A DNA stretch of 62,784 nucleotides, counting the filler, from an uncultured virus (IMG/VR IMGVR_UViG_2049941000_000092) (lineage: Duplodnaviria > Heunggongvirae > Uroviricota > Caudoviricetes). It is 15 parts of one record of this genome, joined end to end, with 100 filler letters (N's around TTAATTAATTAA, not from the genome) between each part and the next. Parts side by side here need not be neighbours in the genome. Positions count along the whole stretch, not along the records: positions 1 to 13,656 come from IMGVR_UViG_2049941000_000092; positions 13,757 to 17,967 come from IMGVR_UViG_2049941000_000092; positions 18,068 to 20,103 come from IMGVR_UViG_2049941000_000092; positions 20,204 to 28,675 come from IMGVR_UViG_2049941000_000092; positions 28,776 to 32,167 come from IMGVR_UViG_2049941000_000092; positions 32,268 to 35,897 come from IMGVR_UViG_2049941000_000092; positions 35,998 to 37,740 come from IMGVR_UViG_2049941000_000092; positions 37,841 to 40,578 come from IMGVR_UViG_2049941000_000092; 7 more parts are not named here. One strand, given 5' to 3'. The notes beneath the pieces are model-generated. The model was not told the DNA's origin and did no database searches. It was given only the letters and a program-made list of their open reading frames with translations. How positions within the stretch are numbered: the first letter of the stretch is position 1; every line of letters begins with the position of its first letter. Below are positions 1-62,784 of this stretch, in pieces. The translations under genes and the position numbers were made by a program.

Positions 1-13
1 ATTTTATTTATAT

Positions 14-1444
14 ATGAGAATTACTAATTTTACTACTGTGCGTCCAGAGATGCACACTACAAGAACATTTGAAGACTTCTCTAAATTCTTAGGCGTTCGT
101 CCAGAAAGAATTGGCCTTGTAGCGACTCTTTACGATCAGTATACCTTTACGAATCTTACCGAGGCCCTGATGAACACCTTTACTAATGAAAAGGTTTCCA
201 AGAACTCCTGGCAGCGTATCAACAACTATATGTACGAGTGGGAACTCGAAGTCAACCGCATTAAGAGACTTCCTATTCTTTCCATGGAAGGAAATGGTTG
301 CAATGCTAGCGACATCATCTTCAGATTCCCTGAGAATTATTATCAGAAATATGATACGTTTATCATCGAAGATCTTCGTCAGTATGTGATTGTTCTTAAC
401 AGACCTCAGAGAATTGCTGATAACTGCTTCATCGTAGTTGGTAAGCTTGTTGACGATGACTATTCGTCTCAGATTCCTGACGCTTTTGTGGCTAATGCAG
501 CTGGCCGTCTCACCAGATTCGTGACCAACTACATGCCCGAACTGCACGAGGAAGGTTATACCAAGTATCAGTCCAACACTGAGAAATTCAGAGGCTTCAT
601 TTCCACTCACCGTTGCGATATCGATTATTCCGCACAGTACGCTACCATGGAGGATGTATTCATCCAGATTGGTAAGGGCAAAGACGACGATCCTGTGTAT
701 CGTCTACCTGGTGTGAAGAAAGTCCTTCTTGACAACTTCATGCTCGTTCGTGAGAATAAATTCGCTTGGGGTAAGAGTGATGTTGATTCCGCTGGTAATC
801 CTAAGATTTACGAGCCCGAAACTGGCAGACCACTTATCACCTCTGATGGTGCTATTAGCCAGATCGAAAGATTTGCTACCAAGTTTGTCTTCTCCAGACT
901 AACTGTTGCTTGGCTGAAGAAAGCTCTCGCTGCTCTCGTAGCAAAATGTGACAAGGGTACGGGCAATAAGTTCCTATTCCTTTGCAACACTCTAATGTGG
1001 GACGATGTACAGAGCGTTATCGATCTCTTCCTGAAGGATCGCCATACTGATGGTAACTTCCTATGGAGCCGTGGTTCCAATGGTTATATCGCCGCTGGTG
1101 CAACTTATGACACCTATACTTACGGTGGAAATACGATTGGTTTCAAACTCGACAGATCTCTCGACGTCGAATTCCCTGATCGCAAGTACGGTTTACTTGT
1201 TGATCTTACTCCGGATACTAAGACTGGCAAACCGGCTATCGCCAAATACACCTTCAAGGGTACCGATTATATCGAGAACCATATTCTTGGTGTTGGTGGT
1301 CTAAATGGTACATCCTCTGGTGAGGTTTCCAGCCCGGTCGCTGGTTCCAAACTCATCGCTTGGGGTACTGGTTCCATCGCAGTCTTCAATCCTTACAAGT
1401 CTGTGGTGCTCATGAGCGCCAAGAGACAGAACCCTTGGTTCTAA
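14..1444 (+). CDS. Major capsid protein (crAss-like)
   Basis: 476 aa intact ORF with strong C-ending codon bias, resembling Crassvirales MCP. Followed by a terminator. All 8 Trp codons are TGG. Confidence 0.85.
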   Translation: MRITNFTTVRPEMHTTRTFEDFSKFLGVRPERIGLVATLYDQYTFTNLTEALMNTFTNEKVSKNSWQRINNYMYEWELEVNRIKRLPILSMEGNGCNASDIIFRFPENYYQKYDTFIIEDLRQYVIVLNRPQRIADNCFIVVGKLVDDDYSSQIPDAFVANAAGRLTRFVTNYMPELHEEGYTKYQSNTEKFRGFISTHRCDIDYSAQYATMEDVFIQIGKGKDDDPVYRLPGVKKVLLDNFMLVRENKFAWGKSDVDSAGNPKIYEPETGRPLITSDGAISQIERFATKFVFSRLTVAWLKKALAALVAKCDKGTGNKFLFLCNTLMWDDVQSVIDLFLKDRHTDGNFLWSRGSNGYIAAGATYDTYTYGGNTIGFKLDRSLDVEFPDRKYGLLVDLTPDTKTGKPAIAKYTFKGTDYIENHILGVGGLNGTSSGEVSSPVAGSKLIAWGTGSIAVFNPYKSVVLMSAKRQNPWF

Positions 1445-1466
1445 TAGCTTTTTTGAATAGATAAGT

Positions 1467-1497
1467 AAACTCCCTCTCGTAAGGGAGGGAGTTTTTT
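1467..1497 (+). terminator. Rho-independent terminator after MCP
   Basis: AAACTCCCTC-TC-GTAA-GG-GAGGGAGTTT hairpin running into a T tract. Confidence 0.85.
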
Positions 1498-1533
1498 AGA
1501 TTTAGACTTTTTAATAGAATTTAATGGATTAAT

Positions 1534-2275
1534 ATGGAAAATAAAGTAATTACTTTACGATCGGTTTACAAAGTAAAGGAGTATCATCTTACTCCTATGA
1601 AGCAGCCTAACGGCTTGAATTATGATTTTGTTAAACCTGTGAGATATGATGCTGATGGTACTTCTTACATGATACTTTCTGAAGCAGAACGCAATGACCC
1701 GAATTCGAAATATTTTATTCCCGAAGATATNNNNNNNNNNTAAGACCAAGTATGGTATTGCCGAGTTATATGTGGATGTTGCAGGTGAGGAATCTGAACG
1801 CATAATCAGTCGTAAGAAACAGATTATGGAAGCATACCAGTATATCAACGGTGACTCTATGAACGGTATTCTCACAAAGTGCCGTTTGCTCGGAAGAAAC
1901 ATGCGGAACGCACCATTTGCAGACGCACAGGCATTCTTATTTGAAATTGCCGATAAGTCTCCGGGAAGAATCATAGACCTTTATACTGGTCAGGATACAG
2001 GACTTCAGTTGCTCATTCTTGACGCAAAAGAGAAGGGTGTCCTTAAGAAGATCAACGGATGGTTTATGTATGGTGATACAAACATGGGAGCTAACGAAGA
2101 AGCAGTCCTCGTATTCCTTAAAACTCCTATGAACAAACCGATTCTGGACGCTTTTAAAGCGCATGTGTATCCAGAATTTGCAGCACATTTAGCAGCCATC
2201 AATAACACTGAACCAGAAGACACCGTTGAAAAACCGTCGGTAAATCCGCCAAAGAAAACTACGAAAAAGTCTTAA
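1534..2275 (+). CDS. Conserved crAss-like protein downstream of MCP (interrupted by gap)
   Basis: MENKVITLRSVY... joined across the 10-N gap to ...KTKYGIAELYVD...KKTTKKS*; position after the capsid gene. Confidence 0.6.
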
Positions 2276-2338
2276 TCTAAATTTAAATAGACACCAAATA
2301 AGACAGTCTATAATGTTTAACTAAAATAATTGAGTACT

Positions 2339-2912
2339 ATGACAATTCGTGAATTATACGATTACGCTTTAATCGAGATGAATAAAGTCGAAGCACCTAG
2401 CTTACTGCTAGAAGACTTTAATTATTTTATGAATAAGGCTGTCCAACAATATATAAACAAAGTATATAATCGATACGATATAAATCAGCAATCTTCAGAT
2501 GACTTAAGAGTTCTAAAAGCGACTGCTCAATTAGATNNNNNNNNNNAAGAGGTTATTGGTCGAGTTGGAAGGGGACAAAAGTTTGTTTATGTGACATATC
2601 TTCCTTCAGATTATATGCACATTCTCAACTGCGTTGTTGAATACAAAGTAAATAAATCCTTTAAGTGCTATAGTGCTGGAGATTATATCGATTTCTCTGC
2701 TCGCAGACTAACTGCAGATATGACTTCTGGAATATTACATAATGTTTACATGAAGCCTGATTATAAACGTCCTTATTTCTACATAAATAATGTGAACGAT
2801 ATCAGTGATCCTAAAGCAGAGGAGTCAAGAACTGCACTGAAAGAAAATGAAATTGAAGGAAGAACAACTGCTGATGCAGACGTTTCCCCCATTGTTCATA
2901 CCGATCAATCCT
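2339..2912 (+). CDS. Head-tail ring/adaptor protein, N-terminal part
   Basis: MTIRELYDYALIEMNKVEAPSLLLEDFNYF... resembles crAss-like ring proteins. The C-terminus appears misplaced at 5132-5418. Confidence 0.6.
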
Positions 2913-2922
2913 NNNNNNNNNN

Positions 2923-3912
2923 TTAGTTTTTAATTCCCTTACAATGCCGGACGGCTCCGATCGTATTATCTTTGAGGTTGGCGCTGGCAAACCACTTGTA
3001 ATCCAACGTGGTGGTGAGTATTTCAAAGCATTCATCCAGTCTCAGGGTGCTAACGAACATGTTGTTTATCGTACTGACGGTGTGGTCGGAAAGAACGAAA
3101 TTCTTTCCATCAATGCTTCCAAGCTTCCTACCGATCCTGGTACCTATCAGCTCAACATGTTTGTTAAACTGCTTGATCCTCACGCTATTTATGAGTTTGG
3201 TTATCCTAACTACAACACCTTCGGTCGCCAGATTCTTATCGGCTATGATGTAGTCAGCACTGATACTGCCGCTACTATTGCTGCTAAGCTTCACGAGTCT
3301 CTATTACTCGCTCTTCGCGACGAAGAATTCAAGGTGGGCGGACAGGTTGTCGAGGGTGCCCTCCAGCCATTTGCTGAGAACGATACCGTTGTGAGCTTAC
3401 TTGCTCTACATCCGGCTCTTCGCTTCGACTGCGTTGGTCTATCCTTCTACGATGAAACCACTTGCGACTCCTGCATTGGTGAGTATCTTGCTCCAGTTGA
3501 CATTCTTAAGAACGATGACGCTTCTGTAAACGCTGCTTCTATCGCTGTCGCTGGTGTTGTTCCGTTCGCTACTGGTGAGTGGCTGCAGGAGAATCTCCGC
3601 TTCCCTACCTATCCGAACACTCGTTATCACGCTCCTGGTTACGGTGACTATCCGACCCCTGGTGTGGTTTACACCCAGTTCTCCTTCGCATATCAGTCAC
3701 CTCGTCCGGGTCTTGGTGGTCTCTCCGGTGTTGGTCAAGCTATGATGGCTATCACTCGTCACGTCTACTATGTGCCGACGACTGAAGCTGACAAGTTCCA
3801 GACCGCATTTGAGAATCTCGGTGCTACCGTGGTTACTACTAACGACATTCAGGTGACCAACCCTGATACCAACGTTGTTGAGGCCGCTTCTTCTAGCAAC
3901 AGCGGAGAATAA
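2923..3912 (+). CDS. Abundant structural protein (auxiliary capsid-like), 5' end lost in gap
   Basis: Same high-expression codon bias as the MCP; about 322 aa; lies in the structural block. Confidence 0.55.
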   Translation, partial: LVFNSLTMPDGSDRIIFEVGAGKPLVIQRGGEYFKAFIQSQGANEHVVYRTDGVVGKNEILSINASKLPTDPGTYQLNMFVKLLDPHAIYEFGYPNYNTFGRQILIGYDVVSTDTAATIAAKLHESLLLALRDEEFKVGGQVVEGALQPFAENDTVVSLLALHPALRFDCVGLSFYDETTCDSCIGEYLAPVDILKNDDASVNAASIAVAGVVPFATGEWLQENLRFPTYPNTRYHAPGYGDYPTPGVVYTQFSFAYQSPRPGLGGLSGVGQAMMAITRHVYYVPTTEADKFQTAFENLGATVVTTNDIQVTNPDTNVVEAASSSNSGE

Positions 3913-3914
3913 TC

Positions 3915-4163
3915 ATGAAATGTATCAAACCTGGGCAGAGAACTCAATTGGTAGGTGATATATATCCACTTCCTAAAGGAAACTATCACTTTACTTGGAG
4001 TATCTTAAAAGGTTCATCTATAGCAAGTGTTGATAGTAAAGGTGTTCTATCGATTAGTTCTAATGCTAAACCGGGTGATATTTTTACTGTGAAAACTACA
4101 GCAGTTGTAGACGATCCTAATATTCAGATTAAGCCCTCTATTGTAGATTACATAGTAAGATAG
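3915..4163 (+). CDS. Small Ig-like domain protein
   Basis: FTWSILKGSSIASVDSKGVL...TVKTTA pattern typical of Big_2-type Ig folds. Confidence 0.5.
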   Translation: MKCIKPGQRTQLVGDIYPLPKGNYHFTWSILKGSSIASVDSKGVLSISSNAKPGDIFTVKTTAVVDDPNIQIKPSIVDYIVR

Positions 4164-4168
4164 TTTTT

Positions 4169-4210
4169 AATAGGGCGGGTGAGAATTGTCTCGCTCGCCC
4201 TATTTTCTTT
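4169..4210 (+). terminator. Rho-independent terminator
   Basis: AATAGGGCGGGTGAGA-ATTG-TCTCGCTCGCCCTATT followed by TTCTTT. Confidence 0.85.
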
Positions 4211-4223
4211 AATATATTTGCGT

Positions 4224-4895
4224 ATGACTATAGAACAATTAACATATGCAATTCTTAATGATGTTGTATCTGGGCTTGTTGGTTTACACGAAAATGTAAC
4301 TATTTCGGAAGAACAATTACAAGACGAAGTCGTAGCATTAAGAGAAAGCATTATTATCGAAAAGTGGAGACGTGGGTTGCTTCACAAAAATGATTTGCTC
4401 ACCGCTATTAACTGCATTGAGGTGGACTGTAAAGATTCTACCAAATGTTGCACGAAAGTGGGAAAATCGGAAATGCATTTTGAAATTCCGCAATTAGTAT
4501 CGGGAATTGGCGGCGATGCTATAGCCTGAGTTGGGTCTGCCGACAGAAAACAACAATATAAAGTGTATTTCTCGCCAACGCAAGTGAAATATCATAAATA
4601 CAAAAAAAGAAACGTCAATCAACCATATGTATATATAGAAACCACTCCAAATGAAAACGGAATGTATGATGGTTGGATTTATAATCTGCCCTATGTAAAG
4701 AACATCTCGGTGATTGGTGTTTTCAGAGATCCTAGACAATTAGAAAAGATTGGCTGTAATGGTGATTGTGATGGTGGCGGTGGAGATCTCGGAAGTATTA
4801 GTTCCGAAATAAAGACTAGGCTCACCAAAGAGAAATTATATTACTACAGAAGTGCATTACAACCTCCACATAGAAATGACCAAACCGCACGATAA
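4224..4895 (+). CDS. Ring/tail structural protein (one in-frame TGA=Trp)
   Basis: ORFs 4179-4529 and 4563-4895 share a frame and join through TGA at 4527 (DAIA-W-VGSADRK). Confidence 0.65.
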
Positions 4896-4897
4896 TT

Positions 4898-5877
4898 ATG
4901 GAACTAACTAATTTAAATGCTGCTTATGGTCTTTGTGAAACCTTATACGGCATTTCTCCAGATGAATCTTCTTTCGAAGATTTGGCATTAGACGCTTGGG
5001 GTAGAATAGGAACCAAACACACGCGATTATATAAGTATATTGGGCGTGTCGAGGATAAGAAACTAGAACTTCCGTGCAATGCGGATGTAATCGAATCGGT
5101 ACACATTCCTATTCCGGATGCNNNNNNNNNNTTAGATTATCTAATGCGTCAAACGTTAGGTTGGAGATTCGTTTTGGAGATGACGATACAGTATTCACTC
5201 CACAAACGATATATATCGATTATATTAAAGCCCCTATGTTTATAAGATTGACTTATCAAGAAACAATCGATACTGTTGATAATACAAGAGTTTTAGAGTT
5301 TCCTGATTACGTTTGTTATGAGATTGTGAACGAATTTGTCAAGTTATTGATGGAGAATTCTAGCGACCCTAGACTTCAAACCAATTTCACTGTCAATCAG
5401 TCGGTAGCAGATCCTACCNNNNNNNNNNCACATAATTATTGATCAGAATCAATTTGAGTAGAACAATATATCGATAGATGACACTTTAATACCGACCCAC
5501 TATTACAAAAAGGTAAGCTTATAAGATATGATGAGGGCAATGGAACACTTTATTTCACTCATGATTATCCCGCTGTAATGGTCGTCTATCATGGAATTTT
5601 TGCAGATGAAGAAACGGGAATGCCTCTCGTAAATGACAAGGAACTTAGAGCTGTTGCAGCATTTATTGCGTATACATCAATTTATAAAGATTCAATTAAA
5701 AAACAAGATGCAAATCTTATGAAATTTGCGCAGACCGTCAAAGAGGATTGGCTGCGTGCTTGCAATGCTGCAAGAATACCAGAACATGTGTCTCAAAATG
5801 ATATGGATGCTGTTTTGGATGCGAGAGCTTCGTGGAATAGAAAATTTTATGGGCATTCTTTTAAACCTACAAAGTAA
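4898..5877 (+). CDS. Tail tubular/ring protein (pieces 4898-5121 and 5429-5877)
   Basis: MELTNLNAAY...LELPCNADVIESV continues at 5429 (with in-frame TGAs) to ...WNRKFYGHSFKPTK*. The 5132-5418 segment between them belongs to another gene. Confidence 0.55.
5132..5418 (+). CDS. Misplaced C-terminal fragment of the ring protein starting at 2339
   Basis: RLEIRFG...IYIDYIKAP...LEFPDYVCYEIVNEFVKLLMENSSDPR is a ring-protein-like C-terminus, bounded by 10-N gaps. Confidence 0.5.
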
Positions 5878-6349
5878 TGCAGCCTAGAGGTGAACGAAAT
5901 TGAGACTTTTACAACGACTTTAGTTTTACTCCAAAAGAACTATTTGAGTTAAAGGACGCACAGGCAATAGGAATCCGTAAAGTATTACCAACATATTACG
6001 GTGCGGATACTATTGTCGAATTGTGCGGACAAATATTTACTTACTTTATATATCTAGTAATTTTGGATATAATCGAAAATAATGTTACCTTTGAACTCCC
6101 ATTATTTTCCAAACAGAGAGCGTACATGTTTGTTAAATGCATTCAGNNNNNNNNNNAGAAGAATTAAAACGTGCCGTGGCTAACGGCGCTTTTATAGGAA
6201 CAGATTTCATTAAAACCGATTTTAAAGCTTATTATCTAGTATATCAACGAATATGTGGACGAAGCATATACGAAAAGAAAATATATATATCGTGTAATCT
6301 AAAGCAATGGTTTTATTCGAAAATTAATTCAGGAAAACAGTATTACTAA
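5877..6349 (+). CDS. IHF/HU-like protein (crAss-type), TGA=Trp
   Basis: TAATG-coupled start MQPRGERN-W(TGA)-DF...VILDIIENNVTFELP...GKQYY*. Confidence 0.55.
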
Positions 6350-6849
6350 TGGACATTGTAAACCCAGAAAAATATTATGAGCAAGTATTAAAAAGATATC
6401 CGAGATTAACAGAAAAACAAGTAGATAAAATCATAAAAAGTGGACTAAGAAAACTTTGATATTATAATATTAGAGGAGACGTCCTATTTAAAAGCCCTTA
6501 TTATACAGCATTTATTGGAAAAATATATGTTAACAAAACCCTTGCAAATCGATACAGGTGTGCGAAAAAATCCATAAAATATCGTNNNNNNNNNNNNNNN
6601 NNNNNNNNNNNNNNNNNNNNNNNNNNNNNNNNNNNNNNNNNNNNNNNNNNNNNNNNNNNNNNNNNNNNNNNNNNNNNNNNNNNNNNNNNNNNNNNNNNNN
6701 NNNNNNNNNNNNNNNNNNNNNNNNNNNNNNNNNNNNNNNNNNNNNNNNNNNNNNNNNNNNNNNNNNNNNNATTAATTGCCACTCGTAATGAAAAGTTTGC
6801 ATATACATTTATAAGCGGAAAAGATAAACATGAGACAAAACGCAAATAA
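6349..6849 (+). CDS. Second IHF-like/conserved protein, TGA=Trp, gapped
   Basis: TAATG-coupled start MDIVNPEKYYEQV...GLRKL-W(TGA)-YYN; missed by the ORF track. Confidence 0.45.
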
Positions 6850-9800
6850 CGAATTCAAGGATGGACTTAATCTCGATTTACATCCGATTGTAACTCCAAA
6901 TACAATACTCACAGATAACATAAACGGAACGTTTATCACATACAACGGTAATGAGTTTTGTCTGCAAAACGACCGAGGCAATAAGAAGATTGTTAGTGAT
7001 ATCGATAACGAGACAATATCATACGTTCATTTAACAAACGGTTACACTCCAATTGGTATCAAGGAGCGTAACGGTGTTTTGTATATTGTTTCAGTCAATG
7101 GTAATAAAACAGAAATTGGAACATTTCCCGCTCCACGATATCCTAGTTCGTGAGATAATACACTATACGATGAAGAGTACAAAGGTTCGTTTAAAGACGA
7201 AAATGGATTTGTAATATACGACGCGCTACATGTATTAGAAGGACACTCTGCTTTAACTAATGTCGATTTGGGATATACAACGGAAACACCAGTTACTATT
7301 GAAATCCAGGATTCGTATGACGGTTCTGTAAATCTCATTCTGATTGCCGACGGTTGTAAGCCAAGAATAATCAATTCTGGATTTAGTGTATTGCCAAACA
7401 ATCAGTACAAGTTCGTAAATAGAGCACAAGATGTTCTTACAAATATATATTCTGATTCCGAGATTGGTAAAGAATCCGAATTAATCAGAACAAGCGGCAT
7501 CTTAACCAATATTGGGCTACTTGGTGTACAGTCCGGCGGACAATGGAAGGGCGGTAATTATACATTCTATATTAAATTTGGAGACGGAGATTTTAATCAG
7601 ACAGATATTGTAGGAGAATCAGGAATTGTTTCTATATTTAATGGAAATGATGCGGTTCCATCAACGATATCTGGTACGCTCTTANNNNNNNNNNNNNNNN
7701 NNNNNNNNNNNNNNNNNNNNNNNNNNNNNNNNNNNNNNNNNNNNNNNNNNNNNNNNNNNNNNNNNNNNNNNACTTAATGTCGATTATCATACTATTGACT
7801 GGGCAAGAGCGGAAGCACAACATTCTAATATGTTATTCTTAGGAAACGTTGGGCAAGAGGAAACGTTCAAGTTGTATCAACAGTTAAAAGATTTTACTAA
7901 AGGCTTTACTGTAACGATAAAACAAGATCTTGGAGAAGAACAAGGTATATCAAAAGTTACATCTGACTATAAATCTGGAACTGAGTATTATAGTACAGCC
8001 AACATCTATTCGAAACTGGGATACTGGCCAGATGAGATTTATCGTTTCGGCATTGTTTATGTGTTAAAAGATGGTTCTACAACACCTGTGTTTAATGTTA
8101 CTGGCGGCGTATTTACATCTGTTAATTCTGAGATAACTACGCAAAGTACTTATACACAGTACATTAACGATCTTGGTGTATTCCGTACACCAAGAGCCGA
8201 TATTATAACGAGTTCAAACAAAGTTCGCCCATTATACTTTAATTTTGAATTGCCGAGCGATGTTTCTTTATTGGAAAGTAACAATGTAGCGGGATGGTTT
8301 GTAGTACGGCAAAAACGAATACCAAGAACTATTTGTCAAGGATTAACCATCGGGATCGATGAAAAGAGTAATCTTCCGATGATTTGAAACGGAAATGACT
8401 GAATGATAGAAAGTTTTCTATCTCTAGATCGTACGGATAAAGATAGACAACAAGAACTAATCAAACGGATAGAAGATCTTGAAGGTGACTATAACAACAC
8501 ATGATGGAAGGTCGCCCTCGGCCTGCTCGTGGCACCAGTCGCTGGTATTTTCATAACACCGGAGATGTTTACCGTTGCTGTTTCATATGGTGTGACGACT
8601 ACTGTAAGCTCCAAACTTAAACTGGAAGCATTGAAGAGAAATATTTNNNNNNNNNNATTCACTAAAAGAATTTGAACTGACATCATTTGGTGTATGTGAA
8701 CAACGCGATTCAAACGCTCCAGCAGGAACATATTATACACACATGTATACAAATTATAACGAATGGTATAGTGCTTATATAAAAGATCCTAAATACAAAG
8801 CTGGAGAAGTAGCGCTCGTCGATAATGTTGATAAGGTAGGCCAAGACGATGCTGTGTTTTTCTGAGACTATCTTCTAATAGAACCGGAAAATATGACCTT
8901 ACCGATTGGAAATTCTCCGTTAGAACATGCTACACATATATNNNNNNNNNNGCATTAATTAGAAGTTTTGCCAAATATTGTGATAGATATATCTATGAAA
9001 GTACTGCTAACTTAAAGGGACGAGGTTTGCTAAGTTTGGACCCGTGCGTAAACTCTTCTATTAGTGGAATGCTAGATGGTTCTATATTTGAAATCGTCGA
9101 TGAATATAATGTGAATTGTGCTTTCGGAGTACAAGAATCGGAAACAGATCTATATTATAACGATAATTATTTAAAGGTAGATCACGAAAATTATATATAT
9201 ACTGGATCTGATCCCACTAAAAAAGCACGCAAATGTGTATATGTGGCTCNNNNNNNNNNNNNNNNNNNNNNNNNNNNNNNNNNNNNNNNNNNNNNNNNNN
9301 NNNNNNNNNNNNNNNNNNNNNNNNNNNNNNNNNNNNNNNNNNNNNNNNNNNNNNNNNNNNNNNNNNNNNNNNNNNNNNNNNNNNNNNNNNNNNNNNNNNN
9401 NNNNNNNNNNNNNNNNNNNNNNNNNNNNNNNNNNNNNNNNNNNNNNNNNNNNNNNNNNNNNNNNNNNNNNNNNNNNNNNNNNNNNNNNNNNNNNNNNNNN
9501 NNNNNNNNNNNNNNNNNNNNNNNNNNNNNNNNNNNNNNNNNNNNNNNNNNNNNNNNNNNNNNNNNNNNNNNNNNNNNNNNNNNNNNNNNNNNNNNNNNNN
9601 NNNNACACCATATGTCGGAATTGCTGCAAATGATATTGCAGAAGGTAAAATTTACTCAATTCGTTTGGATGAATCAAATACAAATCTTTCCAATTTATTT
9701 TTAGTCAGGAAACAGGACTCTTCCGAATATTATTGTGTATCCGAAAGAAATCCAATACGGAATGGAGAAAACGAGATTTATAATTCAGATGTATATCGCG

Positions 9801-11254
9801 GCGATTGCTATACAAATACAATAACAATGCGTATACTTAACAATTTCGTAGATTCGACAGCTCCAGTATCCGATCAGATTTTAGACGAAGAAGGATGATA
9901 TAAAGTACTACAGGCCATAGAGAATCCGACTACAAATTCTAACAACGAACCGATAGATCCATGATCCAACGTGAATTTATCTGACGTAAATACGGTAGAT
10001 TTGGGTTATTGGGTAACATTTAAGTGTTTGTCCTCATATAATTTAGGTTTACGGTGTATGGATAATTTCCATACCGACGAAATGTCTATGTTTGGGTCAC
10101 CTCGATCATTCTATCCATTAAATAGTATGTCTACCGCAACCGGTAATAAGATAGAAGAATCCCTACTTTTAAACGACGGTCTTTCTGCAACCGTGGGTAG
10201 AAAACGATATAATCTGATGCCGGATGTTCCATATTCGCGTTCTGAATTCTCAAACAGAATTATGTTCTCGAATGTACATGTGACAGATGCTTATACAAAT
10301 GGATATAGAACGTTCCAAGGACTATCTTACAAAGATTATGATAAACAATATGGTGCAATAACTAAATTGATATCGCTTGGACAGAATATCTTTATTGTCA
10401 TGGAACATGGATTAGGATTAGTTGCTGTGAATCCAAAAGCACTTATGCAAACAACAACCGGAGAGATGATTCATATATATGGATACGGGGTTTTACCGGA
10501 CGAGATTACAGTAATTTCGCAGGACTATGGTTCTAAATATGAACACTCTGTGTTAAGAACACCAATTGGTATTTATGGTGTCGATGTTGATGCTAATAAG
10601 GTCTGGAGATATTCTGATAGGAATGGATTCGAAACAATCTCTGATATGAAGGTTGAGACCTATTTAAAAGACAATCTTCAGCCATTATCAGTGGATATGG
10701 GAACTTCAGATATTAGAACGCATTATAATGCAAAGAAGGGCGATGTGATGTTTACCTGATATTCTGGACAGCGGGTTTATTCTATCTGTTTCAACGAACG
10801 TCAGAATCTTTGGGTTACTAAATATGACTGATGTCCGATTGTTTCCGAAAATGTCGACGATGAATTTTATTCACTAAATAAAAAGCAGGACGATTCTAAC
10901 GATAATCTCTATTATATTTGAGACCATAAATATGATGTTGCTTTTAACGGTGGACATGTTTCAAGCTGGTACGATAATGAAAATGGATTTGAGTTCGAAT
11001 TCGTAGTATCCAATCCCATCGGTATTGGAAAGATATTCGATAATCTTCAGATTATTTCAAATAATGTACAGCNNNNNNNNNNGTATAAGAATGGAATGTG
11101 ATTCGCACAAATAGAACCTCTACGAATGGATATTGCTGGAGCTCAGCAGAAGAAAGAAGTGCGGATTAGAGACAAATGGGCTAAGATTCGCATTAGATAT
11201 TCTGGTAAAGATTTGGCTATTATTGCCGCTATTAAAACTTTAATTAATGTGTAG
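6830..11254 (+). CDS. Tail stabilisation (muzzle, P22 gp10-like) protein; gapped, multiple TGA=Trp
   Basis: N-terminus MRQNANNEFKDGLNLDLHP...NEFCLQNDRGN, internal GYWPDEIYRFGIVY, C-terminus RIRDKWAKIRIRYSG...INV*. TGAs at 7151, 8385, 9896, 10757 and others. Confidence 0.8.
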
Positions 11255-12007
11255 ATAAANNNNNNNNNNNNNNNNNNNNNNNNNNNNNNNNNNNNNNNNN
11301 NNNNNNNNNNNNNNNNNNNNNNNNNNNNNNNNNNNNNNNNNNNNNNNNNNNNNNNNNNNNNNNNNNNNNNNNNNNNNNNNNNNNNNNNNNNNNNNNNNNN
11401 NNNNNNNNNNNNNNNNNNNNNNNNNNNNNNNNNNNNNNNNNNNNNNNNNNNNNNNNNNNNNNNNNNNNNNNNNNNNNNNNNNNNNNNNNNNNNNNNNNNN
11501 NNNNNNNNNNNNNNNNNNNNNNNNNNNNNNNNNNNNNNNNNNNNNNNNNNNNNNNNNNNNNNNNNNNNNNNNNNNNNNNNNNNNNNNNNNNNNNNNNNNN
11601 NNNNNNNNNNNNNNNNNNNNNNNNNNNNNNNNNNNNNNNNNNNNNNNNNNNNNNNNNNNNNNNNNNNNNNNNNNNNNNNNNNNNNNNNNNNNNNNNNNNN
11701 NNNAACACACACGATAATAATACATATCGTTCTGATGATTGAACATATAAATACGATTTAAGACTAAATCAAAAGATGTTAGTTAAGTCTCAGATATTTA
11801 AAGACATCTATAGATACGGTCGTAGAATAGGAAATATTCANNNNNNNNNNNNNNNNNNNNNNNNNNNNNNNNNNNNNNNNNNNNNNNNNNNNNNNNNNNN
11901 NNNNNNNNNNNNNNNNNNNNNNNNNNNNNNNNNNNNNNNNNNNNNNNNNNNNNNNNNNNNNNNNNNNNNNNNNNNNNNNNNNNNNNNNNNNNNNNNNNNN
12001 NNNNNNN

Positions 12008-12837
12008 TATCCGGAATGGGTTCTGCTATTGGTAATAAATACGGTGACGATTTTTCGGCCGACCAGAAAGCGGCACAAAGTACAATACGGCAAGGTTTGG
12101 CCATGATCCCTGGTTATGGCCAAATCATTGCTGCTGCAACAGGTGTTGTGGACGCACTTGGTAACGCTACCGGCACCAATCTAAGCAATATTGATAAAAA
12201 TTCTGCAAAACGGGCTGGTGTTGGAGGAACTGCTATATTTAACAACTTAATGAACATGCTTCCTGGTAATTCAATGATTTGAGGTTTGATGGGAAGTAGA
12301 ACTAATAATTATAAACTGTCCGATGAAGCAGAAGAAATGCAGTCTGGTTATGGAGCAGCACTTGCTGATTTAAGAGCTGGGGAGGATCTTGCAAATAAAC
12401 GAGTTCTTTTCGGAAGAAAGAAAATCAATAATTATCTTGGCGAAGCTCGTTCTACAGATAGAATTCTTTCTCAGATTAATGAGACTAACACGATGCGTAA
12501 GCAATCTGATTATTACCAGGATTTAAACCATCAGAATCTTATGCGTTACGCCGGACAGAATTATATGGGTGTTACTGTAGGAAAGAATGGTATAAAACTA
12601 ATGTCTGCCGAAGAAGTTAGAGCCATTCTTGCAAAGAAACAGGAGGCCCAAAAACTTCAGAATGGTGGAACAATTGGTATTGACACTAATATCCTCCCTG
12701 AAGGTGCTCTACACGCACGTAAGAACAATCTTGCAGATGTGAATCCGGACTTGGAAGACGCCACTAAGAAAGGCATTCCCGTAATGGCTGCCGAGGGCGG
12801 TACGGTCGGAGAACATTTATCGTTTCGGCATTGTTTA
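12008..12837 (+). CDS. Internal virion (cargo) protein fragment
   Basis: Gly/Ala-rich region then EGALHARKNNL...KKGIPV motif; in-frame TGA at 12280. Confidence 0.55.
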
Positions 12838-12847
12838 NNNNNNNNNN

Positions 12848-13464
12848 ATGTTCAAATTGGAGAAAGGGTTTTCCATTTGATGGTTGCGGAAACAGAAGAA
12901 GATAAAGCTACTGGTTTAATGGGAGTTACCGAAATGGAACCCGACGAAGGTATGTTATTTGATTATTCAGATGATCCTCAGTCAGAATTATCCTTCTGAA
13001 TGAAAGATACAGAAATTCCGCTTGATATCATTTTTGTAAATCAAAACGGCGTTGTGATTTCTGTTAAACAGGGGCAACCAAACTCAGAAGAACTAATAAC
13101 AGAAAGTTCCGAATTTATATCTTGCGTGATTGAATTGAATGTTAACTCTGGCGTAAAGCCGGGGGATAAGACAGATTTGTTTTCGGAAATAAATAATGCA
13201 GAACCGGAGGATGAAGAAGAAATAGACGAACATCCGGAATTAGGAGTTAATCGTTTATATGTATACGGGTCTGATGGTAATGTACAAGCAGAATTACAAG
13301 GCGGAGAACGCATCTTTAGTAGAAAATCGAGCGTTGTTATAATCAGAAAGGCCAAGAAAGCCTATGTATCGAAAGAAGACAAGGATTATAAGGCACTGGG
13401 TAGATATGTTTTTAACGAGATGACCGCCCAAGATAATAGAGAACCTGAATATACAGAAGCATAA
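12848..13464 (+). CDS. DUF192-domain protein (TGA=Trp in FWMK motif)
   Basis: VAETEEDKATGLM...GMLF...SF-W(TGA 12997)-MKDTEIPLDIIF...VIELN is the canonical DUF192 signature. Confidence 0.8.
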
Positions 13465-13465
13465 T

Positions 13466-13656
13466 ATGGGAAAAATTGTAACACACGCAGATCCAAAAGG
13501 TCATAAATTCTATAGACACGAGCACGTTGTCAAAATCATGTTTGACGATAACGAACCTCCTAAAAACTATTTATGACACAAACCAAACGGCATCCTTTAC
13601 GAGTATGTAAACGGTGAATGAGTTCCTATCAACAGGAAAGCAAATCTTAGCGAATA
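13466..13656 (+). CDS. Hypothetical protein, 5' fragment with two TGA=Trp
   Basis: MGKIVTHADPKGH...NYL-W-HKPNGILYEYVNGE-W-VPIN, truncated by a linker. Confidence 0.5.
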
Positions 13657-13756
13657 NNNNNNNNNNNNNNNNNNNNNNNNNNNNNNNNNNNNNNNNNNNN
13701 TTAATTAATTAANNNNNNNNNNNNNNNNNNNNNNNNNNNNNNNNNNNNNNNNNNNN
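13657..13756. other. Artificial contig linker (first of 14)
   Basis: N-flanked TTAATTAATTAA six-frame stop. Also near 18012, 20148, 28720, 32212, 35942, 37785, 40623, 41865, 43955, 47012, 59475, 60468 and 62272. Confidence 0.97.
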
Positions 13757-16700
13757 CTCATAACTCATTTAAAGGCCGGGGATGCGTCTGAATACGATTA
13801 TAGTGCATATAATACCGATGCAATTTCTGCATGGTTGGATAAAATTGCCGAAACAGAAGAGTATAAGGATACTGATAAATACGCTTCTGGCAACAAGTAT
13901 TTTAGCAGTCTGTGGGCTGCAATGGGCAAACCTGGTTATAAATATGATGCCGATGTAGAGGACTTACTTGAAATGTTTGGTATCAAATATAACATCGCTC
14001 CTCCAGCATCTGGCAGCACAGGTGGAGGTACTGATAGTACCAGTGGAACTACCGGTGGAACTACTGGTGGCCGAGCAACAGACGGTAATACTGATGCATC
14101 TGCTACTACACAGACTCCTGTTGCCGATACACCTACAGCGCCGTCTGTACGGTCCGCAAATCCTAACAATCCTACGCTTATTACTCCAGATATGGTCACC
14201 AAAATGGGTCTAGATCCAAAATATACCTTTGGTTTGATAGATGTAAATGGAGACAAATATACTCCAGAGGAAGTTAAAACAAACAGAAATTTATACTCCA
14301 TTATGGATTACGTAGAGAGTATAAATAAACAAAATATGCCGCAGTCTGAAAGATATGCTAAGATATCAGAAAGACTCAATATTCCCGGTATCGAAAATTA
14401 TTCTGACTGGATTCCTGGTACTAAAATTAAAGGCGTTGATTTGGATAATATTTTTAGAGATAATGGTATCCTATCTGCAGGTATTTCCGAGCAACAATTT
14501 GAAAATCCAAATGGGTATAGAGTTTTCAAATATTTTAATAATGGCGAGGCAAGCAATAATCCATGGGGATTTAGGAGTCCTTATTATTTAGTTGTAGATA
14601 AAGACGGTAATTTACAACTAAATGGCAACGAGGCCGCTTTTAACGGAGCCTTTAGTAATCTTAATGCTTCTGGTCAATCGGCGCCATCTATGATTGAAGG
14701 AACATGAAATCCAGAAGATGTTTTTGTTGACAAATGAACTGGAGCAACAAGTTGATCAGATAACTGGGGTGGAGTTAGTGTCCCATCAACACAAAGGAAA
14801 TTAAGATTATCTGAAATAGATAAAGTTGTCCTTCCATTTAATAATGTAACACAACGTATTATGCGCGATATCAATGATACGTGATATGCTGTTGGAAGTG
14901 ATGGGAAAACTAGAAAAATTAATAAGGATTATGCCAAGAAAATTCTGCAAGGTTTAGGAATTACACGTGCTGAATGGCATCAAAATATTTCAGACTCTTA
15001 TAAAGAAGGCGGTACAATTTCTAAATCTAAGGTTGACTCTTTTAAACAAAAATTTGTTCCAAAATCACAACGCGGAGGAACAGTTAGATGGGATTATGGA
15101 AATGGACAGTACGAAGACGTTACTTATGACGAACTTCCTCCAGATGAACTTTTAGAAGCGTTCCTTTCAGAAGAAAGAGAAAAGAGAGGTACGTGGGTCA
15201 AATCCGGTTTGGAAGGAAATGCTACCGTTCGTCAGTATCCAAAAATGACTGTGGTAAGNNNNNNNNNNTGGAGCCAGCACTCAGGGCCCAGGTCGGCAAT
15301 CTGTCAAGTGTCATCCAATCCGGACGATATACTGGCAACTTAAAAGAAAACGTCCAAAGTCTAGATGTATATACTGGTGTCAGTAATAAAGACTTGGACA
15401 AACTAAAAAATAGGAAATCTTCGAAGTGAGACGCTGCGACAAATAATAAGGTTTACAGATCTCAACAGGCTACCAATCAGGTATTGCATATAATTCGCAA
15501 CGTGCTTCGTAAGGGTCCTGCGACTACGGGACAGTCTTCACCTAAGAAGGCTGTTGAAAAAAGTACTATNNNNNNNNNNAAACAATTCATTTTCTTCCAG
15601 ATACAGATAAGGATTTAGGTCAAGCAACCACATTACGATACAACGTTGGTGATTATGGTACACCGCTGTCGGTTCCTACAGTATCGGTTCCGCTCGCAAA
15701 ACAAAATGTTGTAAAAGTAAAAACTAACAATAATCAAAGTTTTGACGATCTTGTGAATGTATTGCGACAACTAGTAGATAAAAAACAGGTCGGTGGCGTA
15801 CTAAAAGGACAGCGTGGTTTAAATCTAAAATACGGAGTTCCTGATTATGCACTTCCTTCTAATCTAAGTACTGACGAAATCAATAATATCGCCTATCGTC
15901 CGGGTATCGACTGGGGAACATACATCAATGGCATCTATACGCCATATGGTAATGATCCTGGTGTCGAACCAAAAGAGAACTATCTCTCTGGTATTCAAGA
16001 TATATTTAATGAAGCTTGGAATTTAAATGCTAAANNNNNNNNNNCGTGGGAATGAAATTGGATGATAAATTTAATCCGTCAGCAACTACTTATCATAGTG
16101 GTATCTTACCACGTTCGACAAGTACTGCCACAGATACTGAGGTTGATGATGGTGGTGGAATACCAGAAGATCTTTCCGATAGTACGAAGAACTTGATACC
16201 TGCAATCAGCTTGGTAAGATATCTTATCAATTCTGGATTACAGAGAAAGTATCGCGATACCTCTAAGAAAGCGATCGAAGCAGCTCGATTTAACGAACTT
16301 CCGGTTCAGTTAAATACACCACGTAATGATAATCCTGCTTTAGATAGAGCATTACAACAAGTGCGATCTGAACGTATGGCTGGAATTAAACCTGTAACTT
16401 CCGATGTTATTGCAAATAATGCAATGGCTAATCAAAGAGAGGCTCAGTTATACGATAGAGAGCAGAACATTACAACACAACGTTCTCAGGCCGATTGGGA
16501 AGCAAAGAAGGAAGCGTTGAATATAATGAATCAGAATATCGCTAATCAGATATCTACAGCAAATCAGAATCGTGCTAGAAACGCTTCTATTAATTCTGCA
16601 TTATATAATCCAGAACTCGAGTATCTACAACGTAAGGGACAATCTATTGAAAATCTCTGTTGGAATGATAACAGAGGAGGTTNNNNNNNNNNGAATCCGA

Positions 16701-17321
16701 ACGCCCGACAATTTTCTATAATGGAGGTAGTGGAACTTCAAAAGTATATCTTCCATGAAAAGACGATAATGGACACATTCGTCCCGATTTTGAGAAATTA
16801 CGGGAATTTAATGCGTTTATGAAGGATGTTAAAGATTCTGGTAATATGAGGAATCTTACTCCGACAGAAAGAAACGCAATGCTTGCTAAATATCCAAAGC
16901 TATCTGCACAAGATGTTATTCCATCAGAAGATGGAAAATCATTCACGCTTCGCGATACACGGCCATTCTTGGCATTTTCTGCTTTTGCTNNNNNNNNNNT
17001 GTTGATTTTGAAGATTATATTCGTAGAAAATATCCCGAAACTTGGTCCGCAAATATAGAGACCATTGAGAATTGGCAGAAATCATCTGCAAATGCTATTA
17101 GGGATTGGCTCTATCAAAACGGATTAAATTATCGTTATCCTCGTGCAATGACAGGTACATCATCTGGTGTGTATAAGAAAGGTGGATATCTGAGAGGTTC
17201 GACCCGATACACTAAGGAGCCGGAGGAACAAATCTGAATCGACAATAATAAGGCTACACATCATGCTATAGCTAAACTAAGCGATAATACAATTAAACTA
17301 TTATTAAGAGCGTTAAAATAA
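13757..17321 (+). CDS. Internal/ejected cargo protein(s), several gap-separated fragments
   Basis: Long frames once TGA is read as Trp; Q/N/A-rich helical tract; repeated xxxGG motifs; last fragment ends ...LLLRALK* (TAA 17319-17321). Confidence 0.5.
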
Positions 17322-17967
17322 TGAAATTAAAAGTATATCAACAAGGGGGTGGGTTAATATACACCCCCTTTATTCCAGAACAATGATTAGGCCAAGGTTC
17401 CAGAGGTTCCGGATCTGAGGCTTCTAGTTCTGAAGCAAAACTCGATCCACTGGATAAAGAATTGATTTCTTTAATGAAGGATCAAAATTTACTTCCAAGT
17501 GATATTCAGATGATTTATAATAAATTGATTCAATTCCAGAGAAAATCTCGGGAACTCATGATTGATGGCGATTATCGTTCTGCTATGCCTGGTATGCTTC
17601 AAATAATGCAGTTAGCTAGTGTTGCAAAAGCTAATAAAGAACATTGAGATAACGCTTTAACCGAAATTAAGAAACACGACGCTGGTTCTGAAGTAGCATT
17701 GGATTCATATGGTAAGATGTGGGTACGAGACAGAGAGGACGGAAAAATTACCAAAGTTAGTCCTGACGATTATTCGAATGAAAGATACGCTCCGATTTCC
17801 AATTCAGAATTGATGTTCTTGCGTCAGCGCAATCCTGAGTTCGCATTCAGTGATGAAATCTTGGATACAGTTACATCAGATATTGTTGGTCAGAAAGACA
17901 TTCGACAGGAAATTGATACTATTATTAGTAATTTTGGAAATGTTTCAAAGGATCAGTTTGCAGTAGG
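17321..17967 (+). CDS. Internal virion protein, 5' part
   Basis: TAATG-coupled start MKLKVYQQGGGLIYTPF; reads through TGAs to the linker. Confidence 0.6.
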
Positions 17968-18067
17968 NNNNNNNNNNNNNNNNNNNNNNNNNNNNNNNNN
18001 NNNNNNNNNNNTTAATTAATTAANNNNNNNNNNNNNNNNNNNNNNNNNNNNNNNNNNNNNNNNNNNN

Positions 18068-20103
18068 TATAAGATGAAGAACGGCATTCTTTCTAAAGAA
18101 GAGGATGATACTTTACAAAACTTTGATATCGCTACATATCTTGCAACTATAGTTGGTGTAGATTCCTATTGATTCGGAAACAAACTGAAGAAGTTCTTCT
18201 TACAGGAAGGCAAAAAGCCGTTCTTTGGTCAGGAATTAGCAATCAGGCTGATATGCTTGGAACTCATGCATCCGGAAATGATAAATAACGGTGTCGATGC
18301 AATTTACGATTCTACGGAAGCTGCATTAGATAGCGGCATTATTATTCCAGATAAACCAGATGACACTGAATTAAATGAAAGATACCTACTCAGTAGAACA
18401 AAACTCTGGAACACTGTAATCATTGATGGTTTTGCAGGATGTGGTAAGAGTACTGTTATTCATAATATAGCACTATCCTTCTTTGACGGGATTAACGAAG
18501 TCGCTGTTTCTAAGATTAGAGCGCGCGCCGAAGGTATGGGACTTGATGCAGATCGCACATATTCTCTTAACGAGTTAATGGCTAAATTATTAGGTGTTGA
18601 CAAATTTAACGAGAGTGATTATATTAAGTCTGATACAGAACGTACTGGTACTGCACATAGTCACGTATGGTCTGATCCAAAAGTGAAGATCAATTTTGAC
18701 GCAATTTTTGGTAAACCTGTCGACGGCCAACTTCGTGTATTAACAATCGATGAATGCACTCTCGTTAAGGAAGGTCTGTGAACCGCATTAACAAATGCTG
18801 CTAAAGAACAAGGTGTTCATATTATTGGTCTTGGTAACTTAATGCAGGCTGGCGAAACATCTTCGACCGGTATATCTGCTGGACTTGACGACTGTATCGG
18901 AATTTTCTCTACCAAACTGACGATTTCGATGAGAAACGCCAATTCTGGTCAATCTACAAACGATGACGCTCTTGGAAGAAATGTCGCAAAAATGATTGAT
19001 GCTAAGAAAGATAAACCGGGTTGATCAGAGGAATTAGCGTTATCAGAAGTAACTGTTCCTCCAGTAATGTTACAATATGGATTTACTCCAGATAAAAAAC
19101 TTGCTGGTACTGAAATTGTTGCAGAAATCGACGATACTCTGATTAACGGAATGATCGACGGTTTAGCGGAAAACGAAACGTTATTGGTTGTTACTCCAGA
19201 TGGCACATTTGAAGCTGTACGTGAAAAACATAAGGACAATCCTAATGTAAGATTTACAACTGTAGAAAACGCACCGGGTGATGAAGCGGATTATGTGATA
19301 CTGAATGAAAAATTTGGTATGGTAAATAAGGATAATAAGTTCTCGATGTATCAAAAAGCATATACCTTATTAACTAGATCACGTAAGGGTACAAGGATTC
19401 TTAAATCCATGGGCTTACAAATGCTTGGAATCGCCAATGCAAATGAATCTCCGATGGCAACACTTGATATTAGTTTCGATCCTAATTCAGATTCTGCAAA
19501 AGAATATGTTGAAACTAAGATGAATGCGTTGAATACAATTCCTGGAGAAGCTGCTTCCGAAACAACGGAAGAAAATCCTGAAGGAAAAGAACCCGGACCG
19601 CCCACAAAACCAGTCCAACCTGTATATAAACATGTACACGAAGCTTCTTCGTTTGCAGATGATACTAAAACAGTAGAAGAAGTCGCGCAAGAANNNNNNN
19701 NNNTAATCAATTCAGTAGAACTCAACTCGAAATGGCAGAAAATATTCTTCCTGTTGTAAGAGGTGTTATCTTTGCTGCAAGTTCAGGAATGAATGAGTCT
19801 GCAAATGAGATGCTCAAAGAAGAGGGCGCTGAATTATTGCCAGTAATCCCCAACGACATTGCTTATATTTATAAGAACGATCTTGATTATCTCGAGAATC
19901 AACTCTTATACCTAAGAGAACTTGATGGAAGAAACCGTGGACTTAAGGAACGCGAGCATATTCTTGTGAGAAAGAATTTCTATAGAAACATTATTAACTT
20001 CTTTAATCAAAGAGATGATGACGACAATTCTGTAGAAATTATTAAGAAAGTTCAAGAAGCCTTAGGTGATTTTGATATTAAGGCCGCTATTGATGAACTT
20101 GGC
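18068..20103 (+). CDS. Fragment of giant virion protein with SF1 helicase-like domain
   Basis: IIDGFAGCGKS, LTIDECT, GLGNLMQ, TVENAPGDEADYV, YTLLTRSRKG, in one frame when TGA at 18779 and 19022 are Trp. Confidence 0.7.
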
Positions 20104-20203
20104 NNNNNNNNNNNNNNNNNNNNNNNNNNNNNNNNNNNNNNNNNNNNTTAATTAATTAANNNNNNNNNNNNNNNNNNNNNNNNNNNNNNNNNNNNNNNNN
20201 NNN

Positions 20204-23200
20204 AAAAAAGAAGCAGAAAACGCTACTGATGACGAAATTAGCCGTCCTGCCACAAAAGCAAATGATGAGTTTAATGGTGATGAAACGTTAGGTATTGGAC
20301 TAAAAGGCATGAAATTAAAAGCATTTAAAAAGTATCTGGCACTCAAAGCGGATGGTGGTAAATCGATTGTTGATATTGACGATTTTGCAAACTGAGTTGA
20401 CGAAACAGATTTTGCAGAATTAACACCTTACAATCCGTTTATAAAGACGGGTACTCCTAGCGCACAGGTTGTTAAATCTTTTAAGGAATTCCTTCTTGGT
20501 TTCAGCGGAATTGTATTAAACCACAGTCCTAAGGATTGGATGAGCGTGTTTAACAGGAGAGCTCAAAACTTACACAGAAATGAGTTATTTGGTGTAAACG
20601 GTAAGTTTATTATATCTTTTGAACAATCACTAAGAGATAGAACGGGTGTTCTTTACAAGAGACTGTATAAAGGAAAGATGGTGTTGTATTACTGTTTCGA
20701 TGGATACGCATTGCCAATTTCTATTTATACACCACTTGATTCTGATCTCGAGCCCGGATTCATAAAGATTACGGATGATATGTTCAAACAGGAAACGCCG
20801 GTTATTCCAATTACGAGTAAGGGAGAAAAAAGAGCGAAATTACGTGCTGTATTACCAAAATCCATACATCTTGCAAATCTGAATGGTGTTCCTGTAACAG
20901 CGGTATTCTTAGGTTCCGATCAGTATCAGATAAATCGCAGAAACGAATATTTTGCAAGTAATAAAGGTCATGCCTACGCAATGTTACTGCATGAATTCGG
21001 ATTATCCGACGATGAAGTACGAGAACTATTTACTGCTCCAGAAAAAGATGGGCATTATCAATATTTCTTAAACGACGATCCAAACTTATATGCTATCGCT
21101 GGTGTACAATACGATGCTGCAGTTGATAAATTCTTAAATATCATCAGTTACATCAATCATTTATCATATGGTAATGTTTCTGGCGAAAACGACCAAGCTG
21201 CCGTTAAGGCAGTTGCAGAATTTTTTGGAAATTCTGAGGAAGAAGTGAGGAGTGATTTTCATGCTATATATGCGTTGGAAACAGGTGACTACTCTCAGGA
21301 AACTGCAGAGAGACTAAGAACTATCCGATCGAAATATAATATACTACATAACTATGATGTAGACCGTATTATATCGGCACTGTTCTCTTATTTCTCAAAG
21401 CAGGGCTCTGATAAATTAAGTTACTTTACACAAAATCTTATATATAGAACTGGTGTTTATTCGGTACGAGCACAAGAGCTTAGACATAGAGGTTTTCGTT
21501 TCTCATTAAAGCCGGATAGAGAGTTCCTTAACTTCTATATCATACCATCTTCGTCCGGGTCAAATATGCTTGATGTATATTGGACTCAGACATCTAGAGC
21601 TGCTGTAAATAAGGATCTCATTGGTACTATTAGTTGGAACGATTTGTTTAAGAATGAAACCGACTTTGGTAATACGCTAGAATCAATTATTCAGACATTA
21701 CTAAACAATGACGCTGTTGCACAAACGATTAGGTCTATTAATCCTGACTTTACTGCAGAATCTATTTACGATCTTATTGAAACAAATCGTGCAATGTTCT
21801 CGTTGGCGACTGCAATCCCAGAAGCGGACGGCGGTTTCCGATTCTATTCGCCATTTGAAGGCGATTTGATCACATTACTATCTAATCAGGATCGTGAACT
21901 GATGGTTGATGGCGATTCGCTTGACGAACTCATCAAGACCTCTAACATATTTAAATACGGTATATTCAGGCACATTGTTGCTGTATCGCAAATTATTCCA
22001 CATCAACAACTATGGTCTACCGGAAATGTAAACATAAATAGTTTGAGCTGAGATATCGTTCGTGTACTTGCACCATTATATAGTATGAATCTTTCGTCTA
22101 AATTCGAGAATGAGGATGAACTTAAGTTGGAACAAACGTATGATAAATTGTTAGAAAAACGTGTAAACCAATTTAGTCTGGTCGACTTGCAACTAAATGG
22201 ATACGAAATTCATTTTACACGAAACGGTATGAGTTGTCTTGTTGAACTGAACGATGAACTTCGTAAAGCACTAGGTAATAGTATTGGAGAATTCAGAACA
22301 ATGGATCATATTAGAGCCACAAGAGATTCAATCATTGTTACCCTATCCAATGGGAATCATAATAGAGAAGTTACTATAAAAACAGAAAATCCAAGAGAAC
22401 GATTGTATGAATTGTTAAAAGATTTCAATGGTGCGGAACAAATCAAGAATGGTAAATTTNNNNNNNNNNNNNNNNNNNNNNNNNNNNNNNNNNNNNNNNN
22501 NNNNNNNNNNNNNNNNNNNNNNNNNNNNNNNNNNNNNNNNNNNNNNNNNNNNNNNNNNNNNNNNNNNNNNNNNNNNNNNNNNNNNNNNNNNNNNNNNNNN
22601 NNNNNNNNNNNNNNNNNNNNNNNNNNNNNNNNNNNNNNNNNNNNNNNNNNNNNNNNNNNNNNNNNNNNNNNNNNNNNNNNNNNNNNNNNNNNNNNNNNNN
22701 NNNNNNNNNNNNNNNNNNNNNNNNNNNNNNNNNNNNNNNNNNNNNNNNNNNNNNNNNNNNNNNNNNNNNNNNNNNNNNNNNNNNNNNNNNNNNNNNNNNN
22801 NNNNNNNNNNNNNNNNNNNNNNNNNNNNNNNNNNNNNNNNNNNNNNNNNNNNNNNNNNNNNNNNNNNNNNNNNNNNNNNNNNNNNNNNNNNNNNNNNNNN
22901 NNNNNNNNNNNNNNNNNNNNNNNNNNNNNNNNNNNNNNNNNNNNNNNNNNNNNNNNNNNNNNNNNNNNNNNNNNNNNNNNNNNNNNNNNNNNNNNNNNNN
23001 NNNNNNNNNNNNNNNNNNNNNNNNNNNNNNNNNNNNNNNNNNNNNNNNNNNNNNNNNNNNNNNNNNNNNNNNNNNNNNNNNNNNNNNNNNNNNNNNNNNN
23101 NNNNNNNNNNNNNNNNNNNNNNNNNNNNNNNNNNNNNNNNNNNNNNNNNNNNNNNNNNNNNNNNNNNNNNNNNNNNNNNNNNNNNNNNNNNNNNNNNNNN

Positions 23201-26200
23201 NNNNNNNNNNNNNNNNNNNNNNNNNNNNNNNNNNNNNNNNNNNNNNNNNNNNNNNNNNNNNNNNNNNNNNNNNNNNNNNNNNNNNNNNNCGATTCGAACC
23301 GATCGTACATATAAGTATGAGGATAAAACAATCGAACTTGTTCAAGTGGCTAAAAGTAATAAGTATCAACTAAAGATCGGCGATAAGTATTATAATTTTG
23401 AGAACCATGGTTCAATGAAGACAAATTCTGGAGAATACTATATATATCTGTCTTCTGAAGCATTTGGTGATATGGACCAAATACATAGAATTATAGTACG
23501 GTCGGATAACGATCCGTTGTTTGATGGTTCTAAGACTTTTATAGGTCAAGATGGTCCGATGCATTATTATAGTACGCCCGCTGGAATTTTTGAGCAAGAC
23601 TGAAACGCTCCAAATAGACCATTGCATAAGGTTAATTTAGTTTTCTCAAACGATACAGGTATTCGAGTTAACATTGAGGGCAATGAATCCGAACTTCCTT
23701 TCAACATTTTCACAAATGAAGGAAGAGTTCTCTTACAGAGAGACCCATCTCAGATTCGCTTCTCAAAGGAAACAACAATTCATAAGAACGATAATCTGTG
23801 GGTTGTGAAGGGAAATCTAACCGCCCCGTNNNNNNNNNNNNNNNNNNNNNNNNNNNNNNNNNNNNNNNNNNNNNNNNNNNNNNNNNNNNNNNNNNNNNNN
23901 NNNNNNNNNNNNNNNNNNNNNNNNNNNNNNNNNNNNNNNNNNNNNNNNNNNNNNNNNNNNNNNNNNNNNNNNNNNNNNNNNNNNNNNNNNNNNNNNNNNN
24001 NNNNNNNNNNNNNNNNNNNNNNNNNNNNNNNNNNNNNNNNNNNNNNNNNNNNNNNNNNNNNNNNNNNNNNNNNNNNNNNNNNNNNNNNNNNNNNNNNNNN
24101 NNNNNNNNNNNNNNNNNNNNNNNNNNNNNNNNNNNNNNNNNNNNNNNNNNNNNNNNNNNNNNNNNNNNNNNNNNNNAACAGTACATGGATGATTATGTAC
24201 TTTTACTTCACTTTGATAAACTTCTCACAGACGAAATTGATTATATTACGATAAAGCCCGAATATGCTTTAAGCGGCACTTACGGAGAGGACATGTATGT
24301 GAGTAAAGGTCCATTTAACTATAAAGACCGTTTCTCGAGTTATAGTGAAACTGCAGGAACCGAAGACTATACAAGCTCCTTTGTGAAATTACTATTGGAC
24401 TATTTCAAAGATGCTAATGGTATTCCAATCAAACTTGCCCGTTTCCAAGCTGTTTCTGGCCAGGTTATCGAATGAGCAGAAAATCACGAAGAAAATACAT
24501 ATCGTGAANNNNNNNNNNNNNNNNNNNNNNNNNNNNNNNNNNNNNNNNNNNNNNNNNNNNNNNNNNNNNNNNNNNNNNNNNNNNNNNNNNNNNNNNNNNN
24601 NNNNNNNNNNNNNNNNNNNNNNNNNNNNNNNNNNNNNNNNNNNNNNNNNNNNNNNNNNNNNNNNNNNNNNNNNNNNNNNNNNNNNNNNNNNNNNNNNNNN
24701 NNNNNNNNNNNNNNNNNNNNNNNNNNNNNNNNNNNNNNNNNNNNNNNNNNNNNNNNNNNNNNNNNNNNNNNNNNNNNNNNNNNNNNNNNNNNNNNNNNNN
24801 NNNNNNNNNNNNNNNNNNNNNNNNNNNNNNNNNNNNNNNNNNNNNNNNNNNNNNNNNNNNNNNNNNNNNNNNNNNNNNNNNNNNNNNNNNNNNNNNNNNN
24901 NNNNNNNNNNNNNNNNNNNNNNNNNNNNNNNNNNNNNNNNNNNNNNNNNNNNNNNNNNNNNNNNNNNNNNNNNNNNNNNNNNNNNNNNNNNNNNNNNNNN
25001 NNNNNNNNNNNNNNNNNNNNNNNNNNNNNNNNNNNNNNNNNNNNNNNNNNNNNNNNNNNNNNNNNNNNNNNNNNNNNNNNNNNNNNNNNNNNNNNNNNNN
25101 NNNNNNNNNNNNNNNNNNNNNNNNNNNNNNNNNNNNNNNNNNNNNNNNNNNNNNNNNNNNNNNNNNNNNNNNNNNNNNNNNNNNNNNNNNNNNNNNNNNN
25201 NNNNNNNNNNNNNNNNNNNNNNNNNNNNNNNNNNNNNNNNNNNNNNNNNNNNNNNNNNNNNNNNNNNNNNNNNNNNNNNNNNNNNNNNNNNNNNNNNNNN
25301 NNNNNNNNNNNNNNNNNNNNNNNNNNNNNNNNNNNNNNNNNNNNNNNNNNNNNNNNNNNNNNNNNNNNNNNNNNNNNNNNNNNNNNNNNNNNNNNNNNNN
25401 NNNNNNNNNNNNNNNNNNNNNNNNNNNNNNNNNNNNNNNNNNNNNNNNNNNNNNNNNNNNNNNNNNNNNNNNNNNNNNNNNNNNNNNNNNNNATGGTATC
25501 AAGATTGGTCCTATATCCGTTACATTAAATAGTGGCAATACATCTACGATAAAACTAACGGATGACAAAGGATTTGCCGACTTGGAATATAAGGTCAAAA
25601 GTAACTTAGATCCTCAAAAAAATAAGTATTCGTTTGTTGTCGATAGAAACACAGATAATGTAACCATTGGCCGTAAACAAATTTCCGATGCGTTTACAAA
25701 ATCGTTCATTGAAGATGTAACTGGTTTAGTTCTTCCTGCCGACTTTGTTCAGGTTTGGAATTCTACAAATCCTAACATCAAGGATACTGCGTGGGACGCC
25801 TTCTCCCAGATTGCGTTTATTGTACTGACTGCTAGTAGCCGAAGTGAAACCGATCCAACTAAAAATCTCTATAGTGGATATGAATATCTATATCGTGGCG
25901 AAGAATTAAAATTACATAAATATTATTACGATTTTAGAGATATTGCAAACTTCTATAGTGTTGTTCTCGGTGCAGAATATGCAAGTATGGGACTTGATGC
26001 ANNNNNNNNNNACTCACAAATCCGCAAACAATGACGGAACGTTCTAACATACGAATGTTCAATATGAATACTGGACAGTATGAAAACATGACGCAACTTG
26101 AACGTGATGGTGTGTTTGGCAACAACGTACTTATACAGGCCGGTAATGCTATTGGAACAATTGCGACAAGAGCTGAAACAAAAATTGACGACACATCAAA

Positions 26201-29200
26201 GATTTCCACACAGTTACTACCGGCGGAAGTAATGCAGGAAGCAATTGCTGTAGACTTCTATAGTAACTTATTTGGAAGTAACTCTTTGGTTAAAAATGAC
26301 AAGAAGGCACAGAAAACCGAAATAACCGATACTTCTATTTGAATCCAGCCCATTGCGTATTCCGATAAACGGACTCATTATATTGTGGAATNNNNNNNNN
26401 NTGGTCGAGATGTTATTGGTATATCTGCAGTATCTTTAAAAGCGTTCTTTGCATTAACCACCTATAGCAATAATATAATTCTAAATGTGGTTAATCTTGC
26501 GAAACAATATCAAGCGGACTTAGTTACAAATGGTGCACATAATATAGAACTGGGTAATCAGATTGTGCGGGAATTACAGAAAANNNNNNNNNNNNNNNNN
26601 NATATGAAGCACAAGCATTGAACGTTATTGAAAGGTTCTCTGCAACATTGGGTTGAGGATTAAAACGAGGTGAAGGCGAGTCGGTACTCGATTACTTCTA
26701 TAGAGCTAGTGAAANNNNNNNNNNAAGGAATTTTCCGATACATATGGTAAAAACGCAAAGGCTGAGCTTCAACGTAGATTCGGAGATGTTGCTGATTTAT
26801 ACGTGTCTGACTATAATGTACTTGATAATAAGGAAGTTACTTTCAATATAACCCTTGCTAATCAATTAAAGACTAATTCTTCTCCAGAAGCCTTCAGACA
26901 AAGAATGCAACGTGAAAAACTTAAGTTCATTCGCGACTTGATGGAAATAGGTTTCACTCTTGATCCTAATACTAATCCAAGCTGAAGAGCAATATTTAGG
27001 GAAAAACAAAAAACACACGGTACGTGATTTGACCCGATTGACGGTTCAATGAAGTTATTTATTGCAAAACGAGATGGTAAAGAATTCGCTTTTGATTGAA
27101 CAGATCTAAACAATGTTGATTGAAGTAATACAGAATTTGAGCTCAATCCTATCTTAGAAGGATTCTTCTATGCTGATTCCTTCTTATCGGGTCAGTTTAA
27201 TGATTTATTATTTGGCGATGTGAACGGATATAAAGGAAAGCATGCTAAATTCAATCTATCAAGTTCTGATGACTTATTCCGTTTCTTAAGAGGAGAAGAT
27301 GTATCTGACGCTTTTAAGAGATATCTTGACGAAGACGAATCGTCAAGATTAACGGATATGTCAAAACGTACAGTTTCTGCTAATGCATCTAAAATTTATT
27401 TTGCACAGGGTACGAAGTATGGAATTTCGTCACACATGAAATTAATGGCGTTTGACGATATCCAGGCAAAGGTTTATAACTTTATTGGACATAAAGATAG
27501 CAAAGATGCTCAAGATGGTGGTGCGTTTTGTGATCCTAAATTTTCCAGACAACAGAACTTTTCCCTGCTAGACCGTAGAGTTGGTGATCAGAAGAAGAAA
27601 ACATTCGCTAACTGGTTAGATAGAGAAACTGGTACTGGTGGTGAACTTAAATTTGCCGAGTATGTATTAACAAACGAAATGCGTCGATTAGGATGCGAAG
27701 TTACTGATTTCTCGTTTGAAACGCTGTTCAAGATAATGAACGCCATTAAGAATAATAAAATCGGAGACATCGATTTTACAAAATATTATGGCAAATCTAA
27801 GCACTTTAATGAAGAGAACGAAAACGTAACCTTTATGGGAGACTTATTCAGATATAATCTGGATCTGTTGATGCATGAAAAACTTGTTAGAGTTGGCANN
27901 NNNNNNNNCTTTGGTGAAAAAGAAGTCACTCTGGAGCCAGTTAAAGAGCATAAGGAAATCACATATGCAAATGATGAAGATGTTTCCGACTTAACGGCAT
28001 ATTCTGTATATACCGAACACGGTGGACTACGAATGCAGTACGAAAGAATGGTTAACACCTTCAGACAAAATATTGTAGAAAGAACATTATTGAAAGATGG
28101 TAAACTGGTAGACCCAGAGTCTATTAGCACAAACCTTCATAATTATAAACTAGAATTACTAAAACATTTATACCAATATATCGAACCTGGTAAAGAGCTT
28201 CCTGTATTGGATAAGTCGAGCAGCTTTACTAGATTTGTGAAGCGTGTTCTTTATAGAGTTAATAAAAAGGCTTTATCAGATAATTCTGGAGAATNNNNNN
28301 NNNNGTTGCTACAACAGAAACTGGTAGTAATTTTGCACAATTACTTGATACATTTATTCAAAAGTCTACAGCTACTTCTGAAATTAAAATCGCGGCAAGA
28401 GCAATTAACGATAATATTTTCAAGAATCCTAATCTTGATGAGAATATTAAAAGAATTTTTGGAAACCAATTCATAACATCTGTAAGATATGCATATCTTG
28501 GCTATAGATTAGAATATGATCCGGATTCAATAGAAAAGGGACCAAATGCATTTCGTTTTGTGTCCGATTTATTGGAATCTAATCTAATTAATCGTCAGTT
28601 ATATAGCATCCAACGTATTATAAAGAACCGTGTATATCAGTTGAGAAATAATCCTCAATTATTACAGGATTTGATNNNNNNNNNNNNNNNNNNNNNNNNN
28701 NNNNNNNNNNNNNNNNNNNTTAATTAATTAANNNNNNNNNNNNNNNNNNNNNNNNNNNNNNNNNNNNNNNNNNNNTTGTTGCTATTGCTAACAGAGATTT
28801 GGCAAACGGTTCTTACAAAACCAGAATTCCGTTCAGTGCCAACACTATTAAGGGTTCGTTCCAATCTACAATTACGTCCTTCCTTAATAAAGATGCTATC
28901 AGAAGACGTTTTGCCGGACTTGGCGCAATTCAAACCCCTTCGTACGGTGGTGTACAGTACTTTATGTACAACGGAAAGCGTCTAAACTGAGTTGAATTCT
29001 GTAAGGCTGTTGGTGGTAGAAGAAATGCTATCGCCATGACCACAGATACATCATGAAACGGTCTATCATTTAATAATAGAGCGATTGTTCGTATCACTTC
29101 TCCTGAGAGCATTAAGTTAAACGATACAATTGTTTATCGCGATGCAACCGGAACACAGGTTGTAACTCTCGATGACCCTACCATACTATATGACTTTAAA

Positions 29201-32167
29201 TATAGAAATGTTCCAGGTCGAATACTCTATAATTGGACTGTAAAACCTAAAAACTTCTCCGGTAGTGAAATTCTATTCTCAGTTAATGGTAAACAATATA
29301 GTATCTACGATACAGACCTCGTTCGTATTATAGATGACATAAAGAATGTTGCCTCTGACATCAAAGTCGCAAGAAAGACTGGCNNNNNNNNNNAGTTTGG
29401 AACGACATATCAGGCGTTTCAAAAGAGATTGGGAATTGATTTGACAGAAAATCCCTATGTAAAATATACTCCCGAACAAGAGGGCGAACCGCTACGGTTA
29501 CTCGACGGCGAGATATTTAGAGATACGGATTTATTGGAGAAGATTTTCTTACTTGCCAAATGAAACGTTAACAACGAACTACTTCCAGCACTATCTAAAG
29601 CTAAGAGCGGCGAAAAGACAAAATTCAAGGTTCAGGATGCCTTTAGAAGTCAGGTTGTTCCAGATGAAAACGATGAGTTCGATATAAGTGTCGACGAGTT
29701 TCATCCACTTCAGGTCGGATTAGGTAAACTATCTGCACAGAAACTTGGATTACAAACAGGTGACACAATCAACGACGTCTTTGATTTAAAACAAGAATTC
29801 TTCAGACGTAGGATAAGAAGATTTGCTGAGAAGCCAAAAGAAATTGACCGCAATTTCTACGATGCTGTATTATATGAAGCTGATGGAACGCCAACATTAG
29901 TAATGTTTGGCGGACTCGATAGGAATTCAGAAAGAATTGACAATACTATCGATAGCGTGAGATTCAAAGTAAGGGGTGATAATTATTGGAAGAACGGTGT
30001 TGATTTTGGTACAACGATTGGCAAATATTTTAGANNNNNNNNNNAGGCTAATAAGAAATGAGAGGCTTTCAAGCTTCAGTTGCAAGTCATTATTGACCGT
30101 ATTCCTTCGCAGTCTATGCAATCTTTTACATCTGCTGATGTTGTAATGCTACTTGATACAGACGAAAATGCATTAGTCATGTCTGCATTCCTTGCTTGGT
30201 TACAAGGCTCTGACTTTGATATCGATAAGGGATTCATCATGACATATGAAATTTCCGACGATGGTAAAATTGTAACTCCTTCAAAATTAGACAGATACTA
30301 TGCTGCAACAGATATATTTGAACTCCCCCTTCCTAATAAGAAGAAATTTACATTTATATCTGAGGCTAATTTTGATAAATCTAAAGGTGGAGATTATACA
30401 TATATTGCCGTCACTGATATTCAGAGAAATCAAATTCCAATTAATGTCTTAAAAAGAATCTTATTGGGTGGAGAAACAGTTGTCTTCCAAGATGCTTTTG
30501 ATTCACCGGAGAATATTCCGATTAAGAACAGAATAATCGAGCGTATCAGATTGCATCAGGATAGTGTTAAATTACCGAGTGCCAAGAAAACGGCTGGATA
30601 TCGAAACAGAATTGTTTATAGAATTAATAAGATGCTTCGCGATCCTATTACGCAGGGTAACTTGAATCTTCCTGTCGATGAAGCCATGAATGAACTAAAG
30701 AATAACATTCCGGATCCTGAGTATATGTATGAACTATATAGAACGTGGGATAATCCTGCGACAAAATATNNNNNNNNNNATGCTAAGTTTATAAAAGATC
30801 CTTATTTAAGGTCCGGAATTGCAACTATTGCTAACCTACGGTTTACTGACTTAGCCAAAGTTGCGGTTAGTGAGCTACCAGAAATTGTATGTAACATATC
30901 GCTGGATACACCTCGATTAACAACATTAAAAGCATATAAAGCTGTTGATGAAAATAATAACGAAAAAGTTGATACAACAGGAACTACATTAAATTTCAGT
31001 CGTTTGATTAATGATTTAGACATTTATGCAAACGGAACGTACGCAAATCCAAAAGATGCTAATATGGTTCTTTCCGGATATACGTCTCTTGCAACCGATA
31101 ATGCTAAGGAGCTGAAGCTTGCAAAAATGAACGCGACATCTCAATTTGCAGACCTCCACACCTATATGACCATTACTGGTTCAAGACCAAAAGATGTAAT
31201 TTCCTTTATGGCATCTCCTGCATTCAATATTATTACTCGATATTCCGAACGTTCTGTTTTAGATCCGAATACATCTCGGTTTACAACAGAAAATGCACTT
31301 GATTTTGTATTAGACCGAAAAACACTGCCATACATAAATAACTATGTCTTTAAAAAGATTCTTAGTACATATGCAGAAGAACAGAATGATAGTGGTACAT
31401 CTGTATCCCTATTTAATAGGGCTTATACAAAAAATGGTGTTACTATTGATACCGGATTTAGTGATGAACAGTTATATTATATATATACTAACGCCAAACG
31501 TCACTCTAAATCTGGACTTGCTTCAACGAACTATCGAATCGAAGACATGACTGCAATACGTAGTGCAATTGAATCGTTACGTGACGAAAATTCTGACTGA
31601 ATTGTTGACGCCATTTACTCATTATTAAGAATTGATCCTACGGCAAACGACGTCTTACTGAGAATTCTTAAGACTGGTGTAGAAAAAACAGGCAGCGCTA
31701 ATGATAATTTGGGCGATCTTGATCCAGAATTACTTTACGAACAGCAGTTCTATGATGAAGAAGACGTATATGATGAACAAGACGCATTCTATGATACAGA
31801 TATGTTCTTTGAGATCGGAGAACTAAAGAAAGAAGATTGACTAACTGCATATAGATATGCAAAGAACTTCTTAATTCCTAAGAATAAAGCACTTGCACAG
31901 ATTGGATATGAAGCGGTTGCAGATAATCCTATATATATGCAGTACATGAGTCTAGAAAAAATCTTAAAGGCTACTAAAGAACAGCAGATGTTGGGTAGTA
32001 TTCTTGGTATTAACGGTGGTTTAGACACAGATGACTATTCCGAATATAAGAATATTCGAAAAGTTGAACGATTTGTAAACGATAAATACATAAAGTACTT
32101 AACTCAACATTCTAATGAACATTTTGAGCCGTTTGATTTCGTTAGATTCTTAGATAAAAACAACATC
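20204..32167 (+). CDS. Virion-packaged two-barrel RNA polymerase polyprotein (fragments)
   Basis: Catalytic WLQGSDFDIDK (DFDID at 30212-30226) preceded by DRIPSQSMQS, and DAQDGG near 27.5 kb. Matches the crAss-like virion RNAP; many gaps. Confidence 0.8.
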
Positions 32168-32267
32168 NNNNNNNNNNNNNNNNNNNNNNNNNNNNNNNNN
32201 NNNNNNNNNNNTTAATTAATTAANNNNNNNNNNNNNNNNNNNNNNNNNNNNNNNNNNNNNNNNNNNN

Positions 32268-34152
32268 CAAGATTTAGAAGCTATGGTATAAAAATTTCTA
32301 ATTGGAAAGATCAGTGTTTCTCACAAGTTGGATTACAAGTAAAATCATGAAATGATGATCTGACTAAGTGATTGGTTGATCACGACCAAGAGTTTGAAGA
32401 CAGCTTGTCAAAACAAAAACGAATGGCACGGGAAATATCTTTAATTAGAGGTATTGCCGACCTTGTTATTATCGACGATGACGGTATTGCTCATATAATT
32501 GATTTTAAAACTGCTGACGATGTTGGCAAGGATCCAAGTGAGTTTTTACGTAGACACCAGAGATATGTTGCACAGGTACAAACATACGCAGCTATACTGA
32601 AAAATTATGGTATAACTGTTGGAGAAAACTATCTTATTGTCTATGAAACTCACTATACAAATGAAACGGATAACGAAGCCGATAAATATAAGCACTTGCG
32701 ACTAGACGACATTACATTTCATTCAGATAATATAATCCGTGTTCCAAATTCAGGAATTGCTTCCGACCAGGTAACTAAATTCTTCTGAAAAGCGCCCGAA
32801 GCACAGGAATCTGTAATAACAGACGTTGCAAATATATTAAACGAGTCGTTCCCAGATACACCTATTGCTGCAAGATTACAATCTAAGGCACTGGATTATT
32901 CATATATGGTTGATTACGGTATTCATCCTGTTAAAGAAGGCTCAGACGCTTATAAAAAAGGATTTAGATTCTATTTCATAAGAAACCGTAGGCTTACAAA
33001 GAGCAAGCGAAACGAACCGGTTTTTGGTAAAACTAAATCTGAGTTAACTGTAGATAAGACACTAGAAAACGGAACTGTACAAATTGCACCATATAGACAG
33101 TATGTTAACGAGCTAAATGCATGACGTGCAAATAAGTTTAGACATTTTGCGGAAGACTTACAATATGCAATGTCTATTCACAATATGGACGATTTTGAAG
33201 CAACTGTTGACGCAATCGCACCACACAATCGCAAGACATTACTACATCATTTCAGAAGATATATTCTTGGAGGATGGAAGTTCAAAGCCAATGAGTTATA
33301 TAATACTAATGGAATATATTTGTTTGAAANNNNNNNNNNNNNNNNNNNNNNNNNNNNNNNNNNNNNNNNNNNNNNNNNNNNNNNNNNNNNNNNNNNNNNN
33401 NNNNNNNNNNNNNNNNNNNNNNNNNNNNNAATAGATATGAGAAGAACTGATAAAGACTTTACAAGAGAATCTTTGATTAAAATAATGCACAAATTGCAGG
33501 GTATAGAACCAGATATATTAGGTGATCTTAGAGATATCAAATCTTATGATTCTGACATTAAAAAGGCGTATGCGTATATTAATAAGGCCTTATTGTCTTT
33601 AGAAAAAATTAATATATTCCAAGAAAACNNNNNNNNNNTTTGGGTTCTATCATAAAAGGTATCAACTTAAGCGGTATTAATATGCGTAGTTTTAACGAAT
33701 CCAAGTCTGCATTAGCAAGGCAAATGGGTGACTTGATTATGCGATTTAATACGGGCGTGCGTTTAGAATTTGTTAAAGAACAATTTGAGTGGTCAAAACT
33801 AATCGATGCTGCTTATAAAGAAGAAGGATGGTCAGATGCTCGTGGCGACGATTGAACGTTTTTTGATTCATGGTTTGAAAAGAATCCAGATGGTACCGTA
33901 AGCGAAGCTTTCAGATTACTTAAACCGGAAGAATTTAAAAAGAATCATAAGCCCGCTACTATAAAAGCTTATGAACATTTCTTAGAAATAAATGGAAAAT
34001 ATCGTTGGCCAGATGTAAATGAAAGAGATGATATGCGCAATGAAGCTGTCTGGTATGAAGTTCCATTAATGGCCGCTGGATTCATAGAGCAACTAACAAA
34101 AGGCGAAACAGTAAAGGCGTTTCGTCATTCATGAGATAAGTTTAAAAACGAA
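32268..34152 (+). CDS. Giant virion protein fragment with PD-(D/E)XK nuclease-like domain
   Basis: RGIADLVIIDDDGIAHIIDFKT...YVAQVQTYAAIL (RecB/AddB-type motifs II, III and QxxxY). Confidence 0.65.
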
Positions 34153-34163
34153 ANNNNNNNNNN

Positions 34164-35713
34164 GGTTGCATTGAAAATGGAGAGAGAGCTTGTAGGCAAA
34201 CTTGTTCTAGCGGATAAACAACCTTTGGTTCCCGAGTTTATGTTAGGCGACGAACTCATTCGTGCCTTCAATCATGGTGATACTAAAGCACTTAATCCCA
34301 AAGAATGACGTGCTGTAAGAAATTATGTGAGTGATCTTCTTATATTAAAATGGTTTGAGCAGCAACCTGATTTAAAAATTAAGATTCCTATTGGTGCAAA
34401 ATACTATGAGGATGGAATTGGCCATATTAATAAAATTACACAGAACGCAAATGGTGAAACGGTAGCGGTCTTATCGGACAGCATGTCGTTATCAACACTT
34501 GATGGTTTGGCAACATTTAAGAATTTAATGGACAATTACATTATACCGGAATTGAAGAAACATTTTCCAGATAATGCATTCCTGAGTGATTTATTAATAG
34601 GTAATCTCCATAATAATACATTAGATAGGTTNNNNNNNNNNTATAGACTGTCATTTGATGTATCTGAAGCGTCTAAGAATAGTACGCTACAGTTAAAATA
34701 TGAAAATATTTCTAAGGCGTTCAACGAAGTATCCAAACAATATCTTCCTCCAGAAATGGAAGAAAAATATGGTAGATGAAAGATTGGTGACCTACTGTTC
34801 TTGTATAATCTATATGTACATAAAGATGGATTTACGTCGCAGGCTTTCACCAGACTATTTGAAGACTCCAATACTGCTTCTAATAAATTCTCGTTTAATA
34901 AGCAGTTCTATGAGTATCTATCCAAACTGGATTCCGGAGAAATTGATTATAAAGACTTGTTTAGAAAAGACTTAGGATATGATGCTGATCCAAAGCTAAA
35001 TACAGCAAACAATTTCTTAAATGACTTAAGAATAAGACTGGCTGATTTTGCTAATGCAAAATATTATTATAATATCGAACCTAGTGGAACAGGTAGTTCG
35101 TATAATTTAACAATTTACGATAGAAACGGTAATTCCATTCAGTCTCAAAAGATGAAGATCTTCGATCCTAAACTCGATCCTTCGGATTACACACTATGGT
35201 TCCCGTTCAGAATTCTGAATTCTCAGTTATTTAAGACTGTTGCTCGAAAAGAGCTGGGTCTGCAACAAGATCGTGTATTAAAGAGTGCCGAAGATAATGC
35301 TATATCAAGTATCGTTGTTAGAACCATTATTAATAGAATCAACGAATTGGCCACGATGGGTACCAATCGAGAATTGATACAAGTTATACGTGAGGAAGAT
35401 TTACTTCAAATGTATAAATCAGGAGAAGGTCCAGTTCGTTTTGCTGACGAAGAAGATTTTACAAGAACAGTAAATGCTCCAGCGTTCATTTACAATGGAA
35501 CAATTTACGTTAATTTACAGAAATCTTCTATCGACAAGCCGATACACGAATTCTTACACATAATTCTTGCGGGAGTNNNNNNNNNNAATGACGACATCTC
35601 AATTTGCACAAATATATATACCAAACGACGAAGTTGTAAGAAATATTAAACAAGCACTATTTAGTAAGCGAGATGAAAATAATAAACTTGAATATGGAGA
35701 CGGTTGTTTATAA
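34164..35713 (+). CDS. C-terminal part of giant virion protein with zincin motif
   Basis: AFIYNGTIYVN...PIHEFLHIIL (HExxH); last fragment ends ...GDGCL* at 35711-35713. Confidence 0.6.
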
Positions 35714-37106
35714 TGGGTTGTGATATTAAAATAACACTTGGTGGCGTAACATATCCTGCGCTCCACTCCGATGCTGAGGTTGATGCTTTCATTAGAGAGC
35801 ATCAATCTCAAATATCGGATGAATTAAAAAATGGTTTCAATAAGATATTTTCTTTAACGTCGAAAGATGAAACTATTTCTAAATTAAATAAAGCACGNNN
35901 NNNNNNNNNNNNNNNNNNNNNNNNNNNNNNNNNNNNNNNNNTTAATTAATTAANNNNNNNNNNNNNNNNNNNNNNNNNNNNNNNNNNNNNNNNNNNNATG
36001 CTATTTTTGGTATGGTTGCTTTCTCTGGACGAGAAATGATAGAATCTACAAAACGACACCAATGAACTGTTCTTGGGCTTCCTAGTAAATCTAGTGTTAC
36101 ATCTACTGCGCCAGATTTCCTTCATAGAATGGCAATTCTTGGAGGACATTTAAAGACTATTGGTGCATGAGATGCGTATTCTAAAGATGACGACGATCGT
36201 CTAGTATATGATATGCATAAAGATAACCAGTATAAAACCTGATTAAGATACAAAGATAATGAAACGTTCCCCACAATTGAAGAACGTATAAAATATCAAC
36301 GAGAAAAACAGCACTATTTAGAGGCTCTCGAATCATGGNNNNNNNNNNCTCAGTATGGTAACTACGATGATGAAACCAAGTCCTTAATTCAGAAACAAAC
36401 TCTTGGCTCATTATTCTTCCAATATAAGACTTATGGTCTTGCTCAGTTCCAATTGTGGTTCTCCAACCCAACTTGAACTAACGAGTTGACATATAAGAAT
36501 GTTTTAGATGACAATGGTCAACGAATGGTTGCTGTTCCTGCACAAACCGACGAAGAATATCAAACACATGGCGACTGGGTCTGAATGCCAGAAGATAAGG
36601 TGACTGAAGAAATGTGGAAATTAAATGGTACACATTACGTAAAGGTTCTCGGTGGTAATTATTTCATTGGTAAAGCACAAACGAGCTGAATTCTTGCAAC
36701 CCATCTATTTACGCTTAGTGGAGAAGAGTTTGCCGAATTATGAAAAAATAATCCTCAGTATAGAGTTAATCTCTATATATCAATGCTTGACCTACTAGAA
36801 TTCGCAATCATTGGTCTGTTACTTAGATTATTCTGGGGAACCGATGATACTCCTATTTATCATCAAGACTTCTTATCCAGATGAACTTACGGTGTTCTAC
36901 AAGGTGCGTCTACCGACGGTCCATTATTCCAAACAATCAGTGGCATTGTTGGAGATGGAACACCACCTGTCTTCGGAATGCTTAAGAATTACTATCGTAC
37001 ATTTATGGGCATTGTTAATGGAAATGAAAGTTTACTATATGGACTTACAAACACATTAGGAATGACTCGTGAATTATCTAACGCTTTTAGAAGCACAATA
37101 AAATAA
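35713..37106 (+). CDS. Last large virion protein: start (35713-35897) and C-terminal fragments (35998-37106)
   Basis: TAATG-coupled MGCDIKITLGG. The TGA-rich C-terminal frame with hydrophobic segments ends AFRSTIK* before the terminator. Confidence 0.5.
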
Positions 37107-37109
37107 AAA

Positions 37110-37148
37110 AATAAAGCCCCTATACCGAAATGGCATAGGGGCTTTATT
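37110..37148. terminator. Bidirectional terminator between convergent late and early modules
   Basis: AATAAAGCCCCTAT-ACCGAAATGGC-ATAGGGGCTTTATT with A/T-rich flanks; + and - strand genes both stop next to it. Confidence 0.85.
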
Positions 37149-37612
37149 ATTATGGTGTCGCAGCATTAGCTTGCGAATAGTAGGGTGTAATTGAAGGTGC
37201 GGTTGAAGGAACTATAGTTGGACTTGTTGGATTGATAATTAATTTGTCCGTTCAAGAACGATCTACAGTACCAATACCGTAACCTAAATTCTTAACAGAT
37301 TCAAGTATATCTGCAGCAACAATATCGTNNNNNNNNNNAATTCTTTCTAAAGGATATCAGAAATCCTGAAGAAGCTGCAATTAATGGTATCCTTGGTATC
37401 TTAAAAAGTATTACAGCTAATGTCGCATTAGGTTGAAATACCCGTGCTTTCTTCCGAGAAGTGTTAACTGGACAAAAGAAACACTTTAACAGATGGTTAG
37501 CCAATGCCGAAAATCACAATGCTTTTGTACAAGGTACTAAACGATTCTTTACTGAACCAGAATTCTTGGATTATTCTCCAAACAATATCTTCCTCCAGAA
37601 ATNNNNNNNNNN

Positions 37613-37740
37613 AATTCTTCCATCTCTTTTTCGGAAGCATGTTGCCCAAATTCACATGAAGGACGACTTATATAGAATACTATACCGTTACGTTCTTTTA
37701 TGGCATTATACTCTTCTTTAAATCTTAAATCAGAAATAAT
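37613..37740 (-). CDS. Deoxynucleotide monophosphate kinase fragment
   Basis: IISDLRFKEEYNAIKERNGIVFYISRP...HASE, typical of phage dNMP kinases. Confidence 0.6.
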
Positions 37741-37840
37741 NNNNNNNNNNNNNNNNNNNNNNNNNNNNNNNNNNNNNNNNNNNNTTAATTAATTAANNNN
37801 NNNNNNNNNNNNNNNNNNNNNNNNNNNNNNNNNNNNNNNN

Positions 37841-38564
37841 CATTCTGCCAGTTAGGAATTCCAGCAATAATATTCGCGAACATTGTATAACTACGAGCAT
37901 TCATTACGTGAGTATGTGTCCCATAGTCATCCATCAATTCATGATGATATGCAAGCATGAAATTAATAGTTCTATTATCGAGATGATTTGCTTCTGCCCA
38001 TTGTGCCCAAGATTCAATATCCCATTTAATCGTGAAATTTACTCTACGGGATCTTGCAGCTTCATCTTCATCATTCACATTATAGTCGCCGTTACTAGGA
38101 TTAGTAGTCAATATGATAGTGGTTTGAGGCGGGAGTTTGAATGACCAGAACTCTTGCTTGTACACTAATTCATAAACAGCCTGAATAATATTAGGCAGTG
38201 CTCTAGACAAATCATCTAGATTAAGAATGGTTGGTTTCGTAGGATCTATATCCCTGTACCATTTAGGTAATGCGTAAGACATTTGTGTCTCACCGGTTAG
38301 TTGGTATCCGGCTTTAATATAGCCGTCTATTAATTCTGGCGGAATCCATTTACAATCGGAGCCATCATCTTTACAAGCATAATGTAAACAAATAGGGTAT
38401 CCAGCTAAATCGCCAGTCTCAGTAATCTGAGCAAGATTTAACTTAACATAGTTTGCACCAAGTTCGTTTGCAATTTCTTCCACAATTGCAGATTTACCGT
38501 AACCTGCTTCAGACGTAAGATTAATGCTAACTCGAGGTTGACCACGTTTTTCTATCTCATCGTT
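37841..38564 (-). CDS. MoxR-like AAA+ ATPase (partial)
   Basis: SEAGYGKS Walker A, ILNLDDLSRA Walker B, ILTTNP sensor. Confidence 0.8.
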
Positions 38565-38574
38565 NNNNNNNNNN

Positions 38575-39547
38575 ATATCAGCCATACGACATTGCGTGTA
38601 TGTGGTAAAGCCAAACTCAAACAGCCATCAGTAAATACTACAAGAGTGGAATATTCAGGATGTTCTATATAATGTACGAATACATCTCTAGCATCGGTAC
38701 CACCTCTACCAGAAATAACAATATCATCCCTTGGACCTTTGAATACAAATTTATTCTGTATTTTAGTATCGAATTCCACTACATCTATTGCTACACCTGT
38801 TTTATACAAATGTAACAGCTCAGAGAAAAACTCTGTAAGTTCTTTATCAGATATTGACCCAGAAGTATCTATTGCTACTAGTACTTTAGATTTAAACTTT
38901 ACCACATTTCCTGGTTGGTCTGGAAATCTAAAGGAAGGTCTATATCTAGTAGATTTTATAAACGATTGAATCGTATTTCCTAAAACTCTTCTAAGATATC
39001 CTCTCCAGTTAAAGACAGGCTTTCTTTTGGCAAATAGATTTTCGACATAAGCCTTGAAGCATCCGGGTATATTACCGTGTGTCTTTTGGACTTGTTCGGC
39101 TGCATTTCTTGCAAGATAATCTACTTGATCTTCNNNNNNNNNNATAAGTTGTCTCTGTGCAGAATCATCACTATCAAACCCACCCCAAATATGATTATCT
39201 GGACTCGCCCAACCATCAGGAATACGTTCGTAATACCACTTTGTACCCTTTTCTGGTGGAAATCCACAAGTGGATGGTGTATATAGAAAAGGAGGGAGAT
39301 TCTTTATGTAGGAATTAACTTCTATATCTGCAGCGATATTAAATTTATCATGATCAGGAAAATCTCTTCCCATCCAAAGATGCTTAAATAAGATATGCAT
39401 CACCTCATGTTGCAGAATTGCAACACGTTGTGGATCAGTCAAGTCTTCCCAATATTCTGGATTTATACAGAGATCGACATTAATTCCATTTGAGATAACA
39501 CACGCTGTCTTACTGGCGTACTTATCAAATCGTTTTTCTAAAGACAT
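38575..39547 (-). CDS. Metallopeptidase-VWA protein (DUF2201-like)
   Basis: HEVMH zincin, NIAADIEVN, MIDAS DTSGS, GRGGTD, VFTDG. Confidence 0.85.
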
Positions 39548-39587
39548 TAAAAAATTAAATGGTACACATTACGTAANNNNNNNNNNA

Positions 39588-40267
39588 GTGGTGTACCACG
39601 AACTAACTGTTCTATCCTCAACAGTTAGCATAGTAATTAGCTCATCGCTTTTATAGTTAAGTAGCCACGATTTCGTTGTTGTAAGAGGCCAATCGCGCTG
39701 TTTAGAACATTCTTGTTGTACATCGTAAATCCATTGCGGAATTATACATGTAAGCTGATTGTCGAATTTATCCTTCGAATAATTACAGTATCTCGTAGAT
39801 TCGTTGAGAAATGAGAACTTACGATGTCGTAAAATTTCACGACAAATGCCAATACTGCAAATAAACTTTACCGTAACTCGACGATGATGATGTTCCGTGC
39901 ATTCCGATATGCACTCGAGATCAGATAACCAACCATTATCAACAAGAACGCGAAGATTTGTGGTAATATAATAGTTATCATCATCTTCTTCAACCCAGGA
40001 ATACGGATTACTGCTATATGGACACTTTGCTTCGTTCCATACATCTTCATAATCCGATTTCGGTATAGTTAAGTAGACAGTGCCGTGTTCCAAACATGCT
40101 CCGTGGTTTGCTTTAATTAAAGAATCAACCATTCTTTTAGCACTATCTTCGGTAATATTATTTTCAGACTTATAAGCCGTTCTTGCGGCCAATTCTATCT
40201 GTTTATATATGCCATCCAGTCCATCCGACTGTGGAATAATTACAGCACTACTATCTACAAACTTCAT
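39588..40267 (-). CDS. thyX: FAD-dependent thymidylate synthase (3' truncated)
   Basis: HGACLEH and RHRKFSFLNESTRY (RHRX7S) motifs. Confidence 0.9.
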
Positions 40268-40678
40268 TTGTTACAACTCCTCATGATTCTAATTTATAAT
40301 CCGGAGCCTCAAACATATTAGAAGCCAATTGTTGAGCTTGAAACTTGTCTGAGGCACTAACTACAATATCGTGATCAAATTGATATCCGTGATTTGACAA
40401 TAATTTGTAAATTTTAAACTTAAATTTATACATTACATTCTAGATATGATCAGTTTAATTCATGTTCTTCTATATAATCATCTAGTAATTCGCAAGCTTC
40501 ATAATAGCTTCCCGAACTAATTGAAATCTTAAACGGTTTTCCAACAATTTCAAAATTAAAAGTCTCCATAATAAGACTNNNNNNNNNNNNNNNNNNNNNN
40601 NNNNNNNNNNNNNNNNNNNNNNTTAATTAATTAANNNNNNNNNNNNNNNNNNNNNNNNNNNNNNNNNNNNNNNNNNNN

Positions 40679-41093
40679 ATCCGCCATCGCCTCGTTCTGT
40701 TTCTGATAGTTTTTCTACTTCTTTATAGAAGACTTGTTCAAACTTCTTTACAACAAGTTGTGCAATCCTATCACCAGGATGAACAATAAAATCTTCTGTT
40801 CCGAAGTTCATTAAAATTACACAAACTTCACCCCTATAATCAGCATCAATTGTTCCCGGAGAGTTTAGTACGGTAATGGCATTCTTAAGGGCGAGCCCAC
40901 TTCTTGGCCGTACTTGTGCTTCATAACCGGGAGCTAATTCGATAAGTAATCCTGTATGGATTAATGTCGGGGTCATTGGTTTAACTACTTGTTCCTCAAC
41001 ACTACGCAAATCTGCACCAGCAGAAAGTTCTGTAGCATATATTGGTACTACAGCCTCAGGGTGCATCTTTTGATAGTTTATAATAGTTACCAT
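40679..41093 (-). CDS. dut: dUTPase (trimeric)
   Basis: [35 protein letters not shown] motifs. Confidence 0.95.
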
Positions 41094-41104
41094 ANNNNNN
41101 NNNN

Positions 41105-41368
41105 ATGATTATAAAAATATTTGTTTATTAGCGGTATATCATCTTTGTAACATGTGAGTCGACGTTTTGGAGTTATAAAGTAATATATACCTCCATCACG
41201 AAATTGTTCCGGAAAACCATCGATAACCAGATTATAGAGTATGTCCTGTGTAGTAAACACTGGTAACAGTGTTCAATAACCGGCCAAATCTTCATCAGGA
41301 TATCAGGTTTCTCCCTCACAGTATCTAAGAATATAGTACTCGTGTCCGTTAATTACGATCTCTTTCAT
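41105..41368 (-). CDS. Hypothetical protein with two TGA=Trp
   Basis: MKEIVINGHEYYILRYCEGET-W-YPDEDLAGY-W-TLL..., coupled to the upstream stop. Confidence 0.45.
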
Positions 41369-41619
41369 TACATGTCCATATAATATTGAACAGATGGCTG
41401 TTCTATTTTTCCAATATCTTCTGTAGTAGAAATATTATATGGGAGCAATGATATTTGTTCAATTGGTTTCCCGTCTTTCACACAAAATTCTCTCTTTAAT
41501 GGAGGTTTGTCGAATACGTATATATTCCAACCTTCAATATCATGAGGAACGTCGAACGGAGTGCTACCATAGTAGTATCTAATCTCGCGAGACTGTTTAT
41601 TTACCGCTAATAACCACAT
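41368..41619 (-). CDS. Hypothetical protein
   Basis: 83 aa ORF, overlapping its neighbours in an operon-like way. Confidence 0.5.
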   Translation of the reverse strand: MWLLAVNKQSREIRYYYGSTPFDVPHDIEGWNIYVFDKPPLKREFCVKDGKPIEQISLLPYNISTTEDIGKIEQPSVQYYMDM

Positions 41620-41818
41620 TCTTTTTCACGTATAGAGTACAATGGCATCTATCATATTCCCGATATTCTCTGCAGGGGCATAATCTATCTTCTCTTGTTT
41701 CGCCAGGATTTGCGCAAGGGCATTCTCCATCATTGGCTTCACATAGTTTGAGGATAGCGTTCACTACAGAATCCTTTGGGTTTAATTCCCAACCTTCTTT
41801 TCTAAGAATTTGTATCAT
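41597..41818 (-). CDS. Ferredoxin:thioredoxin reductase catalytic subunit-like protein
   Basis: CPC-x-CPC-x-CHC cysteine pattern (ECPC...LCPC...RCHC). Confidence 0.8.
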   Translation of the reverse strand: MIQILRKEGWELNPKDSVVNAILKLCEANDGECPCANPGETREDRLCPCREYREYDRCHCTLYVKKNVVISGK

Positions 41819-41920
41819 CTNNNNNNNNNNNNNNNNNNNNNNNNNNNNNNNNNNNNNNNNNNNNTTAATTAATTAANNNNNNNNNNNNNNNNNNNNNNNN
41901 NNNNNNNNNNNNNNNNNNNN

Positions 41921-43457
41921 TGAATTGAAACTTTTTAGTAGAATTCTTTTTATTTAGTTCACTAATTGTTCCGGTAATCAATTGACAAAAATCTTTATAC
42001 CGTTTATTATAAGAACATTCAATGCCAAGAAATTCCGCTGCTTCATTGATGCCATTCAACCCAACCGTAGAGTAAAGTTTAGACATAGTAATGTATCCTG
42101 CATTACTTGCTGTAAACATTCCATTTGCTTCCCACTCATAAAGCATTGTTTTATATGCAATATGATACTTATGAACGCGTTCTACAACTTCCGTTAAACG
42201 TTCTTTAATATCGTTGAATGCAGCACCAATATCATGATTTGGTTGTACTGCATCCTGTACCAATCTGTTAAGATTGATAGTGATAACATTACAAGAACCT
42301 GTCTGAACACCAGTAAGACCGTTCGTAAACGAGAATACATTTTCATTGATTTGATTACGCAACCTACAACAACTTGCTAAACTATCCGGATTATCAGATA
42401 GATAAGTAAAGAACGAGTGTCCTGCTGCATACATTTCTGTAGTAAGATCTTTATAGGCTTTATCGATAACATCCTTTCCATCCGTAAGTAGGGCCATCGT
42501 TTCTACAGGGAATGTTAACAACGTTCTCTTACGATAATCATTAAACCAATGAATGAATTTACGCTGAAGATAGTCTATTCTTCTCCATAGCGGTTTGGTA
42601 CCGTCATCAAATACAAATTTGCCAAATATTGCTTCCCAATAATTCTTATCATAATAAGAAATATTAGTAAACGGACTTTGTGCACCTCTATTTCCCGCAG
42701 GTTGATTCCAATTACAGACAATATACTGAAATTGCTGTTCAATCTTTNNNNNNNNNNCTGCCTTTAAATCGTAATCTTCGCCATAATCCATTACAGCATA
42801 ATGGTCAAAGAAATTGAAGAATTCACCAAATGCTACTGCACCTTTACACTGAGATGCAAGTAAGAATGTAGCATTGACCAATTGACCACAAAAGGAATCA
42901 AGATGGTGAGGAGCACCAGTGCCCGTACCATCGAGAGAATCAGAACCATATTGTAAAGGATATAATGTAACCGCTTCACAGTAGTTCTTAATCGTTGGTG
43001 TTGAAGCTTCATCGTGAGGATAAACGATATGTGTGTCTCTATCCTTAATATACTGATCGGCTAATTCTTTACCAAACAGTTTCTCGATGGCATCATATTC
43101 TCAAATGCATTGGGTTTTTCTGTTAAATGGCTTATATACTTCAGATTCCATATTAGCAACATTCTTCAATGTAATATTTGCATTTGGATCAGTTGCACTA
43201 GATGTTGCAGCATTCTCACCATTTAATTGATAATTCTTCATATATAGAATATTTTGTCTGATAGCACGCTCTTCAGCATGTTTCGATTTATATTCTATAT
43301 AGGCGATTTGTACATCATAATATTTGAATTCTCCTAAAGAATAAATTACAAACTTCTGAATATCTTCAACAGACATGTCCCTCTCAAAAAGCTGACTTGT
43401 CGGNNNNNNNNNNAAATCGAAGTCTACAATTTTGCCATCGCGTTTAATTACCCTCAT
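41921..43457 (-). CDS. nrdD: Anaerobic (class III) ribonucleotide reductase with ATP cone, partial
   Basis: MRVIKRDG ATP cone; IYPHD...NYC; NQP...QSPFTN; LTFPV; SCCRL; VITINLNR; TVGLNGINE. In-frame TGA at 43101. Confidence 0.9.
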
Positions 43458-43864
43458 ATTTCTGAATATAAAATAATCAATGCTAACGCAGATTTCTCAA
43501 AGGCATTAACAATATCTTTATCGGCAGCAATTAATGAAGCAAAGCTTTCATAGAAATTATATATATTAGACTGCTCTGTATCTGGTTTAAAATATTTCGA
43601 TTCCTGATTCATATAAACATTCATGTATGCCTTCAACGATAATTGTGGTGCAATCTTAACCTTTCCGCCACGATGTTTATATTCCTCAAAAACAGTATTT
43701 TCTAAGATTCGACCGAGATTCTGGTGACGACATTTAGCATCGTTGGGTAAAAATTCATTTTTCATTCGTTTCAATCTAATCTGAACATCATTCGGCATTT
43801 CCATTAGCTGAACTATATGTTCGGTGAGATCAGGAATTCGAGCATTCGGTTTTAATTCAAACAC
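43454..43864 (-). CDS. Hypothetical protein (5' uncertain)
   Basis: Open frame ending in a TGA that overlaps the nrdD ATG (ATGA). Confidence 0.45.
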   Translation of the reverse strand: MFELKPNARIPDLTEHIVQLMEMPNDVQIRLKRMKNEFLPNDAKCRHQNLGRILENTVFEEYKHRGGKVKIAPQLSLKAYMNVYMNQESKYFKPDTEQSNIYNFYESFASLIAADKDIVNAFEKSALALIILYSEI

Positions 43865-44037
43865 TCTTATTCAATTTGAATTGAATACGAACAAATTGTC
43901 GTTTCTTCTANNNNNNNNNNNNNNNNNNNNNNNNNNNNNNNNNNNNNNNNNNNNTTAATTAATTAANNNNNNNNNNNNNNNNNNNNNNNNNNNNNNNNNN
44001 NNNNNNNNNNGTAAGTCAGAAAGTTGTACTTGTTGCA

Positions 44038-44627
44038 TTACTTCAAATTTAGATTAAGATTATATATTCTGCGATGACCAATGTTCTTAAGATAACGATT
44101 ATGTGGTGCATCCATTAAATAGCAGAATATTCCATTTTGCACGGCATCCAGATAATTGGATACCTTATCGTCAATAAGTATCGATACATTATATTTTTTC
44201 ATTAGTTCTATCTTACTCTCATTCCATGGTACACAATACACTGGAGCACATGGGAATCCATTTGCTTCCAGATTTTTCTTGGTCCATTCGACAGGAATAC
44301 TTCGGCTAGTAATATACATATCCGGTTCAAAAGTAGGAAGATTCTTGGTAGGAAGTGTTGTCCAGAACTCTTCATCTGTACGTAGTTCCTCGAGTTTCTC
44401 CCGAATCTTATATGAACCGTTCCAGTAGTCATTTAATTTTATACCAGTCTTCTTTTCGAAAGACCCTATAAAATCTAAACAAACATCATCAATATCCAAA
44501 GCTATCACAGGTCTATTAGCAATACCAATAACCCTATCGTCGCCTTGTGGATAGCAAGCATACATCTCGCAAATTAGTAACGCTTGTGATGCAACAGACG
44601 CCATGTGAAGTAATCCATTATCATCGA
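44038..44627 (-). CDS. DUF5664-like dNTP diphosphohydrolase C-terminus fused to HAD 5'-nucleotidase-like domain
   Basis: DDNGLLHMASVASQALL followed by IALDIDDVC...YITSR...ILIDD...DAPHN. Confidence 0.65.
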
Positions 44628-44738
44628 NNNNNNNNNNAAACGCTCATTTGCATATCCAGACTTCCATTCTCATCCTGTGTGAAATACATTGCGATAACCC
44701 GATCCTTATTTTTAAATGTAACTACGGTTTCGTTTGTA

Positions 44739-45128
44739 TTATTTTGCATATGGTGCAATTAATTTGTAAAATAAATTCTTATCCATTAAAACGACTTCTC
44801 CATCCGAAAGAAATCGATCATTAACCTTTCTCTGTTTATTCCATATTATCACGAATTCTTCGTTTGGAACAGTAGTTTCTTTTCTAATAGAGAAATATTG
44901 TGGCGTAGAAGTAGTACGTTTTAGTTGGATTTGACATGGTAATTTTTTAGACTTATCAATTACATCCACCTTGTTGTTGTCTGTGGATTTTGATTCCATT
45001 CTAGACGTAACACACTCGAAACCAAGATCCGTCAATTCCTTACAAACACGTCTTTCGTATTCGTTTCCCCTCTGTTTATTTCTCGCTCCTATTGAACGTC
45101 CTCTTTTAGTCTTTTGTGTTTTCGCCAT
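44739..45128 (-). CDS. Holliday junction resolvase-like PD-(D/E)XK nuclease
   Basis: RGNEYERRV...VDV...QIQLKR. Confidence 0.7.
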   Translation of the reverse strand: MAKTQKTKRGRSIGARNKQRGNEYERRVCKELTDLGFECVTSRMESKSTDNNKVDVIDKSKKLPCQIQLKRTTSTPQYFSIRKETTVPNEEFVIIWNKQRKVNDRFLSDGEVVLMDKNLFYKLIAPYAK

Positions 45129-46137
45129 AATACTCTATTGCACTATTAATTAAGTTCTTTGTAAATTTACTTCCACAATATCTGCGAACATCGCTGATAT
45201 CTTTATATCCAACATTGCGAGGAATCATTAATACGCGTATATCCGGAAAGTGTCGTCTAATTTTTCGCATATTTGATACACCAGCAATGTCTGTATCATA
45301 CAAAAGATATATGTGCTTAAATCTAGCCTTTAGTCGATTGTATTGTGCTTCCGACAGAAAGATATTCTCAGAACATGGAGCGATTGCTGTGATTCCATAT
45401 TCGGATAAACACATCACGTCCTTCATTGATTTAGTAATTACAAGATATTCACCTTGTTTCGGAAGTACATGTGCACCCTGAATAAGAGAGCTCTTCCAAT
45501 TACCAACCATTTTATAGGAATGTCGTCCAGGAAAATACAACCTTCACAATTCTATACCATCGGTGATACCACCAAAATAGCCATAACAACGTTGCTTATT
45601 GTTGAATATATAGAACAAATTATCGTTTAATCAAGCGTGTTTTAACGGATATATCTTAAATTTCTTCAACGTCTCCTTTGTAATTCCATAATTTAGTCAT
45701 CACTTAAGATCGATTTCGTCTCATTCACGAATTTCAACTTGAATGATAGATTGACCTGATTCCTGAAATTTTACACCAGTTGGTTGAATTTTTGCTTTGT
45801 TTGTTTTTAATGTTTTAGATTTTCTAATTTCAAAGTCGTTGGCAATTATTCGAAGTGCCATATAATATGACACTCCGAATAATGCTTCGACATAAGAAAA
45901 ACAATCATAACTACCTGAAGCAAAATCTTTTAAAATTAGTTTCCCATTTTTATTTCGATAGAAGCTACAAGTAGGATGATTGTCCTTTCTAATTTTGCTA
46001 CAGAAAAGTCCTTTCTTTACGGCCACACCATAATGCTCGAAAATAGCTTCCTCTGTAACATGCTTAAGTATCTCATCCTTTGTGAGATTTTCTTCTATGT
46101 CGGAAACCGATGAAAGATTAAATAATAAATCTCCCAT
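45106..46137 (-). CDS. DNA primase (Zn-finger + TOPRIM), five in-frame TGA=Trp
   Basis: FCSKIRKDNHPTCSF; RE-W-DEIDLK-W-W-LNYGIT; HA-W-LN; EL-W-RLYFP; VITKSMKDVM; LYDTDIAG; KDISD. Confidence 0.85.
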
Positions 46138-46157
46138 TAGATAAGATTATTTAGAAA

Positions 46158-46651
46158 TTAAAATGGTAAGTCAGAGTCGTCCTCAGGAATGCCTAACTGT
46201 TCGGCAAGGCCCTCAGTGCTTCCTGTTTCAGCCTGTTTCATATTAGTGGGCTGTGCATTTTTGGCAGCCTCAACTTTCTTCTGCTCAGACTGATTGAGTA
46301 CAAGATTATGACCAATAAAGCGAGATGCAATAACAACTACACCAGCCTTATTGAGTTTTGCAGGGAATCCCGGAACTGCAGCAAAGCCATTCTGTTGTGG
46401 AATAAGCTTCAATTCGAGTTCGGTATCAATGTAAGGAGCGGTAAGATATTCAACGAGTTTTACAAGTTTCTTAAAGTCAAGAGAACTAACGTCGACTTTC
46501 TTACCATTAATAGAAACGTTATTCGCGGATAACTTCTTGCCGATTTCAGGATCAAGAGCGTCTAAAATCTGGCCAACAACGCAAGTAAACTGCTCAACGG
46601 AAGATGGATTAGGACCAAAAGAACTTTCAGTTCTTTCTGCTGAAGTGGGTT
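46158..46651 (-). CDS. Putative single-stranded DNA-binding protein (C-terminal part)
   Basis: Acidic ...EDDSDLPF* tail, high-expression codon usage, upstream of primase. Confidence 0.5.
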
Positions 46652-46661
46652 NNNNNNNNNN

Positions 46662-46967
46662 TTTAATAGAATCAAAAGTACTTATTAAAATAGCGTCGCT
46701 ATAAAGATTAACCTTTTTCTTAGATCATTCTGAATTTACTTTTATTCCTTTTTCTAATCTTGTTTTAGATATTTTATTTCTTGTTTCTTCAGGCAAAGTT
46801 TTTCCTTTTCAAAAACCATGTTTTCCACGATTTGCTTTAGATATCTTGGCCTTTGTTTCATCTGTACATGAAACACCTTTATTTCAAGGTTTTTTAGAAA
46901 AACCACAAGTGCCATCTCCACCATTTGTTAAATTGTAACATCCATCATGTGTTTTATATCATCGAAT
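46662..46967 (-). mobile_element. GIY-YIG/NUMOD3 homing endonuclease fragment (four TGA=Trp)
   Basis: IR-W-YKTHDGCYNLTNGGDG...P-W-NKGVSCTDETKAKISKAN...F-W-KGKTLPEETRNKIS...FDSIK. Confidence 0.8.
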
Positions 46968-47067
46968 NNNNNNNNNNNNNNNNNNNNNNNNNNNNNNNNN
47001 NNNNNNNNNNNTTAATTAATTAANNNNNNNNNNNNNNNNNNNNNNNNNNNNNNNNNNNNNNNNNNNN

Positions 47068-47427
47068 ATTCCTATAAGATACTTTTTCAAAAACCTTAGA
47101 AAAGGTATTTGCAGCCATAAGATGAATTTCATCGAGCACAAGTAAATCACATGTTCAATTGAACTTGATTACTGTGTTAATAATTTCTACTCTTGCATTA
47201 TCCAAGAGTCCTCATACCTCTAACTGTTCAATTCATTGTTCTTTTAATGGTTCTGTTGGAACAACTACTAATGTGGATGCTTCCTCACTTCTCTTTACAA
47301 ATGCAGAGATAAGATTTAATGCTATGCGAGTTTTACCAAAACCTGTACAAGCAACTACTGTAGCAGCGCCTTTAAACTTTAACCAGTTTCTAAGACACTC
47401 TTTCTGTCTTTGATCACGAGTTACCAT
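47068..47427 (-). CDS. SF2 (DExH) helicase, 5' fragment, three TGA=Trp
   Basis: RDQRQ, ACTGFGKT, VVVPT..LKEQ-W, LVLDEIH. Confidence 0.8.
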
Positions 47428-49068
47428 ATTGTAGGATTTTTGCTGTCTTCTATCGCATAGATAACCTTATAAATTTCATTGCGATACCAATTAAAATTCA
47501 CTTTAGCATTCTTCGGAGAAATATCCTTAAGCACATTAAATAGTGTTACACCTGATCCCGCACAAATGTCTTCATAATCAAACCTTCGCCCAAGATCATC
47601 AACTTTACACTTACGAATTTTATATCCATTTGTAGACATATAATATCTATTAATATGTCGAATAAGACTTCCTCCATATTCAACATGAAATTCCTTCTTT
47701 ACCTTCTGGAAAGTCAAAAATTTCTTAATGTCCTTACAATTCATAAGNNNNNNNNNNCAGAAATACCATTTACAAAATATTGAACAAGACACTCCGCAAT
47801 AATCTGTGGAGCCATCCCTTTACCTAATTGCGGTTCACGAATAAATAAACCTTTAGTTTTAATTAATTTAGGATCATGTGTTTCAGAATAACCCTTATAT
47901 ACACCAATATAATCATTAACTGCAAATTGATAAAATCGTTCGAAATATTCGAGAAGCTACAAGTAGGATGATTNNNNNNNNNNATTTAGTAATACCTTCC
48001 CACTCTTTACAGACACGCATTACATCGTCAAACTTAGATCGCTCAACAAGATAGAGAATACCATCTGTATTCAACTGTCCAATCTTACAACCAAGAGCGA
48101 TTAGCTTCTCAGTGAGCATTAAAAGCATTAACTGACAATTGAGACGAAGTTTTAAAACTGTTTTTGGATCATAACACCAAGAATATTCTGACTGAAGCAT
48201 ACCAGATATACCATTCAATGCTAATTTATAAGTTAAATTCATAACTTTATCACCCTCACGCTTAGCCTTAATACGATCCTGTCGAATCTTTTTATAAGTA
48301 TTAAGAAATTCGGGTCCTAAATGTTGAGGATATAAACCATAGTTAATTATAGCACTAGGATACATAGNNNNNNNNNNNNNNNNNNNNNNNNNNNNNNNNN
48401 NNNNNNNNNNNNNNNNNNNNNNNNNNNNNNNNNNNNNNNNNNNNNNNNNNNNNNNNNNNNNNNNNNNNCAATTATAATCCAATGATCGTCAGATACATAT
48501 ATTTCTGGCTTATTCTTAGTATGAATTCCACCTAAGGAATAGGTAATTTCGATACCATGAGTAAATACAGTTTTCTTCCATCGATCGGCAGTCGGCTTTT
48601 GTTTCTCTTCTTTTAAATTAAGATGTGTCTGCAATATTTCTCGATGCAGTTTCTGAAATTCTGGCGTATCAAAGTGTATAAAGTCAAATATAACATCCTT
48701 TAGATCAAGTTCGTCACATGGACTTCGAAGATCCTTGATATCATTTCAAGTCTTACCGGTATCTTTAAGATAACTGTTTTTAATGACTTCTACACCAAGG
48801 TTTACACCATCTTGATTCAAAACGTTTACTCCCAGAGTATCCTGGATACCTAAACGAAGATCAATTTCGCCTTTTAAACGATTCAACAATTCTTCGGTAG
48901 ACAGAATATCGTTGATATTATAAGCTAGTAACTTATCTAAATCTTCTTTTGGAAGTGGTCTATTAAAGTCACCATCATATTCCTCAACATTTTTATACTC
49001 CATTGTTACCTGAAGAGATTTCAAACCCACACGAAGTTTTTGAGCAAACATCATTGTCAGTAAGTCTA
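47421..49068 (-). CDS. Family B DNA polymerase (gapped fragments)
   Basis: SMYPS, KLALNGISG, QLNTDGI, exonuclease YNINDI; TGA at 48746 (GKT-W). Confidence 0.85.
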
Positions 49069-50272
49069 NNNNNNNNNNTAAAAAGTCTTAATGTTTCCCG
49101 ATTCTGTATTTTTTATTGCAATACTGGTGAAGTTAGGAAATGCTTCTATATCATAAACAAAACAAGTTCTATTCCTTATCAGCATATTTGTTTACAAGTT
49201 CCCAACCTTTATAAGAAGCAACTTGTTCAATCTGATCTTTAATCACATTCCATTTTTTAATGTGATATTCCAGATCATTATCCAGCATTAAGAGAATTTT
49301 ATCACGAAGTAATCGTAAAGTATCACTGGGAATTCCAGATACACGAGATCTGGATTCAAGACTAAGAAGACTGCGTAATTCGGAATAAGTTAGACCAGTA
49401 GGAATAACTTTAAAGAATCCTCCTGTAATGAATAACCGNNNNNNNNNNNNNNNNNNNNNNNNNNNNNNNNNNNNNNNNNNNNNNNNNNNNNNNNNNNNNN
49501 NNNNNNNNNNNNNNNNNNNNNNNNNNNNNNNNNNNNNNNNNNNNNNNNNNNNNNNNNNNNNNNNNNNNNNNNNNNNNNNNNNNNNNNNNNNNNNNNNNNN
49601 NNNNNNNNNNNNNNNNNNNNNNNNNNNNNNNNNNNNNNNNNNNNNNNNNNNNNNNNNNNNNNNNNNNNNNNNNNNNNNNNNNNNNNNNNNNNNNNNNNNN
49701 NNNNNNNNNNNNNNNNNNNNNNNNNNNNNNNNNNNNNNNNNNNNNNNNNNNNNNNNNNNNNNNNNNNNNNNNNNNNNNNNNNNNNNNNNNNNNNNNNNNN
49801 NNNNNNNNNNNNNNNNNNNNNNNNNNNNNNNNNNNNNNNNNNNNNNNNNNNNNNNNNNNNNNNNNNNNNNNNNNNNNNNNNNNNNNNNNNNNNNNNNNNN
49901 NNNNNNNNNNNNNNNNNNNNNNNNNNNNNNNNNNNNNNNNNNNNNNNNNNNNNNNNNNNNNNNNNNNNNNNNNNNNNNNNNNNNNNNNNNNNNNNNNNNN
50001 NNNNNNNNNNNNNNNNNNNNNNNNNNNNNNNNNNNNNNNNNNNNNNNNNNNNNNNNNNNNNNNNNNNNNNNNNNNNNNNNNNNNNNNNNNNNNNNNNNNN
50101 NNNNNNNNNNNNNNNNNNNNNNNNTAAAAAACCAGTCTCTCCAATTTCGGGTTCAACCCCATTTCAATTAGGCAATCGTGTAACAGTAATATATCTTAAT
50201 AGACTGTTTTGACGTTCGTCTAAATTTTGAAAGACATAGTTTATATAGAAGTCGTCTTGTTTCGCTAGCAGT

Positions 50273-50674
50273 TTACCACGGAATGTTATAATCATTACTT
50301 AGTTGTAGTACATCCTGGCCATTCTTGACAGCTTCATAAGCTCTGCACATTAGATGTTCTTTTTGTGCCTTCGGAAGAAGAAATGCAAGTAATTCACCGT
50401 CGGCTTTTTCCTGTGCATATACAATCAGATCTGCAACCTTATTGAAGTAATTGTCTTCTTCTTCTGCTAATGCCCCAAAAGCTTCCTCGAGTTTATCAAA
50501 ATACTGAATTTCCGGAATAGTACTTTCTGTAAACGGAGCAGTTCTACAGTATAGAAACTTAAGCGTTTCTTGTGTACAAGTTTGCAGACTATCGATACAT
50601 CTGTTTACAAAACGCTCATGTTTCGGATATCCGTTAGCATAAGAGAATAGTTTGGCTGAATTAAGAATACTCAT
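50273..50674 (-). CDS. Hypothetical protein
   Basis: 133 aa or longer ORF ending in TAA. Confidence 0.5.
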   Translation of the reverse strand: MSILNSAKLFSYANGYPKHERFVNRCIDSLQTCTQETLKFLYCRTAPFTESTIPEIQYFDKLEEAFGALAEEEDNYFNKVADLIVYAQEKADGELLAFLLPKAQKEHLMCRAYEAVKNGQDVLQLSNDYNIPW

Positions 50675-50833
50675 CCAGTCGTATTCTATCTGTAGTAATT
50701 CTAATACACCGTCGTTTGCAGTTGTTTCTCTTGGCCCATTTTACCAGAGTTCTTTAATCAAGATTNNNNNNNNNNTGTTCTTGTGTTCTATATTTCATAT
50801 GTTAATGTAAATGAACTATCTTACAGTAAAACA

Positions 50834-51199
50834 CTAAATAATATCTTGATAGATATTATAGAGATTTTTGTGAAAATTTGTATTAAACTGAGATTCAAAC
50901 AAATCAATCAGACAAGAAGACACTTCAAACTCGTGATCCCCGATATAAACTGTTAAATCAAAATCGTCGTTTGTGTTAAGATATCGCCAAATATCGCTAT
51001 CATCAAACTGAATAGTATTTGGACTTAACCAACTATGTACTTCAGCCAATACAAAGTGTAGTTCTCCAAGATCATTCTTATCGAGAAGAGTTAAAAGTTT
51101 ATCAATCTTAGGAGATAACGCAATTTCTGATGGATCGTCGTGCTTAAGATTGGGATACCAATGATTCCCGACCTTCTTTACTATAATTAGTATGTTCAT
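50834..51199 (-). CDS. Hypothetical protein
   Basis: 121 aa intact ORF. Confidence 0.55.
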   Translation of the reverse strand: MNILIIVKKVGNHWYPNLKHDDPSEIALSPKIDKLLTLLDKNDLGELHFVLAEVHSWLSPNTIQFDDSDIWRYLNTNDDFDLTVYIGDHEFEVSSCLIDLFESQFNTNFHKNLYNIYQDII

Positions 51200-51641
51200 C
51201 TTTTGATAAATTTAGACATCGTGCCGCAAATACAGCGAGTTTATCGGCACGATTATGCATCTTATTATCTGCGTGACCCTTTGTTCAGACAAATGTTACA
51301 TTGTGGTAATCAATTAAATCTAATAATTCGAATCACAAATCCAGGTTTTTCTTTGTATAGTCGCCTTCGTCAAATCATTTTTTGGCAGATCCACGAGTTA
51401 TTGCTTCTACAACATACTTAGAATCAGACACTATCGTTATATTAACAGGGTTCTTAAAGAATTTCAATGTCTCAATAACAGCAAGTAATTCCATCCTATT
51501 ATTACTTGTATGTAAAAAACCTTGGTAAAGTTCTTGAATGATAGAATCATTACAGCATATAATTGAAGCGTATCCACCGGTATTTAAGCTGGATTGATAA
51601 CTTCCATCTACATAGGCTGTATATTTAGGATTCTTCTGCAT
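51144..51641 (-). CDS. rnhA: Ribonuclease HI (three TGA=Trp)
   Basis: YVDGS, TSNNRMELLA, IVSDSKY, KK-W, KNLDL-W, TFV-W-TKGHA, NRADKLA; ends TAA at 51144. Confidence 0.92.
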
Positions 51642-51822
51642 GTCGATCTTCTTCTACAACAGTATCTTCTTGTTTTTGGAAGTCAACATACTTTCCTAAA
51701 TCTTTCGTAATAATTTTACCAAAATAGTCAACCTTGTGTTTCTCACGCAATTTATCTAAATCTTCTAAAAATTCATTTGGATAGTCACACTGAAATTCAC
51801 CATTAAACACCAAAACGAACAT
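51625..51822 (-). CDS. Hypothetical protein
   Basis: Short ORF overlapping its neighbours. Confidence 0.45.
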   Translation of the reverse strand: MFVLVFNGEFQCDYPNEFLEDLDKLREKHKVDYFGKIITKDLGKYVDFQKQEDTVVEEDRHAEES

Positions 51823-52177
51823 ACTTCTTAAGGCGCTTGGATATCAGTTGATCTGCGTATCTTCTTGAAATTTCTCCTACTTTGTCGCGATGTGCAACAA
51901 CGACTTTGTTAACTGGTTTAGATAAAGCACGCTCTTTTGCAAGATTACGACCAATTTCTTTTACAAACTGATCTTCTGGCGAACATGCGGCAACACCAAA
52001 AACCATTATTCTGGTATCCGTGTCATAAACGGAAGCCACTGTGATACGAGGAAGTACAAGAATTTCTTTAGGAGTAAGATGTTCTGCTATTGCAACTACA
52101 TCACCACTAGAATCAATAAGCATGGGAAGCCGTCGAACAGCAACCGGCTCGGAGTAATAATATTTTGTTACAATCAT
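51803..52177 (-). CDS. Hypothetical phage protein
   Basis: FGVAACSPEDQFVKEIGRNLAKERA motif recurrent in phage proteins. Confidence 0.55.
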   Translation of the reverse strand: MIVTKYYYSEPVAVRRLPMLIDSSGDVVAIAEHLTPKEILVLPRITVASVYDTDTRIMVFGVAACSPEDQFVKEIGRNLAKERALSKPVNKVVVAHRDKVGEISRRYADQLISKRLKKYVRFGV

Positions 52178-52178
52178 A

Positions 52179-52421
52179 TTAAATTAATTCAAAAATTCCA
52201 TTATCTGAAATGGATTTAATTGTATAATTTCCAATTTTGTCTTCAACAGACAGGAACGGTCCGCCCTCTGGGTCAAACGCTTTTATATCACTAGGCGGTG
52301 TACCAATAATACGGTACGTATCGGTAGACTTGGGATCACATTGAAACTGCCAAAGGTTACCATTAAGATGTGTCAGCACATGCGTGTAACCATATCGACC
52401 TTTCAATCTAATAGTTTCCAT
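52179..52421 (-). CDS. Hypothetical protein
   Basis: METIRLKGRYG..., TAATG-coupled to the GroEL stop. Confidence 0.5.
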   Translation of the reverse strand: METIRLKGRYGYTHVLTHLNGNLWQFQCDPKSTDTYRIIGTPPSDIKAFDPEGGPFLSVEDKIGNYTIKSISDNGIFELI

Positions 52422-53667
52422 TAAAATGTAACTTCTTCGTTTATAATTAAACAACTAGATGATAAATAAAGATTTAACACAGAAATTGCATTTTCTAATG
52501 CGAGTCTGTCTGCTTTAACCGGATTAACTACACCAGCGTCAATTAAGTCAGACATTTTCATTGCATTTGCATCAAAACCAACCCTATCTTTAAATAAAGA
52601 TAAATCACCTTCGATACCGCAATTCTGTAAAATCTTTTTAGATATAGAATACAAACCTTGACAAATGTAATCTACAATTTCATCTTCAAACTTTGTATTC
52701 AAATAAGCATTAATAAAGGATAAACCTCCACCGGGAACAACACCCTCTTCAATCGCTGCTTTAGTGGCACAGACAGCATCTTCAATACGATCTCTTCTTT
52801 CACGCATTTCCAAATCCGTCATACCACCTACACGAATACAACTTANNNNNNNNNNTGCTTTTCTTTGAGCATAAAAATCCTTCAAGAAATCTCTATCTAA
52901 ACTATCCGACAAATGATTCAGTTCGGCATCTATTTGCGCCACACGAGCCTCAATAAGCTCTTTACTGCCCTTTCCATCGATAATAGTAGTAGAATCTCTT
53001 GTAACAATAATCTTCTCGCACTTACCAAGCATTTCGATTGTGACCTTTGATAGTTCTATACCAGATTCATATGTTGCAACTTGTGCATTTGTAAGAATCG
53101 CAAGATCCTCGAGAATTTTTGTCCGATATTCACCATAAGACGGAGCCTTTACAGCACAAACCTGAATACGACCCTGTCGTTTATTAATACGTAGATTCTG
53201 AATAACTTCATCATCATAATCTGTCGCGATTAATAGAATTGGTTTATGTTGCTTAACTGCAATTTCCAATACTGGTACAATATCTCTCATCAACTGAACT
53301 TTTTGATCAGTAATAAAAATTAGAACATTCTCTAAAACACACTGTTGCTTAATAAAATCTGTTGAGAATTCAGGAGACTCATATCCCCTGTCAAACTGCA
53401 TTCCGGTAATAGTATCGACATAAGTATGAATATTGGGAGATTCTTCCACAGTAATCACACCATTACGACCAATTATCTTAAATGCATCAGCAATTAGTTT
53501 ACCAATTTCTGTATCATTATTTGAAGAAATTGTAGCCACTTGCTGTAAATCATCATTTGTAACAGGAATGGCTTGTGTACGGACACTCTCAATAATACGT
53601 TGGAATGGCTCCTGTAACATATGTTTGAGAAGAATGGGATTAAGATTGTATCTATCAATCATTTCCG
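52421..53667 (-). CDS. groEL: GroEL-like chaperonin (N-terminus missing)
   Basis: VATISSN, GVITVEE, GMQFDRGY, AVKAPSYG, IEDAVCATKAAIEEGVVPGGG. Confidence 0.9.
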
Positions 53668-53798
53668 NNNNNNNNNNATTTGAAATTTCACCCAGTTTAT
53701 AAGCTTATTTATCTTTCGATAATAAACTTCAATGGCGATAATCATACCAATTGCGATTACTAATGCGAGCGATAAACAAATAATAATAGTTGTTTCCA

Positions 53799-54143
53799 TT
53801 AGAATCCAATCTTTTTACGTTTACATGACTCCGTATAATCAGCTTTTTGAGCATGAAATACTTCAGCTAAAGTCATTTCCTTTATTTCCGGAAGATGTAA
53901 ATCATATTTTTCATTCAGGTGTGCTACCTTATCAGAAGATAGTTTACCAAATTCATACTTGGCAATACAACGTCCTTTTCGAAGTATCGCAGAGTCAATC
54001 TTTTCGATTGCCGCATTGAAGGTGCATATAAACTTTATATTAATAGCATCTCCAAGTAAACCATCTGCCATATTTAATATGGTAGAAATGGCATTATTAA
54101 ATGCATTTTCAGAACGATCTTCGAGAAGTTGCTCACAATCTTC
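53799..54143 (-). CDS. AAA+ ATPase, C-terminal fragment
   Basis: EDCE...ILNMADGLLGD...ICTFN...IDSAILRKGR...KKIGF*. Confidence 0.7.
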   Translation of the reverse strand, partial: EDCEQLLEDRSENAFNNAISTILNMADGLLGDAINIKFICTFNAAIEKIDSAILRKGRCIAKYEFGKLSSDKVAHLNEKYDLHLPEIKEMTLAEVFHAQKADYTESCKRKKIGF

Positions 54144-55029
54144 NNNNNNNNNNAGAATATCTTTGTTAGTTTTGAAAACATCAATAGATAATTCATGTTG
54201 AATATATCTATGTAGTAGTTCGGCATTACAACTAGTATGAATTTTCTGAATATTCTTTCGAACTTCCAGTTTACCAAATTTATAATCAGTCTTTCTGTAC
54301 AGCATGTCCAGGGTGTGATTATAAATCTTCTGTAATTCGGCTTCATTCATATCTACCAGCTTAATGCTATCACCATTCTTTGTTTTTCAAACCCAATTAG
54401 TAATTATATTTTCGCTATTTTTAATTGCTTCCGTTAATTTCTCTGCAAGATCACTCATATCTTTAAAATTTATATTCTTTATATTCTACTTTTTCTTTAT
54501 CTTTTATAAAATTGAGGAAATAACAGNNNNNNNNNNNNNNNNNNNNNNNNNNNNNNNNNNNNNNNNNNNNNNNNNNNNNNNNNNNNNNNNNNNNNNNNNN
54601 NNNNNNNNNNNNNNNNNNNNNNNNNNNNNNNNNNNNNNNNNNNNNNNNNNNNNNNNNNNNNNNNNNNNNNNNNNNNNNNNNNNNNNNNNNNNNNNNNNNN
54701 NNNNNNNNNNNNNNNNNNNNNNNNNNNNNNNNNNNNNNNNNNNNNNNNNNNNNNNNNNNNNNNNNNNNNNNNNNNNNNNNNNNNNNNNNNNNNNNNNNNN
54801 NNNNNNNNNNNNNNNNNNNNNNNNNNNNNNNNNNNNNNNNNNNNNNNNNNNNNNNNNNNNNNNNNNNNNNNNNNNNNNNNNNNNNNNNNNNNNNNNNNNN
54901 NNNNNNNNNNNNNNNNNNNNNNNNNNNNNNNNNNNNNNNNNNNNNNNNNNNNNNNNNNNNNNNNNNNNNNNNNNNNNNNNNNNNNNNNNNNNNNNNNNNN
55001 NNNNNNNNNNNNNNNNNNNNNNNNNNNNG

Positions 55030-55620
55030 ATCTCCAAGTCGACACGCGACACTATTTGGAACAACAATATAATCTCCTTCATAGGTATTACATAAATGTC
55101 GAATGACACTTGACTTACCAGTTCCTGGTGCACCATGAAGAATAATAATACCACCTTCTGGTTCCTTCAAGAAATTAACAATGTCGTTATATACAGGAAT
55201 GAAGTCGTCGTTATAGCATTCGTTAATATCTAAATCAACTTTGCGTACGTCTACAGAACTCGTATAATAATCACCATTGCAATACTTGATAAGACGAATC
55301 TTTGAAAGACTTGTTTCAGGTTCCTCACGCGGAATTCTTCTAAAGATTTCTCGTGCTAATTCTTCAACAGCCTCGATTCTATCATTCATCGAGTTCCAGT
55401 AAATAGAAACACCTTTATGATGTATATAAATTACTCTATAATCTGCAGCAATCACTAGTGAACCGCCTCGTTCTTCTTCATCTTCTTCTGCTTCTACCCA
55501 TGAGTCAATTCTTACAACGTCAACCTGTTTAAATAAATCCTTAATGAGATCGAACTTAATTTGAGCACAATCTCTTCAGAAATCCGGATCGGCCATCTCA
55601 TATTGAAAGATCACTCATAT
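55030..55620 (-). CDS. AAA+ ATPase, N-terminal fragment (likely same gene as 53799-54143)
   Basis: GIIILHGAPGTGKSSVIRHL. Confidence 0.65.
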
Positions 55621-55974
55621 CTTNNNNNNNNNNAACAGAATTGTCAATTAGTTCTGGAGCTCACCTGAGTAATACTGCACGAATTTGTTTTTTAGCTGGC
55701 ATTCCTAATCACCGTTGAATTTGTCCATAGGTTCAGCCTTGTTTTCGCATTGAAATTATACATTTCTCAAAACCATTACAATCAGGATATTCTTCAGTAA
55801 TATCAGAAATGCATCTTAAAATTCCTGCAGTATATTCATGATATTTTTTCTCATAATCCATATTATTTCTTGTCTATTCTGTTACTTGCATCACTAAGAC
55901 AAATTGCAATTGGAAGAGCTAAAAGAACTACAATTACACCAATTATGTCTTTTAATGTTATAACAAACATAATA

Positions 55975-56259
55975 TTAAACTAAATATAATAAACAAAGTG
56001 CATAATGCAAAATTTGATCAGTTATATAACTAATCTTATTATATCTTGCTTTAAGTGCATCTATCGGAAAATGAAGTGTAGTTATTACAAATAACTGCCA
56101 ACACGGTCCGAAACATATAAAGAAGGGAAGAGAATATAGTACACAGTGAATAAATAAATGATACCAATTTCTTCCCTTCGTATCAGCTAGAAATGGAGTT
56201 TGAAAAAAGTAATCTCCAAGTAAATGACATAGTAATAATGTATATAATTTCAATAACAT
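55975..56259 (-). CDS. DUF3307-like membrane protein
   Basis: HLLGDYFFQT...HCVLY...HFPID...DQILH. Confidence 0.75.
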   Translation of the reverse strand: MLLKLYTLLLCHLLGDYFFQTPFLADTKGRNWYHLFIHCVLYSLPFFICFGPCWQLFVITTLHFPIDALKARYNKISYITDQILHYALCLLYLV

Positions 56260-56262
56260 ACA

Positions 56263-56909
56263 TTATATAAGATTTTCAAGGAATTGATCTAAAGGTCGAT
56301 TAGCATTAACATGTTCGTGCATGACATCATCTGGTATATTAGGAGCTTCAGCATTTACTGCAGCCTGTAAGGCATCATTTGCAGCCTGAGCTTGAGCCGC
56401 ACGAGCACGTCGAACCATAGCGTTTACACGTTCTAAAGCAGCATCATTCCAATCTGGAATTTCATCAACATCTTCATCACGTGGCATAGCTCTAACCTGT
56501 AGTTTAGTCCTATCAAATGAAAGTGGTGCTTCTCTATTATTTACATGATTTTTATCATTTTCTTGATTTTCTATTTTTCTGATCTGCACAATCAGTTTAT
56601 CTCCATTTTGAAACTCGCCGCCCATGCGACGAAATGGATCATAACCCATACCAAAGGAAACACGTGTGCGACCATTATCAGTACGCATTGTACCAAATTC
56701 AATAATACCTTGTGTAAGTATCCATCTTACACCAGCCTTAAAAGCATCTGCGATATCACCTTTTGCAGTACATAGACTTGATTGACTATCATCTACATCA
56801 TAAAAAGATTCATATCGCTTTGCAACTGCGTCAAGATCACTTGGTGTTGTTTTCTTATAAAGATCATCAATCCAAGCTTTAAAAACATTAAGAGTGTCTT
56901 CTCTTATAT
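56263..56909 (-). CDS. Hypothetical protein (5' in gap)
   Basis: Long frame with DAFKAGVRW and NGDKLIVQIRK modules and an Ala-rich tail. Confidence 0.5.
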
Positions 56910-57156
56910 NNNNNNNNNNATCAACCTCTCGGTAGACTTTTCCGCACCCATGTTTGTAAGTTATACCAGGCTTTATCAACTAACATTCTCATATTTCGTT
57001 TGTTTTAGTGCCCGTTTGTCATATCACAAATCAATTTCTACACTCCAGAAAAGCCAGCCGATATAAAGGGTGTTGTCATCGTAAAAATGCACAAGAGATA
57101 TGTATGGAAGAAGTACAAAAGACCATTGTCCTTCTTTAAACCAAGGACCATTTAAT

Positions 57157-57678
57157 CTAATATTTCTCATATCTATTTCCTGTTCTACTTTCTTCATTCT
57201 CGGAGAGTTTTCAAGAAGGACGGAAGGATTTGAGCCAATTTCTTACAGACCTGCAGACTTCTAGTGAAGATTGTTTTGCTACCTCTGTCGCAAAAGGACT
57301 ATCGTCAATATATTCTTCAAGCAAGTCCATTTGCTGGATTGCCCGTTTAAGATTCTTCTTGTCCTCCTCGCTCCACTCTGTGTGGCTCACATCCACCGGA
57401 GTAGCGAATTTAACATTCCTCTCCTTCTCGATGGTTTTGGTTGGAATACCGTTGCGGATGTCCTCCGTGATTGCCTTCTTGTCCTTCAGCATCCTGACGA
57501 GAGGATTTTGTTCCACCTCTGCGGGCTTCTGCTCTTTCTGCTTTTCGAGGTAGGCAATATACTCACTTGTCGAGCGATGTGTAAGAACCCCTTGCATTGG
57601 GAGCCTTTCTATATCGTAGATAAGGTCTTTCCTTATCCTCTCGTCCTCGCTCTCCTCTTGCTGGAATATAAAGTCCAT
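57157..57678 (-). CDS. Modular Bacteroidales-phage accessory protein
   Basis: ESEDERIRK, YLEKQKEQKPAE, WSEEDK, WLKSFRPS-W(TGA 57211)-K modules; ends TAG at 57157 if TGA is read through. Confidence 0.5.
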
Positions 57679-57837
57679 ATCGGCTTTGTCTATTTCTTTT
57701 GTTCCACCAATTTTCAATTTCGTAGGCCCTATCATGAGGGCAAACATAATTACCACATACCCTGCAATTGTTGTCATCTGCCCTACAAGATCTGTATAGT
57801 TTCCGAACGACCTTGCGGACTATCCTGTCACTGATTT

Positions 57838-58248
57838 TCATAACTCAATTTCTTTATCAATTCCGCAAAGCCGGAGAGCGTGTTGGAGTTCGTGGACATA
57901 TCGGATGTTGCTTATTCTTGAATTGCTACCAGATACTGAAAAAACAATCCCCATAAGAGTCAACTCAAACATCTTTACCAATATCAGCCCATCTTTACTC
58001 CACCACTTACCACACAATCCACTCGGCTCATTGTCATTGAACCTTGCCTTCTTAAATCCATTCTTCTCTAAGATTTCAGGAGTGATGGGGATGGGATCAA
58101 GGCGGCTCCAGAAACACTCGTCAAGTTCAAAATCGCTCTGCTCAATACGAATCGCTTCATCGTATGGCGCTGTATCGTTCATAGCATCTATACATCCACT
58201 ATTGTGATGGAGAACCCAATCTCCAATCATTAAGTCTTTTGCTTTCAT
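57838..58248 (-). CDS. Hypothetical phage accessory protein
   Basis: MKAKDLMIGDWV...PIPITPEILEKNGF...YVHELQHALRLCGIDKEIEL; ends in a TGA overlapping the next ATG. Confidence 0.6.
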   Translation of the reverse strand: MKAKDLMIGDWVLHHNSGCIDAMNDTAPYDEAIRIEQSDFELDECFWSRLDPIPITPEILEKNGFKKARFNDNEPSGLCGKWWSKDGLILVKMFELTLMGIVFSVSGSNSRISNIRYVHELQHALRLCGIDKEIEL

Positions 58249-58250
58249 AA

Positions 58251-58385
58251 TCAGTCCTCCTCGATAGTTATACCTTTGATTTTCAACCATTCCTCAAAGG
58301 TGGTGGTGTTCGTGTTCCCCCATCTTTCAAAACAATCAACCTCATACAAGTATTGCTCGTATGCCTTTTCCCGTTTCAGTTGCAT
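58251..58385 (-). CDS. Small hypothetical protein
   Basis: MQLKREKAY...TFEEWLKIKGITIEED-TGA. Confidence 0.45.
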   Translation of the reverse strand: MQLKREKAYEQYLYEVDCFERWGNTNTTTFEEWLKIKGITIEED

Positions 58386-58396
58386 CGTCAGTCCTC

Positions 58397-58907
58397 CTAC
58401 ACGATGATGATGCGAACCCTGTCTCCATCCTTCAAATGACGGAACTTATTTATTCCCCAAATTGGAATTGCCCTTAAATCTTCATTGGAAGCATAGTTCC
58501 ACACTTCTGCATCCACCGCATCCTTCATCATCTGCTCCTTCATATCCTTCTTGCCATTCTCATAGTTAATCCGTTGGAGTTCTTCACTTGCGGTATTACC
58601 TATTGAGACGAGGGGGCTTTTCATAATCTGCTCCTTCTGCCATTTCGCCCCAGCGATGAATCTATTTTTTGCGTATTCACAAAACCAATGTGGTCCAATG
58701 GGGCGAGGATGGTTTTCTTTCAGTCCTTTTGCGAGGAAGTACAAATAACCTTCTGTTAAAGCACGGGCTTCGTCAAAATTTATTTCCGCTGCTTCTTCAA
58801 GGTCATTCGGAACAGGCTTTTCCGGCTGCTCCTGCTGGNNNNNNNNNNGCGAATATCCTTTCTTCAAGGTCGTGAATCAGTTTGTCTGCGTCAATGTATT
58901 TGCTCAT
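58397..58907 (-). CDS. Modular accessory protein (gapped)
   Basis: MSKYIDADKL...DLEEAA...FIAGAKWQKEQIMK...DGDRVRIIIV*. Confidence 0.55.
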
Positions 58908-58911
58908 AACT

Positions 58912-59424
58912 CTATTTCTTTGAGTGTTCCGCACCCCATTTGGCGAAGTGGCGGGCGATAACAACATCAGTTTCTCCTGCTTTTTCGGCGAGAAGATATT
59001 CTTCCGTCTCACGAAATCTATCTATCTCGTCTCCTAATTCCTCGCAGACAGGTTGCTCTTGGAGGTAAACGAGGTTGCCATCATTATCTTGTCCAAGAGG
59101 TTGGTCTTTGGCGTGTGCTTCCGCAACCTTCTGCCAATCTACGGGTTGCTCCTGGAGGGTATCAAATTCCAACTCGTCAAGATTGTATCTGATGAACTCG
59201 TTGTGGTCGGTAGGTATGTCGAAATGGCCTTGTCCATCCGTGAACCCATGTACAATTTCTCCAGTTTCTTTTACCCTTGCTGTTCTATCTTTATTTGACC
59301 ATTTATCAATCGGCTCTTTAAGCGTATCAAGAAAGGAAAAAAGCTCGTCCATAGCAAGTTTTAATTGCCAACTGGGATATTTATTCTTTAGCTGTTCAAC
59401 AAAAGTTTTAATCTGTTTTATCAT
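58912..59424 (-). CDS. Modular accessory protein
   Basis: FLDTLKEP, LQEQPV repeats, IARHFAKWG. Confidence 0.55.
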   Translation of the reverse strand: MIKQIKTFVEQLKNKYPSWQLKLAMDELFSFLDTLKEPIDKWSNKDRTARVKETGEIVHGFTDGQGHFDIPTDHNEFIRYNLDELEFDTLQEQPVDWQKVAEAHAKDQPLGQDNDGNLVYLQEQPVCEELGDEIDRFRETEEYLLAEKAGETDVVIARHFAKWGAEHSKK

Positions 59425-59530
59425 TTTTCANNNNNNNNNNNNNNNNNNNNNNNNNNNNNNNNNNNNNNNNNNNNTTAATTAATTAANNNNNNNNNNNNNN
59501 NNNNNNNNNNNNNNNNNNNNNNNNNNNNNN

Positions 59531-59838
59531 TACCAATCAAATTTTGGATTCGTCACATTGTTAGTTTGATTTTGAACGGTCTTTAAGTGAGATACTTCTT
59601 GCAGCGTCATATTGACATCATCTGCTGTAGAATATCCTACAATATCATCACTTAAATACGGATGTCCTTGAGGTGGTGACGGAACGATCTGTATCTCATA
59701 TCGAGCACCTACTGTTGTTGCTGTACCTTTGCCATAACGTATTATTACGGCATAGCCGTTATTGAAACGATGTTTGGCACAAAACAACCCTGGAGTAAGC
59801 TCCCGAAATGACAAATCGTTAACTGTCGGAACCTTCAT
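59531..59838 (-). CDS. Hypothetical protein
   Basis: RFNNGYAVII...YEIQI...DDIVGY motif common in phage proteins. Confidence 0.5.
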
Positions 59839-60126
59839 TCTTGTACTTCATGTACGCCAAAACAGCAGGATATTCTGTTGTCAGCATACGATGATCACTT
59901 GGTACGCCTGCGTTTACACGCACGTGAAACAGACGATGTCTTTTCTCCATCTTCGTCTCACCTTTCTTGTTTGTCACCTCAACCTGTATGGTTCTGATGA
60001 CATTAAGTCCACGAGTTTGCATGTTAATTAGTGTATTAATAAGATAGTGCACTAGTATAATAACCATTCAGTATACATTATTTATCATTATTGATGCAAA
60101 ATCATACAAAATGTTGCAAGAATGTG

Positions 60127-60157
60127 CAAAAATAGTAATAAAAATGTTAAAAACAAA
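60127..60157 (-). promoter_or_regulatory. Bacteroidota primary-sigma promoter
   Basis: Minus strand TTTG-N19-TATTTTTG matches the -33 TTTG / -7 TAnnTTTG consensus, in an AT-rich intergenic region upstream of early genes. Confidence 0.55.
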
Positions 60158-60749
60158 AGTTTTTTGCATTTTTTATAATGTACGTACAGAAAGGCAATAT
60201 TTTCGGCATTTTTGAGAGGTAAGTTGAGTGTTAGGAAACAAGGAAGAGATTGAGTGTCCAATCNNNNNNNNNNCTTCTCACAAGTCCTTCTTTAGACTTA
60301 ACGAGTAATGGTTTTATGTGTTTAAGGGTCATAAAACAGCCATCGATATACGCTTGACGAGCGTTACCGTTTCGATCTTGTAACTCTCCTACCTCATCTA
60401 CAACTAATAATTCCGGGTAAAGANNNNNNNNNNNNNNNNNNNNNNNNNNNNNNNNNNNNNNNNNNNNTTAATTAATTAANNNNNNNNNNNNNNNNNNNNN
60501 NNNNNNNNNNNNNNNNNNNNNNNCCTTCTTACGTTGTTGCAATTGCACCATATAAAACATAGAAGGATCCGAGAAATCTAACTTTCCACGTAAGTAATTC
60601 CAATTATCTACTATTTTCATAATATTCAAGAAAAATGAACAACTTTAAACATGAGGTTTACTAGCGATGATGTGTGCCTCCAATATATTAAACGATTTAA
60701 TTAAAATCTATAGAGTTTCACGATAAGTCTTCGACACACATATTTAAAG

Positions 60750-60994
60750 TTGTTCGCGTGATGATTTGGGTGCGTCACACCACATTCCGTACTGCCCTGT
60801 TACGGTTTAGTCGCACTAACATAATGTAACCACACGGCATGCATTTGGCGTCCGCAGACGAGAGTTGCATACTCACTCGGTGCCCCACATAGGTATCACC
60901 CTATATGAGACGGGAGCCACGGTTAGTAGAAAGTTGCCCTTTAGGCTCCAAATCAAAGAACTTCGCTAATTTCTTTACAAGTAGCGTTACTCGT
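60750..60994 (-). ncRNA. Unidentified structured RNA candidate immediately 3' of tRNA-Gln
   Basis: GC-richer non-coding tract with several complementary helices, including a crossing (pseudoknot) pair. Confidence 0.4.
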
Positions 60995-61068
60995 TGGTTG
61001 AAACATCAAGATTCGAACTTGAACTGTGGGATCCAAAATCCCAAGTGCTACCATTACACCATGCTTCA
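60995..61068 (-). tRNA. trnQ: tRNA-Gln (UUG) with encoded CCA
   Basis: TGAAGCA/TGTTTCA acceptor stem, TGGGA-TTTTGGA-TCCCA anticodon arm, TCAAG-TTCGAAT-CTTGA T arm, ACCA end. Confidence 0.93.
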
Positions 61069-61074
61069 AGTTCG

Positions 61075-61350
61075 CTATACCTCGACAATGCAAGAGTTAG
61101 GTTTCCAATAGCCTCTAAGCTTGGCCCGCTTCAGTGCTTCCTTCTCATTGTGAGCATAAAACTTGAATCCGTTGCACTTATAAGTGTGCAAACCTTTTGC
61201 TTCAAGCGAGTTGTTCTCTTTGTACGAATTGTTCGTACGATACGTTCCGTTCTCAGTCGCTGTAATTCTGGTTTTACCAGTTGCTGCGGCAAGAAGGAAT
61301 GGTGCAAGAAGACCATACATTTTCTTCATTCCGTTCATAAGTTCATTCAT
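61075..61350 (-). CDS. Hypothetical protein
   Basis: 91 aa ORF, NGFKFYAHNEKEALKRA. Confidence 0.5.
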   Translation of the reverse strand: MNELMNGMKKMYGLLAPFLLAAATGKTRITATENGTYRTNNSYKENNSLEAKGLHTYKCNGFKFYAHNEKEALKRAKLRGYWKPNSCIVEV

Positions 61351-61566
61351 TATTGAAAAACAGTTGAGAAATCAAGATTGGGAACACTGAGTCTTCGGGT
61401 AGTATATTTGTACTTTCTATCGGAAGCATTATACCACTTTACTAGTTCTAACCTACGTTCCCGTTTAACGAATGCTTCTGCGTTTGATTTTGAAACAGGT
61501 ACTGTTATACCTTGTAGTATGAAACAGTACTTTACAGAAGTTTCTTTCTTCCGATANNNNNNNNNN

Positions 61567-61801
61567 CCTTCTCACAGAACCACATTGCTACATAGCAGCC
61601 TATGAAATTGGTTGTCGCCTGAACCCCGATCGCAACCCAAAGGTCAACTTCGAAAATAAATTTAATTACAATGGCTGAAAATGTGTAACAAACGCAGTTG
61701 GCCAGAGAAGCAATAAGCTTACTAGACTTTATTACTAAAATGGACCGTACAATGTGTAAGAACACATTGCAAAATGAGATAAGAATGTATACACCAATCA
61801 T
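61567..61801 (-). CDS. DUF5698/UPF0316-like membrane protein
   Basis: Three hydrophobic helices, NVFLHIVRSILVIKSSKLIASL...NFIGCYVAM. Confidence 0.6.
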
Positions 61802-61802
61802 A

Positions 61803-62195
61803 TGGTGGACCTGAGCGGAGTCGAACCGCTGTGTCTATAAAATACCCACATTGACTTTATTTATATGCTTAGGATAACCATGTATTTATTGAGCTAGGTT
61901 CCACTATCACTCATTGAGAGATTTCTTCCCTGAGTTTCTCTCGGTTCTCAGCATCGGTGTGAGCTAAGCTCACCTCCACCACTTTGTTTTACGAACTACA
62001 AAGAAAACTAAGCAGCCATCCGTACAGTGAACGGAGACTGGCCAAACATGCTGCGCAGATCGACAACCTTGTTGCGAATTCTGCTATTAGTGTTATTGGC
62101 ATTTAATAGTTTGCACGCATCTTATAAGGTACTGGCGCACATTTACCTGCATAAGTCAATATTAATACGTTATAGGTCAAAACCAGAACAGGCCC
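61803..62195 (-). ncRNA. ssrA: tmRNA (one-piece, 393 nt)
   Basis: 5' GGGCCTGTTCTGGTTTTGAC; 3' AGCGGTTCGACTCCGCTCAGGTCCACCA; acceptor stem with G3.U wobble; TAAAT-GCC resume site and tag ORF 62100-62008 ending in AA-TAG. Confidence 0.92.
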
Positions 62196-62784
62196 GGGTT
62201 GGAGATTACTCTCCAAGGATTTTCTTCNNNNNNNNNNNNNNNNNNNNNNNNNNNNNNNNNNNNNNNNNNNNTTAATTAATTAANNNNNNNNNNNNNNNNN
62301 NNNNNNNNNNNNNNNNNNNNNNNNNNNAATTTTACAGAACTCCAAATCCTATATCCACCAGGTGCGATGCAACTTTTTATTGCACCGATATAAATCTCAG
62401 TAATGTTGTTTGGATTAAGAAGATCATTGAAATCAATTAATTCTTCTTTTGGAGATTCCATTCCAAACATGGGAAGGAGACTGCTTTTACTCATTATAGG
62501 CGTTTTTATTTGTCATTGAACCAAACAGCGTTTGCTATAGCCATCCCTAGTGCAAAAGCACATAATACGAGTGCTATTGCCAGAAGAAGTTGTCTCCATG
62601 TATCGGGACCATCCGCAACAACTGTTATAGTAACATATGAAAGAATTTGATTCATTACTATTTCGGTTTGGGAAGAGTCCATATCGGACGAATGAAATCC
62701 TCAGACTGACCTGGAAGTCTACCACGATTGTCGTTCTTGTGGTGTGTTCCGAATCTTTTCTGAGCATCCTCCTCCAATGTGTGG

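Follow-up and report, generated by a model that had tools for sequence, protein, structure and literature searches.

Opal recoding with a tRNA-Sup(TCA) is in print for crAss-like phages of the Zeta group (Yutin 2021, PMC7886860; Lera phage 2025, PMC12386605). As far as the available text of these two reports goes, the phage analysed here resembles those phages in a genome size within the range of 145-192 kb, in many tRNA genes including a tRNA-Sup(TCA), in TGA at Trp sites of the TerL, RNAP-like, helicase, ring and muzzle genes, and in a recoding limited to parts of the genome, with sister lineages that recode TAG or keep the standard code. It differs from the phages described there in coming from bovine rather than human gut runs, in having PolB-like pieces, a GC content of 37.6% and no CTA suppressor, and in a replication block where recoding is as dense as in the structural block.

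TGA is likewise recoded in the Agate and Jade phages, for which a model has been put forward where recoding regulates the late genes (Borges et al., bioRxiv 10.1101/2021.08.26.457843). These belong to different clades, but the layout given in the accessible part of that preprint is similar, with the suppressor tRNA in a standard-code part of the genome, recoded structural genes and an assumed standard-code host. According to the same text, Jade phages also carry RF1 and TrpRS, whereas no release factor (RF-1 domain) and no class-Ib (Trp/Tyr-type) tRNA synthetase gene was found in any of the five genomes compared here; the Agate example has unrecoded replication genes, unlike the present phage. 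Finally, the TAG-to-Gln reassignment of other crAss-like phages (code 15) was validated by metaproteomics (Peters et al. 2022, PMC9523058). The strategy is the same with another stop codon and another amino acid, and two sisters of our phage, G010 and G011, are of that type.

In the cellular code 4 of Mycoplasma and Spiroplasma, one tRNA-Trp, with the anticodon UCA, serves UGA and UGG alike, RF2 has been lost and the entire genome is recoded. The change considered here would instead be transient, brought by the phage and in competition with host RF2.

The recoding is confirmed as real in this phage, but the habit has been described for crAss-like phages since 2021; suppressor-tRNA-driven TGA-to-Trp recoding being already known in them, the phage opens no new question. 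With it, the large opal-recoded crAss-like phages gain a member from bovine gut; a local nuance is that recoding extends to the replication genes of this lineage. The phage also allows a three-way comparison among sisters with an opal, an amber and a standard code, lineages that differ in the share of the genome placed behind the suppressor.

Source phage and comparison records

The window, that is, the whole stretch of 62,784 nucleotides that was analysed, amounts to a digest, condensed and in places re-ordered, of G001, a 177,170-bp record of a crAss-like phage from metagenomes of bovine gut. As the record nearest to the window, G001 was used for the whole-genome figures. N makes up about 6.5 kb of the window, and the N runs mask deletions and re-ordering relative to G001, so that ORFs drawn across an N run are unreliable in the window. 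One run of 10 N (36339-36348) replaces 91 bases of G001.

The hallmark genes make the phage Crassvirales-like, with Pfam matches for capsid (Crass_capsid, 32 bits) and muzzle (crAss_MUZ, 84.4 bits) and PHROG matches for TerL (E 4e-59) and portal (E 1e-56); the Pfam matches to Ring_1 and Ring_2 are below the cut-offs. TerL is 45.8% identical to its counterpart in the nearest GenBank phage record and 26-28% identical to those of classified Crassvirales. The size of G001 and its tRNA number (15 tRNA genes and a tmRNA) fit a putative placement in the Zeta group, and the relatives found via the primase are records of 95-270 kb. The relatives compared are G002, also opal-recoded, the standard-code G008, the TAG-recoded G010 and G011, and two close relatives, L001 and L002.

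Coding density with TGA as a sense codon

The first-pass annotation had claimed a genome-wide reassignment of TGA to tryptophan, and the comparison of translation tables 4 and 11 that it proposed gave a rise in coding density. In G001 the density climbs from 83.7% to 94.2% when TGA is a sense codon, whereas control reassignments of TAG and TAA reach 86.1% and 89.1%; between window positions 4200 and 57200, the share of non-N bases in greedy ORF calls is 88.4% instead of 73.5%, with a median ORF length of 165 aa instead of 103 aa. The standard-code relative G008 gains just 1.1 points from the same change. The consequence for annotation is that code 11 splits the phage into 316 short ORFs where code 4 gives 200, the longest ORF growing from 1140 to 3471 aa and virion proteins of at least 3,000 aa appearing among the calls. 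Core genes had also been said to end in TAA or TAG; such are indeed the ends of the 200 calls (151 TAA, 49 TAG), but under code 4 this is true by construction.

TGA codons within conserved genes

Seven in-frame TGAs had been cited as lying at family-conserved Trp sites, and all seven were recovered at the places given for them. They belong to genes of the following set.

4224..4895, + strand, tail ring protein 2 homologue, one sense TGA (4527-4529)
9605..11072, + strand, crAss muzzle protein, C-terminal part (Pfam crAss_MUZ), sense TGA at 9896, 9962, 10757, 10829 and 10919
12848..13464, + strand, DUF192 domain gene (Pfam DUF192, 74.9 bits), sense TGA at 12997-12999
35998..37106, + strand, C-terminal part of a 1521-aa protein (G001 11441-16006), 8 sense TGA in the window ORF
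45106..46137, - strand, primase (Toprim; Pfam Toprim_2), 5 sense TGA (45544, 45631, 45697, 45700, 45721)
46662..46965, - strand, piece of a GIY-YIG-type homing endonuclease gene (PHROG homing endonuclease, E 1.6e-32), transposed relative to G001, 4 sense TGA
47068..47427, - strand, ResIII/DEAD helicase, N-terminal part (Pfam ResIII and DEAD), sense TGA at 47155, 47212 and 47233
51144..51641, - strand, RNase H (Pfam RNase_H, 89.3 bits), sense TGA at 51285-51287, 51333-51335 and 51375-51377

The RNase H motifs KK-W, KNLDL-W and V-W-TKGH (51375, 51333 and 51285) were aligned, with TGA read as X, against the four PDB RNase H chains shown. The codon at 51333 faces W in all four; that at 51285 faces W in two, with K and F in the others; that at 51375 faces W in one and lies one column off the W of E. 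coli-type chains. At the TGA of the DUF192 motif F-W-MKDT, both PDB chains have W, as do G008, G010 and G011, and G002 has TGA as well. In the primase, 77-78 of the 80 related loci carry TGG at three of the sites, including that of EL-W-RLYFP (45544-45546; TGG in 78, TGA in 2), and the remaining two sites are F or Y. The helicase site LKEQ-W (47233-47235) is TGG in 66 of 69 loci and TGA in three. P-W-NKG, ascribed in the first-pass annotation to NUMOD3, is present at 46875-46889(-), within the homing endonuclease gene, which in its whole form in G001 holds 7 TGA and no TGG.

In the muzzle gene, TGA 10829 is W in all four relatives, while at TGA 9896 both G010 and G011 have W and G002 has TGA. 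The ring gene, whose Pfam CrAss_Ring_2 match (E 5.7e-6, 26.6 bits) is slightly below the cut-off of 27, has its TGA opposite Y in G008, G010 and G011 and opposite TGA in G002. In the C-terminal part of the 1521-aa protein, five of the eight TGA sites are also TGA in both L001 and L002.

That these codons are assembly errors or the marks of decaying pseudogenes is next to inconceivable, and no support for it was found. Both are opposed by the agreement of the window pieces with the independent record G001 (97.3-100% identity, mostly 100%) and by the RNase H gene, which is covered by contigs of three DNA runs from three other studies, with 8-12 other differences each; among the differences listed (40 of 82), none falls in its three TGA codons. 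The RNase H comparison consists of these three DNA runs, and contigs of the RNA run X15 miss the TGA codons of the gene. Also opposed to both are G002, which shares TGA sites with G001 at roughly 55-65% protein identity, and the interrupted frames of relatives: across 82 IMG/VR loci, 48 stops line up with TGA sites of the window, and every one of them is TGA.

The amino acid read at TGA

TGA stands at Trp-type columns, as the first-pass annotation had it: opposite the TGA codons of G001, the residues in the non-opal G008, G010 and G011 are W in 68, F in 33 and Y in 28 of 207 cases, against a background W frequency of 1.3%. The log-likelihood is best for W, and relative to it F stands at -125, C at -358, R at -368 and G at -429 nats. 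The residue profile resembles that at TGG codons; TGA sites are less often conserved as W than TGG sites, since 32 of the 99 TGA sites covered, versus 101 of 195 TGG sites, show W in one or more of the non-opal relatives. The two codons also interchange between opal phages, G001 TGA sites being TGA (39%) or TGG (14%) in G002 and G001 TGG sites being TGA there in 25% of cases. The stops crossed by alignments in G002 are 175 TGA, 7 TAA and 3 TAG. Both the homologue columns and this interchange support the prediction, made at the level of sequence, that TGA is read as tryptophan.

It is extremely improbable that TGA stands for a residue other than Trp (Cys, Arg, selenocysteine, or Gly as in code 25) or is passed by context-dependent read-through without a dedicated tRNA. 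The likelihoods for C, R and G speak against these readings, and so does the base that follows, which does not differ between TGA and TGG (chi-square P = 0.20) and gives no sign of selection against RF2 contexts. The tRNA itself bears on the choice of residue, on both sides, as set out below.

The suppressor tRNA

The earlier reasoning that UGA decoding has to come from the phage is supported by a tRNA(UCA) gene in G001, the nearest full record, at 145708-145779 (Rfam tRNA 52.9 bits, ARAGORN cloverleaf). The gene lies outside the window, and a tRNA scan of the window and of 20 related loci around the primase found no suppressor tRNA. The molecule has 72 nt, a canonical cloverleaf with a 7-bp acceptor stem, a short variable loop, a CU-UCA-AA loop, an anticodon arm of Trp type and the discriminator G73; the last two we take to be Trp identity features. 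ARAGORN labels it 'SeC', which would favour selenocysteine, but the label comes from the anticodon alone, and the length, acceptor stem and variable loop are not Sec-like.

Among 120 bacterial stretches that match the anticodon arm, position 34 being left free, 102 are tRNA-Trp(CCA), 13 are tRNA-Cys(GCA) and five have no tRNA call. The Cys matches count in favour of another residue; against this, among the 3' tails listed the discriminator is T in the Cys set and G in the Trp set, and G in the phage tRNA. In the tRNA(UCA) of G002, the discriminator as read from the sequence is apparently A rather than G. Overall identity was rejected as a guide to the isotype, since the 64-69% shared with the tRNA-Trp(CCA) of relatives is no closer than for other isotypes and does not discriminate. 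In favour of tryptophan, the opal genomes G001 and G002 have tRNA(UCA) and lack tRNA-Trp(CCA), and G008, G010 and G011 each have tRNA-Trp(CCA).

Two elements of the phage tRNA block lie within the window.

60995..61068, - strand, tRNA-Gln(UUG) (ARAGORN; Rfam tRNA 61.9 bits)
61803..62195, - strand, phage tmRNA with a 30-residue tag (ARAGORN; Rfam tmRNA 67.1 bits, gathering 47)

The tRNA-Gln is not the suppressor. A tie between the tmRNA and recoding was rejected: tmRNA is above the Rfam cut-off in 19 of 57 related records, present in the standard-code G008 and absent from the opal G002.

Where TGA is used and where it is avoided

The claim of a genome-wide reassignment holds for most genes, in which TGA is a sense codon, but not for the tRNA block (about 40 kb), the capsid module and the nucleotide-metabolism cluster, which contain no homology-supported sense TGA. 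In-frame TGAs of G001 number 211 in the structural/virion block, 74 in the replication block and 63 in the tRNA block (109-150 kb); those spanned by homology are 103, 39 and 0, respectively, and 206 of the 348 lie outside every alignment. Recoding is as dense in the replication block of this opal phage as in its structural block. The tRNA block comprises small genes, the 15 tRNA genes and the tmRNA and encodes tRNA(UCA), so a part of the genome readable with the standard code holds the decoding tRNA. Seventeen conserved genes of the block have no TGA and 48 TGG in G001, and no TGA and 32 TGG in G002; the block pattern is conserved in this second opal phage.

Two further TGA-free regions fall within the window.

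14..1444, + strand, major capsid protein, 8 TGG and 0 TGA (Pfam Crass_capsid)
37785..40267, - strand, AAA ATPase, DUF2201 metallopeptidase/VWA and ThyX genes, 21 TGG and no TGA

The capsid module has no TGA among 12 Trp codons (P = 0.0012), and the major capsid homologue of G002 has 6 TGG and no TGA. The nucleotide-metabolism cluster in G001 (5037-10501) uses TGA for one of 36 Trp codons (P = 3.8e-6).

This distribution bears on the idea that UGA already codes for an amino acid in the host, as in Mycoplasmatales and Absconditabacteria, and that the phage mirrors the code of its host. In favour of this idea, the available text of the 2025 Zeta paper (PMC12386605) names Firmicutes genera as putative hosts of some opal-suppressing Zeta phages. 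We nevertheless consider a recoded host very unlikely. The absence of TGA from the conserved genes around tRNA(UCA) is not something that a code-4 host would impose, the phage has its own tRNA(UCA), sister phages recode TAG (G010, G011) or nothing (G008), and the residue profile is that of Trp, not Gly. The pointers to a Bacteroidota host are a BACON-domain protein and the literature.

In G010 and G011, TAG occurs 96 and 90 times in homologues of the structural block and not at all in the replication block. Typing the code from 21-kb replication loci was rejected, as amber phages go unnoticed in this way, G010 and G011 having the look of standard-code phages in those loci.

A proposed course of decoding

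We hold it highly probable that a 177-kb bovine-gut crAss-like phage with two codes switches UGA to tryptophan by its own tRNA(UCA). The conserved genes of the tRNA block, being free of TGA, are readable by an uninfected standard-code cell; that the host is such a cell is suggested by this block and by the literature. The block would be read first and yield tRNA(UCA), which host TrpRS presumably charges with tryptophan. UGA would then be decoded as Trp in competition with host RF2, and the replication genes (74 TGA) and the structural and virion genes (211 TGA) would become fully translatable. The capsid module and the nucleotide-metabolism cluster avoid TGA, plausibly for a need of high or early expression. 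The early and late timing implied here is read from gene order.

More tentatively, and with slightly greater doubt than confidence, we suggest that the code is switched ahead of DNA replication, that only the tRNA-bearing block of about 40 kb, the capsid module and the nucleotide-metabolism cluster remain legible to an uninfected cell, that tRNA(UCA) gates middle and late expression, and that avoidance of TGA marks the genes whose products are required ahead of suppressor accumulation or in the greatest quantity.

As separate observations, the pattern relevant to a switch before replication is shared with a relative whose proteins are roughly 55-65% identical, and the amber-recoded sisters, unlike the opal lineage, confine recoding to the structural block.

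Relation of the window to a full genome

All sampled words of the window also occur in virus record G001, a crAss-like phage genome of 177,170 bp (CheckV completeness 100%), and mapping identified the window as a condensed reverse strand of this genome, with pieces 97.3-100% identical to it. The order runs from G001 position 56462 down to 1 and resumes at about 176274, descending to 149777; the final 3 kb is made up of pieces of the 115-125 kb region. The window departs from collinearity with G001, some pieces being transposed (e.g. 5132-5418, 26402-26583, 46662-46965 and 54154-54526), and among its approximately 6.5 kb of N, the 10-N runs often replace tens to hundreds of absent bases, of varying length. 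ORFs and gene order across N runs are therefore unreliable; genome-level statements were made on G001 and mapped back to window coordinates.

By Pfam, the plus strand of the window encodes crAss-type capsid, ring and muzzle proteins, and the minus strand a replication module with an AAA ATPase, DUF2201, ThyX, dUTPase, NrdD, primase, helicase, RNase H and a GroEL-like protein. For TerL, identity reaches 45.8% with the nearest phage record in GenBank and is 26-28% with classified Crassvirales. The genome length of 177,170 bp and the tRNA load are compatible with Zeta-group membership.

In-frame TGA codons and the residue they encode

The first-pass annotation had proposed a genome-wide reassignment of TGA to tryptophan and cited seven example sites, all of which are present where it had placed them. 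With TGA as sense, greedy ORFs cover 88.4% of the non-N bases of window positions 4200-57200, versus 73.5% under the standard code. In G001, density rises from 83.7% (316 ORFs, the longest of 1140 aa) to 94.2% (200 ORFs, the longest of 3471 aa), higher than in the TAG-sense (86.1%) and TAA-sense (89.1%) controls, whereas in G008, a standard-code relative, it barely moves (90.5% to 91.6%). Runs of 9 studies, with bovine gut or gut metagenome as their label, contain the RNase H stretch. Three DNA runs, each of a different study, have contigs covering the gene and show 8-12 differences apiece; the 40 differences that were listed leave its three TGA codons untouched, and another 42 fall outside the list. 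Given the identity with G001 and the contigs of other studies, the in-frame TGAs are no artefact.

Homologous columns, a likelihood comparison and codon interchange with a second opal genome all point to tryptophan as the encoded residue. In RNase H, Trp occupies the DL-X site (X being TGA) in 4/4 shown PDB chains, the V-X-TKGH site in 2/4 and the KK-X site in 1/4, the other chains having Trp one column off; the DUF192 site has Trp in 2/2 chains. We retrieved 82 IMG/VR loci with primase and a virion protein, which cover 37 window TGA sites: the residues opposite are Trp 392 times, Phe 142 and Tyr 65, and all 48 stops found there are themselves TGA. Against the three relatives without TGA recoding (G008 and the amber, or TAG-recoding, genomes G010 and G011), the TGA codons of G001 face 207 aligned residues, with 68 Trp, 33 Phe and 28 Tyr, for a Trp background of 1.3%. 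On substitution profiles of the same whole-genome alignments Trp fits best, with Phe 125 nats lower, Cys 358 and Gly 429. A TGA in G001 can face TGG in its opal relative G002, and the reverse also occurs. Of the 99 covered TGA sites, 32 have Trp in at least one non-opal relative, versus 101 of 195 TGG sites, and 206 of the 348 in-frame TGAs of G001 lack any spanning alignment.

Recoding is organized in blocks

The proposal of genome-wide recoding needs correction, as the recoding is block-wise. Two of three G001 blocks are recoded; in the third, the conserved genes are free of TGA in both opal genomes.

Blocks of G001
11.4-109.3 kb, minus strand: block A, virion, RNAP-like and packaging genes
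150 kb through the record end to 11.4 kb, plus strand: block C, replication genes
109.3-150 kb, plus strand: block B, small genes, amidoligase/GATase genes, all tRNAs, tmRNA

Homology spans 103 of the 211 in-frame TGAs of block A (6 in TerL, 3 in the portal gene) and 39 of the 74 in block C, versus none of the 63 in block B ORF calls. The 17 conserved block B genes hold 0 TGA and 48 TGG in G001, and 0 TGA and 32 TGG in G002. Per 1000 aligned codons, G002 homologues carry 7.2 TGA in block A and 6.95 in block C, versus 0/4294 in block B. The amber genomes G010 and G011 have TAG solely in block A homologues (96 and 90), with none in those of block C (0/4565 and 0/5192). Replication genes, too, stand behind the suppressor in this opal lineage.

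Standard-code calls in block B end in TGA in 12 of 83 cases, and for one of its proteins the G002 match stops two residues short of a TGA; TGA may therefore still act as a terminator for some genes there. A similar '...KEIEL' peptide directly precedes TGA in each of two adjacent small ORFs (window 57838-57840 and about 58900; G001:150195-151464), where no spanning homologue was found, and these may be true stops at the edge of a recoded block. Beyond the window, block B also has a GATase-plus-amidoligase gene pair in two copies (G001:129066-131623 and 140221-143612), one of them adjoined by a phiEco32-like COOH-NH2 ligase gene (Pfam).

Inside the recoded blocks, two clusters avoid TGA: it accounts for 0/12 Trp codons in the capsid module (P = 0.0012), the G002 capsid protein likewise lacking it, and for 1/36 in the cluster of ThyX, DUF2201, AAA and neighbours (P = 3.8e-6). 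A GIY-YIG-type homing endonuclease gene (window 46662-46965, minus strand; G001:175741-176370) has 7 TGA and 0 TGG; the code of the phage is adopted even by this selfish element.

A phage-encoded tRNA as the probable decoder

The only RNA genes in the window are tRNA-Gln(UUG) and the tmRNA. G001 has 15 tRNA genes, all within 120.9-145.8 kb, and one of them bears out the proposal that the phage supplies UGA decoding:

G001:145708-145779, outside the window: tRNA with anticodon UCA

It has a normal 72-nt cloverleaf, which rules out a Sec type; the loop reads CU-UCA-AA and the discriminator is G. Searching bacterial stretches with its anticodon arm, position 34 left free, gave at least 120 matches; the 120 listed comprise 102 tRNA-Trp(CCA), 13 tRNA-Cys(GCA) and 5 without a tRNA call, and among the listed 3' tails the discriminator is G in the Trp set and T in the Cys set. 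TrpRS recognizes G73 and the anticodon as identity elements. Both opal genomes carry tRNA(UCA) and lack tRNA-Trp(CCA), which G008, G010 and G011 each carry; overall identity to their Trp tRNAs, 64-69%, is uninformative. The mechanism is very probably a phage-encoded, tRNA-Trp-like opal suppressor. Since neither an RF-1 domain nor a class-Ib synthetase was found in these five genomes, the tRNA would be charged by host TrpRS and would compete with host RF2 at UGA.

ARAGORN also predicts a CUA tRNA in standard-code G008 (22072-22144) and an additional UUA (ochre-type) tRNA in amber G010 (141349-141421). Suppressors lacking matching recoding are on record for the group (PMC12386605).

Opal recoding of this type is already documented for crAss-like phages. 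Yutin 2021 (PMC7886860) describes 243 crAss-like phages that read TAG as Gln or TGA as Trp and belong mostly to Beta, Delta and Zeta. In that study, recoding is usually limited to late-gene parts, suppressor tRNAs are reported, and code switches separate branches of the Zeta group (145-192 kb). The 2025 Zeta paper (PMC12386605) reports TGA-to-Trp recoding with tRNA-Sup(TCA) in phage Lera and tabulates further opal Zeta genomes; the Borges preprint (10.1101/2021.08.26.457843) offers a regulatory model and describes replication-gene recoding as variable; and the Mgcod preprint describes code blocks. G001 therefore adds another example of a known phenomenon.

A tmRNA in the tRNA block

Window 61803-62195, minus strand (G001:120299-120691): tmRNA gene, Rfam 67.1 bits (gathering score 47)

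The word tmRNA was not found in Yutin 2021, the 2025 Zeta paper or the Borges preprint, and two other papers from a literature search on the topic use it for annotation methods or overall counts rather than for crAss-like phages. The gene lies inside the phage tRNA block, and its 30-residue tag ends in MAA followed by a TAG stop. Of 57 related large crAss-like records, 19 have a tmRNA above the cut-off, including G007, G008, G010 and G011; it occurs in standard-code and amber genomes and is absent from opal G002, and is thus a group trait unlinked to recoding.
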